Part shown: positions 1-64,000 of the stretch, piece by piece
Position numbering within the stretch: the stretch's first letter is position 1
How the letters are laid out: each line of letters starts with the position of its first letter
NCBI GenBank assembly: GCA_918797485.1
Contig: CAKKNE010000004.1
Coordinates: 4,960,001-5,024,000 of the forward strand
DNA: 64,000 bases
Source of the DNA: Pelagomonas calceolata
Lineage: Eukaryota
Direction: 5' to 3'
Notes under the pieces: generated by a model
What the model saw: only the letters and a program-made list of their open reading frames with translations
Database searches by the model: none
What the model was told of the DNA's origin: nothing
Program-made: the position numbers and the translations under genes

Positions 1-2214
1 ACGCTCGTAAAGCGGCGCGCGCGCGGCGAAGCCACTCAAAACGTGCGCGACGACGCGCGCGCCGCGAAGAGCTCTGAGTACGCGTGGCGAAACAGGCGAA
101 GGCCTCGAGACGCCGCGGCGGACTACTGGTGCGCGCTCGAAAGGCAGGCCTCGATGCGGCCTCGAGCTTGGACAGACAGAACGGCGCGCGAGGCGCGCTT
201 CGCGGGCCGCCGCTTTCTCCGAAGCCCTGCGCGGTCACAATGGTGTGGCGCGGCGAGTCTCAGGGGGTAGCAGCTTCTCTCTCGAGCTGCGAGAGCGCTC
301 TCAATGTTTAAATGCGTAAACGGCCTTTTTGAGCGCGTTTCCGCGCGCGCGGACGCGCGCCATCGCTGCGCGCGACTTTGAGGGACGCTGGGACCGCACG
401 GCGGCCTCGCGGGGTGAATCGGTGGCCCCGCAGAGCAGCGCGGCGCTGCGCGCGCAAACGCGGCCAGGAGGACGACTAGTAGCTTACTGTAGCTAGCCAT
501 TTTTGCCATACAACTCTTCCTAGCAGCGTTTTTGGGATGCGGGGGTGTTAGTATGGCAAAAGCAGCTTCTATGGCTGCGGCAAGGCGCAGCTAGCACCTA
601 TTTGACACTAGGTGATTATAGAACGACGAGGCTCGGCCAAAAATCGGGCAAATTTTGCGAGTTCAGCAAATTCGCTGGCGCTGTTGCCGGCGTTTACGGG
701 GGCCTTGAATAGGCCTACGAACGCCCAGTCAACGATTTTAGCCGCCGTGCGCGCTAGCGCGAGCATTCGGCGGTTTCACCTACGATGCTCTCCGAGCAAT
801 GAAACCGCGCGCGCCGGCGCTCAATTGCGTTAGCGCAATGCTCGCTTGTACGGCGGCAACGTGGCCTGCACCAGCGCTATCCAGCTCTCTCTCAACCGTC
901 GCGTGGTCGCCGCGGCGGCGGGAGACGCGCATGGCGCACGGCGGCGCGTTTACACGGCGGGCACGCCCACGGTCGTCGAGCCGGCCGCTTGACGGGCGTG
1001 ATCGGTCCTATGGCCGCGGGTCTATTTTCGAACTCAGCGAGCTCTGAAGCGCCCCAGCACCTTCAGCTGCGCGAATTCAGAGCCACCGGTCGCCGCCGAC
1101 GGAATGGAGCGGAGGTGCTGAGGATCCTTGGTCGCGGCGCCGGCCGATGAAGGAGATCACGGCGACGCCCTCTACACGCCGTCGACGCCCAGCAGCTGTC
1201 TGCCATGTCTGCAGATTGCGACGCCTGCGACCGAGCGTGGCGAAGTGCGTTCCGAGGGAGGCCGACCGCGTCGATGGCGTCGGTGCCAAACAGCGCCCTT
1301 TAGGCTTCTGGGGCAACGACCGCGGGCGTCGCGCGAGTCCAGGGCCTCTGAGCGGGCAGCGAAAGCCGCTGCCGCGACTCTTCTCCATGGGTTGGTACGG
1401 CGTCGTCGTGCACGAAGCTGCCGGGGCGCGTGCTGGCCCCGATCGAACCGCTGGGCCGGGCCCGCGACGGCCGTCGGCAGCGTCTGATGGACCGCGCCGT
1501 CGCGTTCGGGCCGTGCGGCACTCCTTCTGATCTCGTCGACGGACGCGGCGAGCTCTACGAGCGATGCGGCCGGCGGACGCGGCACGCGGCATCATCCAAG
1601 CGCTGTGGCTCTGCCCGATGGCGAGCGCGCACGCGTCGAGTTCGTGCGTAGCCGCGGACGTCGCGCGCGCGCTACTGCTGCTCTCGTCGGCGTGGCGAGC
1701 CGTTGAGATACTACGGCCGCGCCTCCGACAACATGCCGGCCGATTTGTTAAGTGACTCATTATTGTATATAGTATCTTACATGCAACGGCTCTTGGTGGA
1801 ACAACCGGCGCTCGAGCTCGTGTCCTGCGCCGACTGCGATCAGTGCCCGGGGCCCCCGCGCGCCGTCTCGAGACTCGAGCCCCGGCGGCCGGCAGCTGTC
1901 TGGCGTGGGCGCCCGCGCCGCCGGTCGCGCTCTCGACGGCGTATCTGCGTCGCCGACGAGGTCTGCGTGCGCACGGACAGCAGCTGCACGCGTACGTCGC
2001 TTCGTCGAGGCATTGGCCCTCGACCAGAAGATCGTCCAGCCGTTCCGCGAGGCGTCCACGCTGTCCGCACCGTCGGAAGCACGAAGCTCGTTGTCGGCTT
2101 TGTACGGGGAGAACGGCGCGGCCGCGGCGACAGCCGTCGAAGCAGTAGACGATGCCGTCCTATCGGGGAGAGCTCCGACTACCAAACAAGCACGCCATAG
2201 CCGCGTCGCATCAG

Positions 2215-2575
2215 GCCGCGGATTCTAACGCAGCGCTTCCTCGGCGCGGGCGCGGTGCTGTTCGCGGCGAGGCGTGGCGCGGCGACGACGTCGCGTCCGC
2301 CCTTGCTCGTGGCCACGGCCTGCTTGGTTCCGGCTGCGGCGGCATCGACGGCGGCGTTGACGCGGACTTGGTGAGGAAACGCTGCTCCGTGGGCCGTGTG
2401 TCGCGCGCGTCGCGCCCGGCAGCCGGGTCCGGCTTCGTGCGGCGGCCGCGTCGACGACGTCGTGCTTGGCTCGGCTCTCAGCTCAGAGGCAGGAGGAGCA
2501 GTCCTCAAATCGATGCTCTCCAACGCGCACTGGTCGCGTACGTGTCTTGTGGCGTGTCACAAGCTTTTGGGCAGC
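2215..2575. repeat. Diverged inverted repeat, arm A (partner 4410-4738)
   Basis: e.g. caaatcgatgctctccaacgcgcactggtcgcgtacgtgtcttgtggcgtgtcaca matches the reverse complement of 4410-4476; both arms translate to related HDVVDAAAA...PHQVR...DAAAA...AVATSK fragments. Confidence 0.7.
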
Positions 2576-3624
2576 CCTTTCGGGCGGCTTGATCGCGCAG
2601 ACGGCGTCGCGAACCGGCCAAACAAAAAGCGGCCGCAGCTTCCGGTTGGCATACTAGCCCTCGGTTCTTGAAAACTCACTAGCTTTTAGAACATTTCGGT
2701 GTTAATCCATGAAAATGGGCGGCATTTCATTTGCTTTCGACCTCTCCGTGGGGCTGCGTCGTCAGGGACTCGTTCCTGACCCTTGCGAGACCCGAGGACC
2801 GCCGCCCAGGGAGGCATAGCTCACTTCACCAATCAAACACCGACGCTAGTAGCAATTAAGTTTGTAGCAAACATTAGGTACTAGCCTGTGGAGTTCAGGT
2901 GGCTTTAAAAGTGCTTCAAGGATCTTCCGCCTCCTGGAGGCGACAACGCGGGGGCGAGTCGGTACTTCCGGGGCCGGTTTTCAATTAAGACAGAACGTGG
3001 CTAGGCGTCTTACTGGAGCCTAGCCTACAGAGCCGGGCGCTCAGGTCGACTTGCCTAAAAAGTGCCCTTTGCACTCGCAGGTGCCCCTGGGGCTGCCCAG
3101 TGAGCTGCAGCCCACAGCCAGGCTCCCAAGGCAGCTGCCAAGCAACAGCAGCGGCAGCTGGAGGCAACGTGCCACTTCGACACTCCACTTCCGATTTGGT
3201 GCATGAAGTTGCCCCTGGCCCCTTGCCCGTCACATGAACGCGAAATGCAGGTGCGGGCGGGCTCCGGTGCTCATTGGAACTCGCATGGCAAATTTGATTT
3301 TAGGCTAGGCAAGGTGCAGCTCGCGTGTGCGCCTCATGCGCGCGGGCAGGCGGCTCTCGCTACCATCGACGCGCAGCCGACGGCCGCCTTGGTGCCTTTA
3401 GCTTGGTGGCGCTTCAGTTGACGCTCCGCCCGGCGGGCTGCGTGGACGCCGAGGGGGCGTGGCTGCGAACTGCACGTGCGCTCAGCTTCCAAGTCCCCGC
3501 ATTTCACTCCCTGGGTGCCAGACAAACCGCTACTAGAGGCACTAAGTTGTTTCGGTGGAATTGGAGTCCCCTCGCTACCGCCGCCGTACAGCCGAATCGG
3601 CGCTGCCTCGATCAGGCCGACGTG

Positions 3625-4060
3625 ACTTTGTATGTGCTTCTAGAACCGCAAGAATAGTTTGGCGGCAGTTCTTCACCCTTTTCCGTAGCTTGAGTATGGG
3701 CGAACATAGTCTTCAGGACAATTAGACTGCCCGCCACCGAGCGCCGCCTCGACGGGCCGCCGAACTGCCGAGGTGACGTCGCATGTGCCTCTAGACCTGC
3801 AGAAATAGGTTAGCGGCGGGTCTTCGCCCTTTTCCGTCGCTTGAGTATGGGCGAACATAGTCTTCAGGACAGTTAGATAGCCAGCCACCGAGCTCCGCCT
3901 CGAACGGGCCGCCGAACTGCCGGGGTAACCTCGCATGTGCCTCTAGACCTGCATAAATAAGTTAGCGGTGGGTCTTCGCCCATTTCCGCTGCCTGCGTAC
4001 CGGCGAAGTTATTCTTCAGGACAATTAGACTGCCCGCCACCGAGCACCGCCTCGAACGGA
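3625..4060. repeat. Tandem repeat, ~151-152 bp unit, ~3 copies
   Basis: Unit cttc(a/g)ccc..ttccg...tcttcaggaca.ttaga...gcatgtgcctctagacctgca.aaata.gttagcgg recurs at 3671, 3822 and 3974. Confidence 0.9.
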
Positions 4061-4409
4061 CCACGTTGAGTTGAAATTCGCGTCGACGCCGGTCCATACC
4101 CTGTATCTCGGGTCGTCGGGGGCCGAAGACCAGCAACACAAGGTTACGCTGCCAACGAATACTAGATGACCACACGGGGCGGCCGTCTCGACTCCACCGA
4201 TGCCGCTGGCGGGTGTCGCTCTGGCCAAGAACGCGTCCCTGACGACGCAGTCTCAAGCAGAGGTCGAAAGCGGATCGAAAGCGTCCCTTGTCATAGATCA
4301 ACACCAAGACGGCGCTCCCACTAGGACAGCGCAGACAGCTCTAGGCTGCAGAGCTAATTTGGTCGGTGTGGCACGGAAGAGGGAGCTCGCTAGCAATCGT
4401 GTGGCAGGC

Positions 4410-4738
4410 CGCGCCAAAGCTGTGACACGCCATAACAACGCGCACGCGACCGGTGCGCGTCGGAGAGCACCATTTGAAAGACTGGCTCTCTCCTGCTGAG
4501 AGCCGAGCACGACGTCGTCGACGCGGCCGCCGCGGCACAACATCGGACCCAGCCGTAGGGTACGACGCGCGCAGCACGAGCGCGCGGAGGAGCGCTTCCG
4601 CATCAAGTCCGCGCAGACGCCGTCGCCGATGCCGCCGCCGCCAGAGCCGTGGCCACGAGCAAGCAAGCGGGCGACGCCGTCGCCGCTGCCTGCCGCACGC
4701 AGCACCACGCCAGCGCGTGACGTCAGAATTTGAGTCCG
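4410..4738. repeat. Diverged inverted repeat, arm B (partner 2215-2575)
   Basis: Reverse-complement similarity to arm A, read by eye. Confidence 0.7.
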
Positions 4739-5247
4739 CTCTACGACAAAACGTGTCCAATTCGTCGCCCGACGCCCGCGCGGGTGAGCGCGCCAGTCCG
4801 TGGGCGCTGCGGCGGCGTGGCGGGCATGTTGTGTGTTATCTCGGACGGCGCCGGGTGCCATCCGTGGCGCGGAAAGTGTCGTAGGTGACGCCGCGGTCGC
4901 GCCCGTGCTACCGAGCGGCGCCGCGGCGACACGGACTTGCCGAAGGCTTGAGATTCGGAGGCCGCGCTCCGCCCGTCATGGACCGGCCTGGCACAGGCGC
5001 CGGTCTGCGGAAGTCGTCGGGCCAGCGGCGCGCCGACGAGGCGACGAGAGGCGAGGCGGAGTAAGGGAGTTGTTTGTTTCTTACTGCTCCAACGGCCAGC
5101 AGTGGAACAGCCCTTATTCTTGTTCCGCACGGATCGCGCGCCACGGCAAACCCGCGCCGCGCCGCGCGACTCATGTGCAGATCGACGCGAAGGCACCGCC
5201 AAAGCGCTTGCTACAAGCAGCAAATACGTGATTGAGCGTTCGCATCA

Positions 5248-6570
5248 ATGACCAGTTGGTCCGATGTCGTCGCGCGGCGACCAAGGTCGGGTCGGGCGCG
5301 GCCAGATACCACGCCGCTGGCACCAGCTCGCAATCGCGCCCCGGCGCCCGCGCGGCCTAGTCCGCCAAGCGCGGCTGGCGAACGCGTCGCACCACGCACG
5401 TGGCCGCCGCCGCCACCGCCGCCACACCCATCTTTCGACCGGCCACGCCCTCTCGCGTCGCCGCCGCGGTTGCCAGAGACGCGACGAACAGCAGCGGAGA
5501 CCGTTCGGCACCCCTTGAGCGAAGCAGAACAGCTGTCGCTCGCGTTCCGGCTAAGCCTGGACGATGCAGGTGGTGCACGGTTAAATTGCGCGATGGACGC
5601 CCTCGCCGCCGCCTTTGCACGGTGCGCGACCTTCACCGTTAGAAGCGACGATGGCGAAGCTGGCCCGGTTCCGCGGTCCTTGCAGTGCTTCGCTAGGGCG
5701 GTGATCGCGCGGCGCCGCGGCGACGATGTCGGTGCCGCCGCCGCCGTGGACGACCTCCGCGTGGCATTGGGCGACGTCGACGCGCTCCGCGGGCCGTTGG
5801 GTGACGACGCCATTCGCGCTATCGTGTGCGACCTGGCGGACCCTCAGAAGATCGTCGATATCCAGGAAGTTCTTGATCTTATTTGTGACATCGGCCTCGC
5901 GACGCCGGGGCCTTACGGCAAACCCTGGCGGGAAATCTGCGTCGTGTGGTCGGCGTCCTGCCGGAAATGCGCCTTATCCAAGAGAAGGAACCCGCCGGTC
6001 CGGCGTCTACCGGGTCATGTGCGGGTGTCCGAGCTCTTAGCACTTTTCGCGGCGAGGAACTGCGACGCGACGTGCTCGGCGTTCCGGAACGCCGGATCCT
6101 TCATGGCGGCGCCGGAGCTCAAATGCGACCGTTGCCGGCTGCCGCCGCCTTCGCTCTGGTACGATTTGGATTTTAAGCTCAAGGCGTGCCCGCTCCTCTC
6201 GGTGTTGAGGCTGACGTACGACGCAAATAGAAGTGGGATCATCCGCGACGCCAAGGAAATTAGGAGAGTCATGGGCATGGTCTGGCGCGGCGGCGCGCCG
6301 ATTAATGCGAAGTCGCTCTACAGCAGCCGGCCGCGGTCGGGGGGCGAGAGTCTCGGCAAAGGCAAGAAGCACCTCGTCGCCGTCGTGGTGTACGAGAAGG
6401 GCTTGCACTTCGCGGCGTTCGTGCGCGCGCGGGACGGCTCGGACTCGTGGACGCAGCACGACGGCCGCGTGGCCACCGACTTCGGTTCGTTCGCCGCCGT
6501 CACCGAAAGGTGCGTCGAGAGAGAGTGGCTGCCCTATGTCCTCTTCTACGACAAGCTCTTGTTTAGTTGA
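5248..6570 (+). CDS. UIM + divergent USP (peptidase C19, USP53/54-like) domain protein
   Basis: 440-aa intronless ORF. UIM-like SEAEQLSLAFRLSLDD, Cys-box-like LNCAMDAL, CxxC pairs, and His-box-like HLVAVVVYEKGLHFAAFVR...WTQHDG...PYVLFY. Confidence 0.6.
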   Translation: MTSWSDVVARRPRSGRARPDTTPLAPARNRAPAPARPSPPSAAGERVAPRTWPPPPPPPHPSFDRPRPLASPPRLPETRRTAAETVRHPLSEAEQLSLAFRLSLDDAGGARLNCAMDALAAAFARCATFTVRSDDGEAGPVPRSLQCFARAVIARRRGDDVGAAAAVDDLRVALGDVDALRGPLGDDAIRAIVCDLADPQKIVDIQEVLDLICDIGLATPGPYGKPWREICVVWSASCRKCALSKRRNPPVRRLPGHVRVSELLALFAARNCDATCSAFRNAGSFMAAPELKCDRCRLPPPSLWYDLDFKLKACPLLSVLRLTYDANRSGIIRDAKEIRRVMGMVWRGGAPINAKSLYSSRPRSGGESLGKGKKHLVAVVVYEKGLHFAAFVRARDGSDSWTQHDGRVATDFGSFAAVTERCVEREWLPYVLFYDKLLFS

Positions 6571-7051
6571 ATACTGTAAGCATTGTTCTTGTTTTTCTGC
6601 GGACCTCGAGGCCTCATGCGCCGTGCGGCGTAGGCGATTGCACGTGTATAGTGCCGACCCTAGGCGACCCCAGGGGGACCTCTTTGGCAGGGATTGACAG
6701 GATTCCACAGGCGCGGCCGCCGTGGACCACGGCGGCATCGTCGCCGCGAATTACAAAATTATTGTTTTCGGCCCCCAGGAAGTGTCCCACTGATCACTTT
6801 GGACCAGTATCGAACGGAGCGATCGTCAAACAGCTGCATGTCGTTCCGTGCTAGTATCTTACAGACGCTACGTACCTTCACGCCGAGCATTCTGGCTGCT
6901 CGGTTCGCGGCGCCAGTGGACTGAACCGAGCCAGCGGGGACCAACGTTACAACAGAGCTACGGGCTGCGACACGCGATATAGCTGTACAGCAACACACAC
7001 GGCGCACTGCGCAAAACAGCTGTACGGCAACACGGGGTCGGCGGAGCAGCC

Positions 7052-10000
7052 ATGAAGCAATTCCAGCCGCTGGCTCCTTCCAGCACGAGACGCCCGCCGC
7101 TGCGGCCGCGGCAGTCGTCGGACACCGGCACCAAGAAGTTCCGGCCGCTCGTCGCGCGGAGCTCGACGCCGCCGCGGCCACCGGGCGCGCGCGTCGGCGC
7201 CGTCGCGGCGGTCCGCGAACTCGCCCGGACCGGAGCCGTGCCCCAGCCGCTGCGCCCGCGCCCGGGCTTCGCGGTCCCGCCGGCGCCGATCGCGGAGAGC
7301 GCCGAGCTGCCGCCGCCGCCCGCGGCGGAGGACGACGTGCCCTCGCCCGTACCCCCGCCGCGGAAGAAGCGCCGCGGCGCGTTCAAGCTCGCAATGGCGC
7401 GGCGGCCGGGCGCGCCGGCGCCGAGCGAGGACGCCGCACGCGGCAGCGCGGTGCACGCGACGCTGACGCAAGACGGCGACGACGGGGCGGAGGACGACGT
7501 GCCCTCGCCCGTACCCCCGCCGCGGAAGAAGCGCCGCGGCGCGCTCAAGCTCGCAATGGCGCGGCGGCCGGGCGCGCCGGCGCCGAGCGAGGGCCCCCGC
7601 TACCTGCCGCACGAGCCCCTCGTGCTCTGGGCGCCGGGCGCGGAGAGCCCGAAAAACGCCGCCCCGACGCGGCGGGCGCTGTTCCCCGGGGCGGCGCCGC
7701 CGGCGCCGGCGGGGCCCGTGCGCGTGCCGCCGCTCGTCGCCCAGTTCCTGCGCCCGCACCAGCGCGAGGGCGTGCGGTTCCTCTACGACTGCGTCGCGGG
7801 CCTGCGCGAGTACCACCCGGGCTTTCAAGGATACGGCGCCGTCCTCGCGGACGACATGGGCCTCGGGAAGACGCTCCAGACCGTGGCGCTCGTCTACGCG
7901 CTCCTCCGGCACGGCGCGGTCCCGCCCGCGACCGAGCCGTTCCGGCGCGTCGTCGTGGCGTGCCCCTGCTCCCTCGTGGCGAACTGGAAGGCCGAGTTCG
8001 ACAAGTGGATCAACGGCCGCGCGGCGACGCTCCGCGAGCGCGTGACCGTCAAGGCCGTCGACGCGGACCCCTCCAAAGCGATCGCGGCCTTCGGCGCGGG
8101 CTCGCGGCCCTTCCAGGTGCTCGTCATCTCCTACGAGTCGCTCGCGGCGCACGCGTCGGGCCTCGGCCCGGCGGCGTGCGACCTCCTCGTCTGCGACGAG
8201 GCCCAGCGCCTCAAGGGCCGGAAGACGAAGACCGCCCGGGCCCTCGGCGCCCTCCGGACCAAACGACGCGTCCTCCTCACGGGCACGCCCCTCCAGAACG
8301 ACCTCGAGGAGTTCTACGCGCTCGCCGACTTCGCGAACCCGGGGGTCCTGGGCCCGCCCGAGGCCTTCCGGCGGGGCTTCGCGCGGCCCATCGCCGCGGG
8401 GCTGGCCCGGGGCGCGGATCCCGACGAAGTCGCGCTCCGCGAGCGAAAACAGGCGGTCCTCGCCGAGGTCGCGACGCGGTTCCTCCTCCGCCGCGAGAAC
8501 CGCCTGAACGCGGCGCACCTGCCGCGCAAGCTCGTGCAGGTCGTCGTCTGCCGCGCGACGGCGGCGCAGCGCGCGGCCTACGGTGCCGTGCTCGCGGACA
8601 AGCGGCTGCGGCACGCGCTCCGGGGCAAGCAGGCGGACGTGCTCGCGTCGATCGGCAAGCTGCAGAAGATCTGCAACCACCCCTGCGCGCGCCCGCGTTG
8701 TATTTGTGTCCGCGTTTGATTTTTTTCCGACGCAGGCCTGCTCGACTCGGACGGCGACGCCGAGGGCGTCATGGCGGCCGTGGCGTCGGCGGGCCGCTTC
8801 ACGGCGGAGCGCCAGTCCGCCAAGCTCCACGTCCTGTTCCGGCTGTTGCGGGGACCCGCGCGTAAATTATGCCGCGATGATCGCGCGGAACGCTGCCCCG
8901 CGCAGGCGGGAGCTCCGGACGACCACGGACGAGCGGTGCGTCGTCGTCGCGTCGCAGACGCAGTCCCTGGCCCTGGTGGCGCGGCTGTGCGTCCGCGAGG
9001 GCTGGCCCTGGTGCCTGCTGGACGGCCGCACGCCGTCCAAGGAGCGCCAGAAGCTCGCGGACGGCTTCAACGACCCGGCGCGCCGGGACCCGGGTGGACA
9101 TCAATGTCGGAGCGACGTCGTCCCCGCGACCGCGTCGGCTCGATGGCGTAAAGGGTGATGTCCACGCAGGCCGGGACCACTTCTGCTTCCTGCTGTCGTC
9201 GACGGCGGGCGGCTGCGGCCTGAACCTGATCGGCGGGAGCCGCCTCGTCCTCTTCGACTCGTCGCGCGGCGGCGTCGGCGGTCGCCGCCGTCGTGCCGAC
9301 GCCCGCGCGCGCGCAGGTCCTGGAACCCGGCCGTGGACAAGCAGGCGGCCGCGCGGTGCTGGCGCGACGGCAACGCGCGGCCCTGCTACACCTACCGCCT
9401 CCTCACGGCGGGGACGATCGAGGAGAAGATCTACCAGCGCCAGCTCGCGAAGGAGGGCCTCGCGGCCGTCGTCGAGGACCGGGCCCAGAGCAACGCCTTC
9501 GACGCGTCGGAGCTCCGGGACCTCTTCGGCGACGTCGCCGCGCTCGACGCGGCGTCGGACACGCACCGCTCCCTGGGCTGCGCCTGCGCGGCGGCGTCCG
9601 CGGCGCCCGCGCGCTCGGCCGCGGCGGAGCGCCGGGCCCGCGCGCTGCGCGAGGGCGCCGTCGGCGCGGCCGCGGCGCGCGCCTGCCGGGCGTTCCTCGC
9701 GGGCCAGGTGGCCGAGGCGCAGGTGCCGCCGCCGGCCGCCGACGACGCGGCGGCGGCCGCGCACGCGGCCGACGCGGCGGCCCTCGCGGCGGCGCTGCGC
9801 CGCGTCGCCGCCGCGGTCGGCGCCGACGGGGGGCCCGCCACGCTCGCCCAGGTCCGCCGCGCGGCCGAGCAGCCCTTCGCGGACCTGCGCAAGGCGGGCC
9901 GCGCCGGCGCGGTCCTCGCGCCGGCCCTGGGCCGCCTCGACCGGGCGTGGCGCGCGCTCGTGCCGGCGCTCCAGGACCTCGTCGCCGAGGACCTGCCCCC

Positions 10001-10247
10001 GGTCGAGGAGGACGCGGCACCGGCCGCCGCCAGCGCGCCGGCCGCGCCGCCGCCGACGGGCCCCGCGTGCAAGGCGCAGGTGGACCTGCCGAACGACGAC
10101 GACCTCGCGAACTGGTCCCACCACGCGTCCGTGGCCACGACCGGCGACGAGGTCCTCAAGAGCGCCATGGCGGGCTCGGCCCTCGTCTCCTTCGTCTTCG
10201 GCATGGAGGTGACGGCCGACCTCGTGCGCGCGCACGCCGCGTCGTGA
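7052..10247 (+). CDS. RAD54: SNF2-family helicase, RAD54/RAD54B-like (introns 8685-8735, 8848-8905, 9082-9169, 9261-9316)
   Basis: LRPHQREGVRFL, LADDMGLGKT, CDEAQRLK, LTGTPLQNDL, LLSSTAGGCGLNLIG, WNPAVDKQAAARCWRDG, GTIEEKIYQRQ. Removing four GY-AG introns gives a continuous 980-aa frame. Confidence 0.9.
7324..7592 (+). repeat. ~107-bp near-identical direct duplication in the RAD54 N-terminus (period 162 bp)
   Basis: AEDDVPSPVPPPRKKRRGA(F/L)KLAMARRPGAPAPSE is encoded twice (7324-7430 and 7486-7592). Confidence 0.9.
8856..8905. mobile_element. Eroded introner element (intron 8848-8905, GC-AG)
   Basis: Degenerate TIR ccgcgcgtaaatta; imperfect TSD gcggggac/gcgggagc; splicing restores LLRELRTTTDER. 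Confidence 0.55.
9090..9169. mobile_element. Introner element (intron 9082-9169, GC-AG)
   Basis: TIRs ccgggtggacatcaa / gtgatgtccacgcag; perfect TSD gccgggac. Confidence 0.85.
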
Positions 10248-10402
10248 GATGCGCGCACCAAGACCAAGACCCAAGACTTTCCTTTCCGTTCCTTTCCTTC
10301 CCCCGAGATTAAGCTCGACACGACGTTCTCTCTCTACTACCGCGCCTGACTTGTGGCACGGACTTGTGCCTCCTCGGCGCCTTGCCCACATTTACTCTTT
10401 CT

Positions 10403-10427
10403 GTTACGGCGCTAGGACTTGTGAGCG
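10403..10427 (-). repeat. Very short 3'-end copy of the dispersed retroelement-like repeat
   Basis: gttacggcgctaggacttgtgagcg versus gttacggtgctaggactagtgggcg at 49152. Confidence 0.5.
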
Positions 10428-10527
10428 TCGTTGTGCTCTGACCAGTACATATATGCAAAAAAAAATGCGGAAACACTCTAGAGCTCGTGCTGAGAGTTGC
10501 GCTGCTCTCATTGCCATTTTGCGCATC

Positions 10528-11670
10528 ATGCGTTCAAAGATTGTCCTCTCACTGCTGCTGCTGCCTTGTTGTGCAGGAGCCCTGCTGCTGGGTGCCGTCC
10601 GCTGCAGCACGGTGCCGACGGTCCTCGACCTCGTGTTACAAGAGCGCCAGCGCTACGAGCAATTGTTTGGGCTGGAGCTGGCCGTATGCGCTGGCGCGAC
10701 GCCGCACGACGGGTTGCTCTGGCGCGGCGGCGCGGGCGCGGAGACGGCTCTCGACCGCTGCAGCTCGGTCCGGCGCGGCTTTGCGCAGATCTGCGAGGCG
10801 TCGACGGCAGCGGGCCTCGTCGAGGCGGTTCGACAAGCGGGCGTCGCGTGCGAGACTCCCTGGACCGTCGAGCACGTGCCGCTCTGGTCGACCCTCCGAG
10901 CCGGCGCGCGGCGCGACGATCACTGGCGTTTTTCCGGCCTGGCGCTCGCCCTCGCCCAGACCGTCGCCGGCCCGCCCGCTCTCCTGGGCGCCTCGGCGGC
11001 TCCTGATAGCTGCGTTCGCTTCGGCGTGCTGGAAAGCGAAACGCTGCGTTTCGGAGTGCTCCGGAAAGGCGTGCGGGGCGCCGGCGCGGCGGATCGCGAC
11101 GCGCACTGGGCCGCGCGACCCTTCAAGTTTTCGGGCGCATTGGACGCGGAAGTGTCGCGAGCCATCGTGAACATCGTGGTCGACTCGCGCAGCGACGCGA
11201 CGCCGCCGCCGCGCCTTTTCGACCCCTGCTGCGGCAGCGGGACCAACCTCTGGGCGGCGGCCTGTCGCGGAGGGTCCGTGGCGGGCAGCGACCGCGACGC
11301 GGCGAAGGCCGACGGCTGCCGCCGAAACCTCGAACACGCGGGCGTGGCGTTCGATGACATCGGCGTCCGAGACGCGTCGCGCGACGCGCTACCGGCGGCT
11401 TCGGACGCCGACTGCGCGGTGCTCAATCTTCCGTGGGGCGAGAAGGTGCGGCAGACGCACGGCGAGAACGATCGCATCCTGGCTAACGTCGCGGCGCATC
11501 TGCGGTCGGGCACGCCCGTGGCCTGTCTGGCCACGGATGGCGGCGGCCGCGACTGGGGACGCCTCGGCTACGAGGTGGAACGAGCGGCGGACGTGACCCC
11601 AGGCACGACCAAGCGCGGGAAGGCGTCGTTCGACGGCGCCGCGACCTGTTATTTGTTAAGAGTGAGGTAG
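10528..11670 (+). CDS. SAM-dependent RNA methyltransferase-like protein (UPF0020/Trm11-Trm14 type), organelle-targeted
   Basis: Hydrophobic N-terminus; motif I FDPCCGSGT; NLPWG (N/DPPY-like) motif. Confidence 0.7.
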   Translation: MRSKIVLSLLLLPCCAGALLLGAVRCSTVPTVLDLVLQERQRYEQLFGLELAVCAGATPHDGLLWRGGAGAETALDRCSSVRRGFAQICEASTAAGLVEAVRQAGVACETPWTVEHVPLWSTLRAGARRDDHWRFSGLALALAQTVAGPPALLGASAAPDSCVRFGVLESETLRFGVLRKGVRGAGAADRDAHWAARPFKFSGALDAEVSRAIVNIVVDSRSDATPPPRLFDPCCGSGTNLWAAACRGGSVAGSDRDAAKADGCRRNLEHAGVAFDDIGVRDASRDALPAASDADCAVLNLPWGEKVRQTHGENDRILANVAAHLRSGTPVACLATDGGGRDWGRLGYEVERAADVTPGTTKRGKASFDGAATCYLLRVR

Positions 11671-11701
11671 TTGTCTACGATGACCAGAGTGGGGTAGTTG
11701 T

Positions 11702-12379
11702 CTACGATGGCCTTACGCGCTTCGCCACGTACACGAGCTCGAAGCCCTGGTGCTTCAGCGGGACGCCGTCCCCCGCGAAGCCGAGCTTCCTATAGAATCG
11801 CACGAGCTTCTGGTCCGTGCGGTCGTGGTGCAGTCCTAACACGCCGTCGCCCCAGCTCGCCGCCTCCTGCTCGCACGCCACGACGAGCGCGCCGCCGACG
11901 CCGCGGCGCCGCGCGTCGGGCCGTACCAATAAGTTCGCCAGGTACGGCGTAAGCGGCCCCATCAAGCCCTTGGCCCATTTTGGGAGGGGAAACGGGCCGG
12001 ACACCTCGCCGGCCGGCTGCGGCGAGACCTCGACGTAGCCTATCAAATCGTTCGACGCGTCCTTGCAGGTGAGGATGGAATGGTCGTCTCGGCAGAGCCG
12101 TATCCAGAAGCCCACGGTCAGCAGCGTGAGGAGGCCGAACTTTGACACGGGGTCGGTGTAGTCCTTGCCGAACTCCGCCTGGGCGAGCGTCACGATCGAC
12201 GACAGGTCCGCCATCGTGCCGCGGCCGTACTCCAACTCATCGGCAGTCGCGGCTGGTCCTCGCAGCGGTGTCACAATGTTACAAGACACGCTCCTTGGTG
12301 CAGTGAGCAGCGGTGGCGCGACCAAAGCCAGTGCAGTCTGTGCAGCAAGGCATACGTACGCGACGCGTCGACGGCGCAT
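11702..12379 (-). CDS. GNAT-family N-acetyltransferase, probably plastid-targeted
   Basis: YLANLLVRPDARRRGVGGAL (acetyl-CoA motif A), LVRFYRKLGF; signal-like N-terminus. Confidence 0.8.
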   Translation of the reverse strand: MRRRRVAYVCLAAQTALALVAPPLLTAPRSVSCNIVTPLRGPAATADELEYGRGTMADLSSIVTLAQAEFGKDYTDPVSKFGLLTLLTVGFWIRLCRDDHSILTCKDASNDLIGYVEVSPQPAGEVSGPFPLPKWAKGLMGPLTPYLANLLVRPDARRRGVGGALVVACEQEAASWGDGVLGLHHDRTDQKLVRFYRKLGFAGDGVPLKHQGFELVYVAKRVRPS

Positions 12380-12492
12380 CCACGGTCAGTTTTTGCACCG
12401 CTTCAGCTGTGGCCTGCAAGGCAGCTCTTTTAAGACCGGCGAGTAGATATCACTGACGCAGATCGAGCAATGCGCTTGCGCTCTGACTTTTT

Positions 12493-12514
12493 GCTAGCGG
12501 CTGAAAGACACTAG
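12493..12514 (+). promoter_or_regulatory. Recurrent intergenic motif GCTAGC-n-GTAAGACACTAG (putative promoter element)
   Basis: gctagcggctgaaagacactag between the divergent GNAT and VTC4 genes; about 10 related copies in the window. Confidence 0.5.
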
Positions 12515-12638
12515 AGATCTGGGCGTGCTCCACCAGCCATTAGGCATCTAATTGAAAGTATACAGGAAAAGAGTCGTAACCGATACAGTCCGACTCGTTG
12601 GTTGGCTCGCGCCTCCTTCTCAGGATTCCAACTTGGCA

Positions 12639-14855
12639 ATGTCCGAGGCCCAGCCGACGAGTAACATCACCTACGAGGCGACGCTGAACGCGGCGGCGAG
12701 CGCGTCGCGGTTCCCGGCCGGCGCTTTCCTCGACTACGCGGGGCTCAAGAAGATCCTGGAAGCGCTCGCGGAGATGTACGCGACGGGCGACCGGGCGGCC
12801 GAGGGCCTCGCGTACGCGTCGCTCGCCACGACGGGCCGCGACGCCGCCGCGGCCGTCAAACGGGCCCCGAGCTCCTTCCAGGTGTCCTCCCACGAAGCCT
12901 TCCTAGAAAAGCTCGACGGCGAGCTGGCCAAGTGCGACGACTTCGCCCACCGCGAAGTCGTGAAGGTCAAGCGCGAACTCGCGGAGCTCGAGTCCGGGGG
13001 CTCGCGACCGCGGTCCGGCTCCCTGGACGGCGACCCCGAGGAGGTGGAGGGGTGGAGGGTCGACGCCGTCGGCCAGCACTTCCTCGAGGTGGAGAAGTAC
13101 GTCAACGTCAACGTGACCGCGGTCCGCAAGATGCTCCGGAAGCACGACGCCGTGCTCCCGCAGCGGCCGATCGCCGCCTTCTACACCGCGCGCATGCACG
13201 ACATGCGCTGGGTGCAGACGGATTATTCGTCCGTGCTCGTGCGCCTCTCGCGCCTCTACGAAAGCAAGACGCAGGCGGCACCGCCCGCGACGGACTGGGG
13301 CGGCGTGACGGCCTTCGTCCGCGCCACTACCAAGTACTGGGTTCGGAGCGAGGACCTGTCGGCCGCTGTGTGGAAATCAACCAATGAGTTACTATCAGAG
13401 TTAGGTTCCGACGGGGACAACATCGCGTCGATGGCGTGGGCGCCCGAAATTTGATTTCCACGCAGGTCGGCCGTCAAGCTCGAGATCGGCAAGCACCTCC
13501 CCGTGCTCCTCTGCGGCGGCAAGGGCGAGGGCATCATGCCGGACTCGCAGCTCGTGAACTCCGTCTACCTCGACTCGCCGGCGCTCGAGCTGTACCACGG
13601 GCGGCTCAACAAGACGCCGGGCGCCGTGGCGTTACGGCTCCGGTGGTACGGCACGGGCGAGCCGACGCTGGTGTTCGTCGAGCGCAAGACGCACCGCGAC
13701 TCTTGGACTGGCGACGGCTCCGTCAAGGAGCGCTTCGTCGTGACGCCCGACGAGGTCCTGCCCCTGCTCCGGGGCGAGTTCGACCCGCGGGCGCCGCGCA
13801 AGAAGCCCTACGCGCCGCACGAGCTGGCCCTCTGCGACGAAGTCCAGGGCCTGATCGCGCGCAAGCACCTCGTCCCCACGATCCGGAGCCAGTGCCACCG
13901 CGTCGCCTACCAGCTCGCGCACTCCAACAGCGTGCGCTGTTCCATCGACACGAACCTGACGCTGGTGAACGAGATCCAGAAGGCCGAGTTCGACCCCCTC
14001 GACGACCACACGCGCAAGGAGCCGACGCTCCTGCGCTGGTACAGGGACGCCACGAAAGGCATCCCCGCGCACGAGATCACCCGCTTCCCCTTCGCGGTGC
14101 TCGAGCTCAAGCTCGCGCTCGCGGAGGGCGAGGACCAGCCGGAGTGGACCAAGCCGCTCGTCGACTCCCTGGAACTGGCACCGGTCAACAAGTTTTCGAA
14201 GTTCATACACGCGTGCGCCACGCTCCTGCCGGACGAGGTCCAGGCCATGCCCTACTGGATCGACGACCCGGCCCTGCGCGACTCGATCAAGGCGACGAAC
14301 TCGACGCTGCTCAAGGCCGAGGACCAGGTCGGCTACACACAGACAGAGGCAGGACGCATCGAGGCGTGGACGAACCCGTCGCAGCAGTGGGCGCGGCCCG
14401 ACCTCCTCGGCCCGACGCGCCAGGTGCCACAGAGAGAAACGTGCTTCGGCCGCGACACGGACGTGCGGGGCGGCATGCAGAAGCCCCTCGTGCGCCAGAA
14501 GCTGGAACCGAAGCTCATCTTCGCGACGGAGAGGACGTTCGTCCACTGGCTTCACGCTTCGGTCGTGTTCCTCACCTTCGGCGCCGGCGCCATGGCCGTC
14601 GCCGACGGCGCGGCAGGCACGGCGGCCGAGCGCTCGCGGGCTTGGGTTGTCGCAGTCGCATTATCCGTGGGCTCCATCGCGATCAACATATTCGCGCTCT
14701 ACAACTACAAGTGGCGCCTCGGCCGCATCCGGTCGCGGGAGCCCGTCGAATGGGGCGACCCGCGCGGGCCGGCCGTGCTCGGCTCCATACTCATCGCACT
14801 CCTGTCGCTGAGCCTTGTCCTCAACACTAGGCGCCTCATGGCGGGGGAGATCTAG
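12639..14855 (+). CDS. VTC4: Vacuolar transporter chaperone / polyphosphate polymerase (SPX + VTC + DUF202); intron 13358-13465
   Basis: SPX (FLDYAGLKK, NVTAVRKMLRKHD); VTC (FVRATTKYWV, NSVYLDS, ALRLRWYG, FVERKTH, FPFAVLELK, KFSKFIHA); C-terminal EPKLIFATERTFVHW plus 3 TM helices. Confidence 0.92.
13366..13465. mobile_element. Introner element (intron 13358-13465, GT-AG)
   Basis: TIRs ctgtgtggaaatcaa / ttgatttccacgcag; perfect TSD gtcggccg. Confidence 0.95.
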
Positions 14856-14995
14856 CCCCCTCCGGCGAAGTATGACTTGTATAATAGATGGGGCCTCACA
14901 TTCAATAATCTTACGCCTCCGCGATGACGCGGCGGCCCGCGCTCCGACGTCGAGAGCGTGCGCAGGTGCGTGGGGGACGTCGGGGTATTGCTCGA

Positions 14996-17900
14996 TCAGC
15001 GCCGGATGTGCCCCCAGACCTCCGTCTTCGTCCCCGGCCCGCCGTCGGGGTCCGGCCGGTCGTAGGCCTCCACGGGCGCTTCGAAGGACGCCTCCTCGAG
15101 GCGCCGCCGCGCCCAGGACGTCTCGGCGACCTGCGTCCAGGGCAGCGGCGCGTCGGGGTGGTAGTTCGTCGTCGACGTCGCCCACCAGATGGCCGGGTCG
15201 ACGGCCTGCTTGTCGACGTCGGGGTCGATCAACTGGTCGTTGAAGTTCACGGGGCAGGTCAGGTCGTAGATGCAGGACAGCGAGTAGCGCGCGCGGTCGT
15301 TCGGCTGGAAGCTGTACTGGTGGAAGCGGCCGAGCGCCTCCCTTCGCGGCTTCAGGTTGAAGTCGTCGGGCGGCAGCAAGGGAGGCTGGAAGGTCGTCGC
15401 GATGCGCGCCTCCGCGTTGCCGTCGATGGACCAGTCGAACTGGCCGTAGGACTGGATCAGCGAATCGAGGGCCGCGTCCTCGAGCTCGCCCTCGAACGAG
15501 TCGAGCTGCGACGTCGTATCCAGCAGATCCGGCGTCAGGGCCGACACCGCCACGAACTTGGCCCGGCGCCTTTCTACGACGTAGAGCTCCTTGACGAGCT
15601 CGTCGGGCATGGTGGGGTGCAGGGGGTTGTCCTCGATGTTCGAACAGTTCCCGCGGTCCTGCAGCTCCCGCGTCGGGATCTCGGGGTCGTTCAGCCCGTA
15701 GTCCTCGTCCTTCTGGCGCAGGCCGCAGGCGCCGTCGCGGTACGAGTTCTTCCAGGGCTGCGCGCGGACGTCCGGCACGCTGTTCGGCCGCCACTCGGAC
15801 TTCGACGGGTCGTCGGGGTCCATGAACCGCGACTTGACGCCGTCCGTCGTGAAGTACGTGTCGTCGTAGCCCTGGCCCTCGACGACCTTGTAGAACTCGG
15901 GGTCGGGGCACAACGCGTAGTTCTCGCCCGTCGAGTGGCCGCGGGGCACCAGGTACCTGTTCCCCGGGTTCGCCCGTTCCACGCACCAGACCTTCCAGGG
16001 CTTGTCTTCCAGGCGCCACCGCTGCAGATAAATGTCATGATAGTCGTCGTAGTCCTTCTGGTAGATGCCCCGGTGGTACGACAGCCCGAAGTCGTTCACC
16101 CACTTACCGGTCGAGTCCTTCTTCTTCGCCATCTCCCAGATGGGCTGCATCTGCGCGCCCGGCAATAGATGTTCGATCTCCGCGAAGTACGTCCTCCCCA
16201 GCAGCGCCGTCGACCGCGGCTCGACGGTCTTCGGGTGCGGCGCCTCGCCGCCCACGGCCCAGACGGCCATGTCGCGCGTCTCGTTGCCGTCGGGATAGAG
16301 CGTGCGCCGGAAATGGAACGGCCCGCCCGCGTGCGCCGACGACGCGACGCCCGCCAAGCCCCGCCCCTTGCTCCCGTTGTGCACGACCATCCACATCACG
16401 TACCCGTGGCCCTGCACGACGCGCGGCGCGTCGGGTCTCGTGGACGCGTAGGGGTCGTTGGAGTCGGGCTTCTGCTCGACGTCGGCCGTCAGGACGCGCG
16501 GCCGAGACGCGACGAGCCCTTTACTCCCGACGCAGCCGTAGCCCCCCTTCGTGCCGTGGATCGTCCCGTAGCCGTCGCAGCCCAGCTGCCAGGCGTCCCT
16601 GCGGTCCGTCATATCTGTTAGATTTGCGTAGTGCAGCGCGATGCCCTCGCGCTTCCACTCGATCAAGTCGTCGGTCGAGCACGCCCCCACGCCGCCCTTC
16701 AACCAGTCCGGCGCCGCGTCGCCGTCGTTCAGCGGCCCGTGGGGCGCGTCGTGCTCGCCGTACCAGAGGTGCGTGGGCGTCGGCCGCCCCCCATCCTTAC
16801 CGTACCACGCCGTGTAGTACTTGGCGTCGTTGTCGAACTGCGTCTGGCGCTGGGGCGCGTCCGCATCCTCCGTCGTCGCGGGGAAGGCGCCGTAGTTGCC
16901 CTCGTACTGGAGATCGTGCTCCGCATCGGCATGGTCCGTCGCCGTCCACCGTTCATTCTCGGCATACCCGCGCGTCGCGCGGTCGGCGAGGTCGCGGCTC
17001 GGGCCGCCGCCGCCGGCCACGCCGCCCGCCAGCGTCAGCAGCGCGCCGGCGTGCACGGGGTTCGCGCCGCCCCGCAAATCCCCGCTCCCAAACCGCTGCT
17101 CGACGTCGCTCCGGAAATCTACCAAACCGGCGCCGTCGTAGGCCACCAGCCCGCCGTTGTCCAGTCGATCGACGCGGTTCGTGGAGCCCCGCGCGTCCGT
17201 GAATTTGTAGAGGTCGCGCTTCGACACGTGCGTGTCGTGGCGGACCATGGGCGCGCGCGTCGTCCGGCCCCCCAGGTCCTCGGCGTCCCATCCTTTTGCG
17301 TCCGGCCGCGGCGTCTCGAACTCGGGGCCCCTTCTTGTGGTTTTTGGGCAGCGGAAGGCCATCGTGTGGTCCGGCCCGACGTAGATTTCGTCCACTCTCA
17401 GAGTGCCTCCATCGCTTATAGCGTACACGCCCAAGCGGTTGACGCCCGTCGCCTCGCGGGTCCAGGGCGCGTCGCCCCCGATCGGGGCGTCGTCCGCCCG
17501 CAACACGTCGTCGACCCAGACGTCGTAGACCATCCGCGTCCAGTCGAGCGAGACGTCGACCTTGTACCAGCGCCGCAGTCTCGCTTTGTGGAGGAGCGTC
17601 GACCGCGGCGCGCCGCGGCCGGCGCCTCCTAGCACGCCCGCCGGGCCCTGCTCCTCGCGCTCGCCCGGCGCCGCGCGGAAGCCGCCGCCGTGCACGAGCC
17701 TATCGGAAATGGCGACGCCGACGGCAACCGTGGAATTGGCGTGGACCGGCGTGGCCCGCTTTGGTAACGGCGAGGCGAAGGACGGGTTGCCGACGGCCCA
17801 CGGGTCCGTGTTCGGGGGAATCTCGTCGGGCGCGTCGTAGAGCGCGACCATGCCGCCCCAGGTCCCCGCCCGCCGCGGAATCTGCGTGTCGTTGCGCGGG

Positions 17901-20900
17901 TCCAGCCGCACGAAGAAGGACAGCCGCGCCGGCCGCGCGCGGCGCGCGAGCTGGAACTCGGGGCCGTCGAAGCTAATCCGCGGCTCGATCACCCTGTCGC
18001 CCGCGGCCGCGTTCCGCTCGCTCGCCGCGCCCGTGTCCCGCAGGCGGCCGTCCACGCGCAGCGACCCGTAGGTGCCGTAGGCGCCTCCCACCGTATTGTC
18101 CTCGTGGATCTCGACGTCGTAGCCCAGATCAAAAAGCGTGTCGACGCGGACGGTGCCCCGCGACCCGTCGCGGTGATGCTGCCGCGCCGCCTTGCCGTCG
18201 GCGCACCCGTCCACGACGCGCTGGGCCGCGGCGTCCCACTCCCGACACGCGCCGCCCGCGACGTCGATCCGGGCCGAGACGTCGTCGGGCCGCCAGAGCG
18301 CGTTGGCGTAGAGCGCGACGCGGCCGCCGCCGCCGCCGCCGCCGCCCCGGGGCGCGGCGCCGCCGGCGCCGCCCCGCGCGGAGATCGTGCCGCGGAGCCG
18401 GATCACGCCGCCGGCCGCGAGCAGCACGGACCCGCCCGACCCGCCCCCGCCCCCCGCGTTGTTCGACTCGTGGCCGGGCGCCGCGTCCACGCGAATGTGG
18501 CAGAACTCGCCGATCTCCAGGTCGTTCACCGCCACGAGCTCGATCGCGCCGCCGCCCGCGCCGCCGCGGCCGCCCAGCGAGAAGCGCCTCTTTCCAACAC
18601 GCGGGTCCTGCTTCGTCGTCGCGTAGACGGGCGTGAAGCGCGACGCGATGTCCGACCCGTTGAGCTTCCACCTGTACTGGGGGTCGTCGACCGTGCTCCC
18701 GTTTTTGATGTCGGGCAGCACCTCGGGGTCCAGGGCCTCGAAGAGGTAGGGGTGCATGAGGCCCAGCGCGCCGCCCGAACCGCCGAGCAGCGAGCCCCGC
18801 GCCCCGCCGAAGTCGCTGCCGTGCGCGTACGTCCGGCCGACGCCGCCGAAGCTGCCGCCGCGGGGCGACCACGCGACGGCGGTCCCGTTCGTCACGTTGG
18901 CCCGCCCGAGGGCGTCCAGCAGGTCCGACGTGTCACCTCTGTACTCCCGCAGCGCCTCCGGCGCGAGCCGCGCGTCGACGGCGACGGCCGGGTTCGCGTA
19001 CGAGCTCAGTATGGAATTCTTTCCGCCCCGGAAGAAGGCGGCGCCGTCGCGCGCCGCGGCCCCGAGGGCGTAGGACCACGACGCGTCGCGGTCGCCGGGC
19101 GCCGGCGCGCCGCCGCGGCCGCCGTGCGCCGCGCCGCCGCCGCCGAACGCGAGCGTGAACGACGCCTCGCACCCGAAGGCCGTGCGGTTCGTGGCCGCGA
19201 GGATCGGCCGGTGCGAGAGGAAGTGGCCCCGCCGCGCGACGACGGAGGCCCCCGCCCCCGTGAGCGCGCCCGCCGCGGTGAGGTTCGGGCACGGGCCCTC
19301 GGGCTCGAGCCACTCGCCCGTCGGCTTGAGGGACGGCACGGACGTGTCGTACGACGGCGCGAGGGTGTCGTAGGTCGGCGCCGCCGTCGGCGTCTCGTCG
19401 TAGACGTCCCCGTCGAGGGGGCCGCGCGGCGCGCCCTTCCAGTCGTAGCCGACGGGCGCGCGCGGCGTGATGACGTCGTCGAGCGTGACGAGCGTCAGCG
19501 TCCACTCCAGGCCGCCGCCGGGCCGCGGGCCGTCCTCGCAGAGCCCGTCGTCGCACTCGCCGCCGACGCGGTCGCCGTCGCTCCGCGTCGCCGACGCCGC
19601 GACGACGTGCGGCAGGTCCTCGACGAGGGCGCGCGCCACGGCCAGCGACGTGGCGTCGTGCGCGAGCGGGCGCGTCGCCGTCCCGCGGAACTTGAGCGCG
19701 AAGGTGCCGCCCAGGCTGTTACCGCCCTGCAGCCGCTCGATCCTGATGTTCGCGCCCATGCCCGTCAGGTGGTCCTCGACGCCCAGGAGCTCCATGGCGC
19801 CGATCTGCGACGTGAAGGTCAGCGTCCACTGCGCCGCGTCGTCCCCCATCACACCGCGGCGCTTCGCGACGGCGCACCGCCCGACGCCCGGCGCGTGGTC
19901 CTCCACCCGATTGTCCAGGCCCGTCGACCGGTGCACGGCGTGCGCCCGGTTCAAGTCCTCCTCGCAGGCCCGCCGCACGAGGTCCGCCGACGCGTCCGGC
20001 GGGAGCGACCGCGACCGGAAGTCGCGGTACGTGAGCCGCCAGAATCCCCCCAGGTTCTCGCCCGCGTCGCCCGCGAGCGTGACGCGTTGGATTTCGTCGA
20101 CGTCGCTCGCCTCCGTCCGCACGCTCCGGAGGTGGACGCGGACGGACGGCGCGCCGGGCCCGTTCGCGTTCGTCGAGGCGATGGTGCCGTCGAGGATCTG
20201 CGGGTCGCCGAGCGGCACGTCCCGCGGGTCGTCCCGCAGCACGTCCGCGGGGTCGCTGCCCACCGAATAGCCGCCGGGGAAGCCGCCGAGCGTGCCCGGC
20301 GCGACGACGAAAGGCGTCTGGAAGCGCGCCGTGCTGCGCGACGCGAGGATCAGCGGCCGCTGGCCCACGACGGTCACGTTCACCTCGGGCCCGAGGTCGA
20401 TCTGGTCGAAGCTAAAGACCGCGATCTCCTCGCCGCCCGGCTGGATCAGGAGCTCCCCGTCTATTTCGTAGACGCCCCGGATCGTTATCGACGACGTGTT
20501 GATGAAGAGCTGGCACCTTCGTAGTAAAGTGCACTGCGTCCCGTTCAGGTCCTTGAGGACCTTCTCCTCGGCCTTGATCTTCGCCCGGATGTCGTCGGCT
20601 CTCTTCCGCATGAGCTGGATCACGTCGAAGCGCGTCCGCGCGCCGTCCGCGTCCAGGACCGCCGTCTCGCGCCAGCTCTCGACCCAGGCGAGGTCGTCCC
20701 GGATGTTCTTGATGAGCTTCTCCTGGAGCGCGACGTCCCGCGCGAGCCGCGCGCGGTTGAGCACGAGCCCGCCGTTGAACTTGACGGCGGAGCAGGCCTG
20801 GCGCTCGTGGCACCAGCCCCAGGGGTCGACCGTCCGCACGGGCGGCGCCCCGAGCCGCTTCAACCGCATGGGCGCGACGTGCGCGCCGCGCACGGCGCCG

Positions 20901-22327
20901 GTCGCGTTCGCGGTGCCGTCCCAGCGGGCGAAGCCGCGCGGGCCCCAGCCGCCCGTGCCGACGCGCCAGTCCTCGAAGGGCGCGAAGAGGTCCGCGTGGC
21001 GGTGGGCGCCGCCCGCGAAGACCTGGGTCGTGTGGTAGCGCGTCGCGTTCTCGACGTAGTAGTGCTCGTAGCCGCGCGCGCACCGCTGCGTCGCCTTGCA
21101 CCGCTCGTAGGCCTCGTTGATCGAGTGGGCGGCGTAGCCGTGGTACGGCAGCGAGCTGTTGCCGCGCACGGCGTACGGGAGGTGGTCCGACGTCCGCTTC
21201 CGCGGCGTGCCGCCGACGCCGGACACGCCCCACGACGGGTCGACGCGCACCGTGACGTTGCCGTCGTAGAGCCGGGACGTCGGGTCCCGCACCTGCTCCA
21301 GCAGGTCGGAGACGCAGTCGGCGACGGGCGTCCCCCCGGACCAGGTGGGGAAGATGCGGAAGTGCGCCAGCACCTGGTCCGGCGCAGCGGGCCGCACGGC
21401 CAGGACCTCGACGCGGTGGCGCTCGATGTCCAGCGCGCGCGACACGTCCTCTTCAAAATAGTTCTCCCACTCGCAGTACGCGCTCGCGGTGTGCGACGCC
21501 TCGGTGCGGCCCGACGCGCCGGCCGCCGCCTCGCAGAAGCGCTCCAGACCCCTATTGAGGGTCATGTGGCCGAAGGCCCGGTGCTTCGACGCCTCGAAGT
21601 GCTCCGCGGCCTCGCCGAGGCCGGCGTCCTGCTGCAGGTGCTCCGCGGGGTTGCTCACGACGTCCATGGAGAACTGGAGGCGCAGCGACATGTCCCAGTC
21701 GAGGGCGACGAGGCCCCAGTGCCGGTCCGTCGCGGCCGTGACCTTCTTCGCGCGGTCGCCGGCGAAGAGCGGCGAGTCCAGGAACTGCGTCTGGTTCGTG
21801 AGGTCCCGCACGACGGAGGGCACGTCGGGCGAGTTCTCGCAGGGGTGCGCGCACGTGCGCCGCGCGTCGAGCGGCGTCGCCGAGCACGGCGGCTCCTTCG
21901 TCTCGATGGTCTCGATGCGGCGCGACGCCGCCTCGCCCATCTCGACGTAGATCTCCAGGCCCGGCGGGCAGGCCGCGAGGATGCGGAAGCGGATGACCGT
22001 CGTCGTCCAGCGCCAGGCGAAGTGCACGTCGCCCTCGGTCACGTTGAGGACCACGATGCGGTCCGTGTGCACGCCCGTCGCCAGCGACATGTCCAGGATG
22101 AACTGCGACTCGAAGACCTCGCGCGCACTTGTGACGCCCATGGCGATGCCGTTCAGGAGCCGCTGGCCGGGCCCCTTGAGCGAACTGAAGTCGACGCGTA
22201 TTGCAAGATCCGCGTCGGGGCTGTCCTGGGCGCCGGAGGGGCGCGGGTACTCCATGACCCAGTCGTCCTGGAAGTGGGCGGCCCTCGTCAGGGTGGCCGC
22301 ACCCAGCCATAATCGCAAGAGGCGCAT
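14996..22327 (-). CDS. Large secreted multidomain protein (2443 aa) with Gly-rich segments, a LamG-like part and a C-terminal GH43-like beta-propeller
   Basis: Signal peptide; intronless ORF with typical GC3 bias; GVGACSTDDLIEWKREGIAL, YVMWM, AGVASSAHAGGPF, ETRDMAVW resemble GH43. Confidence 0.75.
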   Translation of the reverse strand: MRLLRLWLGAATLTRAAHFQDDWVMEYPRPSGAQDSPDADLAIRVDFSSLKGPGQRLLNGIAMGVTSAREVFESQFILDMSLATGVHTDRIVVLNVTEGDVHFAWRWTTTVIRFRILAACPPGLEIYVEMGEAASRRIETIETKEPPCSATPLDARRTCAHPCENSPDVPSVVRDLTNQTQFLDSPLFAGDRAKKVTAATDRHWGLVALDWDMSLRLQFSMDVVSNPAEHLQQDAGLGEAAEHFEASKHRAFGHMTLNRGLERFCEAAAGASGRTEASHTASAYCEWENYFEEDVSRALDIERHRVEVLAVRPAAPDQVLAHFRIFPTWSGGTPVADCVSDLLEQVRDPTSRLYDGNVTVRVDPSWGVSGVGGTPRKRTSDHLPYAVRGNSSLPYHGYAAHSINEAYERCKATQRCARGYEHYYVENATRYHTTQVFAGGAHRHADLFAPFEDWRVGTGGWGPRGFARWDGTANATGAVRGAHVAPMRLKRLGAPPVRTVDPWGWCHERQACSAVKFNGGLVLNRARLARDVALQEKLIKNIRDDLAWVESWRETAVLDADGARTRFDVIQLMRKRADDIRAKIKAEEKVLKDLNGTQCTLLRRCQLFINTSSITIRGVYEIDGELLIQPGGEEIAVFSFDQIDLGPEVNVTVVGQRPLILASRSTARFQTPFVVAPGTLGGFPGGYSVGSDPADVLRDDPRDVPLGDPQILDGTIASTNANGPGAPSVRVHLRSVRTEASDVDEIQRVTLAGDAGENLGGFWRLTYRDFRSRSLPPDASADLVRRACEEDLNRAHAVHRSTGLDNRVEDHAPGVGRCAVAKRRGVMGDDAAQWTLTFTSQIGAMELLGVEDHLTGMGANIRIERLQGGNSLGGTFALKFRGTATRPLAHDATSLAVARALVEDLPHVVAASATRSDGDRVGGECDDGLCEDGPRPGGGLEWTLTLVTLDDVITPRAPVGYDWKGAPRGPLDGDVYDETPTAAPTYDTLAPSYDTSVPSLKPTGEWLEPEGPCPNLTAAGALTGAGASVVARRGHFLSHRPILAATNRTAFGCEASFTLAFGGGGAAHGGRGGAPAPGDRDASWSYALGAAARDGAAFFRGGKNSILSSYANPAVAVDARLAPEALREYRGDTSDLLDALGRANVTNGTAVAWSPRGGSFGGVGRTYAHGSDFGGARGSLLGGSGGALGLMHPYLFEALDPEVLPDIKNGSTVDDPQYRWKLNGSDIASRFTPVYATTKQDPRVGKRRFSLGGRGGAGGGAIELVAVNDLEIGEFCHIRVDAAPGHESNNAGGGGGSGGSVLLAAGGVIRLRGTISARGGAGGAAPRGGGGGGGGRVALYANALWRPDDVSARIDVAGGACREWDAAAQRVVDGCADGKAARQHHRDGSRGTVRVDTLFDLGYDVEIHEDNTVGGAYGTYGSLRVDGRLRDTGAASERNAAAGDRVIEPRISFDGPEFQLARRARPARLSFFVRLDPRNDTQIPRRAGTWGGMVALYDAPDEIPPNTDPWAVGNPSFASPLPKRATPVHANSTVAVGVAISDRLVHGGGFRAAPGEREEQGPAGVLGGAGRGAPRSTLLHKARLRRWYKVDVSLDWTRMVYDVWVDDVLRADDAPIGGDAPWTREATGVNRLGVYAISDGGTLRVDEIYVGPDHTMAFRCPKTTRRGPEFETPRPDAKGWDAEDLGGRTTRAPMVRHDTHVSKRDLYKFTDARGSTNRVDRLDNGGLVAYDGAGLVDFRSDVEQRFGSGDLRGGANPVHAGALLTLAGGVAGGGGPSRDLADRATRGYAENERWTATDHADAEHDLQYEGNYGAFPATTEDADAPQRQTQFDNDAKYYTAWYGKDGGRPTPTHLWYGEHDAPHGPLNDGDAAPDWLKGGVGACSTDDLIEWKREGIALHYANLTDMTDRRDAWQLGCDGYGTIHGTKGGYGCVGSKGLVASRPRVLTADVEQKPDSNDPYASTRPDAPRVVQGHGYVMWMVVHNGSKGRGLAGVASSAHAGGPFHFRRTLYPDGNETRDMAVWAVGGEAPHPKTVEPRSTALLGRTYFAEIEHLLPGAQMQPIWEMAKKKDSTGKWVNDFGLSYHRGIYQKDYDDYHDIYLQRWRLEDKPWKVWCVERANPGNRYLVPRGHSTGENYALCPDPEFYKVVEGQGYDDTYFTTDGVKSRFMDPDDPSKSEWRPNSVPDVRAQPWKNSYRDGACGLRQKDEDYGLNDPEIPTRELQDRGNCSNIEDNPLHPTMPDELVKELYVVERRRAKFVAVSALTPDLLDTTSQLDSFEGELEDAALDSLIQSYGQFDWSIDGNAEARIATTFQPPLLPPDDFNLKPRREALGRFHQYSFQPNDRARYSLSCIYDLTCPVNFNDQLIDPDVDKQAVDPAIWWATSTTNYHPDAPLPWTQVAETSWARRRLEEASFEAPVEAYDRPDPDGGPGTKTEVWGHIRR

Positions 22328-22610
22328 CGTGGGTCGTGCCTAGGCCGTGGCCATCGTGGCGGTCGCGACTCCGGGCAGCCCACAGGCGCTCCGGCGGCGC
22401 TTAGACCTGCCTGCGGTCCGCTAGTCCCGGAGTCCAAACCCGGCACAGCCAAGCCCGGACGACGACGACACGACACGACGACCGCCAGACTCGGTGTTCC
22501 TGCGGCAGACCTCCTCTTTGCCAATCGAGGACCTGGCGTAAAATCGTCGAGAGCCTCAGAGAGTGGGGCCGCTCTCCGGCGGCATCCCGGCACAAAGAGT
22601 CCGGACAGCG

Positions 22611-25060
22611 ATGCGCATTTTAGCATTGCACGGCTCGGCCCAGACGTCCACACTCTTCGAGCAGCGGCTAGGACCGCTCATCAAGCGCCTTGGTGCCAGG
22701 CAGCACCAGATTACGTGCATCGACGCGCCGCATGCGCTGCCGCTGCGCGACGGCCAGGAAACGTCGCTGGGCTGGTGGCGCGAGGACGGCACGGGCCTCG
22801 AGGAGTCGCTTGACGTCGTCGACGCGGCCTGGCGCGCCGGACGCTACGACGCGCTGATCGGCTTTTCCTCAGGAGGCGCCTGCGCGTTCGCGGTGGCCAA
22901 TCGCCTGCCAGGCCTCAAGGCGCTGATCATTGCCGGCGCGCCGCGGCGGACCGAGGCCGCGCCGCCGCCCTGCTCGACGCTCCTGGTCGCGGGCCGCAAC
23001 GACAAGCTGGTCCCGCGCGACGAGACGCTCGCGCTCGCGCCCGGCGCGCAAACACACGTCCACGAACTGGGCCACAGCCTGCCGTGCCGCGCGCGAGACG
23101 TCGACGTGTACGTGTCGTTCCTGGAACGCGCGGTCCGCGGAGACGAACACGCGGAGACGGCCGCGGCCCGCGATGAGGAGCTCGAGGCCCTGGAGGCGAT
23201 ATTTTCGGACGACTTCCAGCGGGACCGCACGCGTGTCAGGCTCGACCGAGGCCCCTTCCCCGGCGACATCTACCTGGCGTTCGAGATGCGCGGCAGTTAC
23301 CCGGCGGCGGGCGGCGCGCTGCGGCTGACGGTCGTGTCCGATGCGCTGTCGCTCGCCGAGCTGCCGCAGCGCGCGTCACGGTCGATCGCGCGCGCGGCGG
23401 CGGCGGCCGTGAAGGACGACCTGGAGGCGGGCGAGCCCTGCGTCATGTCCGCGGTTCAGGCTGCAAACGATTACATCGCCGACTACGACCCGGAGGCGGA
23501 CGACGAGCCTGCCGCGGGGGACGACGAAGACGCCGCGACGGCGTCGGACAATGACGAGGAGAATGGCGAGGAGGGCGTCGACGCTGCCATTTCGTCGGCC
23601 GAGATATCGGCCTATCGCGCGGCCGCGAAGGAGGTACTGCGGCGGCGGGAGGAGGCGGCAACGACCGTGGCGCCGCCGTCCAAGCACCGCGGCGAATTCG
23701 AGGTGGTCGTCGGCGTCGTCGGCAAGCCCTCGGCGGGCAAGAGCACCTTCTTCAACGCCGTCACGCGCGCGACGGGCGCCCTCGCCGCCAAGGTCGCCGC
23801 CTATCCCTTCACGACCATCGACCCGAACGTGCGCGAGGGCTTGTACGGAGTCCTCGACCCGGATCCGGCCCTTGCGCTCGGACGGCCCCTCTCGGCCTGC
23901 CCGCCGCACGGCCGCGACGCGCAGGGCCGGAGGCTGCTGCCAGTGCTCCTCAAGGACGTGGCCGGGCTCGTGCCGGGCGCCTACGCGGGCAAGGGCAAGG
24001 GCAATAGATTCCTCAACGACTTGTGCGACGCCGACGCGCTGGTCTACGTCTGTGTGGAAATCAAGCAGTGCACCGATGGCGTGGAGGTCGACGCGACGAT
24101 TCAGTAGGCGCCGTGAAATGTTGATTTTCTTCACAGGTCCATGTGGTAGACGCCTCGGCGGAGACCGACGCGGGTGGCGCGGCCATCAATTCCGAAGACG
24201 CGGCCTCGGATGCGCTGGCCTTCGAGATCTCGTGGGTGCGCGAGGAGCTCCACCGGTGGATCGCCGGCAACGTCGCGAGCAAGTGGCGCTCGGTCGTGCG
24301 GCTGGCGCGCCTCGACCGCGACGGGATGCTCGCGCTCGATCGTCTTCTCGACCTCTTCAACGGCTATCGCGCCTCGAACGCGACCGCGCGCCGCGCGCTC
24401 GAAGTCGCGGGCCTTGAGAAGGAGCGAAACATCAGCGGCTGGGGCAAGGATCAGCTGCACCGCCTCGTCGCCGCTTTCCTGGAGGTGCGGTTCCCGACGG
24501 TCGTCGCACTTAATAAATGCGATAGGCCGTCGGCAAAGCAGCGGGTGACCGAGCTGCTCGCCGACGGCGCTGCCGGAGATGATTTGGTGCCGTGCTGCGC
24601 CCGCGTCGAGGCGGCGCTCGTCGTGGCGCGCGCGAACGGTTCTCTCGCCTACGAGGACGGCGCGGGCGCGTTCAATGGCGACGGTCCGGCGGGTGCGGCC
24701 GACTACCTGACGGAATGGGGCACCACTGGAGTCCTCGACGCCATCTCGCGCGCCGTCGCCGGCGCCAGGCCCGTCCACGCCTACCCGGTCGCCGACCTCG
24801 GGTCGCTCCGGGGCGCTCTCTCGCCAGGGCCGCTCGCGACTTGCCTCGCGTTCCGGCGCGGGGCGACCGTCGAGGACGTCTTCATCGCGCTCAAGCGCCG
24901 CGGCGGCGGCGGCGACTTCGTCCGAGCCGACGCCCTGAGCGCGGACGGGTCGAAGCGGCGCCAGGCAAAGCCCAAGGACCCGCTCGGCGCCGACACCGCG
25001 GTGCTCAAGGTGTCGTCGAACCGGAAGGCCGCGTGGCAGCAGCAGAGTGGTCCTGCTTGA
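22611..25060 (+). CDS. Fusion of FSH1/OVCA2 serine hydrolase + RWD domain + Obg-family (Ygr210/YchF-like) GTPase; intron 24042-24136
   Basis: ILALHG, GFSSGG, GRNDKLVP, HELGH; EELEALEAIF...YP (RWD); GKPSAGKST, YPFTTIDPN, DVAGLVPGA, ALVHVVDAS, ALNKCD. Confidence 0.85.
24050..24136. mobile_element. Introner element (intron 24042-24136, GT-AG)
   Basis: TIRs ctgtgtggaaatcaa / ttgattttcttcacag; TSD gtctacgt/gtccatgt. Confidence 0.9.
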
Positions 25061-25107
25061 TGTTTCGTGTTTACTAGTAACAGTATGTTTGTTGTTTTTA
25101 TTTTCGT

Positions 25108-25133
25108 CGAGGCTGAGGCTGAGGCTAGTTACG

Positions 25134-25164
<31 letters not shown>

Positions 25165-25235
25165 GTCGTTTCTAGAGACTCTGTCTCTAGCAAGGAGGAG
25201 AGAGGGAGAGAGGAGAGAGAGGAGAGAAGAGAGAG
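25108..25235. repeat. Simple repeats (AGGCTG/AGGCTC)n and a GA-rich tract
   Basis: caggct x5 at 25135-25164; purine run 25192-25235. Confidence 0.85.
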
Positions 25236-25380
25236 GCCACGCCTATGCGAAGGACTAGACCCCGCAGTGCTTGTTGAGCTCGCGCGGACGCCCTGCAGTA
25301 GATCACGTTACAAGGTCCGGATTCGTGCGCACAGCTGCTAGACTGCCACTATTACATCGATGCAGTAAAACAAGGTAGGA

Positions 25381-26655
25381 ATGGTGCGCGGCACCGCGTC
25401 GCTGGCAGCAGCCCTCACGCTGCGGTCCGCAGCCGTGCGCGGCCTCGCCTACGAAGCACAGTTGCACCGCATCGCCGCGCGCGAGTCCGAGGTGAAGGCG
25501 TTCACGGAACCGGCCGGCGACATCGTCGCGCGGGTCGAGCGGTCGAGCGACGCGGGCCTCCTCGTTGCCGTCAAGGATAACATCGCGTGCGACGGCCTGC
25601 CGCCGGCGCGCTGCGGGTCGGAGCTGCCGCCCGAGGCGCACGCCATCAACGCCGGCCCGGAAGCCACCGTCGTCACGCGCCTGCGGGAGGCCGGGTGTGT
25701 CATCGCCGGCACGACGCGCCTCGCGGAGTTCGCGGTGCTGGCGCCGCCGGCGACCGCGAACCCCCACAACGCCGCCTACTCGCCGGGCGGCTCATCGTCG
25801 GGCTCGGCGGCGGCAGTAGCGGCGGGCTTCGTCGACGCGGCGCTCGGGACGCAGACCATCGGCTCTATCGGTCGGCCCGCGGCTTTTAGTGGCGTCGCGG
25901 CCCTCGCGCCGACGCGGGGGCGCGTGCCGCGCGACGGCGTCGAGTTGTACTCGCCCTCCGTCGACGTCGTCGGCGCCTTCGCGAAGGACTGTAACACGCT
26001 GAGGGACGTGTCGCGCCTCATCTACGACGACTGGGAGGAGCCGGACCCCGACGGCGGGGTCCTGCCGCGCAAGCTCGCGGTCCTCGCGACGTTCAGCGAC
26101 GCAGTGTGCACGACCGAGGCCAAAAGTAACTTCGCCCAGGCGCTCGCGTACCTGCGGGACGCCGGCTTCGAGGGCACGGTGTGCGCGATGCCCACGCCGC
26201 TGCTGGACGACTTCGCGAGCCTCGCGCGACGGCACCGTTGCTTGGTAAATTCCGAGCTGCAGCAAGGCCACGCGAAACGCTTCGCGGACCACGGCCCGCT
26301 CTACCGGCCGGAGACGGCCGCGCTGCTGCGAGCGTCCTACGACGCCGTCGACCCGGGCAGCATGGAGGCGCTCCGCGAGGAGCTCGAGGCCGCGTTGGGC
26401 GCCGCGTTCGCCTTCGTCGCGCCCGCCGCCGCGACGGCCCCCCCCCTCCTGGCGGACGGGACGACGGGCGACCCCAGCGCGAGCCTGCCGTTCGCGCACG
26501 CGGGCCTGCCGTCGGTGACGTTGCCCGTGGGCCGCGATCACGCGACCAACCTCCCCGTTTGTTTACAGTTCGTCGGCCGCGCGGGCGCCGACGAGGCCTT
26601 GCTGCAGTTCGCGGCGCGGCTCGAGGAGAAGGCTTTCCCGGCGCTCTCTAGCTAG
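25381..26655 (+). CDS. Amidase signature family protein
   Basis: VAVKDNI, TANPHN, SPGGSSSGSAAAVAAG, LGTQTIGSIGRPAAFSG. Confidence 0.9.
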   Translation: MVRGTASLAAALTLRSAAVRGLAYEAQLHRIAARESEVKAFTEPAGDIVARVERSSDAGLLVAVKDNIACDGLPPARCGSELPPEAHAINAGPEATVVTRLREAGCVIAGTTRLAEFAVLAPPATANPHNAAYSPGGSSSGSAAAVAAGFVDAALGTQTIGSIGRPAAFSGVAALAPTRGRVPRDGVELYSPSVDVVGAFAKDCNTLRDVSRLIYDDWEEPDPDGGVLPRKLAVLATFSDAVCTTEAKSNFAQALAYLRDAGFEGTVCAMPTPLLDDFASLARRHRCLVNSELQQGHAKRFADHGPLYRPETAALLRASYDAVDPGSMEALREELEAALGAAFAFVAPAAATAPPLLADGTTGDPSASLPFAHAGLPSVTLPVGRDHATNLPVCLQFVGRAGADEALLQFAARLEEKAFPALSS

Positions 26656-26665
26656 CGGGTAATGA

Positions 26666-27787
<1,122 letters not shown>

Positions 27788-27817
27788 TAAGGACTACTAG
27801 AAACTGATACAACTTCG

Positions 27818-29166
27818 TCACGATAGCGGCGACGGCGGGGCGCAGTCCTCGGGCCGGAACGGCGCGAAGGGCGCGCCCGGGGACACGTCCCGCGGCGGGA
27901 TCGCGCCCCGTAACACCGTGGCGGTCGCGGGGATGCGCGTGTACTCCGGCGACGATAGCGCGGCGCGGACGGCGTGCGCGGTCGGGTAGTCGTTGCCGCG
28001 GGCGACGCGGTGGACGGCGACCGGTTTGTGCTTCGGCCGCTGCAGGCGCATGCGCCGGAACTCCCGCGCGCCCGGGAGGCCCCGCAGGTACCGTCTGTGT
28101 GGAAATCCTCGCAGTCGTCGCCTCCGAGCCAACACTCGGGGCGACGGCGTACGTGGGCGGGTGCGGGGCGGGCGTTCGGTCACGCAGCCCCGCGGCGGCC
28201 GGGTGGCTAGGCGGCCTAGCTCTAAGCAAAGCAAATCAAATTTCAGGCACCCTGCACTGGTCGACTCCCTGGTTGATTTCCACACGGGGCGCCGCGAATC
28301 CCGCAGGTAGGCGTCGGGCTCCGGCAGCCCGAGCGACTCGACGCCGAGCGACCACAGCAGGACGCCCAGGCCGCCCTCGTGGGACACGTCGAAGAGCCTG
28401 CACTCGCTCTGCGTGCCGCCGGCGCGGAACGCCGCCGCCGCGCGGGCCAGGGCGCCCCGCGACAGCAGCGCCGGTTGCGCCCAGTAGCTCGCGCGCATCG
28501 CGGTCCGGCACCTCGCGGGCGCGTGGAACGGCGGGCGCCGCCGCGAGCCCTGCGGCACGACGGCGACCGGCGCGTCGACGTCGCCGGCGCTGTAGAGCGC
28601 GTGCCGCGTGCCGACCTGTGTGGAAATCAAAATTTTACGGAGCGTTCACGCCATGGAGGCGACGCCTGCTCGATAGCGTGGCGGTGCCGGTTCCTCACCG
28701 TGCACCCGACGCACTGGTTGATTTCCACACAGGTGCCGACGGGGTCGAAGAAGACGTCGTCGTCCGCGAAGCCGACCCAGTCCCACGGCCGCGCGGCGCC
28801 GGCCGCGTGGGCGAACGCCGCGTCGCACTTGCAGCACGGCCCCGCCCCGCGGTACTCGTCCGTGCAGTCGGCCGCGAGGAGGTGCGCGTCGGCCAGGCGC
28901 GGGCACACGAGCGTGCCGTCGCGCGCCGGGCGGCAGCCGCGGCCGGCCGCCGAGCCCTCGAAGCCCTTCTCCACGACGAAGACGACGCGGTCGAAGCCCT
29001 TCGCCCACGTGTCGAGCGCGGGCAGGGCGCGCTGGGTGAGCCAATGCAGCGGCTCGGTGTGCGTGCCGTTGAGCCGCTTCGACTTGCCGGTCGAGAGCAC
29101 GTAGATGGCTATCCGCTGCTGCTGCGCGTACGTCGCGGTGAGCAGCAGGAGCGAGGCTGCCCTCAT
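27818..29166 (-). CDS. Fringe/GT31-like glycosyltransferase (introns 28740-28616, 28295-28095)
   Basis: Signal peptide MRAASLLLL; ALDTWAK, CCK, WVGFADDDVFF (DDD motif); spliced frame of 340 aa. Confidence 0.65.
28095..28287. mobile_element. Introner element (minus-strand intron 28295-28095, GC-AG, 201 nt)
   Basis: TIRs ctgtgtggaaatc / ttgatttccacacgg; eroded TSD ggtaccgt/ggcgccgc. Confidence 0.75.
28616..28732. mobile_element. Introner element (minus-strand intron 28740-28616, GT-AG)
   Basis: Perfect TIRs; perfect TSD gtgccgac. Confidence 0.95.
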
Positions 29167-29492
29167 GATGTGCTGCAGAGAGGAGGCTGCCCGGCTGTGT
29201 GGCTCTCCGGCGCCCACCACAAGATCTGGCAGATAGCTCCGGGATAAGTCGGGCGTACTCCAAATCGCTCAACCACGGCGTGTAGGAATAAATGATTCAA
29301 AGCTAGTACCTCTATCTCCTATCTTACCAAAGCAGGAGAGAGTGGCAGCTAGACAGATCGCGAGCGACGTTCTAGCAGCACGGGAGGTGGTTTGTTATCA
29401 AAGCGCGCCAGCGCCAGCGCCAGCAAGGTCTCTAGTCTGGACCGCGAGCAAGTTGGCACGCGCCGCAGGGGTGGCAGCAAGGCCAGCAATAA

Positions 29493-31325
29493 ATGGAACC
29501 CTACGCGCACCTCAAGACGGCGCAGGAGCTGCGGGAGGAGGGCAACCGCGAGTTCAAGGGCGGCTACTACGACGCGGCGGCGGCCAAGTACCGCGCGGCG
29601 CTCCGGAAGGACAACAACTGGGCCCTGCTCCACTGCAACCTCGCGCTCTGCTTCGCGAAGCAGGAGAAGTGGGAGGAGTGCGTCCAGGCCGCGACGGCGT
29701 GCCTCGCGGCCCCGAGCTGCGACGCGGCGACGTCGCGCAAGGCGCTCCTGCACCGGAGCCGGGCCTACCGCGCGTCGCCGCACCGGCGGGCCGAGGCCGA
29801 CCTCGACCACGCCCGGGCGGACCTCGAGCGGGCCCTGGAGACCGACCCGGCGAACAAGGTCTTGCGGCGGGAGCTCGCCGGGCTGCTGAACGGCGAGGCC
29901 GTCACGGACGCCGCGCTCCCGGACGCGCCCGCGCTCCAGTTGAGCCTGACCGAGGCCGAGCTGTACGGCCGGGACGAGGCCGCGCGGCGCCGCGACGCGC
30001 CGCCCGCGCCGCCCCCGGAGCCGCCCGCGGAGTGGGTCCAGCAGCGGCTGGCCGACGCGCTGGCGCGGCGCCGGGCCGAGCACGACGCCGCGCCGCTGCG
30101 GAAGGGCTACGACGGCCACGCGCCGGCGTTCTCGCGGCCGCCCGCGACGGCGGCGGACGCGGCGGCCGCCGCGCGGCTCGCGCGCGCCGCGCCCGCGCGG
30201 ATCGGGGGCGCGCCGGCCGCCGCCGCCCGGGACGTCGAGTTCAACCGGGGCTACAAGGAGGTCGACGTGTCGCCCTGGGCCGTGCGGCGCCTGGCGGCGC
30301 GCCTGCACGCGGTCGAGGCCCGGCTCGTGGACGACGACGCGCGGGACGCGTACGGCGGCGTCGTGCGCGTCACGCCCGCGAGCGCGGGCGGCGACGCGCT
30401 GGCCGTGCGCGTCGCCGGGCGGTGGACGCGCGCCTACGACCTGAACTGCCGCTTCGACTTCGAGGCGCGCCTGGGCGCGCCGCGCACGAAGGAAGTGACC
30501 GTGCAGGGGAAGCGCCAGCGGGTCTTCCTGGGCGTGCCGACCGTGCGGGGCGCCTTCGTCGTGCGGGAGCTCACGCACGACGACGGGCCGGACGGGTGCG
30601 TCTGCGACCTCGAGTGGGGCCGCGGCTGCTCCGCCCAGCACCTCGAGAGCGACGAGGTCGGCCTCTCGAAGGCGCACGCGGCGGCGCTGCGGAACCTGCT
30701 CTACCCGCACGACGGCGGCGCGGTGTGCGAGGCCGTGCGCGCCATGCTCGCGCGCTTCGTCGAGGACCTGGAGCGCGAGGTGCCCGGCGAGCCGCGGCCG
30801 CGGCTGCGCGACGCGTCCGAGGCGGACCACCGCGCCGCGGTCGGCTACGACGCGGCGCCCCTGCCCGAGGACGCGCCGCCGGCGCCCTGGCGCTTCGTCG
30901 CGCCGACGGCGGCGGCCTCGGAGCCCGTCGAGGGCGACGCGCCGGCCCGGAAGCCGGGCCGCGAGGGCGACGCGCGCGGCGGCTTCGGCCACGGCATGAT
31001 GGAGCAGTTCGAGGCGCTCCACAAGGACGGCTACACCGTCCTGCTCGGCGGGGCCGCGCCGGCGCCGGCGCCGGCGCCGGCGCCGGCCCTGGACTACTCG
31101 CGCTTCGAGCAGCTGCACGTGTCCGACGACGACGAGGCCGACGAGGCCCCGGTCGCGGGCGAGGTCCCGGACCTGACCGGCGCGTCGGACGAGACGCGCG
31201 ACCTGTGGAACGTGATCCTCAAGATCGCGGACGGCGACGCGGCGGAGGCGCGGCGGCTCATGGCGAACCCCGAGGAGATCGAGGAGCACCCGCTGATCCG
31301 GTGCCTCTACGCGACGTCGACCTAA
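29493..31325 (+). CDS. TPR + Aha1 N-terminal-like + Cdc37-N-like motif protein (putative Hsp90 co-chaperone)
   Basis: LREEGNREFKGGYYDAAAAKY, NLALCF; EVDVSPWAVRRL...GDALAV...AYDL; LDYSRFEQLHVSDDDE. Confidence 0.7.
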   Translation: MEPYAHLKTAQELREEGNREFKGGYYDAAAAKYRAALRKDNNWALLHCNLALCFAKQEKWEECVQAATACLAAPSCDAATSRKALLHRSRAYRASPHRRAEADLDHARADLERALETDPANKVLRRELAGLLNGEAVTDAALPDAPALQLSLTEAELYGRDEAARRRDAPPAPPPEPPAEWVQQRLADALARRRAEHDAAPLRKGYDGHAPAFSRPPATAADAAAAARLARAAPARIGGAPAAAARDVEFNRGYKEVDVSPWAVRRLAARLHAVEARLVDDDARDAYGGVVRVTPASAGGDALAVRVAGRWTRAYDLNCRFDFEARLGAPRTKEVTVQGKRQRVFLGVPTVRGAFVVRELTHDDGPDGCVCDLEWGRGCSAQHLESDEVGLSKAHAAALRNLLYPHDGGAVCEAVRAMLARFVEDLEREVPGEPRPRLRDASEADHRAAVGYDAAPLPEDAPPAPWRFVAPTAAASEPVEGDAPARKPGREGDARGGFGHGMMEQFEALHKDGYTVLLGGAAPAPAPAPAPALDYSRFEQLHVSDDDEADEAPVAGEVPDLTGASDETRDLWNVILKIADGDAAEARRLMANPEEIEEHPLIRCLYATST

Positions 31326-31378
31326 AGACTAGTTGTGCATCATGATCCGAGTCGTGATCCTACGCGGGGGCGGGCGCG

Positions 31379-33208
31379 CTACTTGGAGGCCTTGACCGCC
31401 TTGAGCGCGGCGACGACGGCCTTCTTGCCCTTCGTGGCGGCCTCCGCGCGCGCCGCCTCGCCGGCCGCGAACGCGTCCGCGACGGCGCGGCGCCGGTCGG
31501 GCCACGACGCCTTCAGCGCCGCGAGCTCGGCGTCGAGCGTCGCGTTCACGTCGTCGTAGCGCGCCTCGAGCCGGCCGACCAGCTCCGCCGCGGCGGCGAC
31601 GTCGGTGTCGCCCGAGACGTAGGACCCGAGTCGCGACCCGATGCCGTCCTTGACGGTCACCGCCGCCGAGCCCACGTAGCTGCCGCCCGTCCGGACGGCC
31701 GAGACGCCCCGCCCGGCGACGTTCTTGGCCTTGCCCAGCAGGTTGAGCCCGAGGCCGCCCAGCTTCTTCGCGTGCTCGACGAAGGGCGACCGCAGCGGCT
31801 GGCCAGGCGGCGGCGGCGGCGCGGCGTCGGCCGCGGGCGCGGGCGCGGCGTCGGCCGCGGGCGCCGGCGCGGCGGCCTCCTGCTCCAGGCCGGCGTCGGC
31901 GGGCGCCGGCGCCGGCGCGGCCGCGGCCGCCGCGGCCGCGGCCTTCTCGGCCTCCGCTTTTTTCTCGGCCTCCGCTTTTTTCTCGGCCTCCGCTTTTTTC
32001 TCGGCCTCCGCGGCCGCCTCCGCCTCCGCGGCCGCGGCCGACTCCGCCTTTTGCGCGTCGGCCTCGAGCTTCTCGGCGGCCTCGCGCGCGGCCTGGGCCT
32101 CCGCCACGGCCCTGGCGGCCTCGTCGCACTTCCGGGCGGCCTCGCGCGCGGCCTGCACGTCGGCGTACTCCTTGGCCTTGGCCGCGGCCGCCTCGATCTT
32201 GACCAGGCGCGCCTTGGCCGCGGCGAGCGTGCGCCGCGCGACGTCCCGGCCGTAGATGGCGTCGTGAGCCGCGCCGAGGTAGCCGACCATGTCGTTGAGC
32301 TCCGGCAGGGCCCGCGCGGGCCCGAAGCGGGGCGGCGCCGCGTCGGCCGCGCTCCCGGCGCTGCCCGCGAGCGCCGCGACCGACGCGAGCGCCAGCTTCT
32401 GCTCGGCGCACGCCGCGGCGTCGGCGGCCACGGCGGCGGCGGAGGCCTTCGCCGCGGCGCTGACGGCCGCGGCCTCCTCGTCGAGCCACTTGGCGAACGC
32501 GCGGATCTCGGCCGACGACAGGTGCCCGCCCGCCTTGCGCCGCTTCTCGTCCTTCTCCTCCTGCGCGTCCTCCTCGATGACCTGCTTCCGCTCGCGCGAC
32601 AGCGTCTCGCGGCCCTTGATGTAGAGCGCGCCGAGGTGCACGGCGAGCGGCGTCGGGTCCTTGAACGGGACGTGGTCGCGCTGGGCCGCCGCGAACTCCG
32701 ACGGGCTGCCGAGGCAGAAGACCTTGAGGGCGTCGTTCGACTTGAGCTGGGGGTGCTCGAGCAGCAGCATGAGCCACCGCGCCGGCGCGTCGGCGTCGCC
32801 CGCCTGGGCCTCGACGCCGAGCGGCGGCACGACGACGCCCGGGTGCTCGGCGACGAGCGCGAGGCGGCACCACTGGAAGTCCTCGACCGTCCGCCGGAGC
32901 CCGCCGCCCTCGACGCGCATCGCCTCGCCGACGCCCTTGTAGCGCGTCGTCGCCGCGAGCTCGTAGGACCAGGTCTTCACGAGGGCCGCCTCCGTCGTCC
33001 GGCGCAGCCGCCCGACGCGCGAGCCCTCGTCGACGCCCTCCTTCTCGGCCAGGCCGCCGTAGCGGACCTTCTGCGGGTCCGAGACCGCGACCGCGACGAG
33101 CTCCACGTCGGCCAGGTGGTCCTCGCGCACGGTGACCGGGTCCTTCTCGGCCAGGCAGTCGACCTTGGCCAGGGGCCCGTCCGACGGGCTCGGCGGGCGG
33201 AAGGGCAT
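31379..33208 (-). CDS. PX-domain (sorting nexin-like) protein with a coiled-coil/BAR-like region
   Basis: VSDPQKV, WSYEL, LRRTVEDFQWCRLALVAEHPGVVVPPL, LLEHPQLKSNDALKVF; (AEAEKK)n tandem 18-mers at ~31940-32010. Confidence 0.7.
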   Translation of the reverse strand: MPFRPPSPSDGPLAKVDCLAEKDPVTVREDHLADVELVAVAVSDPQKVRYGGLAEKEGVDEGSRVGRLRRTTEAALVKTWSYELAATTRYKGVGEAMRVEGGGLRRTVEDFQWCRLALVAEHPGVVVPPLGVEAQAGDADAPARWLMLLLEHPQLKSNDALKVFCLGSPSEFAAAQRDHVPFKDPTPLAVHLGALYIKGRETLSRERKQVIEEDAQEEKDEKRRKAGGHLSSAEIRAFAKWLDEEAAAVSAAAKASAAAVAADAAACAEQKLALASVAALAGSAGSAADAAPPRFGPARALPELNDMVGYLGAAHDAIYGRDVARRTLAAAKARLVKIEAAAAKAKEYADVQAAREAARKCDEAARAVAEAQAAREAAEKLEADAQKAESAAAAEAEAAAEAEKKAEAEKKAEAEKKAEAEKAAAAAAAAAPAPAPADAGLEQEAAAPAPAADAAPAPAADAAPPPPPGQPLRSPFVEHAKKLGGLGLNLLGKAKNVAGRGVSAVRTGGSYVGSAAVTVKDGIGSRLGSYVSGDTDVAAAAELVGRLEARYDDVNATLDAELAALKASWPDRRRAVADAFAAGEAARAEAATKGKKAVVAALKAVKASK

Positions 33209-33637
33209 CCTGTCCTCCTTTGATAAGACCTGATCTCGCGCCCCTTGTTCTGCCCGGAGTCGTCGAGGGTCGCGGGGCAGCGCCGCACTGCTTGCTGCGG
33301 GCGCGTGCGGGGGGAGCCGGGTCCTGGAAAGTTGACCGGGGACCGGGCTGCCTTCGCACAACAGTCTCAGAGGCCGACGCCAGGCGCTAGGGCGCTAGCC
33401 CCCGGCAGCGCTTCGAGGGCGTCGGACGGCTGGTCGGAGTCCTCAGGAGGCCGAGCCGGCACTGTCTATGGAAAAAAAAAAAAACGGGTCCGCGGCGCGG
33501 AGGCAAATCACATCAAGTGGTCGTTACTACGACGTTAGGTTGAGGTTAAGCTAATAATAAATAAGGTTAAGGGTGCGCCTCGTCAGGGCGCCGCGTCGAC
33601 TGGCGTGTCGTCCGCGACAAGGTGAATAAAGGGCGCC

Positions 33638-35066
33638 TCAGGGCGCCTCGTCGACCGGCATGTCGTCGGGGGCGGCCTCCTCCGCGCGGAGGACGAAGAA
33701 GCGGACGCTCTGGCCGTCACGCGCGGCCTCGGCCCGGAAGGCCGCGCCGCCGCAGTCGAGCGCGCCGTCCGCGCCGCCGAGGCGGTCGCCGCCGACCGCG
33801 ACGCGGAGGCCGGCCACGTTCGCCGCCTCGCGCGCGGCCGCCTCCCAGGCCGTCTCGGCGAGGCGCCGCTTGCCGCCCGGCAGGTCCAGGGACAGGACGC
33901 CGTACGTGTCGACGGTGCAGAGCACCAGCAGGTGGTCGTCGGCCGCCGGGAACGAGATGACGTCGAAGACCTCGACCACGTGGTGCTTCGCGTCCACGAG
34001 GGGGTAGCAGCCCGGCGGCGGCGGGGGCATGGCGTAGTCCGGCGGCAGGGGCACCGCCGTGCCCAGCGCCTGTGTGGAAATCAACCAGTGCGTCGGGTGC
34101 ACCCGAAAATTCTTCACTAAGTCATTTCTCGGCGATGACGCGGCTGTCCTGGCTCGGTCGAGCGGCGAGGAACCGGCATCGCCACGCCATCGAGCAGGCG
34201 TCGCGTCGATGGCGTGGAGGCCGACGCGACGAGTCAGCACGAACGCGCCGTAAAATTTTGATTTCCACACAGCCCAGCGCGCGCGACTGCAGCAGGCCCC
34301 GCACCGAGATGGGCACGCAGACCGGCGCGCCGCGGCCGTGCCACATGCCCGCGGGGGGGAACCTCCCGGCGCCGAAGTCGCCGAAGAGCGCCCGGTTCGC
34401 CGCCGCGCACGCCGCGCCGACGCGCTCCGGCGGCCCGGCGACGGCGATGGCGCCGTTGCGCCACGCGCCGTCCAGCATGCACGCCGCGCACGAGACGCGC
34501 GCCGGGCCGTTCGCCTCGCGCTTGACGGCGTCGGCGATGGCGTCCGACAGCAGCGCCTCGCGCCGCCGCCGGAGCGCCGCGTCCTCGCCGCGGTCCGCGG
34601 CCGGCCGCTGCGCCGTGCGCTCGCCGGGGCCCGCCGGGGCGCCCTCGGACTTCTCCGGCCGCTTGCCGAAGTCGCGCTCGTCGGAGCCGAAGTGCAGGTC
34701 CGGCGCCTTCGCGTCGCGCGACGCGACGACGTAGCCGCTCGCGCGGCCCTCCGCCGCGTGGCGGCCGCGCGTCCGCGCGAGGCGCGCGCAGGAGCACCCC
34801 GGCGCGTGCACCTTCAGTTGCTGCGCCTGCTTGCTCTCGCGCGGCGCGTGCTCTCTCTGCGGTTGCGGCGTGCGGCGACCTTCGTTGCCGTTGCCACCGC
34901 TGCCGCGCCGGGAGCTGCGGCCGCCGCGCCGCGTGCGGCTCGGCTTCTGCGGCGTCGACTCTCCTCGACTGCTTGCGGGTGCTGCCGGCGGCGTGGGCGG
35001 CTTCCACTCCGAAGCTTGGACGTTGAGCTTGGAGAGGGATGCGGGGGAGGAACTACGAGACGACAT
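33638..35066 (-). CDS. PAM2 motif + C-terminal Nudix hydrolase protein; intron 34280-34070
   Basis: SKLNVQASEWKP (PAM2-like); LDLPGGKRRLAETAWEAAAREA (Nudix box, degenerate end). Confidence 0.65.
34070..34272. mobile_element. Full-length (203 bp) introner element, GC-AG
   Basis: Perfect TIRs; TSD cccagcgc; near-identical to 50531-50733. Confidence 0.95.
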
Positions 35067-35540
35067 CTGTCTGCAGTTCTATATGTGATCGATCCTGCGT
35101 CGTGTGTCACTTCTAGGTGGCGATCAAAAAGGATAGACACACTAGACCGTCCGGAGCTCTCGTAGTCGGTCGAGGAGAGGATCTTGCACGAGGGTGCTAC
35201 CCCCCACGCGGTCGCAACGCTACCCCCGGGGGTAGATGGCGAAGGTACCGGATGTTCGACGACGCCTGACGTCGTACGCAGGTCCAGGTCTGGTGTGCCC
35301 GAACGAACGACGCATTAGCTAAGTGCCTCTACCTATCGGACGCGAGGTAAACCGCCCCGAATTCCTTAATATAAAGATATATTGGGGGTGGCCGACAGGT
35401 ATTACATAAGTATACATACTTGCAATACAGCCGCCTATGATTAATTAAGCTAAGTTTTTGTTGATACCATCTGCACGCTTCGTTGGTAAGAAACTATGGT
35501 ACAAAACATAGAGTTAAACAACCGAAAAAAAAAAAAACAG

Positions 35541-36085
35541 GTTTACTCGGGCGCTCGATGCGACCGGGAGTCCTGCAACGGCATCGTCGACGTCACGATC
35601 GGCGGCGCGTCGTCTGGCACTATACGCTCGCACCCCGCCGGCGCGTCGTCTTACGCGCCCTACTCGCGGTGTGGCTGGCGCGTTGACCTAGGCGGCGTCG
35701 ACGACAACGTCGACGACCGCGACGACCAAAATCGCGTCGTGGTGCTGACGTTCGTAAGGGCGGGACCGAGCTGCCGCTCCTGGCGGGGTACTGTGTGGAA
35801 ATCAAAAATTTACGGAGCGTTCTGCCGCATGCTCGTCGAGAATGGACTTAGTGAAGATTGCACCCGACGCACTGTTTGATTTCCACACAGGCGGGGTACG
35901 CGCCGGGCACGAACGCGACGCACCACCTCGCGATCCAGAAGAAGGCCAATTCGAACCTCGCCGTCGCCTTCGGCCGCACGTCTTCCGCGTTGCTCGACTC
36001 GGCGAGGAGGCCGCGGCCGGACCCCGAGGACGGGTCGAACGGCTCGAGCCGCACGACGCCGACGCCCCGACAACTAGATCCCTGA
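35541..36085 (+). pseudogene. Gene fragment with a CUB-like exon and an introner; frames do not join cleanly
   Basis: Acceptor aaacag at 35540, then SGTIRSHP...YAPYSRCGWRV...VVLTF; the best downstream frame (PLLAGYAPG...) needs a frameshift; no clear start codon. Confidence 0.35.
35791..35890. mobile_element. Introner element (intron 35783-35890, GC-AG)
   Basis: Perfect TIRs; perfect TSD gcggggta. Confidence 0.92.
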
Positions 36086-36182
36086 TGTTCCCTTCCCCCC
36101 GTCATCCCTGATAGTCCTCCCCCGTCAACAACACCACGCACTCACGCGCCTGGCGCATTCTAATGAGCTCTTGTTTTGGTAC

Positions 36183-36203
36183 CTAGCGCCTCTAAGACAC
36201 TAG
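36183..36203 (+). promoter_or_regulatory. Recurrent intergenic motif
   Basis: ctagcgcctctaagacactag, ~160 bp upstream of ATG 36363. Confidence 0.5.
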
Positions 36204-36362
36204 CAAGCACCGGCTCTCCGACGACGTCTGAACCCACAACCTGTGCAAGGGCTGCCCAACACCCTTATATATTGCGACGGTGCCTCGTTGCAACACAACG
36301 CCTCGTTGCAACACAACGCCTCGTTGCAACACGAACGCCTCGTTGCTGATGAAAAACCTTCC

Positions 36363-37760
36363 ATGAAGCAGCCGCGGCGCCTCCTTCTCCTCGTGGCGGC
36401 GGCGGCCCGCGCCGTCACGGGGGCCGCCGCCGCCACGGACCCCCTCCTGGAGACGGCCATCGCCGGGGGGCAGGAATACGTAAACCTGGACATTCGATTC
36501 GGCCCGGACGTGTACCGCATCCCCGTCGGCGTCAACGCGACGTGCGAGGAGAAGCGCCGCCACCTGCAGGGCGTGATGCCCGAGGGGATGCTCGGCCAGG
36601 GCTGCACCAACCGGGCCTGCGCGGCCCTCGTCACGCTCGCGGAGCTGCTCCCGAGCTGCGCGGCCTACTGCGAGGCCGCCATGGGCGACGCGAAGCTCGA
36701 GCGGACGAGCACGGTCGAGCCCGGCGCCCTGTGGCGCGGGTCGCCGGGCGGCGCCGTGACGTCGCTCAAGGGCCAGCGCTTCGAGGCCGTGGCCCGGGCG
36801 TTCCTGGGGGCGCACGGCTACGCGAGCGCGGGCGGCGCCGCGGAGCCCCTCGCGAAGCTGTTCGAGGAGCAGAACCGCTTCGACCCGAAGTACGCCGACC
36901 TGGGGGAGGTCGTGCTCTACGAGCTCGCGCACGCCGAGGCGCGCGTCCGGCCGCCGACCGCCTGGTTCGACGACCTGCGCGCCGTGGGCTGGCACCGCAT
37001 GCCGGGCGCGGACCGGCTCTCGCTCTTCCCGGAGAGCCGCGTGGCGCAGGCCCGGCGGGCGCTCGAGGCCGTGACCGGGCACGTGCGCTTCAACTTCCTC
37101 GGCGGCCGCGGCACGGACGCGTCGACGCGGCTCGCGCGCGGCTGGGTCGAGCGCTTCGCGCTGGCGCACTTCCGGGCGGACGACGTGCTGGTGTTCACGG
37201 ACTCGTGGCAGGCGCACGCGCCGCTGGGGCCCTTCGACCGCACGCTCGACGCCGCCCAGCCCAAGTGGAACCCGAAGCTCGCGAACAACGTCAGCTTCAT
37301 CCGCGACGCCATGACGTCGCCGGCCCGCGACGAGTGGGTCGCGCACCTCATGTTCCTGGGCCGCGGCCGGCCGCCGCCGCCGAGCGCGTTCCGCGACGTC
37401 GCGGCGGACCAGCTCATGCGCGTGGACGCGAGCTACGTGGCCACGCTCTGCTCCTCGGGCGCGACGCTCGCGCCGGCGGGCGACAACGCGTGGTCGCGGC
37501 GCTTCTACGAGGCCATCCTCTGCTGCTCCGTCCCCGTCGTCCAGCGCTCCGAGCACGCCGGCCGGACGGACGCGGACCTGGAGCTGGGCTACCGGTACCA
37601 CGTCTACGACCCGGCGAAGCCGGCGTCGGCCTACGGCTACGAGCGCGACTGGGCGACGCGGAACTGGCACCTCTTCGCGAACCACTCGACCCTCCTCTCG
37701 CCCGCGAGCGTGGAGGGGTTCGAATGCCCCGAACGCACCTTCTCGAGCGTTCCTGTCTAA
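36363..37760 (+). CDS. Exostosin/GT47-like glycosyltransferase domain protein
   Basis: Signal peptide; YVATLCSSGATLAPAGDNAWSRRFYEAILCCSVPVV. Confidence 0.7.
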   Translation: MKQPRRLLLLVAAAARAVTGAAAATDPLLETAIAGGQEYVNLDIRFGPDVYRIPVGVNATCEEKRRHLQGVMPEGMLGQGCTNRACAALVTLAELLPSCAAYCEAAMGDAKLERTSTVEPGALWRGSPGGAVTSLKGQRFEAVARAFLGAHGYASAGGAAEPLAKLFEEQNRFDPKYADLGEVVLYELAHAEARVRPPTAWFDDLRAVGWHRMPGADRLSLFPESRVAQARRALEAVTGHVRFNFLGGRGTDASTRLARGWVERFALAHFRADDVLVFTDSWQAHAPLGPFDRTLDAAQPKWNPKLANNVSFIRDAMTSPARDEWVAHLMFLGRGRPPPPSAFRDVAADQLMRVDASYVATLCSSGATLAPAGDNAWSRRFYEAILCCSVPVVQRSEHAGRTDADLELGYRYHVYDPAKPASAYGYERDWATRNWHLFANHSTLLSPASVEGFECPERTFSSVPV

Positions 37761-37799
37761 GCGTCGTCGTGTTGTCCAGTAAAAGCACAACGTTTACTA

Positions 37800-38900
37800 C
37801 TACTTCACAATGGCCGCGCCGCCGCCGCGCCGCTCCGCCGCCCACGCGTCCAGCAGCGACGCGTCGTTCCTCGGCACGGTCTGCGCCTCGAGGCCCAGCG
37901 ACTCCACGACGTCCTCGGGCAGCGCGAAGACGGCGTCGATGCCCGGCCGGTCCCCGGGCAGCGCGCCCAGCAGCGAGAGCCCGCCGACGCCGAAGAACGT
38001 GTGGAAGACGTCGGGGCAGTTGCCCGGCCGGTCCGCGATGCCGCCGTCCGGCAGGTCCTGGCACTTGAGGATGAAGCTCCGGAGCCGCGCGCCGTCGATC
38101 CAGTGGTCCGCGCCGAGCATGCGCAGCACCGAGAGGATCCACCACGAGTAGCAGACGTCGGCCTGCTTCTCCGGCCGCCCGTTGAGCCCCCCGCTGTCGC
38201 ACTGGCGCTCCGCGAGCCACCAGCAGAGCAGCGGGCGGTCCACCAGGTCCAGGCGCCGCGCGATCGCCAGCGCGCCCACGCAGCAGAAGACCTGGCCCGC
38301 GTGCGACTCGGCGCCGGGCGCGCAGCCGTAGCCGCCGTCGAAGTTCCGGCACGCGTCGACGAACGCCGCCGCCCGCCCGACGTCGGCGTCGCCGAGCCGC
38401 CCGAGGAGCGCCAGCGCCGCCAGCGCGCAGTACGAGAAGCGCGTGTCGACCTCGCCCCAGCGGTCGCCGCAGAAGGAGCCGTCCGGCTGCTGGAGCGCGG
38501 CGACGTACGCCGCGGCCGCGGCGCGGTCGCACCGGTCCAGCGCGCCGAGCAGCGCCAGGACCTGCAGCGCCGACAGCGTGTAGAGCACGTGCGAGTCGTG
38601 CCCCCGCGCGCCGCCGAAGCCGCCGTCGGCGTTCTGGCAGCCCCGCGCCAGCTCGACCAGCGCCGGCCCGCCCAGCTCCGCCGCCGCGTCCCTCCCGAGG
38701 AGCCGCATCGCCGTCAGGCCCCAGTACACGCCGCTCACGCGCATGTACTCCGTCAGGGCGTACTCCAGGGCGCCCGCGTCCGCGGCCACCCGCTTGAGGT
38801 AGGCGGCGTGGCGTTCGGGCGCGAAGGGCGGCGGCGGCTGCGTCGGGTCGTTGAGCGTCGCGTAGGCGAGCGCCGCGGCGGCCTCGTCGACGGCGCTCAT
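37800..38900 (-). CDS. RABGGTB: Rab geranylgeranyltransferase type II beta subunit
   Basis: EYMRVSGVYWGLTA, HVLYTLSALQ, GDRWGEVDTRFSYCA, ESHAGQVFCCVGAL, GGLNGRPEKQADVCYSWW, PDVFHTFFG. Confidence 0.95.
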   Translation of the reverse strand: MSAVDEAAAALAYATLNDPTQPPPPFAPERHAAYLKRVAADAGALEYALTEYMRVSGVYWGLTAMRLLGRDAAAELGGPALVELARGCQNADGGFGGARGHDSHVLYTLSALQVLALLGALDRCDRAAAAAYVAALQQPDGSFCGDRWGEVDTRFSYCALAALALLGRLGDADVGRAAAFVDACRNFDGGYGCAPGAESHAGQVFCCVGALAIARRLDLVDRPLLCWWLAERQCDSGGLNGRPEKQADVCYSWWILSVLRMLGADHWIDGARLRSFILKCQDLPDGGIADRPGNCPDVFHTFFGVGGLSLLGALPGDRPGIDAVFALPEDVVESLGLEAQTVPRNDASLLDAWAAERRGGGAAIVK

Positions 38901-39155
38901 CGCTCCTGGCCCTGGCACGGTGGCGAGCCCAATCAGTGGCCGTGTACGCGACCTTGTCCGCAGACGCCTACGAGGCCCACGTCAGGCGACGCTCCAGTAC
39001 TGAGACGTCCACGAATCACGCGCACAACCTCCGTGTTTTAGCTGCTAGCGGCTGAGACACACTAGCAAGCGAAGTCAGTTGCAATGAGCCAGTTTGAGGA
39101 GATCATGTCCCCGGGTTGCAGCTTCCAGGGCTCCCGCGTTTGGGAAATGTTGCGC

Positions 39156-39178
39156 GCTAGCGCCTGTAAGGACACTAG
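39156..39178 (+). promoter_or_regulatory. Recurrent intergenic motif (second copy at 39044-39065)
   Basis: gctagcgcctgtaaggacactag, upstream of ATG 39366. Confidence 0.5.
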
Positions 39179-39365
39179 GCATCCCTAGCAAGCAAGCAGG
39201 AAACGAGGCTTTCCAGGTGCCCGGCTCCCCCAGTCATCTAGCACTGCTCGTGGAGGTTGACCACCGCATTTATATTTACGACCTGAATACCCGAGGTACT
39301 GTCGGTCAACAGGCAGGGCTGCCCAAATACATATTGCCCGACGTCGCGGCCTCGGCGCCAGGACC

Positions 39366-40262
39366 ATGGCCATCACCTGCTGCGGCCGCAAGGTCAAGTG
39401 CTACAGCCGGCGGATCTGCGGCGACTGGGAGCCGGAGTACCAGAACCTGCGGGACACGTCCGTCCTGCTCTTCGCGTCGGGCGTCCTCGGCCTGCTGTGC
39501 GCGACGTGCGCGATCGCGCTGTTCCCCTTCCAGCCGTCCGTCAACGCCGGGAGCCTGTGCATGTTCGGGAGCGCGCTGTCCTGCGTGACGGCGCTCGTCA
39601 CGCTGTGCTGCTGCCGCGGCACGCAGAGCGGCGCCTACCACGCGGCGCTCTTCTGCATGGTGATCCAGCTCCTCTGCACGGCGTCCCTCGTCTACGCCGG
39701 CGCCGGCACGTCGTTCGACTTCTGCGCGGAGACGGTGGACTGCTACGGGCTCCGCTTCGAGGGCTCCGACCGCGAAAGCTGCTGGACGTGCCTGCGCGAG
39801 CCGTGGGACGGGTGCGCCCTGCAGTTCTCCTGCGACGAGGACGAGGTCGTCCGGAAGTGCCGCGAGGGCGCCGGCGACCTCGGCGCCGTGGCGCTGCCCT
39901 ACCGCGAGAACTGCTGGGAGACGAAGGCGTTCCAGTGCTACGACCGGGCGGCCGGCACGCGGAACTACACGTCGCCCGAGGGGCGCCTGACGTACCAGCT
40001 GCTCGGCAAGCGCAACTGCGAGCCGCGCTACTCGCCGAACGGCAAGTGCGGCGACGGCGGCGAGGCGACGCCCCAGCCCTTCTGGGGCTTCGAGGACCGC
40101 GAGACCTGCTGGAAGTACTACAAGGGCAACGGCCCGAAGGGCCACCGGCGGAAGGCCATCTCGCCCAAGTCGTCGACGGGCTTCGTCGTCGTGGGCTCGC
40201 TGACGCAGATCCTGGCGTCGTTCTTCTTCATGTTCGTGGCGGGGGCAAGGCTAGAGATGTAA
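39366..40262 (+). CDS. Four-TM membrane protein with a large Cys-rich loop, function unknown
   Basis: Three hydrophobic helices, a Cys-rich loop and a C-terminal helix; strong GC3 bias. Confidence 0.7.
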   Translation: MAITCCGRKVKCYSRRICGDWEPEYQNLRDTSVLLFASGVLGLLCATCAIALFPFQPSVNAGSLCMFGSALSCVTALVTLCCCRGTQSGAYHAALFCMVIQLLCTASLVYAGAGTSFDFCAETVDCYGLRFEGSDRESCWTCLREPWDGCALQFSCDEDEVVRKCREGAGDLGAVALPYRENCWETKAFQCYDRAAGTRNYTSPEGRLTYQLLGKRNCEPRYSPNGKCGDGGEATPQPFWGFEDRETCWKYYKGNGPKGHRRKAISPKSSTGFVVVGSLTQILASFFFMFVAGARLEM

Positions 40263-40378
40263 CATCACTAAGACTGCCGTGGTTGACCACTCGTGTCGCG
40301 GCTACTTATACACGGGGTGCCCAGGCAAAAATCAAGGGGAAGGGGTCGATCGGTCGGCCGCGGCATATGGTTCATGGT

Positions 40379-40837
40379 TCACGGCGAAAGGGACCGGCCC
40401 GTCGGCCGCAGCCGGCGCCTCGTCGTCGAGAGTTCCAGCGGCAGCGACAGGCGCCGCCGGCCCGGCCGCGACGCGTCGGCGGCGCTCTTGCGCTGCTGCT
40501 GCCGCGGCGAGCCGCGGCGGCGGGACGACGCCCACATGAGCATCGCGTGGACGCCCGACAGCGGCGACGACCGGGGCCTGCGGCCCCGCGACCGCGCCCG
40601 CGACCGCTGCTCGTCGGCGACGTCGCGCTGGAGGCGCCGGAACCGCGCGGCGGCGGCGGCTTCGCTCGCGGCGGCCTCGCGGTTCGCCGCCTCGAGGCGC
40701 TCCTGCAGGCCGCGCGCCGCCATCGCGACGGCGAGCTGCCTCGCTTCGGCTCGGGACAACGCTTCCTCGAGGTGGAACGGGGCCGGCGGCGTCAGCAAGA
40801 CGCTGACGGGGCTCGAGCGCTGCTCCCACTGCATCAT
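40379..40837 (-). CDS. Hypothetical protein (coiled-coil, Arg-rich)
   Basis: 152-aa ATG-started ORF with coding-like composition; no recognised motif. Confidence 0.4.
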   Translation of the reverse strand: MMQWEQRSSPVSVLLTPPAPFHLEEALSRAEARQLAVAMAARGLQERLEAANREAAASEAAAAARFRRLQRDVADEQRSRARSRGRRPRSSPLSGVHAMLMWASSRRRGSPRQQQRKSAADASRPGRRRLSLPLELSTTRRRLRPTGRSLSP

Positions 40838-41354
40838 CCTGCGTTAATGATGCGACTGCGTTAATGATGCGAAGAACCAATTCAACTCAGTGGTGGCTGT
40901 TTTTTGGCAGCGCAAGGACGCAGCAACTCTTAGCTGTGCCCTGAAGAACCAATTCAACAGTGGCTTTGACAACAAGAGCAACTCTTTAGCTGGCGGTCCC
41001 CAAGAAAAGAGCACCACTCTCTACGCCCTCAGGCCCTAAAACGGCCTCAACCCGGTGCTTGTGCTGGGATTACCTCCTCCTAACAGAGCACAACAGCATC
41101 ATGCATCGAGAGCACACCTGCACCTGTGCAAAGGGCAAATGGTGGGAGCCCCGACAGATGGACAGGCACAGCTGCACGACCTCTGTTACTCGATCACCTG
41201 ATCAACGGACTGCTCGGAGGCATCGCCCCTCGGGCTAGTGTCTCTATCGTGTTAGCTCTCCTCTGGTCAAAAACACACGCGCCGCAGGTGCGAAAGGGGC
41301 ACCGTAACAAAGCGCGCGAGCCGGTTAGCAGTGCTGCTCTCAAAAAAAAAGAGG

Positions 41355-43137
41355 ATGGGCAAGAGTCAGCGCGCCAAGCCGCCGCGCGACGGCGACGACG
41401 CGGCGCGCGCGACGTCGACGCGGGCGGAGGACGCGTTCGAGCTCCTGGCCGACACGGTCGCCGCGGCCGTCGACGCCGTCGAGCTCGCGGCCCACGCGGG
41501 CGGCCTCTTTTTCGGCCTTGGCCTCGTCGCCGCGCACGCCGCGGCCCGCCGGGGCCTCTGGGCGGCGGCCTGCGCCTGGTGCGTCTGCAACTGGACCTTT
41601 TCTGGGCGGCGGCCCGCGCGGGCCGCGGCGGCGGCGGCGCTCGCCGCGGCCCTGAGCGTCGCCGAGAGCGACACAATAGTACTAGCGTCGCCCGCGGAGA
41701 CGGAGGTCGTCTGGCTCCTCCGGCACGCGCTGGCGCCGGCGGTCGTGGGCTGCGTCGGCGCGCACAGCGTCGTCGCGCTCGGGCGCGCGGCGGGCGTGGC
41801 CCTGGCGACCGGAGGCGCGCCGCCGCGCCCCGGCCGCGGCGGCCGCCGGCCGCCGCGGGCGCGCGCGGGCGCGCACCACGCGGTCGTGGCGGCGGCCTTC
41901 GCCTACGCGGCGGCCGTCTACGCGTGCCGCGCGACGCGCGCGCCCCAGGCCAAGGCCCTGCTCGGCCGCGGCTCGACCGCCGTCGCCGCGGCGTGCGCGT
42001 CGCTGGCCGCGGCCGTCGCGGGGCCGCCGCCCCTCGCGCTCGCGGCGGCGGGCGCGGCCGCGGCCGCCGGCGCGGCGCGGGGGGACTGCGCGTTCTGCCT
42101 CGCGTCGGACGCGGGGCCCTCGGTCGTCGCGGACCGTGTGGAAATCAAAGTTTTACGGCGCGTTCGTGCTGACTCGTCGCGTCGTCCTCCACGCCGTCGA
42201 CGCGGCGCCCGCTCGACGGCGCGGCGCCGCCGGTTCCTCGCCGCTCGACCGAGCCAGGGCGGCCGCGCCATCGCCGAGACATGACCTAGTGAAGAATTGT
42301 CGGGTGCACCCGACGCACCGGTTGACTTCCACACAGGTCGCGGAGCTCGACCCGGATCAGCTGGGCGGCGACGTCACGGAGGTCTTCCTGGCGTCGCTCA
42401 AGCTGCTGGGCGACAACGCGCAGCTCGACGGCGACCTGGGGTCGGCCTTCGACGCGGTCGCGCGCCGGCCGCCCGGCGGCGGCGGCGCGCGGACGGAGGA
42501 CGCCTGGCACCGGCGGAACGCGGCGGCGGACTGGGCCGGCGAGCGCGTGCCCCTCCAGCAGGATTTGATTCTCGAGCTGCGCCACACGAAGCTCGAGCTG
42601 CGGCACCACGCGACGCGCCTGGTCTGGGGCGCGGGCGCCGCGCCGCCGCGGCAGCCGGAGCGGGCCTGCGTGGACCTGGGGGGCGGGCGGAGGGCCTGCC
42701 CGGCGGGCGTCGGCACGGCCTGGAGGCTCCGGGGCCACTTCTCCTACGAGGCGCAGGCGCGCAAGGTCGCGCAGCGGCGCCTGAACGTGACCGACGGGCG
42801 GCGGAACGCGCTGCTGTACCCGCCGGGCGCGCACGCCGCCTGGCACGCCAACACGTTCGACAGCACCCCGGGGAACAACTGGCGCCTCTACCTCGCCATC
42901 ACCACGGGCAACGCCACGTTCCTCTTCAGCGACGAGAACGGCACGACCGTGCGGCTCCGCGAATCCGCACGGCCGGGCACGCCGTCCTTCGCCGCGCGCC
43001 TCTTCCGCGTGGGCCGCTGCGACCGGCGCTGGCACTCGATCGTCGTCGACTCGGGGCTGCGCTTCTCGTTCGGCTACATGCTGTCTGATAAGACGGCCGC
43101 GGGGCTCATCGCGCGCGCGGTCCGGACCTATAAGTGA
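41355..43137 (+). CDS. Membrane protein with a C-terminal 2OG-Fe(II) oxygenase/cupin-like domain; intron 42126-42336
   Basis: Hydrophobic N-half; LYPPGAHAAWHANT...WHSIV...RFSFGY. Confidence 0.6.
42134..42336. mobile_element. Full-length (203 bp) introner element, GT-AG
   Basis: TIRs ccgtgtggaaatcaa / ttgacttccacacag; perfect TSD gtcgcgga. Confidence 0.95.
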
Positions 43138-43485
43138 ATTCCTGTGTCTTCGTCTTTTCTCTTGGCCTTCCTTATAAATATTTTGAAAAAGAAACTGTAG
43201 AAGGCGATACAGTCCCGGGGTGCGGCTTCCCGTGGGCTAGCGGCCTGCAAGACTGCAGGACGGTGGCGGCGACGCCTTCCAGGGGGCTAGTGCTGCGGCG
43301 GCGCTAGAGGCTTTCGCGCTAGTCTTAGCGCTGCCTTTCCGGTACACCGCCGCCGTTCCCGATTTCGAGCACCGGGCAGCGCTGGGAAGGTCGGCACAGG
43401 CTTATAGCAGCCCTTTGCCCAGCTCGAGCACGAAGACCACCGTCGGGCACCTCTCGTCCTGGAAACCGGCGTGATTTATTCTATA

Positions 43486-44172
43486 TTATGCGGGGCGCTC
43501 GACGACGAGGATCGCCGGCCGCCCCTGCGGGTCCAGCCGATTGGAACCGACGGCTCCGAGGACCTCTTCGAAGTCCCGCGCGGGCTTGGCGTCGAGGTCC
43601 GCACCGAAGATGAAGCGGAACGTCTTCGGCCGCCCGATCCCGCCGCCGAGGAGTTGCCACGTCGGCATCTCCATCTGCTGGCGCACCGCGCTGGTGGCGC
43701 GCAGGATGTCGCCCGGGCGCAGACCCGCCGCCTCCGCGTTCGATCCCTCGCCGACGGCGCCGACGACGACGATCGGCCGACCGCCCGCGTCGTCGGACTC
43801 CTGCAGTATCACGCCGCACGGCACCTCGACTTCGAACTTTATTAGTTGGGCGGAGCCGTCCGAGCGCGGCTCGAAGAAGCACTCCGTGTCCTCGACGCTC
43901 CAGTCGGGTCGCGCGATGGGGAGCACGACCGAGAGCCCCGGTCGGGCCGCCGGCGCCTCGGTTGTTGCCTCGGTCGCCGGCGCGAAGTCTCGCTCCGCCT
44001 CGGCGGCCTCCCGTCGGAGCCGCGCAGCCTCTGCAAACAGCGACGCGGCGTCATCGCCGCCGGGTGCGGCGCGTACACTCGTTTTGTGTGCTGCATTAAT
44101 CCGTGGCTGGCGCAGCGCGCTCGTCGAGTGCGCTGCTCCGAGCAGCGCGAGCAGCCAAACGAGATCGTGCAT
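43486..44172 (-). CDS. PDZ-like domain protein, probably plastid-targeted
   Basis: Signal + transit-like N-terminus; PCGVILQE...VGEGSNAEAAGLRPGDILRATSA...ILVVERP. Confidence 0.7.
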   Translation of the reverse strand: MHDLVWLLALLGAAHSTSALRQPRINAAHKTSVRAAPGGDDAASLFAEAARLRREAAEAERDFAPATEATTEAPAARPGLSVVLPIARPDWSVEDTECFFEPRSDGSAQLIKFEVEVPCGVILQESDDAGGRPIVVVGAVGEGSNAEAAGLRPGDILRATSAVRQQMEMPTWQLLGGGIGRPKTFRFIFGADLDAKPARDFEEVLGAVGSNRLDPQGRPAILVVERPA

Positions 44173-44277
44173 GGAGTGCCCTGCACGATTGTAGGTATTA
44201 TTATAAATTAGTGATAAATCGTCTTACGACGTATATACCAGGCAGCGGCGCAGCGCATGCGCAAAGGCTTGCAATGC

Positions 44278-44299
44278 CTAGTGTCTTACGAACGCTAGC
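44278..44299 (-). promoter_or_regulatory. Recurrent intergenic motif
   Basis: Reverse complement gctagcgttcgtaagacactag, 106 bp upstream of the minus-strand ATG 44172. Confidence 0.55.
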
Positions 44300-44338
44300 A
44301 AGGCCTCATCGACTGATTCGGTCGAGGACGCGGCGGCC

Positions 44339-44649
44339 ATGATTCAGGCCCAGATCTACCGGGAGTGGGGCGTGGCGATTGTCAAGGGTCGGGCCGACTG
44401 TCTACTGGCTTTGTTGGAGTGTACGGTGCCGAACGCGTCGCCGCGGTCCAAGGTCGCCTGCGGGAAGTCGCGGGACAAGTTGATTGAACGGGCGAACGTT
44501 GCACATTGTTCGGGGGGGGTTGCCGAGGCGGTTCTGCTTAGAAGGAGGTACGCTGTTATGAAAGAAGCCCCGCGCCCGCCGCCGATGAATCGGCGATGCG
44601 CGGTGTCTCCCCCCCCAGGGGCTCCGCCCACTAGTTCTAGCACCGTAAC
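44339..44649 (+). mobile_element. 5'-truncated retroelement-like repeat (possible non-LTR 3' end), longest copy
   Basis: Shares >100 bp with 49152-49285 and 26696-26812, ending ...ctagcaccgtaac; remnant peptide YREWGVAIVKGRADCLL resembles the C-terminus of RLE non-LTR ORFs. Confidence 0.55.
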
Positions 44650-44746
44650 ATCGACTACCGTAGCACCGCATGGCGATGAAAGGTCATACTACTACGCCCT
44701 CTCATCGCGCGGAGAGAGGACGGCGTGCGAGCGGGCGACGGGGGAT

Positions 44747-45004
44747 CTACTGGTGCCGGAGGGCGCCCTCCTGGAATTCCGGGACATCGCATTCGTCGGT
44801 GGCGAGGCAGTCGAGCGCCGTCGCCCGGTTCATGTGGCTATCTTCCATGCAGAACGCGCCGTCGGCGTCGAAGACGATGGTGCATTCGTCGACCGCGGAC
44901 CGAGGGACGAACCGGCTCACGGGGTCGTGGCTCGCGCGGTAGCCGGCGGGCCCGAAGGCGGCGGCCGTGTGTGTGGCGGCGAGCAGCGCGAGGACGAGCT
45001 TCAT
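44747..45004 (-). CDS. Small plastid-targeted Cys-containing protein (CP12-like?)
   Basis: Signal peptide with an ASAFAP-type cleavage site (AAA-FGP); four Cys; C-terminal CLATDECDV. Confidence 0.55.
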   Translation of the reverse strand: MKLVLALLAATHTAAAFGPAGYRASHDPVSRFVPRSAVDECTIVFDADGAFCMEDSHMNRATALDCLATDECDVPEFQEGALRHQ

Positions 45005-45027
45005 GGGAAACGGGCCTGCGCGGGAGA

Positions 45028-45123
45028 CAAGGGATCGGCCCCGAACGCCCGATGCCGTCCGTCGCGTGCAGCCAACAAGGGATCGGCCCCGAACGCCCGA
45101 TGCCGTCCGTCGCGTGCAGCCAA
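45028..45123. repeat. 48-bp tandem duplication
   Basis: caagggatcggccccgaacgcccgatgccgtccgtcgcgtgcagccaa x2. Confidence 0.9.
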
Positions 45124-45537
45124 TGTCAACAGCACGTTGGGCTCCTGCCCTCGGCGTCCGACGACGGCCGGGGCTGCGCGCGGGGCGACGGCTGCGACGA
45201 TTTTTTTGTCTCTCGGTTTCCTGCGCGCATGCGCGGTCTCTGAACGCACCTGATCGGAAACGCCGGGTAATTCTGGCTCGGTGTCAAGCTTCGCGCGAGC
45301 GGGGGGGGGGGGACCAGCGCAAGCCGATGAGAGTTCTGGGGTTGCTGGCGACGGCTGGAGACAAAAACACAGAGTCGTTAGAATCTGGCGTCGGCATAAG
45401 AGGTACTAAGGTACTATACTTTGCGCCTGCACAAGAGGTACTATACTTTGCGCCTGCCGCCTCCTGGGGTCGGCATAATAAAAATAGCCGTTCGCTGCTG
45501 TTATGGGTCATTGACGCGCGTTTGGTGCCGCTGAACC

Positions 45538-46908
45538 ATGCACCCCTTAAGTGTAAAGCACGCGAGCAGCCGCGACTGGCTGTATCCCGCTCTAATATTG
45601 ATCAACACGCTGAACGGTCCCGGCTTCGTCGTGCTCGCGGAGGCCGGCCGGCAGGCCGGGGCGCTCGGCGCGGTGCTCCTCGTCGCGGCGTTCGCGCTGC
45701 TCGCGACCTTCTCCGCTCGCCGCGCCTGCGCCGTCGCCCGCGAGGCCGAGGCGCACAAGATCGAGGGCGGCGGCGCCGACCTGGCGGGGCCGTGCCGCAC
45801 GCTCTGGGGCGGGCGCGGGGCCCGGGTCGCGGCGGCCGCCTGCGCCACGGCCCTCCTGGCCTGCGCCGTGGCGCAGATCGTCCTGTGCGTCCAGCTCGCC
45901 GACGCGCTGGAGGAGGCGCTGGTCGGGCGGCGCTGCGGCGTCGTGGTGCGGCTGCCGTCCCTCGAGCTGACCGGCAAGGCGGCGCTCTTCTACGCGGGCT
46001 GCCGGCCGGCGGCCGAGCCGCTCCCGGCGCCGGCCCTGGAGGCGTCCGTCGGCGTGCTGCTGACGCTCGCCCTCGCGCGGCTGGCCCGCCGGGCCGAGGG
46101 GCCGCGGACGCAGGGCGTGGGCTTCGCGTGCTTCTGCCTCGGCGCCTGGCGCTGGGGCGCGTACCTCCGGCGCGAGACGGTCGCGGACCGGGCCGTGGCC
46201 TGGCTGGGCCCGAGCCCGCTCGCGGCGGCCCCGGCCGTGTGCTTCAACTTCGCGTGCGTGCTCGCGGTGCCGCCGCTGGCCCTGCGGGGCCGGGCCGAGG
46301 CCGCCGCGCGGGGCGCGGGCGCCGCGTGCCTGTTCATGGCCCTGGCCTACGCGGCCGTGGCCGTCCTCGGCGCGGGCGGCGCGCCGACGGCGCCGTCGGC
46401 CGACGCGCTGCTGGCGACCGGGCGCGCGTCCGACCTGGCCGCCGTGTTCTTCCTCTTCGTGTCGCAGCTGGCGGCGATCCCCACCTACCTCGCGGGCGCC
46501 GACGGCCTGATCAAGGCGCACCTCGTCGCGGCGGACGCGCGCCGCGCCGACGCGCTGGCGGCGGCGGCGGCGTGGGGCCTCGCCATCGCCGCGCACGAGT
46601 CCGAGCTGTTCGTCTCGATCGTCGACTGGACGTCCCTCCTCCTGCTGGGCTTCACGAACTTCTCGCTGCCGCTCGTGCTGGACGTGGCCTGGGGCCACCC
46701 CGGGCTGGCGGGCGAGGCGTGCCCCGTCGCGCTGCGGCGGCTGTCGCGCGCGCTGGCGTCGCTCACGGTCGCGGGCTTCGCGGCCCTCGTGTGCCGCGAG
46801 GCCGGCGCGCCGTGGTTCGTCGTCGCGGCCGTCGCCGGCGCGGCCGCGGGGAGCCCCCTGCCGGCGGGGCGGATGCCGCGGTCGGACTCCAGGGACTCCG
46901 TCGTGTAG
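45538..46908 (+). CDS. Multi-TM amino acid transporter-like protein (Aa_trans/AAAP)
   Basis: LINTLNGPGFVVL...AG N-terminal motif; about 10 hydrophobic segments; start uncertain. Confidence 0.6.
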   Translation: MHPLSVKHASSRDWLYPALILINTLNGPGFVVLAEAGRQAGALGAVLLVAAFALLATFSARRACAVAREAEAHKIEGGGADLAGPCRTLWGGRGARVAAAACATALLACAVAQIVLCVQLADALEEALVGRRCGVVVRLPSLELTGKAALFYAGCRPAAEPLPAPALEASVGVLLTLALARLARRAEGPRTQGVGFACFCLGAWRWGAYLRRETVADRAVAWLGPSPLAAAPAVCFNFACVLAVPPLALRGRAEAAARGAGAACLFMALAYAAVAVLGAGGAPTAPSADALLATGRASDLAAVFFLFVSQLAAIPTYLAGADGLIKAHLVAADARRADALAAAAAWGLAIAAHESELFVSIVDWTSLLLLGFTNFSLPLVLDVAWGHPGLAGEACPVALRRLSRALASLTVAGFAALVCREAGAPWFVVAAVAGAAAGSPLPAGRMPRSDSRDSVV

Positions 46909-46973
46909 TTTAATTCTTGTGTATGTATGTATTTTTATTCCGCCCGCGCGCGCGGCCTCTACCACCCGCGGCC

Positions 46974-47822
46974 TCAGTAGCGGCTCTTGCGCGTCGTCGC
47001 CCGCGAGATGACCGAGTCGGCGACGGAAAGCTCGGACATGCGCGAGAGCTTGTCCGGCGACCCCGCGTCCGCCCGTTGGTTGTAGCCGTACGAGGCGCCG
47101 CTCCGCCGGACGACGCGGCCCCGGCCGCCGGACCGCCCGTAGCCCGAGGACTTCTTCTTCGCCGGCGACGCCGGCGGGCGGGGCAGCGCGCCGGGGTCGC
47201 CCTCGACGTAGTGGGGGTAGGCGTTGTGGAAGCCGACGATGCCCCGCGTCAGCACGTAGACGTTGTCGAAGCCGCGGTGCACGAGCTGGTGCGCCGCGGC
47301 CGCCGCCATGCGCTCGTCGTCGTCGTACAGGACGATGAGCCGGCCCTCCCGGTTGCGGAACCGGTACAGGTCGGGCTGCGCGCGGTCCTGCATCAGCAGC
47401 CGCTGCGGCATGCTGCGCGCCTGCAGCACGTGGCACCGCGCGAAGGCCGCGGGGTCCCGCACGTCGAGCACGAGGTAGGGCCGCTCGTACTCTTCGTTAT
47501 CGTCCGCGGCGTAGGACGCGATGACCGGCCCGCAGCCGCCGTCCAGCCCCAGGCCCAGCGTGTCGAGCCGCTCGTCGTCGACCTTCTCGTACTCCTCGAA
47601 GAGCTCCGCGAGGTCGTCGCGCGAGATGCGCCGGAACGTCTCGTCGCGCCGCCGCAGGACCTGACTGTTCGTCAGGTAGCGCACGGACCGCGCCGTCGCG
47701 CCCGTGTCCAGCTTCGAGCCGACGTGCTGGAAGCGCCGGCGCTCCGGCACGCGCACCTCGAAGCCCTTCTTGATGGGGTCGCTGCGGACGGACGAGGTCG
47801 AGGTGCGCATCATCTTCGACAT
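46974..47822 (-). CDS. CEP41: CEP41-like rhodanese-domain centrosomal/ciliary protein
   Basis: RFQHVGSKLDTG; PYLVLDVRD...CHVLQA; RFRNREGRLIVLYDDDER...LVHRGFDNVYVLTRG. Confidence 0.75.
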   Translation of the reverse strand: MSKMMRTSTSSVRSDPIKKGFEVRVPERRRFQHVGSKLDTGATARSVRYLTNSQVLRRRDETFRRISRDDLAELFEEYEKVDDERLDTLGLGLDGGCGPVIASYAADDNEEYERPYLVLDVRDPAAFARCHVLQARSMPQRLLMQDRAQPDLYRFRNREGRLIVLYDDDERMAAAAAHQLVHRGFDNVYVLTRGIVGFHNAYPHYVEGDPGALPRPPASPAKKKSSGYGRSGGRGRVVRRSGASYGYNQRADAGSPDKLSRMSELSVADSVISRATTRKSRY

Positions 47823-48677
47823 CGGCCTGGGCTGGCGCTCCTTGGCACGATGCGAGAGGGCACGTATGATTATCGAATACGTGCGAACGAGGCTGCCCAA
47901 TTTAAGCCCCGGCCCCGGCCGGTGCCGGGCCGACCCGATATGACTTTTGAGGACCTGTCGCCGTATGCCGTCCAATAACCTTCTCTAAGGAGAGACAAAG
48001 GTCGGTTTTTTGCTTTGGTCCCGACCAGTGTGCATCCAGGGTCCGCCAGATGTCATAGTCCAGATGTCCGCCCTCCCAAAATAATCGCAGCGGCAAACGA
48101 GCGGCCCGCAGCAGCCATCCCTCCAGAGACATCTTGAATGATGGATGGGGCTGGCGGACGCGTGCAGTAGAGTTTTGTCCGGTTTACCCAGCTCTCGTCG
48201 AGCGTGAGCGAGCTGTAAAGCGAGGTCAGCTAAGAGGCGCGACGCGGCGTCTGGACTCAAAGGAATTGGTGGCGTAACGTTTGAACTGTCGGCTGCACGA
48301 CTGAGAGCCCTTCACTGCAAACGCGGCCGTCAGCGAGCGGGCACCTAAAAGTGAGCAGCGTTTTGCAATAGCCCTTGCTGGCTGACCGCTGCGCCGCCGC
48401 GGCGTGCCACCGCTTACTACGCCACCGCCGCGGCCGCTGGTCGCTCCCGTTCGGTCTGCTGGCGCTCCTCCGCCCCGGTCGCTCTCGGGAGCGCCGGACC
48501 GCGAGACGGAGCGCGCGCAGTCGGCGACGTGCGCCGCCGAGGCGTGCCACCGCTGTGTGACGTGGACGGGGAGAGAAAATTAGGAATCACTTCGGCAAGA
48601 CGCGACCGGCCATCACCCCGTCCCCGACGCAGGCGAGCGACGCGCCCGCACCCCCCCCTCCCCCGCGCGCCGCCACC

Positions 48678-49100
48678 ATGGGCGGGAACAACAAGCCGCC
48701 CGGGCTGGGCAACAAGCTGCGCATGACGCTCGGCCTGCCCATGTCGGCGGTGATGAACTGCGCGGACAACAGCGGCGCGAAGAACCTGTACGTGATCGCG
48801 GTGATCAACATCAAGGGGCGGCTGAACAAGCTGCCGTCGGCGGCGCCGGGCGACCTCGTCATGTGCTCGTGCAAGAAGGGCAAGCCCGAGCTGCGGAAGA
48901 AGGTCATGCCCGCCGTCGTCATCCGCCAGCGCAAGCCCTGGCGCAGAAAGGAGGGCGTCATCATCTACTTCGAGGACAACGCCGGCGTCGTCGTCAACAA
49001 CAAGGGCGAGATGAAGGGCTCGGCCATCAACGGCCCCGTCGCGAAGGAGTGCGCGGACCTGTGGCCGCGCATCGCCTCGAACGCGGGGTCGATCCTCTGA
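48678..49100 (+). CDS. RPL23: 60S ribosomal protein L23 (uL14)
   Basis: [49 protein letters not shown]. Confidence 0.98.
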
Positions 49101-49151
49101 GTAAGATAGTTCTAGTTTCGCGTGGCGCGGCGGCGGCGAGACAAGCGTATA

Positions 49152-49285
49152 GTTACGGTGCTAGGACTAGTGGGCGGAGCCCCGGGCGGGGGGGGGGAGA
49201 CACCGCGCGTCGCCGACTCATCGGCATAACAGCGCACCTCCTTCTAAGCAGAACCGCCTCGGCAACACCCCCCCGAACAATGTGC
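49152..49285 (-). mobile_element. Truncated copy of the retroelement-like repeat
   Basis: Near-identical to the reverse complement of ~44500-44649, with a small internal deletion. Confidence 0.75.
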
Positions 49286-49298
49286 GGCGAGACCTGCC

Positions 49299-49320
49299 GC
49301 TAGCAGCTGTAAGACACTAG
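49299..49320 (+). promoter_or_regulatory. Recurrent intergenic motif
   Basis: gctagcagctgtaagacactag, upstream of ATG 49482. Confidence 0.55.
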
Positions 49321-49481
49321 TAGTGGTCTGCTAGTAAGTCAGAGCCGGCGTCGAGCTCGTGCGGCTAGCGTCGAGTAAGCTTGCGCCATAGATGAGTGCA
49401 CGGGCATAACATATAGCTATAGTTGGCTGCCCCCTGCATTATCAACATTTGCTGCCAATAGACTGTGCAGTAGTAACAACC

Positions 49482-51081
49482 ATGCTGCTGGCACTCCTGC
49501 TCCTTCTCGCCGCGACAACAGCAGCCCTAGAGCAAGACGGCAAGGACTACGACCTCTACACGACCGCCTCCGCCCTGCGCAACCTCGCCGGCGGCTTCGC
49601 GAGCGAGGTGGAGGTGACCGCGGACGGGCGCGTCAAGAAATTGATCTTTGACGGCACGGCGGACCTGTTGGCTGAGGCGCGGGCGCTGGTCAACGCGCTG
49701 GGCGTCACCCAGGGCGAGGGGTGCGAGGACCGAGATTGTGCCGCAAAAGAGCTGGTGAACATGATGCGCGGGACCGTCGACGCGAGGCGGCGGACGGCCG
49801 GCGAGGCGCTCGACCTCGCGCAGCTGCGCATCGCGACCACGACGCGCGGACATTTCCACGTGGTGCACACGCGGGACTCGTTCGTGGGCGCGTCGCTGGA
49901 GGCCGCGGGCACCTTCGAGGAACCCGCGCTGCGCCTGATGCTCGCGGTCGTCCGGCCCGGCGACGTCGTCGTGGACGCGGGGGCGAATCTGGGCGCGCAC
50001 CTGGTGCCGCTCGCGGTGGCGGTCGCAGACGGTCGACACGCGCCGGTCAGCGACGCGGGCCGGCTGGTCGCCTTCGAGCCGCAGGCGATTCCGCACGCGC
50101 AGCTCCACGCGAGTCTACTCATGCTGGGCTCGGCGCGCATCCCGAGCGCCGTCGTCGCGTACCGCGCCGCCGCCGGCGCGAAAGACGGGGGAGTCGCGTC
50201 AATCCCGACGCTGGACGATCGCGGCGCGCCGCAGAACTTTGCCCAACTCTCGCTGGTCGAGGGGGCGTTCCACGGGCGGCCCGACGCGGACGAGTACGAG
50301 AACTATACCGTCGCCCGTCGGCGCGGAGACCAAAAGCTGTCGTGGCGGCACCCGACGCAGCGGTCGATGTCCACGCAGGTTCCCGTCCGGTCGATAGATT
50401 CCGTGCTGAAGGAAATGTCCCTCGCTTGCCCATCGTTGATAAAGGTGGACGTCGAGGGCCAAGAGGACGACGCGCTGCGGGGCGCCGCGAAGACCATCAA
50501 AAAATGCCGGCCTGTCTTGTACGTCGAGAACTGTGTGGAAATCAACCAGTGCGTCGGGTGCACCCGACAATTCTTCACTAAGTCATTTCTCGGCGATGAC
50601 GTGGCCGCGCTGGCTCCGTCGAGCGGCGAGGAACCGGCATCGCCACGCCATCGAGCAGGCGTCGCGTCGATGGCGTGGAGGACGACGCGGCGAAGGAGGA
50701 CGAACGCGCCGTAAAATTTTGATTTCCACACAGGTCGAGAACAACCACTACCCCGCGGCCGGCATCGCGACGAGGCATTGCCGGGGTGCTGGCTACGTCG
50801 CCTTCCACCACGCGTTCTCCTACGCCGCGCTCTTCCCCAGACCTCGCTCAAGAGAGGAGGCGGCGTACCACGCGGACGTCGCGGACCGGTCGGACTCGCG
50901 GAACCTGCTGTGCGTCGCGTCGGCCGAGCGCCTCGCCGGGCTGCCGGAGACCATTTTCCTTGAGGTCGTGCCCGGCTGGGAATCCGCCGCGGCAGCGCTC
51001 CCGCCGGACCTGCTCGCGAGGCTGACGCGGCCCGTCGACGAGGCGGTGTTGTACCCGAACCGGGGGGCGCCGTGGGAGTAG
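49482..51081 (+). CDS. FkbM-family methyltransferase with signal peptide; intron 50523-50733
   Basis: VVDAGANLGAH, VAFEPQ, LIKVDVEGQE, RPVLYVEN. Confidence 0.85.
50531..50733. mobile_element. Full-length (203 bp) introner element, GT-AG
   Basis: Perfect TIRs; perfect TSD gtcgagaa. Confidence 0.97.
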
Positions 51082-51195
51082 TTGTCGTATAAAGTGTGTT
51101 TGTCCTTTGATTTAGTCTCCGACCTTTAATATAGAATCGTTACTAGTAGGGGAGTCCGAAATGCCCACAACCATGGTGCGACGCGTTCGACGATA

Positions 51196-51264
51196 AAAAG
51201 GTATAAACTCCTTCAGGGTCACCTGCCCTGAGGGCAGCTAACCCAGGAGGAGTTCATGCCTTTT
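51196..51264. other. Long intergenic stem-loop
   Basis: aaaaggtataaactcct...aggagttcatgcctttt outer stem enclosing gggt/accc and a ctgccc/gggcag hairpin. Confidence 0.6.
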
Positions 51265-51604
51265 CCCCTGCCGGGGGCTGCTCCGCAAGGGTGCCAAATC
51301 CGGCGTGGGGGGTGATGGTTCGGGTTTAAGACTTTTTTATTTGGTTGGGGCTCGGAGGGAGTGTCTGCGCGTGCCGCGCAACCAAAGAGGCGCGGCGTGT
51401 ATCGAGACCCGGAGACTGAGTGGCGCAGACGTATTTATCGAGACGGCGAGACAGCTAAAAAACGGGTGTCACAAGCAATATTGTCGGACCATAAAATACA
51501 GCGCTGCGGACACGCACACGCGCGCGCTAGTGGTAATCCGTTGGAGAGGAGTAGAAAAAGTACTTAAGCGGTCGAACGCTATCTAGAGTGCGGACTGCAG
51601 TCAT

Positions 51605-53086
51605 ATGGCCCAGGAAGGGATGGCCCAGGGCACGCGAAAAAAAGTGACGCATAGCACGATCCTCGCCTTGCCGAATACGGCGTGGGGGGTCGTCGTTGGT
51701 CTCGGCGGCAACGCCATTTTGTGGAAAGGTATCGCGACGCACGGTTTCACGCGCCACGTTCTCGGGCGAGGCGTTCAATGGCTATTTTTTAGCGTGGGCG
51801 GCGTTCTGTGCTATGCATAAATCAAATTCTTGCGGCGCGTTTCCTGCTGAATCATGGCCTCCACGCCAGGCGTGGCGGTGTGGGTCCTACACCACTCGAT
51901 TCAGTCATCAAGGTCGCGTTGTCGCCGAGAAAGGACTTCGTGAAGAATTTTTCCGGCACCCGACTCACTGTTTGATTGCGCACAGGTTCTGTGGATTACC
52001 CTCGCACTCCTCACCCTGGCGAAATTCGTTACCAACTTTGTGTTCGTCGTCCGCGAGTGGCGGGATCCAGTCCGCGTTTATTTCTTCAATATGATGAACG
52101 TGTCGCTGTTCATGTACGCAATAGCCGTGCCGGCGGCGCTCGAAGACGACTGGCGCGCCGCGCGGACAGCCGCCTTTTGTATAGCTAGCGTCATGCAGAT
52201 CGGCTTCAACCTCGAGGTGTATCGCCGGTGGCTGTTCTGCAAGGGCGCGTCGTTGGCCAGCGCCGAGCCGCAGTACATGTTGTCGACGGTTGGTTGGGCC
52301 CTCGGTTGTTTGCTAGCGCAGGACTTGGACCTCGACCGGAGATGGCGCATCGGCGTAGCCGAGCTCATGATTGGGTGCGCCGTTTGTTTTGTGTGGAAAT
52401 CAACCAGTGAGCCTCCACGCCACCGAGCCGACGCGGTCACGGGGACAAAGTCGCGTCGATGGCGTGGCCTCCACGCCATCGAGCAGACGCAGCTACGGAG
52501 ACAGCGTCGCGTCGATGGCGTGGGGCGCCCGAAATTTGAGATCCCACAGGTCGTGTTTTATTCGTTTGCTGCCATATCGGTGATCCAGGGCCTGGCCGAA
52601 AAACCCCATCTCAAAGGCGAGCCGGTGTTATTCCTACTCATCGCGCCGCCGTCCGTAGCGGCCACGTGCTTCGCCAATTTTCATGGCGGGCGGTTCAGAG
52701 GGGTCCCCGTGAGCGTGCTCGGATACGCGCTGGTGATGCTCTCGGTGTTGCTCCTCAGCGGTCCGAAGCTCGCTGGCGAGCCAAAACTCCTGGGAAGCTA
52801 CTGGGCTTATGTGTTCCCCGTCGCCGCGCTCGGATCTGCTTGTATTAACTACGCCGCCTACGAGAACTCGCCCGAGGCGAAGGCCGTGGCGTGGGTCGTG
52901 TTCATTATAGCCGAGACCTTGCTTATTCTCGTCTTCGTACGCACTATGTACCACTGGGCGCAGGTCGCGCGGGGCCGGGCGCTTTGGCGCGACCCGCTCG
53001 CGCCGGCATCCGCCTGGGTCGACGAAAAAACGGGGGGGCGCGTCGGCCATTGCGAAGGGGACGACGCAGCAATTACTCCAGCATAG
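51605..53086 (+). CDS. SLAC1/TehA (TDT family) anion channel; introns 51803-51985 and 52382-52549
   Basis: PNTAWGVVVGLGGNAILW, EWRDPVRVYFF, LFLLIAPPSVA, SYWAYVFP; spliced length 376 aa. Confidence 0.85.
51811..51985. mobile_element. Diverged introner element (GT-AG)
   Basis: TIRs ctatgcataaatcaa / ttgattgcgcacag; perfect TSD gttctgtg; interior resembles the 203-bp family. Confidence 0.85.
52390..52549. mobile_element. Introner element (intron 52382-52549, GT-AG, 168 nt)
   Basis: tgtgtggaaatcaa left end; interior gtcgcgtcgatggcgtgg core; right end similar to the 13366 copy. Confidence 0.8.
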
Positions 53087-53117
53087 TGGCAGTAATGACT
53101 CCAGCATAGGGCCGGGA

Positions 53118-53564
53118 CTACCCCTTACCATCGTCGCCGCCGAAGGGCAGCCAGAGCCGCGCCGAGCCGCTCACGCAGAGCGCGCCCGTCGCCGCGAGCC
53201 GCAGCGTCGTCGCGCACGTCGCGAAGGCCCCCGCGCGCGCCTCGCGCACGGCGCCGATTGCGATCTCGGACAGGACCTCCGCGCCGACGGGCACGGCCTT
53301 GTCGAATCGGAGGGACTGCGTCCGGTAGACCGCGCCCGGGTGGTGGCGCGCGAAGACGGCCGGGAACGTCGCCGCGAGCAGCAGCCCGGGCACGATGGGC
53401 GCCTCGAAGGGCGGGACCGGCCGCGCGTGGATCGCGTTGGCGTCGCCGGTCAGCCGCGCCCAGGCGTCGAGGTCTTCTCGCGTGAAGACGCGCGTGGCCT
53501 TCATGACGTCGCCCGGCGAGCAGGCCTTCGTCGCCAGCAGGCGCCGTGGGACGCACCGGAGCAT
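53118..53564 (-). CDS. Mitochondrial 3-hydroxyacyl-ACP dehydratase-like protein (MaoC/HTD2)
   Basis: Presequence-like MLRCVPRRLLAT; hydratase-2 motif WARLTGDANAIH; PIVPGLL, PGAVYRTQSLRFDKAVPVG. Confidence 0.8.
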   Translation of the reverse strand: MLRCVPRRLLATKACSPGDVMKATRVFTREDLDAWARLTGDANAIHARPVPPFEAPIVPGLLLAATFPAVFARHHPGAVYRTQSLRFDKAVPVGAEVLSEIAIGAVREARAGAFATCATTLRLAATGALCVSGSARLWLPFGGDDGKG

Positions 53565-53938
53565 CACGCGCGCAGCTCCTTGGCGACGGCGCACACCTTG
53601 GCCACCTGCGCGTCGTCGAGGCGCGGCTCGCGCGTGTCGTTGTCGACGACGCCCCCGACGACGGCGGCGTTCGTCGGCGCCACGTTCAGCACCGCGAGGC
53701 GCTCGTTCCGCGTGAGGCCGAGGTCGGCGCCCGCCAGCGCGGCCGCGGCCGTCGCCGCGGCGTCGTAGCGGCTGCCCGGCAGCGCCTCGAGCGCTTTGAG
53801 CGCCCGGTCGGCGGTGGCGTCGGCCTCCTGGAGCTTCCGCGGCCGCGCGCCCTCCCCCTGCAACCGAGCGGCCCGGTCCTGGAGGATCTGGGTGGCGTCG
53901 ACGTTGGTCGCGGCTTGGTTCGTCGCTACGATCTTCAT
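53564..53938 (-). CDS. RNA polymerase III subunit C17 / Rpb4-family protein (CRCP-like)
   Basis: MKIVATNQAATNVDATQIL N-terminus; HRDC-like LTRNERLAVLNVAPTN...VVDN..EPRLDDAQV; 124 aa. Confidence 0.7.
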   Translation of the reverse strand: MKIVATNQAATNVDATQILQDRAARLQGEGARPRKLQEADATADRALKALEALPGSRYDAAATAAAALAGADLGLTRNERLAVLNVAPTNAAVVGGVVDNDTREPRLDDAQVAKVCAVAKELRA

Positions 53939-54083
53939 GCAACAAACGCTGGGCACCCGAGCGCAGCGCGGCACCTGCTTGCCAATTTGCGACAAGCAGC
54001 GCTAATGCAAGCGCCGGTAGAAGCAGCGCACACACCGATCGGTAGCTGCGGTCGTTCATGCGCTCGCGCCAGGCTCGGGATCC

Positions 54084-54106
54084 CTAGTGTCTTACAGGCC
54101 GCTAGC
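54084..54106 (-). promoter_or_regulatory. Recurrent intergenic motif
   Basis: Reverse complement gctagcggcctgtaagacactag, 146 bp upstream of the minus-strand ATG 53938. Confidence 0.55.
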
Positions 54107-54397
54107 CGGCGGCACTGAACAGGCGTGTCGAACGAGAGCGACGGGGTGCGCGAAGCTTAAGGACCAGTCGACGAAACCCGCGCAGAGTAGCCATGATTGC
54201 GCATTGCAGCACTCTGCCGCCGCGCGTCCCGCTTGGTCCGGACGTAAACGCACTTGAAGACGCGTGACGAGAGATCGCGAGCTGCATTGTTACGTTGTTG
54301 GCGGAAACCAAAGACCAGGAGGCACGGGTGGGAGACAGCCTGCCTCCCTCGCCGACACCTGGCGTCTGTTCAAGGGCGCGGCGAGGCACGCGGAAGC

Positions 54398-56050
54398 ATG
54401 GCCCGGCGCTCGAGCCTCGCGGCGGCCTTAGTGCTCGCCGTCGTAGCACTCCTCGCGCCCGCGGAGGCCAAGGGCAGCAAGGGCGTCCGCCGCAACTCGG
54501 CGCTGCACGGCAAGCCGCGCAAGAAGGGACGACGGCCGCCCCCGCGGAAGAAGAAGCGCCGCGAGTACGACTACGACGATGACGACGACGACGACGACGA
54601 CTTCGGCGGCGGCTCGCGGCAGATGACGTACTACAAGCCGCGGCGCAAGCCGACGGGCCCGTCGGTGCTCCAGCGCGCGCAGGCCATGGCCAAGGAGGCA
54701 AGCGCGCGGGGCCTGGAGATGTCCAAGGTCGCCGCCTCGCGCGCCAAGGACCTCGCGGCCGAGGCCGCCGTCAAGGGCCAGGAGGCCTCGCGGCTCGCCA
54801 AGGCCTACTACAGCTCCGAGTACGAGAAGTTCCTCCTGACGGCGACGTGGCCGTCGGACCAGCGCGTCTCGCCGCAGCTCGCGAAGCGGCTCGTCGAGAG
54901 CGTCGCGCGCTTCCCCGCGCGGCCGCACGCGCTGCCCGACGACGACCCGTACCGCGTGACGCTGCGCAAGCTCTGGAAGAAGATGATCGAGCGCGACTGG
55001 CGGACCACGCAAAAAGCTTTGTACTTGCTCCACGCCCTGTCGCGGTCGACGCCCACCAAGAACGCGCGCGCGCTCTCGCGCACGCTCAAGTCCATGGTCG
55101 GCGACGCCGACCCGAAGACGGGCCGCAAGTACTTCTCGCGGCGGGAGCTCGTGGCGCTGCGGGGCGACGACGGCGCCGAGCGCGGCGCCGTCGTCGACGC
55201 GTACGCCGGGTTCGTGCTGCGGCGCGCGCTGCTCTTCGCGGGCAAGTTCGAGGACGTCGCCGCGCCGAAGAAGAAGAAGAAGCCGGCCGCCGTCGAGGAG
55301 TGCCCCGCCGACGTCATTAACGAGGCGACGCTGAAGCGGGCGCAGAACGCGCTGCTCGTGACGGAGCACGCGCTGACGTTCCTGCGCGCGGCGCTCGACG
55401 ACCCGGACCCGCGGCGCGCGCACCTCGTCGTGGTGTCGTGCGTCGAGCTGGTGGTGGCCGACCTCGTGGACGGCTGGGCCGCGGCGCGCGACGCCTGCGG
55501 CGCGCTCGCGGCGGCGCTCGCGGCGGGCGCGGCCGGCGACGACGCCGCCGCCGCCGCCGCCGCGCTCGCCAAGTACGCGGCCCTCAAGCCGCGCGCCAAG
55601 AAGGCGGCCAAGGCGTCGCTGAAGACGCTGCGCTTCTTCGACCTGCGCGTGGCCGCGACCATCGGGGACACGGACGTCGACGCGGCCATCGACGCCGCGC
55701 TCGCGGCGCGCGGCGGCGCCGCGGCCGCCGCGGCCGACGCGGCGGCCGCGGCGTCGGCTGACGACGGCGAGGCCGAGGCCGAGGACGACGAGGACGACGA
55801 GGCGGACGACGAGGACGACGACGACGACGAGGAGGAGGACGACGACGACGAGGCGCGGACGCGGCGTCGAGTCGCCTTCTAACCACGCCATCGATGCGTG
55901 GCCTAGACGCGGACAGAACCACGACACGCGACCCCTGCGCAGGACGATGAGGATGACGAGGACGACGACGAGGACGACGACGAGGACGACGAGGACGACG
56001 AGGACGACGAGGACGAGGACGACGAGGACGACGAGGACGACGAGGACTAG
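54398..56050 (+). CDS. Signal peptide + ANTH/ENTH-like domain protein with an acidic tail; intron 55853-55942
   Basis: LLTATWPSD...LWKKMIERDWRTTQKALYLLHAL; a GC-AG intron joins two D/E tracts, ending at TAG 56048. Confidence 0.65.
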
Positions 56051-56246
56051 CCTCTCCGTCGTCACACGCGCATTCCCCGTCGCGTCGAGTGCTGTAAGTA
56101 TCCACACACTCGCTTACGTTTTTCCATGGCTGCCGCCGCCGGCCCGTCGGAAATCTCTCTTGCGTCAGCCGACGATGAGGTCGCCGTCGCCTACCGACGC
56201 CTACGACGCCTGGGTCTTGCGAGCAGGTTTCAAGAAACAATCCGCA

Positions 56247-58262
56247 TTAGTCGTCCCCCTCAGGCGCGGCGGAAAACAGGAGGGCGAGCGCGATCACGAG
56301 GTACAGCACGTAGAGCCCCACGCTGAAGAAGCCGAACTGCTTCGGGACGCGGCCCGCCAGCAGGAGCCCCGCGCCGACGACGCAGACGCAGTTCGCGATG
56401 ATCATGCCGAGGCCGACGCTGATGCCGTCGTTCGACGCGACGCGCATGCGCCGCTCCTGGAAGTTGTCCAGGCGGATGAGGAAACCCACGCCCAGCGTCA
56501 CCAGGAGGTTGAACACGGGCCCGGCGAAGCACGCCGTGAGGGCCTGCGCGTAAATCAACCCGTGAGTGCCGGCGTCGCCGTCGACGGGACGCGTCGCGAC
56601 GGTTTGACGCATGCACCGGTGGGGGCCATGTTCGCGAGGCCCTTGCGCGCCATGGCGACGTTCGTGAAGTAGTCGCCGACGGAGTTGCCCCAGGCCAGCA
56701 GGGTCAGGCCCAGGATCTCGGGCTTGATCCCCGACAGCGCGGCGAAGAACTCCAGCGCCGCCGCGAGCTCGCCGGCGAAGACGTCGATCCACGTCGCCGC
56801 GACGAAGAAGCCCATCAGGGCGAAGATCGTGGCCGCCGCGAAGGGCAGGTCGTCGCTGCCGCGCGTGCTGTGCCACGCCGCCGCCGCGCACGCGGCGCCG
56901 ACGACCGCCGCGACGTAGAAGAGGGGGACGACGCCGCCGACGAAGACGTTCCGGGCGCCGCGCGCGTGGGCGTAGCAGCAGAGCCACACGGGCGCGCCGA
57001 GCAGGGACAGCGCGAAGGGCGCCCGCGCGTAGCGGTCCCCGGCCGTCAGCGGCACGGTGGCCGCCCGCGCGGCGGTGAACGGCAGCTCGAGGACGTTCAG
57101 GACCTTCTGCGGGAGCGGGTCCTCCAGCGCCGCGAGCACGTTCGCCCGGGCCCGCGCCACGACGTCGAGGGCGAAGAGGCCCTCCAGGGCCTCCTCCGAG
57201 GCGGGCGCCGCGGGCGCCTCCAGCAGCGCCGACCGCAGCGGCGCGACGTCGTCGCCCTCGATGACGACCGAGCGCGCGGGCGTCGCGTCGGGCCCGTCGT
57301 CGTCGTCCGCCTGCGGGGACGACCGGTCGCGCGCGCGCCCCGCCGCCGCGTCGGCCCGGCGGGACGCGGGCCCGCGCCCAGAAGGGGTTGCGCGCGCCCG
57401 TCGGCGTCGAGGTCTTTTCCTCGTCCGCCGACGAGCCGACCTGGGGCCGCCGCCGCCGCTGGCGGACGTCGTGGATCAGCGTGAGCATCATCTCCACGGC
57501 GTCGTCGGGCTCGGTCGCGCCGCTCCGCCGGGCGAGGTCGTAGGGGCCGCCCGGCCGGCGGTGGTAGAGGTCCGCCGCGAGCACGACCAGCACGAAGAGG
57601 ACGTAGAGCGCGAGCAGCGTCGCCGCGCCCGCGCGGGTGACGCGGCCGCCCGCCAGCACGCCCCAGACGACCGCCGACGCGGCGCCGTAGGCCGTCACGT
57701 CCCGGAGCAGCGCGCCCTTCGCCTTGGCGCCGTCGGCGATGACCATCACCATGCCGGCGACGCACGTCGTGACGAACATGCCGGCCCCCGTGAGCGCGCC
57801 CAGGGCGGTGTCCAGGCCGGCCCGCTCGCCGACGGCGTCGCTCGCCACGAGGTGCACGTTCGACGACACGTCCGGCGCGCCGTTGCCCAGCGCCAGGAGC
57901 GTGACGCCGGCGAAGCGCGGCGGCAGGCCCGCGTCCTCGGACAGCTGCTCGAGCGCCGGGCTGAAGTAGTCGTCCGCCGTGCTCCCGAGCAGCACGAACA
58001 GCATCGCGAGCCACGCGAGGCACAGCGCCGCGAAGCAGAACCGCGAGGCCGGCGAGGTCGCGCAAAAGTACGTCTTGGCGTAGTGGTTGCCGCAGGCGTC
58101 GCTCTTCGCTATCTGGCACTGCTCGTACTTGTCGATGGCGCGGCCGCCCCGTTCCCCCGGGCCGACCAGCCGCGCGTCGCGGCAGGGGCCCGAGAGCGCG
58201 CCTTCGTCGGCCGCGGCCGCTGCGGCCAGGACGACGACGAGGGCCAAAATCTTTTTTAGCAT
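56247..58262 (-). CDS. Cation/Ca2+ exchanger (CCX/NCLX family); introns 57377-57311 and 56626-56544
   Basis: alpha1 GVTLLALGNGAPD; alpha2 GLTLLAWGNSVGD; ALTACFAGPVFNLL. Confidence 0.9.
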   Translation of the reverse strand: MLKKILALVVVLAAAAAADEGALSGPCRDARLVGPGERGGRAIDKYEQCQIAKSDACGNHYAKTYFCATSPASRFCFAALCLAWLAMLFVLLGSTADDYFSPALEQLSEDAGLPPRFAGVTLLALGNGAPDVSSNVHLVASDAVGERAGLDTALGALTGAGMFVTTCVAGMVMVIADGAKAKGALLRDVTAYGAASAVVWGVLAGGRVTRAGAATLLALYVLFVLVVLAADLYHRRPGGPYDLARRSGATEPDDAVEMMLTLIHDVRQRRRRPQVGSSADEEKTSTPTGARNPFWARARVPPGRRGGGARARPVVPAGGRRRRARRDARALGRHRGRRRRAAAVGAAGGARGARLGGGPGGPLRPRRRGAGPGERARGAGGPAPAEGPERPRAAVHRRAGGHRAADGRGPLRAGALRAVPARRARVALLLRPRARRPERLRRRRRPPLLRRGGRRRRVRGGGVAQHARQRRPALRGGHDLRPDGLLRRGDVDRRLRRRARGGAGVLRRAVGDQARDPGPDPAGLGQLRRRLLHERRHGAQGPREHGPHRCMRQTVATRPVDGDAGTHGLIYAQALTACFAGPVFNLLVTLGVGFLIRLDNFQERRMRVASNDGISVGLGMIIANCVCVVGAGLLLAGRVPKQFGFFSVGLYVLYLVIALALLFSAAPEGDD
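56544..56618. mobile_element. Diverged introner element (minus-strand intron 56626-56544, GC-AG)
   Basis: TIRs ctgcgcgtaaatcaa / ttgacgcatgcaccg; TSD gtgagggc/gtgggggc. Confidence 0.75.
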
Positions 58263-58338
58263 CCTTCTTTTGGTCTCTGGCGTGTGGATCTCTGGCGCGG
58301 GCCCGGCGGTACCCCTAAAAACTCCAAGCGCCGCCACA

Positions 58339-58360
58339 GCTAGCAATTGTAAGACACTAG
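58339..58360 (+). promoter_or_regulatory. Recurrent intergenic motif
   Basis: gctagcaattgtaagacactag between the divergent CCX and lipoyl-domain genes. Confidence 0.55.
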
Positions 58361-58476
58361 GAAAGCACACAGGCTGCTCCCTTGCTGAGGCCCAGCAGAA
58401 CTTCTGGGCTTGGAATCTCGTAAAAAACAAAAAACCGTGGTCCACCTCCCGCCAGTCTCCTGCACTATATAGAACG

Positions 58477-59085
58477 ATGCTCGGGACTCGAGTGCTGCGT
58501 CACGCCGCGCGCCGCCTCACCGCGGCGCGCTGGTTTTCGCTGCCGTCGCACGACGTCGTAGGGCTCCCGGCGCTCTCGCCGACGATGGAGCAAGGGACCA
58601 TTGCAAAATGGAACGTGGAGGAGGGCGCCCCGTTCGGCGCGGGCGACGTCATCTGCGAGATCGAGACGGACAAGGCGACCGTAGATTTCGAAGCGCAGGA
58701 CGACGGCGTCCTCGCCAAGTACCTGCAGCCCGCGGGCGCGGAGGTCGCGGTCGGCGCGCCGATCATGGTCGTCGTCGAAGAGGCGGCGGATGCTGGAGCT
58801 TTCAGCGACTTCGAGGCGCCGGCCGCGGCGGCCGCGCCCCCGCCGGCGCCCGCCGCCCCGGCCGAAGAGAAGGCGCCCGCCGCGCCGGCGCCCGCCGCCC
58901 CCGCCCCGCCGCCGGCCGCGGCTCCCGCCGTCGCGACGGGCGCCGCGCCGCCGCCCGTCGCGGGGGCGTCGCACATCTTCGTCCGGGCCGACGCCGACCT
59001 CCCGCTAGTCCGCGGCCCGCTCGCCGCCACGCTCGAGGCGCAGAAGGAGTCGTACCACGAGCAGTACGGGGCGACCGGCTTCTAG
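58477..59085 (+). CDS. Mitochondrial stand-alone lipoyl-domain protein (PDH E2/E3BP-type domain only)
   Basis: Presequence; LPALSPTMEQGTI, ICEIETDKATVDFE; Pro/Ala linker; short tail, then stop. Confidence 0.85.
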   Translation: MLGTRVLRHAARRLTAARWFSLPSHDVVGLPALSPTMEQGTIAKWNVEEGAPFGAGDVICEIETDKATVDFEAQDDGVLAKYLQPAGAEVAVGAPIMVVVEEAADAGAFSDFEAPAAAAAPPPAPAAPAEEKAPAAPAPAAPAPPPAAAPAVATGAAPPPVAGASHIFVRADADLPLVRGPLAATLEAQKESYHEQYGATGF

Positions 59086-59175
59086 AAGAGGGCGTGGTGT
59101 GCTAAGTGTCGATACTAGTATCTATCGTTAGCGCCCACGCGTGAGCCGCGCGATACTGTACACACCCGTTTTAAT

Positions 59176-60838
59176 TCACTCGTCGCGACTACTCGGCGCG
59201 GCGACCGCGGTCCCCGCCCGAAACAGCGCCTCGACCTCGTCCAGCCGCAGGCCCTTCGTCTCCGGCACCGCGGCCGCCACGAACGCTGCGCCGACCGCGC
59301 ACACGAGCGCGAAGCCGAAGAACGCGCCGGCCGCGCCGATGCGGGCCACGAGTCCCGCGAAGGTCTCCGTCACCAGGAACGAACAGGACCAGTTCAGGAC
59401 CGTCGCCAGCGCGGCCGCGGCGCCGCGCGCGCGCGTCGGCAGGAGCTCGGGCATCAGGAGCCACGGCACGGGCCCGAGGCCCAGCGAGAACGCCGCGATG
59501 TAGAGGAAGAGCGCGACCAGCGCGACGAACGGCGGGGGCTCGAGGAGGAAGTGGAGCGCCAGGAGCGCCGCGGCCGCGGCCATGCCGCAGAGCGACCCCG
59601 CGAGCAGGGGCCGCCGGCCGAGGCGGTCCATCAGCACGAGGGCCAGGCCCGTCGCCAGGACCTGGACCGTCATCACGAGGACGCCGCCCAGGTCCCCGTT
59701 CGCCATGCCCGCCGACGCCAGGAGGGGCCCGCTGTAGAAGATGACCGCGTTGATGCCGCTGAACTGCTGGAAGAGCATGACGCACAGCACGATCGCCAGC
59801 GGCCGGCGGACGCCGGCGTCGCCGCCGCCGCACAGCGCCGCGAGGACGACGCGCACGCCGAGCCCGTCGTCGGCGCCGCCCGTCGAGCGCACGAGCGCGT
59901 CGAGGTCCCGCGCGGCGCGCGCGTCGTCGCCGCCGCGCAGCGTCGTGAGCGCGCGCGCGGCGGCCGCGCGGCGCCGCTTGGCCACGAGCCACGCTGGGCT
60001 TTCAGGAAGAAAGGCCGCCGCGCCCACGACGCCGCCGCCGAGGACGGCCCCGACGAGCGCGAGGGAGCGCCACGCGCCGCGCGCCGCGCCGCGCCGCGCG
60101 GGGCCGCACGCGTACTCCAGCGATTCGTGCGGCGCGAGCGCCCCGGCGACGTAGGCCAGGAGGATCCCGACGGTCACCGCGAGCTGCGTGACGGACCCGA
60201 GCGCGCCGCGGAGCGCCGCCGGCGCCGTCTCGGCGACGTAGACGGGCACCGCGACGGACGACGCGCCGACGCCGGCGCCCAGCAGCACGCGCGCGCCGAC
60301 GAGGGTCCGCGGGCCGTGGGCCCTGGCCGTCGCCGTCCACGCCTGCGTGGAACTCAAACCTCGGGCGCCCCACGCATCCTCGTAAGAGCCTCCTGCTCGA
60401 CGGCGTGGAGAAAAACCGAACTCACGGCTTGCTTTCCGCACGGGTCCACGCGACGACGTAGAGGGGCCCGGCCACGTACAGCAGCGCGCCCTTGCGGCCC
60501 ACGTTGTCCACGAGGCGCCCGCCCGCGAGCGCGCCGACCGCCGCCCCGATGTTGATGACCGCGCTCCACAGCGACGCCGCGGCGGCCGAGGCGCCGTTCG
60601 CGTCGCAGCGGACGTGCTTGAACTGGCGCCCGAGCATGCCCGGCAGCGCCGGCGAGGAGAACCCGAGCGAGTAGCCGAACACGAGCGCGCCGACCGCCGC
60701 CCCGGCGGCGCACAGGATGGCGACGGTGTTGTCCTCTCTTTCTCTCTCTGGCGGCGCCACGTCCTCCAGCAGCGACGCCTCCAGCGACGCGGCGTCGTCG
60801 TCGTCCAGCGCGCACGAAGGGCCCGCGGGGAGCTTCAT
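59176..60838 (-). CDS. MFS sugar porter (GLUT8/ERD6-like); intron 60451-60343
   Basis: FGYSLGFSSP, VDNVGRK, VYVAETAP.LRG.LG, PESP, QQFSGINAVIFY, GPVPWL, VPETKG. Confidence 0.92.
60343..60443. mobile_element. Introner element (GC-AG)
   Basis: TIRs ctgcgtggaactcaa / ttgctttccgcacgg; perfect TSD gtccacgc. Confidence 0.88.
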
Positions 60839-61113
60839 TGGTAGTTGTCGAAATACTCAGCCAGTCACACTGAGGTGCAGGCCTAAAATTGAATTTGAGT
60901 TTTCACTTCCAGTTCCTGTGGCAGTTGCCAGTGGCAGTCCCCAGTGGGAATTGCCAGTGCCTGCTTTGGCAATGAGTAGTGTGATAGACATACTAGCGCC
61001 GGGGGGCCTGCAATACTCTTTCGAGACGTAGTGCAACATACCTCCCACGCTTGGCAGCACCGCTCTCGCTCGCACAGCCCACCACGTGCGCGCGCGCGCG
61101 GAACGCAGCTTCT

Positions 61114-64000
61114 ATGGAGTCCAAAACGCTCCGCAGCCACCGCGTGATCGGTGAGGTCGCCGACGGCACGCCGCAGACCTGCGCCTTCTACGATTTGGGG
61201 GGCGTCGGCTACTGCGCCGCCCGGGTCGGCGGCGACGCGTTTCAAGTCATGGCGCTCGACGGCCTGACCGTCCAGAGCGCGTCGCCGCGGCTGGGCAGGA
61301 ACATAAGGGCCATCGGCGCCCAGGGCGAGTGGACGTACTGCGCGATCGACGACGAGGTCTGGTGTTTCCTCCGGGCGCGGTTCGTAGGCCTCGCCGCCGG
61401 GGCGCCGGCGGCCGTCGACCGCTTCGAGCTGTGCGCAAATCAACCGGTGCGTCGGGCGCACCCGGCAATTCTTCCCTAAGTCATTTCTCGGCGACGACGC
61501 GGCCGTCCTGGCTTGGTCGATCGGCGAGGAACCGGCATCGCCACGCCGTCGAGCAGGCGTCGCGTCGATGGCGTGGAGGACGACGCGACGATGCAGCGCG
61601 AACGCGCCGTAAAATCTTGATTTCCACACAGGCTTCGAGACGGTCGGCGGCCTCCTGCTCGGCGCCGGCGCGGGCTTCGTCCAGGGCTGGGCCCGGGGCG
61701 ACGAGGGCGCCGCGGCGCGGCGCCGCGTGCCGGACAAGGTCCTGTGCTTCGACGTCGACCTGGCGGGCGTCGTCCTGTGCCACCCGCCGACGTACGTGAA
61801 CAAGGTCCTGCTCGGGGCGCGCGACGGGCGGCTGGAGCTCTGGAACGTGCGCTCGGGGAAGCGCGTGCACGCCTACGCGTCGATCGCGCGCGGCCCCGGC
61901 ATCGCGCACGTCGCGGCGTCGGGCGCGCTGGACGTCGTGGCCGTCGCGCGCGGCACGGGCCGGATCCAGCTCCTCGACGCGCGGAGGGACGCGGTCCTGT
62001 TCGAGCTCGACCACGGCGCCGCCGCCGCGGCGTGCTGCTTCTGCCGCGGCGGCGAGCCGCGGGGCGCGGGCGACGCGCGGCCGCCCGTCCTCGTCGCGGC
62101 CGGCGGCGACCAGCTCCGGGTCTGGGACCTGGAGACGCGCGCGCTCCTCCACGTCGAGAAGCGCGTCGGCGGCGTCGCGGCGCTCCACGCCGGCGGCCTC
62201 GCCGGGGGGCCGACGGGCGCCGACGCCGTCGTCGTCACGTCCGTCGGGGCGGACGCGAAGCAGTGGGCGCTGGACGCGTCGGACGGCGCGCCGCGGCTCT
62301 GCCGGCGGCGCGACGGGCTCGGCGGCGCGCCCGCGGTGGTGCGCTGGTACGGCCCGCCCGAGAGCGGCGGCGCGGTCGCGGGCGCGTCCGGCGACGCGTA
62401 CGGGTCGCTGCAGCTGCTCGTCGCCGCGCCCCGGGACCGGAGCCTGCGGTGCCTGCACGCCGTGCGCGACCGGCTGAACGGCGAGCTCTCCCAGCGGGGC
62501 GCCGCGGACGCGCGCGCGAAGCGGCTCCGGCTCGCGGACCCGAAGGCGCTCCGCCTGCCGCCCGTCACGTGCGTCGCGGCGGGCGACGCGAAGGACGGGA
62601 GCTTCCCCAACGTCGTCACGTGCCACCGCGGCGAGCGCGTCGCGCGCGTGTGGTCGCTGGCGGAGCGGCGCCTCGCGGACCACTGCCTCACGCAGCCGCA
62701 CTGGGGCGGGCGCGGGCGCGACGACCCGGGGCAGGTGGCCCGGCGGGACTCGGCGACGGCGTGCGACCTGAGCGCGTGCGGGAACTTCGCGCTGATCGGC
62801 CACGAGGACGGCTACGTGCGCAAGTACAACGTCCAGTCGGGCGAGGCGCGCGGCACGTACCCCGCGTCGCTCGAGGCCGCGCGGCGCGTCGCGGACCGCG
62901 CCGCGTCGGTCGCGGTGCCCGGCGCGGTGGCCCGGGCGGCGCGCGCCATCGCGCGGGTCACGCGCAAGGGCGAGGAGATCGCGCTCCGGGACGACGGCGC
63001 GGACCCGCGGACGGCCGGGGCCGCCGGCGCGCGCGCCTTCGCGCGGGGCAAGGGGCGGCAGCGGAAGCACCGGGGCGGCGTCGTGGGCGTCCACTGCGAC
63101 GCCGCGAACGCCTGGTGCGTGTCGTGCGGCGGCGACGCGGTCAAGTGGTGGTCCTTCGCGGACCACCGGGCGCGGGGGGCCCTGCGCGTCGACGCGGCGT
63201 GCGCGGTCACGGCCTTCGCGCGCGCGTCCGACCTCCTGGCCGTGGGCCTGGACGGCGGCGCCGTGCTGGTCCTGGACGCGCGGCCGCCCGACGCGGGCGG
63301 CGGCCGCGTCCTCCGGCGGCTCGGCACGCACGCCGGCCGGGCGGCGCGCGACCTGTCGTGGTCCGCGACCCGGCAGTCGCTCTACGCGGTCTGCGGGCGG
63401 GGCGCGCTCCACCGGTGGGACGTCGCGTCCGGCGCGTGCGTCGACCGCGTGGCGTTCGCCGAGGAGGCCGTCGCCGTCTCGGCGTCGCCGTCCGGCGAGT
63501 TCGTCGCGACGGCGCACGTGAGCGGCGCGCACGTCGCGCTCTGGACGGACAAGGCGGCCTACGGCCGCGTCGACGCCGCGCCGCTGGGCGAGGACGCGGC
63601 GCCCGCGCCCCTGCGGCCGCTCGCGCCGCGGGACCTGCTGGACGCGCGCGTGGACGTCGCGGCGGCGGCGGCCGACGACGCGGCGGCGATCACCCTGGAC
63701 GACGCGGCCCCCGCCGGCGCGGCGGCGGCGCCGCTCGCCGACGGCGTGCTCGCGGACGCGGCGCGGCGCGGCAGCATCCGGATGTCCGCGGACCCGGCGT
63801 CCTCGCGGGCGCGCATGGAGACGCTCTACGCCCTGGAAGCCGTCGCGGAGCGCAACCGGCCCGTCGCGCCGCCCAAGAAGCCCGAGGCCGCGCCCTTCTT
63901 CCTGCCGTCGGAGATGGACGCCCAGCGACGGGACGCCGCGCCGCCGCCGGCGCTGCCGCCGCCGCCGCCGGAGGACGACGCCTTCGCCGGCGACGACGGG
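61114..64000 (+). CDS. WDR36: WD40-repeat U3 snoRNP protein WDR36/UTP21, running off the window end; intron 61421-61631
   Basis: HPPTYVNKVLLG, LELWNVRSGK, LDVVAV, SACGNFALIG, YNVQSG, ERNRPVAPPKKPEAAPFFLPS. Confidence 0.88.
61429..61631. mobile_element. Full-length (203 bp) introner element, GC-AG
   Basis: TIRs ctgtgcgcaaatcaa / ttgatttccacacag; perfect TSD gcttcgag. Confidence 0.95.

What the first reader, a model, noticed from the sequence alone, without database searches (positions are those of the whole stretch)
590..58360. Bipartite intergenic motif GCTAGC-n4-5-GTAAGACACTAG recurring near gene starts
Seen at 590-611(+), 6851-6872(-), 12493-12514(+), 26831-26850(+), 36183-36203(+), 39044-39065(+), 39156-39178(+), 44278-44299(-), 49299-49320(+), 54084-54106(-) and 58339-58360(+), with weaker copies at 3001 and 43236. 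It consists of two CTAG cores at near-constant spacing and I saw it only in intergenic DNA. It usually lies ~50-190 bp upstream of an ATG and points toward it (6851 is an exception). Downstream genes are functionally unrelated. Inference: a lineage-specific core-promoter, nucleosome-positioning or insulator element, or a transposon footprint. I do not recognise it as described.
Basis: partly seen in the sequence, partly recalled or inferred. Interest (0 to 1): 0.72.

Follow-up and report, generated by a model that had tools for sequence, protein, structure and literature searches.

The report
Algal promoter motif that attracts retrotransposon
A short DNA motif that sits between the genes of an ocean alga, mostly near gene starts, is real and kept unusually unchanged, likely serves as a docking site for a protein that helps keep promoters open, and a jumping gene repeatedly lies about 16 bases outside either end of it.

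Summary
Confirmed. The window (Pelagomonas calceolata, inferred) has 12 copies within 4 mismatches (0.2 expected) plus one with a deletion; marine contigs gave 127 further distinct contexts. Consensus AGCTAGCGGCCTGTAAGACACTAGCAAGC is an imperfect palindrome, not a hairpin. 0 of 159 copies lie in predicted coding DNA; divergent and tandem gaps carry it (51 of 80), convergent gaps rarely (3 of 16). It lies 75-300 bp from start codons on BOTH sides, so it is only weakly polar, and marks 13 of 31 window gene starts. The core is constrained while spacer and flanks drift, also in 5 orthologous pairs (one inverted). New: a reverse-transcriptase/restriction-like-endonuclease LINE sits with its truncated 5' end beside the motif, in either orientation: 3 of 4 window sites, two with target-site duplications ending exactly 16 bp from the outer CTAG; 18 of 53 junctions collected by LINE homology alone encode the motif (5 of 1590 shuffles). 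Best reading: a general-regulatory-factor-type promoter site that doubles as a retrotransposon landing mark. No binding protein identified; start-site data are two read piles. About 6% of copies share a longer upstream unit, so a mobile origin is open.

The parts
590..611 (+). motif copy, 3 mismatches; no gene start near
6851..6872 (-). motif copy, 180 bp before SNF2-family gene start 7052 (GCTAG side)
12493..12514 (+). motif copy in divergent gap (GNAT 114 bp; SPX-VTC 125 bp)
26699..26816 (-). two tandem 3' pieces of the LINE, the nearer starting 14 nt outside the motif's CTAG
26830..26850 (+). motif copy with deletion, 54 bp before ubiquitin-NiSOD start
36182..36203 (+). motif copy, 160 bp before ATG 36363; read 5' ends pile at 36234
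39044..39065 (+). motif copy in divergent gap 38900(-)/39366(+)
39122..39178 (+). motif copy 39156-39178 with the shared upstream box of the longer unit
41235..41256 (-). weak copy (5 mismatches), 99 bp before ATG 41355
43236..43258 (+). degenerate copy of the longer-unit type in a convergent gap
44278..44299 (-). motif copy, 106 bp before ATG 44172(-)
44307..44656 (+). 5'-truncated LINE copy (endonuclease-side ORF tail plus 3' UTR) between two copies of an 8-bp target-site duplication; inner copy ends 16 bp from the motif's CTAG
49133..49293 (-). 5'-truncated LINE copy between two copies of a 10-bp target-site duplication; inner copy ends 16 bp from the motif's CTAG
49299..49320 (+). motif copy, exact, 162 bp before ATG 49482; read 5' ends pile at 49365
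54084..54106 (-). motif copy, exact, in divergent gap 53938(-)/54398(+)
58339..58360 (+). motif copy, exact, in divergent gap 58262(-)/58477(+)
60976..60997 (-). weak copy (5 mismatches) in divergent gap 60838(-)/61114(+)
10403..10427 (-). degenerate LINE 3' stub with no motif beside it (the miss among 4 window sites)

Best explanation
The motif is a real, position-specifically conserved 22-24 bp imperfect palindrome near many gene starts of Pelagomonas, likely the binding site of an abundant host protein of the general-regulatory-factor kind that would keep the promoter region open for genes on either side, and a LINE retrotransposon lies about 16 bp outside either of its ends, likely because it uses the site as its integration mark. 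Shown: abundance, exclusion from predicted coding DNA, depletion from convergent gaps, core conservation against drifting spacer and flanks, LINE 5' junctions beside the motif in both orientations, two target-site duplications ending 16 bp from the outer CTAG. Inferred: a (probably two-fold, dimeric) protein binds the two CTAG-centred halves on double-stranded DNA; it acts upstream of transcription starts (two read piles 31 and 45 nt away); the LINE endonuclease nicks at a fixed distance, either by reading the motif itself as R2 reads its upstream motif (about 55%) or by being tethered to the host protein as Tf1 is to Sap1 (about 45%).
For: Copies: 12 vs 0.2 expected; 127 distinct contexts in marine contigs with unrelated flanks beyond about 2 nt left and 5 nt right. 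0 of 159 in predicted coding segments; motif in 27 of 41 divergent, 24 of 39 tandem, 3 of 16 convergent gaps (Fisher p=0.0017). Start codons 75-300 bp away on both sides, medians 174 and 215 bp, 2 of 111 under 50 bp. Among 127 copies exact at 17 core bases the spacer is only 63-77% consensus at four positions and 43 differ in length; unselected window copies have 0-1 core mismatches in 5 of 12, p=8e-5 under neutral decay at the spacer's rate. 5 of 6 locus pairs examined are orthologous and keep the motif in place while flanks are full of indels; one pair has it inverted. No hairpin: z -0.5 to +1.7 in 6 of 6. RNA 5'-end piles at 36234 (10 of 33) and 49365 (8 of 33) in run X24. LINE: ORF tail aligns with PD..DVK endonuclease-type tails, and a distant full-length relative carries RVT_1 (1 of 14 scanned). 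6 of 10 LINE sites start 14-19 nt from a CTAG pair, background 3-4% within 40 nt. Duplications of 8 and 10 bp both end 16 bp from the CTAG. Junction peptides chosen by LINE homology only: 18 of 53 can encode the motif with at most 2 mismatches (7 forward, 11 reverse, median 15 nt), shuffles 5 of 1590; a lone CTAGC is not enriched in the other 29 (7 of 29 vs 20%).
Against: No binding protein, footprint or chromatin data. Start-site evidence is two piles of poly(A) RNA-seq fragment ends from one run; two stronger piles (48197-48214, 45272-45273) have no motif upstream. 18 of 31 window starts lack a strong copy; 3 of 13 strong copies have no start nearby. Gene calls rest on my own Markov model, and tandem gaps may include introns. 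29 of 53 LINE junction peptides show no motif, and 4 further LINE sites in contigs show no clear duplication. Loci were fetched by the exact motif, so orthologous pairs and locus-level adjacency are biased. 9 of 11 copies of a 15-bp box lie 3-67 nt upstream of a motif in one orientation, pointing to a longer ancestral repeat.
Confidence: 0.6

Rival explanations
1. The motif is the end of a decayed, unclassified mobile element (retroposon 3' stub or small DNA element) with no host role; it sits near promoters because those are open, and the LINE targets this older element.
For: About 6% of copies share a 40-50 bp upstream unit in fixed orientation; a CAAGC(AAGC) tail follows; this genome holds 20-30 nt retro stubs; LINEs that target transposons are known (PMC4640811).
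Against: Core exact while spacer is 29% diverged and length-variable; retained at orthologous sites with decayed flanks; no terminal inverted repeat or duplication around the long unit; its box is no more like the LINE 3' UTR than other flanks (scores 15-16 in 7 of 8); T never follows the terminal CTAG (0 of 125). It may still be the motif's origin.
Confidence: 0.13
2. It is a chromatin boundary, replication-origin or fork-barrier site; nearness to gene starts follows from where such sites are tolerated, not from a role in transcription.
For: Orientation-tolerant, about one per 5 kb, unrelated neighbouring genes, copies at 476/590 and 43236 without starts; Sap1 joins promoter opening, fork barrier and retrotransposon targeting (PMC5371812).
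Against: Depleted where genes end head-on (3 of 16) and held at 75-300 bp from start codons. No replication data.
Confidence: 0.12
3. It is a directional core-promoter element that fixes the start site at a set distance.
For: CACTAG side faces a start in 61 of 77, GCTAG side in 62 of 92; tandem gaps 17 toward vs 7 away, p=0.064; read piles 31 and 45 nt past the CACTAG end.
Against: Starts on both sides; inverted at an orthologous site; the two distances differ by 14 nt; in divergent gaps the CACTAG-side gene is closer in only 13 of 28.
Confidence: 0.1
4. The motif exists only as the LINE's recognition site and is created or kept by LINE activity.
For: Fixed geometry like R2's upstream motif at -34 to -22 (PMC10499050).
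Against: Most copies have no LINE beside them (7 sites against 159 copies); the duplications do not include the motif; nothing explains core conservation at empty sites.
Confidence: 0.05

Closest known systems
Sap1 sites and Tf1 integration in fission yeast (PMC5371812, passages read; general regulatory factors Abf1/Reb1/Rap1 recalled)
   Same: A dispersed promoter-proximal site, unrelated target genes, and a retrotransposon whose insertions follow the site.
   Different: Tf1 is an LTR element with integrase; here the element is a target-primed LINE. No Sap1-like protein was identified or searched for; the sequence is unrelated as far as I recall.
R2Bm recognition of RUM (-34 to -22) upstream of the nick (PMC10499050, passages read)
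   Same: Recognition sequence lies on the 5' side of the insertion at a fixed distance; here the motif spans about -16 to -38 from the inferred nick; same endonuclease class.
   Different: R2 targets one site in 28S rDNA in one orientation; this element uses thousands of dispersed intergenic sites (inferred number) in both orientations, and not exclusively.
Target-specific RLE non-LTR clades CRE, R4, NeSL/Utopia (PMC4640811, abstract and passages read)
   Same: RT plus C-terminal restriction-like endonuclease; 5' truncation; short duplications; tandem copies.
   Different: Listed targets are rRNA genes, spliced-leader exons, tRNA/U2 genes, transposons, microsatellites, telomeres; a dispersed promoter element is not in that list. 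Clade (CRE-like) rests on recalled motifs, no tree was built.
Oomycete core-promoter elements INR, FPR, DPEP (PMC3599244, abstract read)
   Same: Lineage-specific stramenopile promoter motifs in a fraction of genes.
   Different: Those lie at or just after the start site and are directional; this one lies upstream and works on both sides.
Helitron 3' end (CTRR after a hairpin, inserted A|T; features recalled)
   Same: Ends in CTAG.
   Different: No hairpin, followed by C in 98 of 125 and never T.

Membership tests
General-regulatory-factor promoter site | Dispersed, abundant, non-coding, upstream of unrelated genes | tested here: met
General-regulatory-factor promoter site | Position-specific conservation | tested here: met
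General-regulatory-factor promoter site | Lies upstream of mapped transcription starts | tested here: inconclusive
   two read piles, one run
General-regulatory-factor promoter site | Bound by a protein; makes a nucleosome-depleted region | not testable with these tools
   no chromatin or binding data
Directional core-promoter element | Fixed orientation and distance to the start | tested here: not met
RLE non-LTR retrotransposon (the neighbouring element) | C-terminal PD-(D/E)xK-type endonuclease after RT | tested here: met
   PD and DVK conserved in alignment A1; RVT_1 only in a distant relative at 34% identity; the element's own RT was not recovered
RLE non-LTR retrotransposon (the neighbouring element) | Common 3' end, variable 5' truncation, target-site duplication | tested here: met
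   duplications clear at 2 sites only
CRE clade | RT phylogeny; N-terminal zinc fingers | not tested
   no full-length close copy retrieved
Helitron terminus | Subterminal hairpin and insertion between A and T | tested here: not met
MITE or DNA-transposon footprint | Terminal inverted repeats with flanking duplication, uniform neutral decay | tested here: not met
   empty orthologous sites were not obtained
Structured RNA or tRNA-derived element | Rfam or tRNA match, stable fold | tested here: not met

The most novel reading that the evidence does not exclude
A restriction-endonuclease LINE has left multicopy RNA genes and evolved to read the master promoter-opening site of one of the ocean's most abundant eukaryotes, dropping copies exactly 16 bp outside it on either side: a new class of sequence-specific retrotransposon target, and the first sequence handle on promoter architecture in pelagophytes.
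Probability: 0.35. Interest if true: 0.82.

Novelty: new variant of a known kind. Interest (0 to 1): 0.64.

Why it matters
It gives a defined, mutable sequence for asking how promoters are set in Pelagomonas calceolata, for which the two genome papers checked mention no motif, and a design element for algal expression constructs. It also adds a dispersed promoter element to the known targets of restriction-endonuclease LINEs, with a measurable 16-bp rule that makes 'direct reading versus host tether' testable, a question central to how these elements avoid genes and to their use as insertion tools.

Tried and rejected
No whole genome was held, so no genome-wide count. Viral contigs: 0 matches. 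Prokaryote genomes: 14 matches in 596 billion bases, no enrichment. tRNA and Rfam: none. Hairpin role rejected. Helitron end rejected. By eye the long unit's box resembled the LINE 3' UTR; not significant in 7 of 8, dropped. Idea that the LINE needs only CTAGC: not supported. Idea that its own 3' end is a second target: tandems exist (26699-26816, L114) but 0 of 29 junction peptides encode that end; left open. L007/L075 share another repeat and are not orthologues. Four weak LINE-like hits (E 0.008-0.029) were dropped before counting sites. Pfam gave nothing for the LINE tail and PDB nothing for a long relative; plasmids nothing; the protein atlas gave no answer. Micro-intron or splice-acceptor reading considered and not pursued: copies lie upstream of the two read piles. 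Further start-site mapping and an empty-site test were not obtained. Earlier-findings look-ups returned two unrelated prokaryotic/phage notes and no look-alikes.

Full report
Source. The window is eukaryotic, 70% G+C, with introner-type repeats. Its prenyltransferase is 65% identical to the cluster holding Aureococcus anophagefferens and is itself on a 5.3-Mb record. Of 14 proteins from motif-bearing contigs that I looked up, 12 were in the collection and 5 fell in clusters with a named member; all 5 names were Pelagomonas calceolata. Those contigs share introners and the LINE with the window at 87-95%. I infer P. calceolata; some contigs are diverged relatives (L016 vs L042, coding DNA 82-85%).

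Observation. All 11 listed copies are in place. With at most 4 mismatches there are 12 copies against 0.2 in simulations; at 6 mismatches counts equal chance. 476-497(-) was missed; 3001 is at chance level. Base counts give AGCTAGCGGCCTGTAAGACACTAGCAAGC, information ending about 2 nt left and 5 nt right; spacers of 5, 4, 3 nt in 84, 36, 7. The two halves are an imperfect inverted repeat around the centre, but single strands fold no better than shuffles in 6 of 6. CTAG pairs not used as seeds peak at 17-19 bp. No match in viral contigs, 14 in prokaryote genomes.

Position. Coding segments were predicted with a self-trained 3-periodic model (window calls agree with Pfam hits). 0 of 159 copies are inside them. 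The motif is in 27 of 41 divergent, 24 of 39 tandem and 3 of 16 convergent gaps (p=0.0017). The nearest gene shows its start on the CACTAG side in 61 of 77 and on the GCTAG side in 62 of 92; in tandem gaps it points to the start 17 times and away 7 (p=0.064). Start codons lie mostly 75-300 bp away on both sides. In the window 13 of 31 hand-listed starts have a strong copy within 350 bp, 3 more a weak one, 15 none, including ribosomal protein L23. Stranded RNA reads pile their 5' ends at 36234 and 49365, 31 and 45 nt past two copies, in one of two runs' listed rows; piles at 48197-48214 and 45272-45273 have no motif (14 rows were not shown). This is a promoter-proximal element of about 40% of genes, weakly polar at most.

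Constraint. In copies exact at 17 core bases, four spacer positions match consensus in 63-77% and a third differ in length; at that divergence an exact core has probability 0.003. Unselected window copies have 0-1 core mismatches in 5 of 12 (p=8e-5). Of 6 locus pairs aligned, 5 are orthologous: the motif stays while flanks are broken by indels, and in L038/L079 it is inverted. These pairs were fetched by the motif and are biased, but would hardly be found if sites were lineage-private (inference).

The neighbouring element. A repeat lies beside 3 window copies. At 44307-44656 it reads as the tail of an ORF whose longer copies carry PD..DVK and a conserved end shared with RT-bearing relatives: a restriction-like-endonuclease LINE, CRE-like by recalled motifs. 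Copies share one 3' end and are 5'-truncated. Both clean window copies have duplications, 8 and 10 bp, whose far ends lie 16 bp from the outer CTAG. Of 10 sites (9 after dropping four weak hits and merging tandems, plus the stub at 10403), 6 start 14-19 nt from a CTAG pair, one at 36, one at 81, two have none; 3-4% of non-coding positions are within 40 nt. In the window the LINE adjoins the GCTAG side, in L040, L069, L114, L121 the CACTAG side, always with its 5' end toward the motif. One DNA run shows a further joint of this kind (table 5c, read by eye). For a test free of motif selection I took 225 protein records found by LINE homology; 136 were close copies and 53 had distinct non-LINE N-termini, which are flank read in frame. 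18 of 53 can encode the motif with at most 2 mismatches (24 with 3), against 5 (43) of 1590 shuffles; 7 forward, 11 reverse; distances 3-28 nt at codon resolution, median 15. The other 29 show no motif and no excess of lone CTAGC; some are not true junctions.

Mechanism. Two constrained CTAG-centred halves with a tolerant spacer, no fold, use in both orientations and a fixed band of distances from start codons fit a double-stranded binding site of an abundant, probably dimeric factor that opens promoters (inferred; yeast general regulatory factors recalled; Sap1 from PMC5371812). The LINE nicks 16 bp outside either end, so the motif spans about -16 to -38 from the nick, where R2Bm reads its upstream motif at -34 to -22 with a strict distance rule (PMC10499050). 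Direct reading and tethering cannot be separated here.

Origin. 9 of 11 copies of a 15-bp box lie 3-67 nt upstream of a motif, same orientation, within a shared unit of about 40-50 bp, about 6% of copies. No terminal repeats or duplication bound it, and its likeness to the LINE 3' UTR is not significant. The site may have been spread by an old mobile element and then kept.

Literature. Seen: PMC10499050, PMC5371812, 10.1101/2021.10.25.465678 and 10.1101/2024.10.30.620910 as passages; PMC4640811 abstract and passages; PMC3599244 abstract; others as search listings only. 'Motif' occurs 0 times in both pelagophyte genome preprints and 'promoter' 0 times in the second; the second reports LINE counts for Aureococcus only. 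Searches listed nothing describing this motif or targeting; one search listed 15 of 35 papers, all unrelated 10-mer hits. The preprints' supplements (repeat tables) are closed and Repbase is not held, so the LINE family may be catalogued. Known RLE targets are rRNA, spliced-leader, tRNA, U2 genes, transposons, microsatellites and telomeres.

Verdict. Real, constrained, promoter-proximal site, undescribed in what I could search, with a retrotransposon targeted to it. New variant of a known kind; interest 0.64.

Noticed in passing
window 26904-27783 (+): Ubiquitin fused to nickel superoxide dismutase (Pfam ubiquitin and Sod_Ni), with a 5' intron and an introner.
   Followed up: partly
window 34070-34272, 50531-50733, 61429-61631, 42136-42340 and shorter copies at 13377, 24050, 27485, 28616, 35791, 52390: Introner-type elements of about 200 bp with terminal inverted repeats, 87-94% alike among the four longest.
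   Followed up: no
window 2244-4716: Gene-poor block with nested inverted segments (2244-2576/4407-4716; 2698-2794/4210-4305) around three 152-bp tandem units at 3601-4055; fold-back-like.
   Followed up: no
window 53121-53938 (-): Two ORFs on one strand with abutting stop and start (124 aa unknown, then a MaoC-like domain), possibly one transcript.
   Followed up: no
window 22611-25060 (+): FSH1 hydrolase, RWD and YchF-type GTPase domains in one gene.
   Followed up: no
window 44643-45273 (-): Strongly condition-dependent transcript (depth 566 in X24 vs 25 in X21) whose 3' end lies at the LINE's 3' end.
   Followed up: no
window 25172-25190: A perfect CTAG-bounded inverted repeat of different inner sequence in a motif-less gap.
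   Followed up: no
window 35134-35145: Right-half-like variant with a CTAG 29 bp upstream, in a divergent gap lacking a full copy.
   Followed up: no
L126, L128, L129, L134: Motif copies with the CA-rich tail inside marine prokaryote bins, probably algal contigs binned by mistake.
   Followed up: partly
flanks of motif copies in loci and window (e.g. 36249, 39317): GGGCAGC/GCTGCCC is strongly enriched within 200 bp of the motif (47 vs 10 expected), perhaps a second promoter element.
   Followed up: no
L007:~1030-1110 and L075:~620-705: An 87-bp repeat (92% alike) starts 8 and 38 nt after the motif at two unrelated loci, possibly another element inserted beside it.
   Followed up: no
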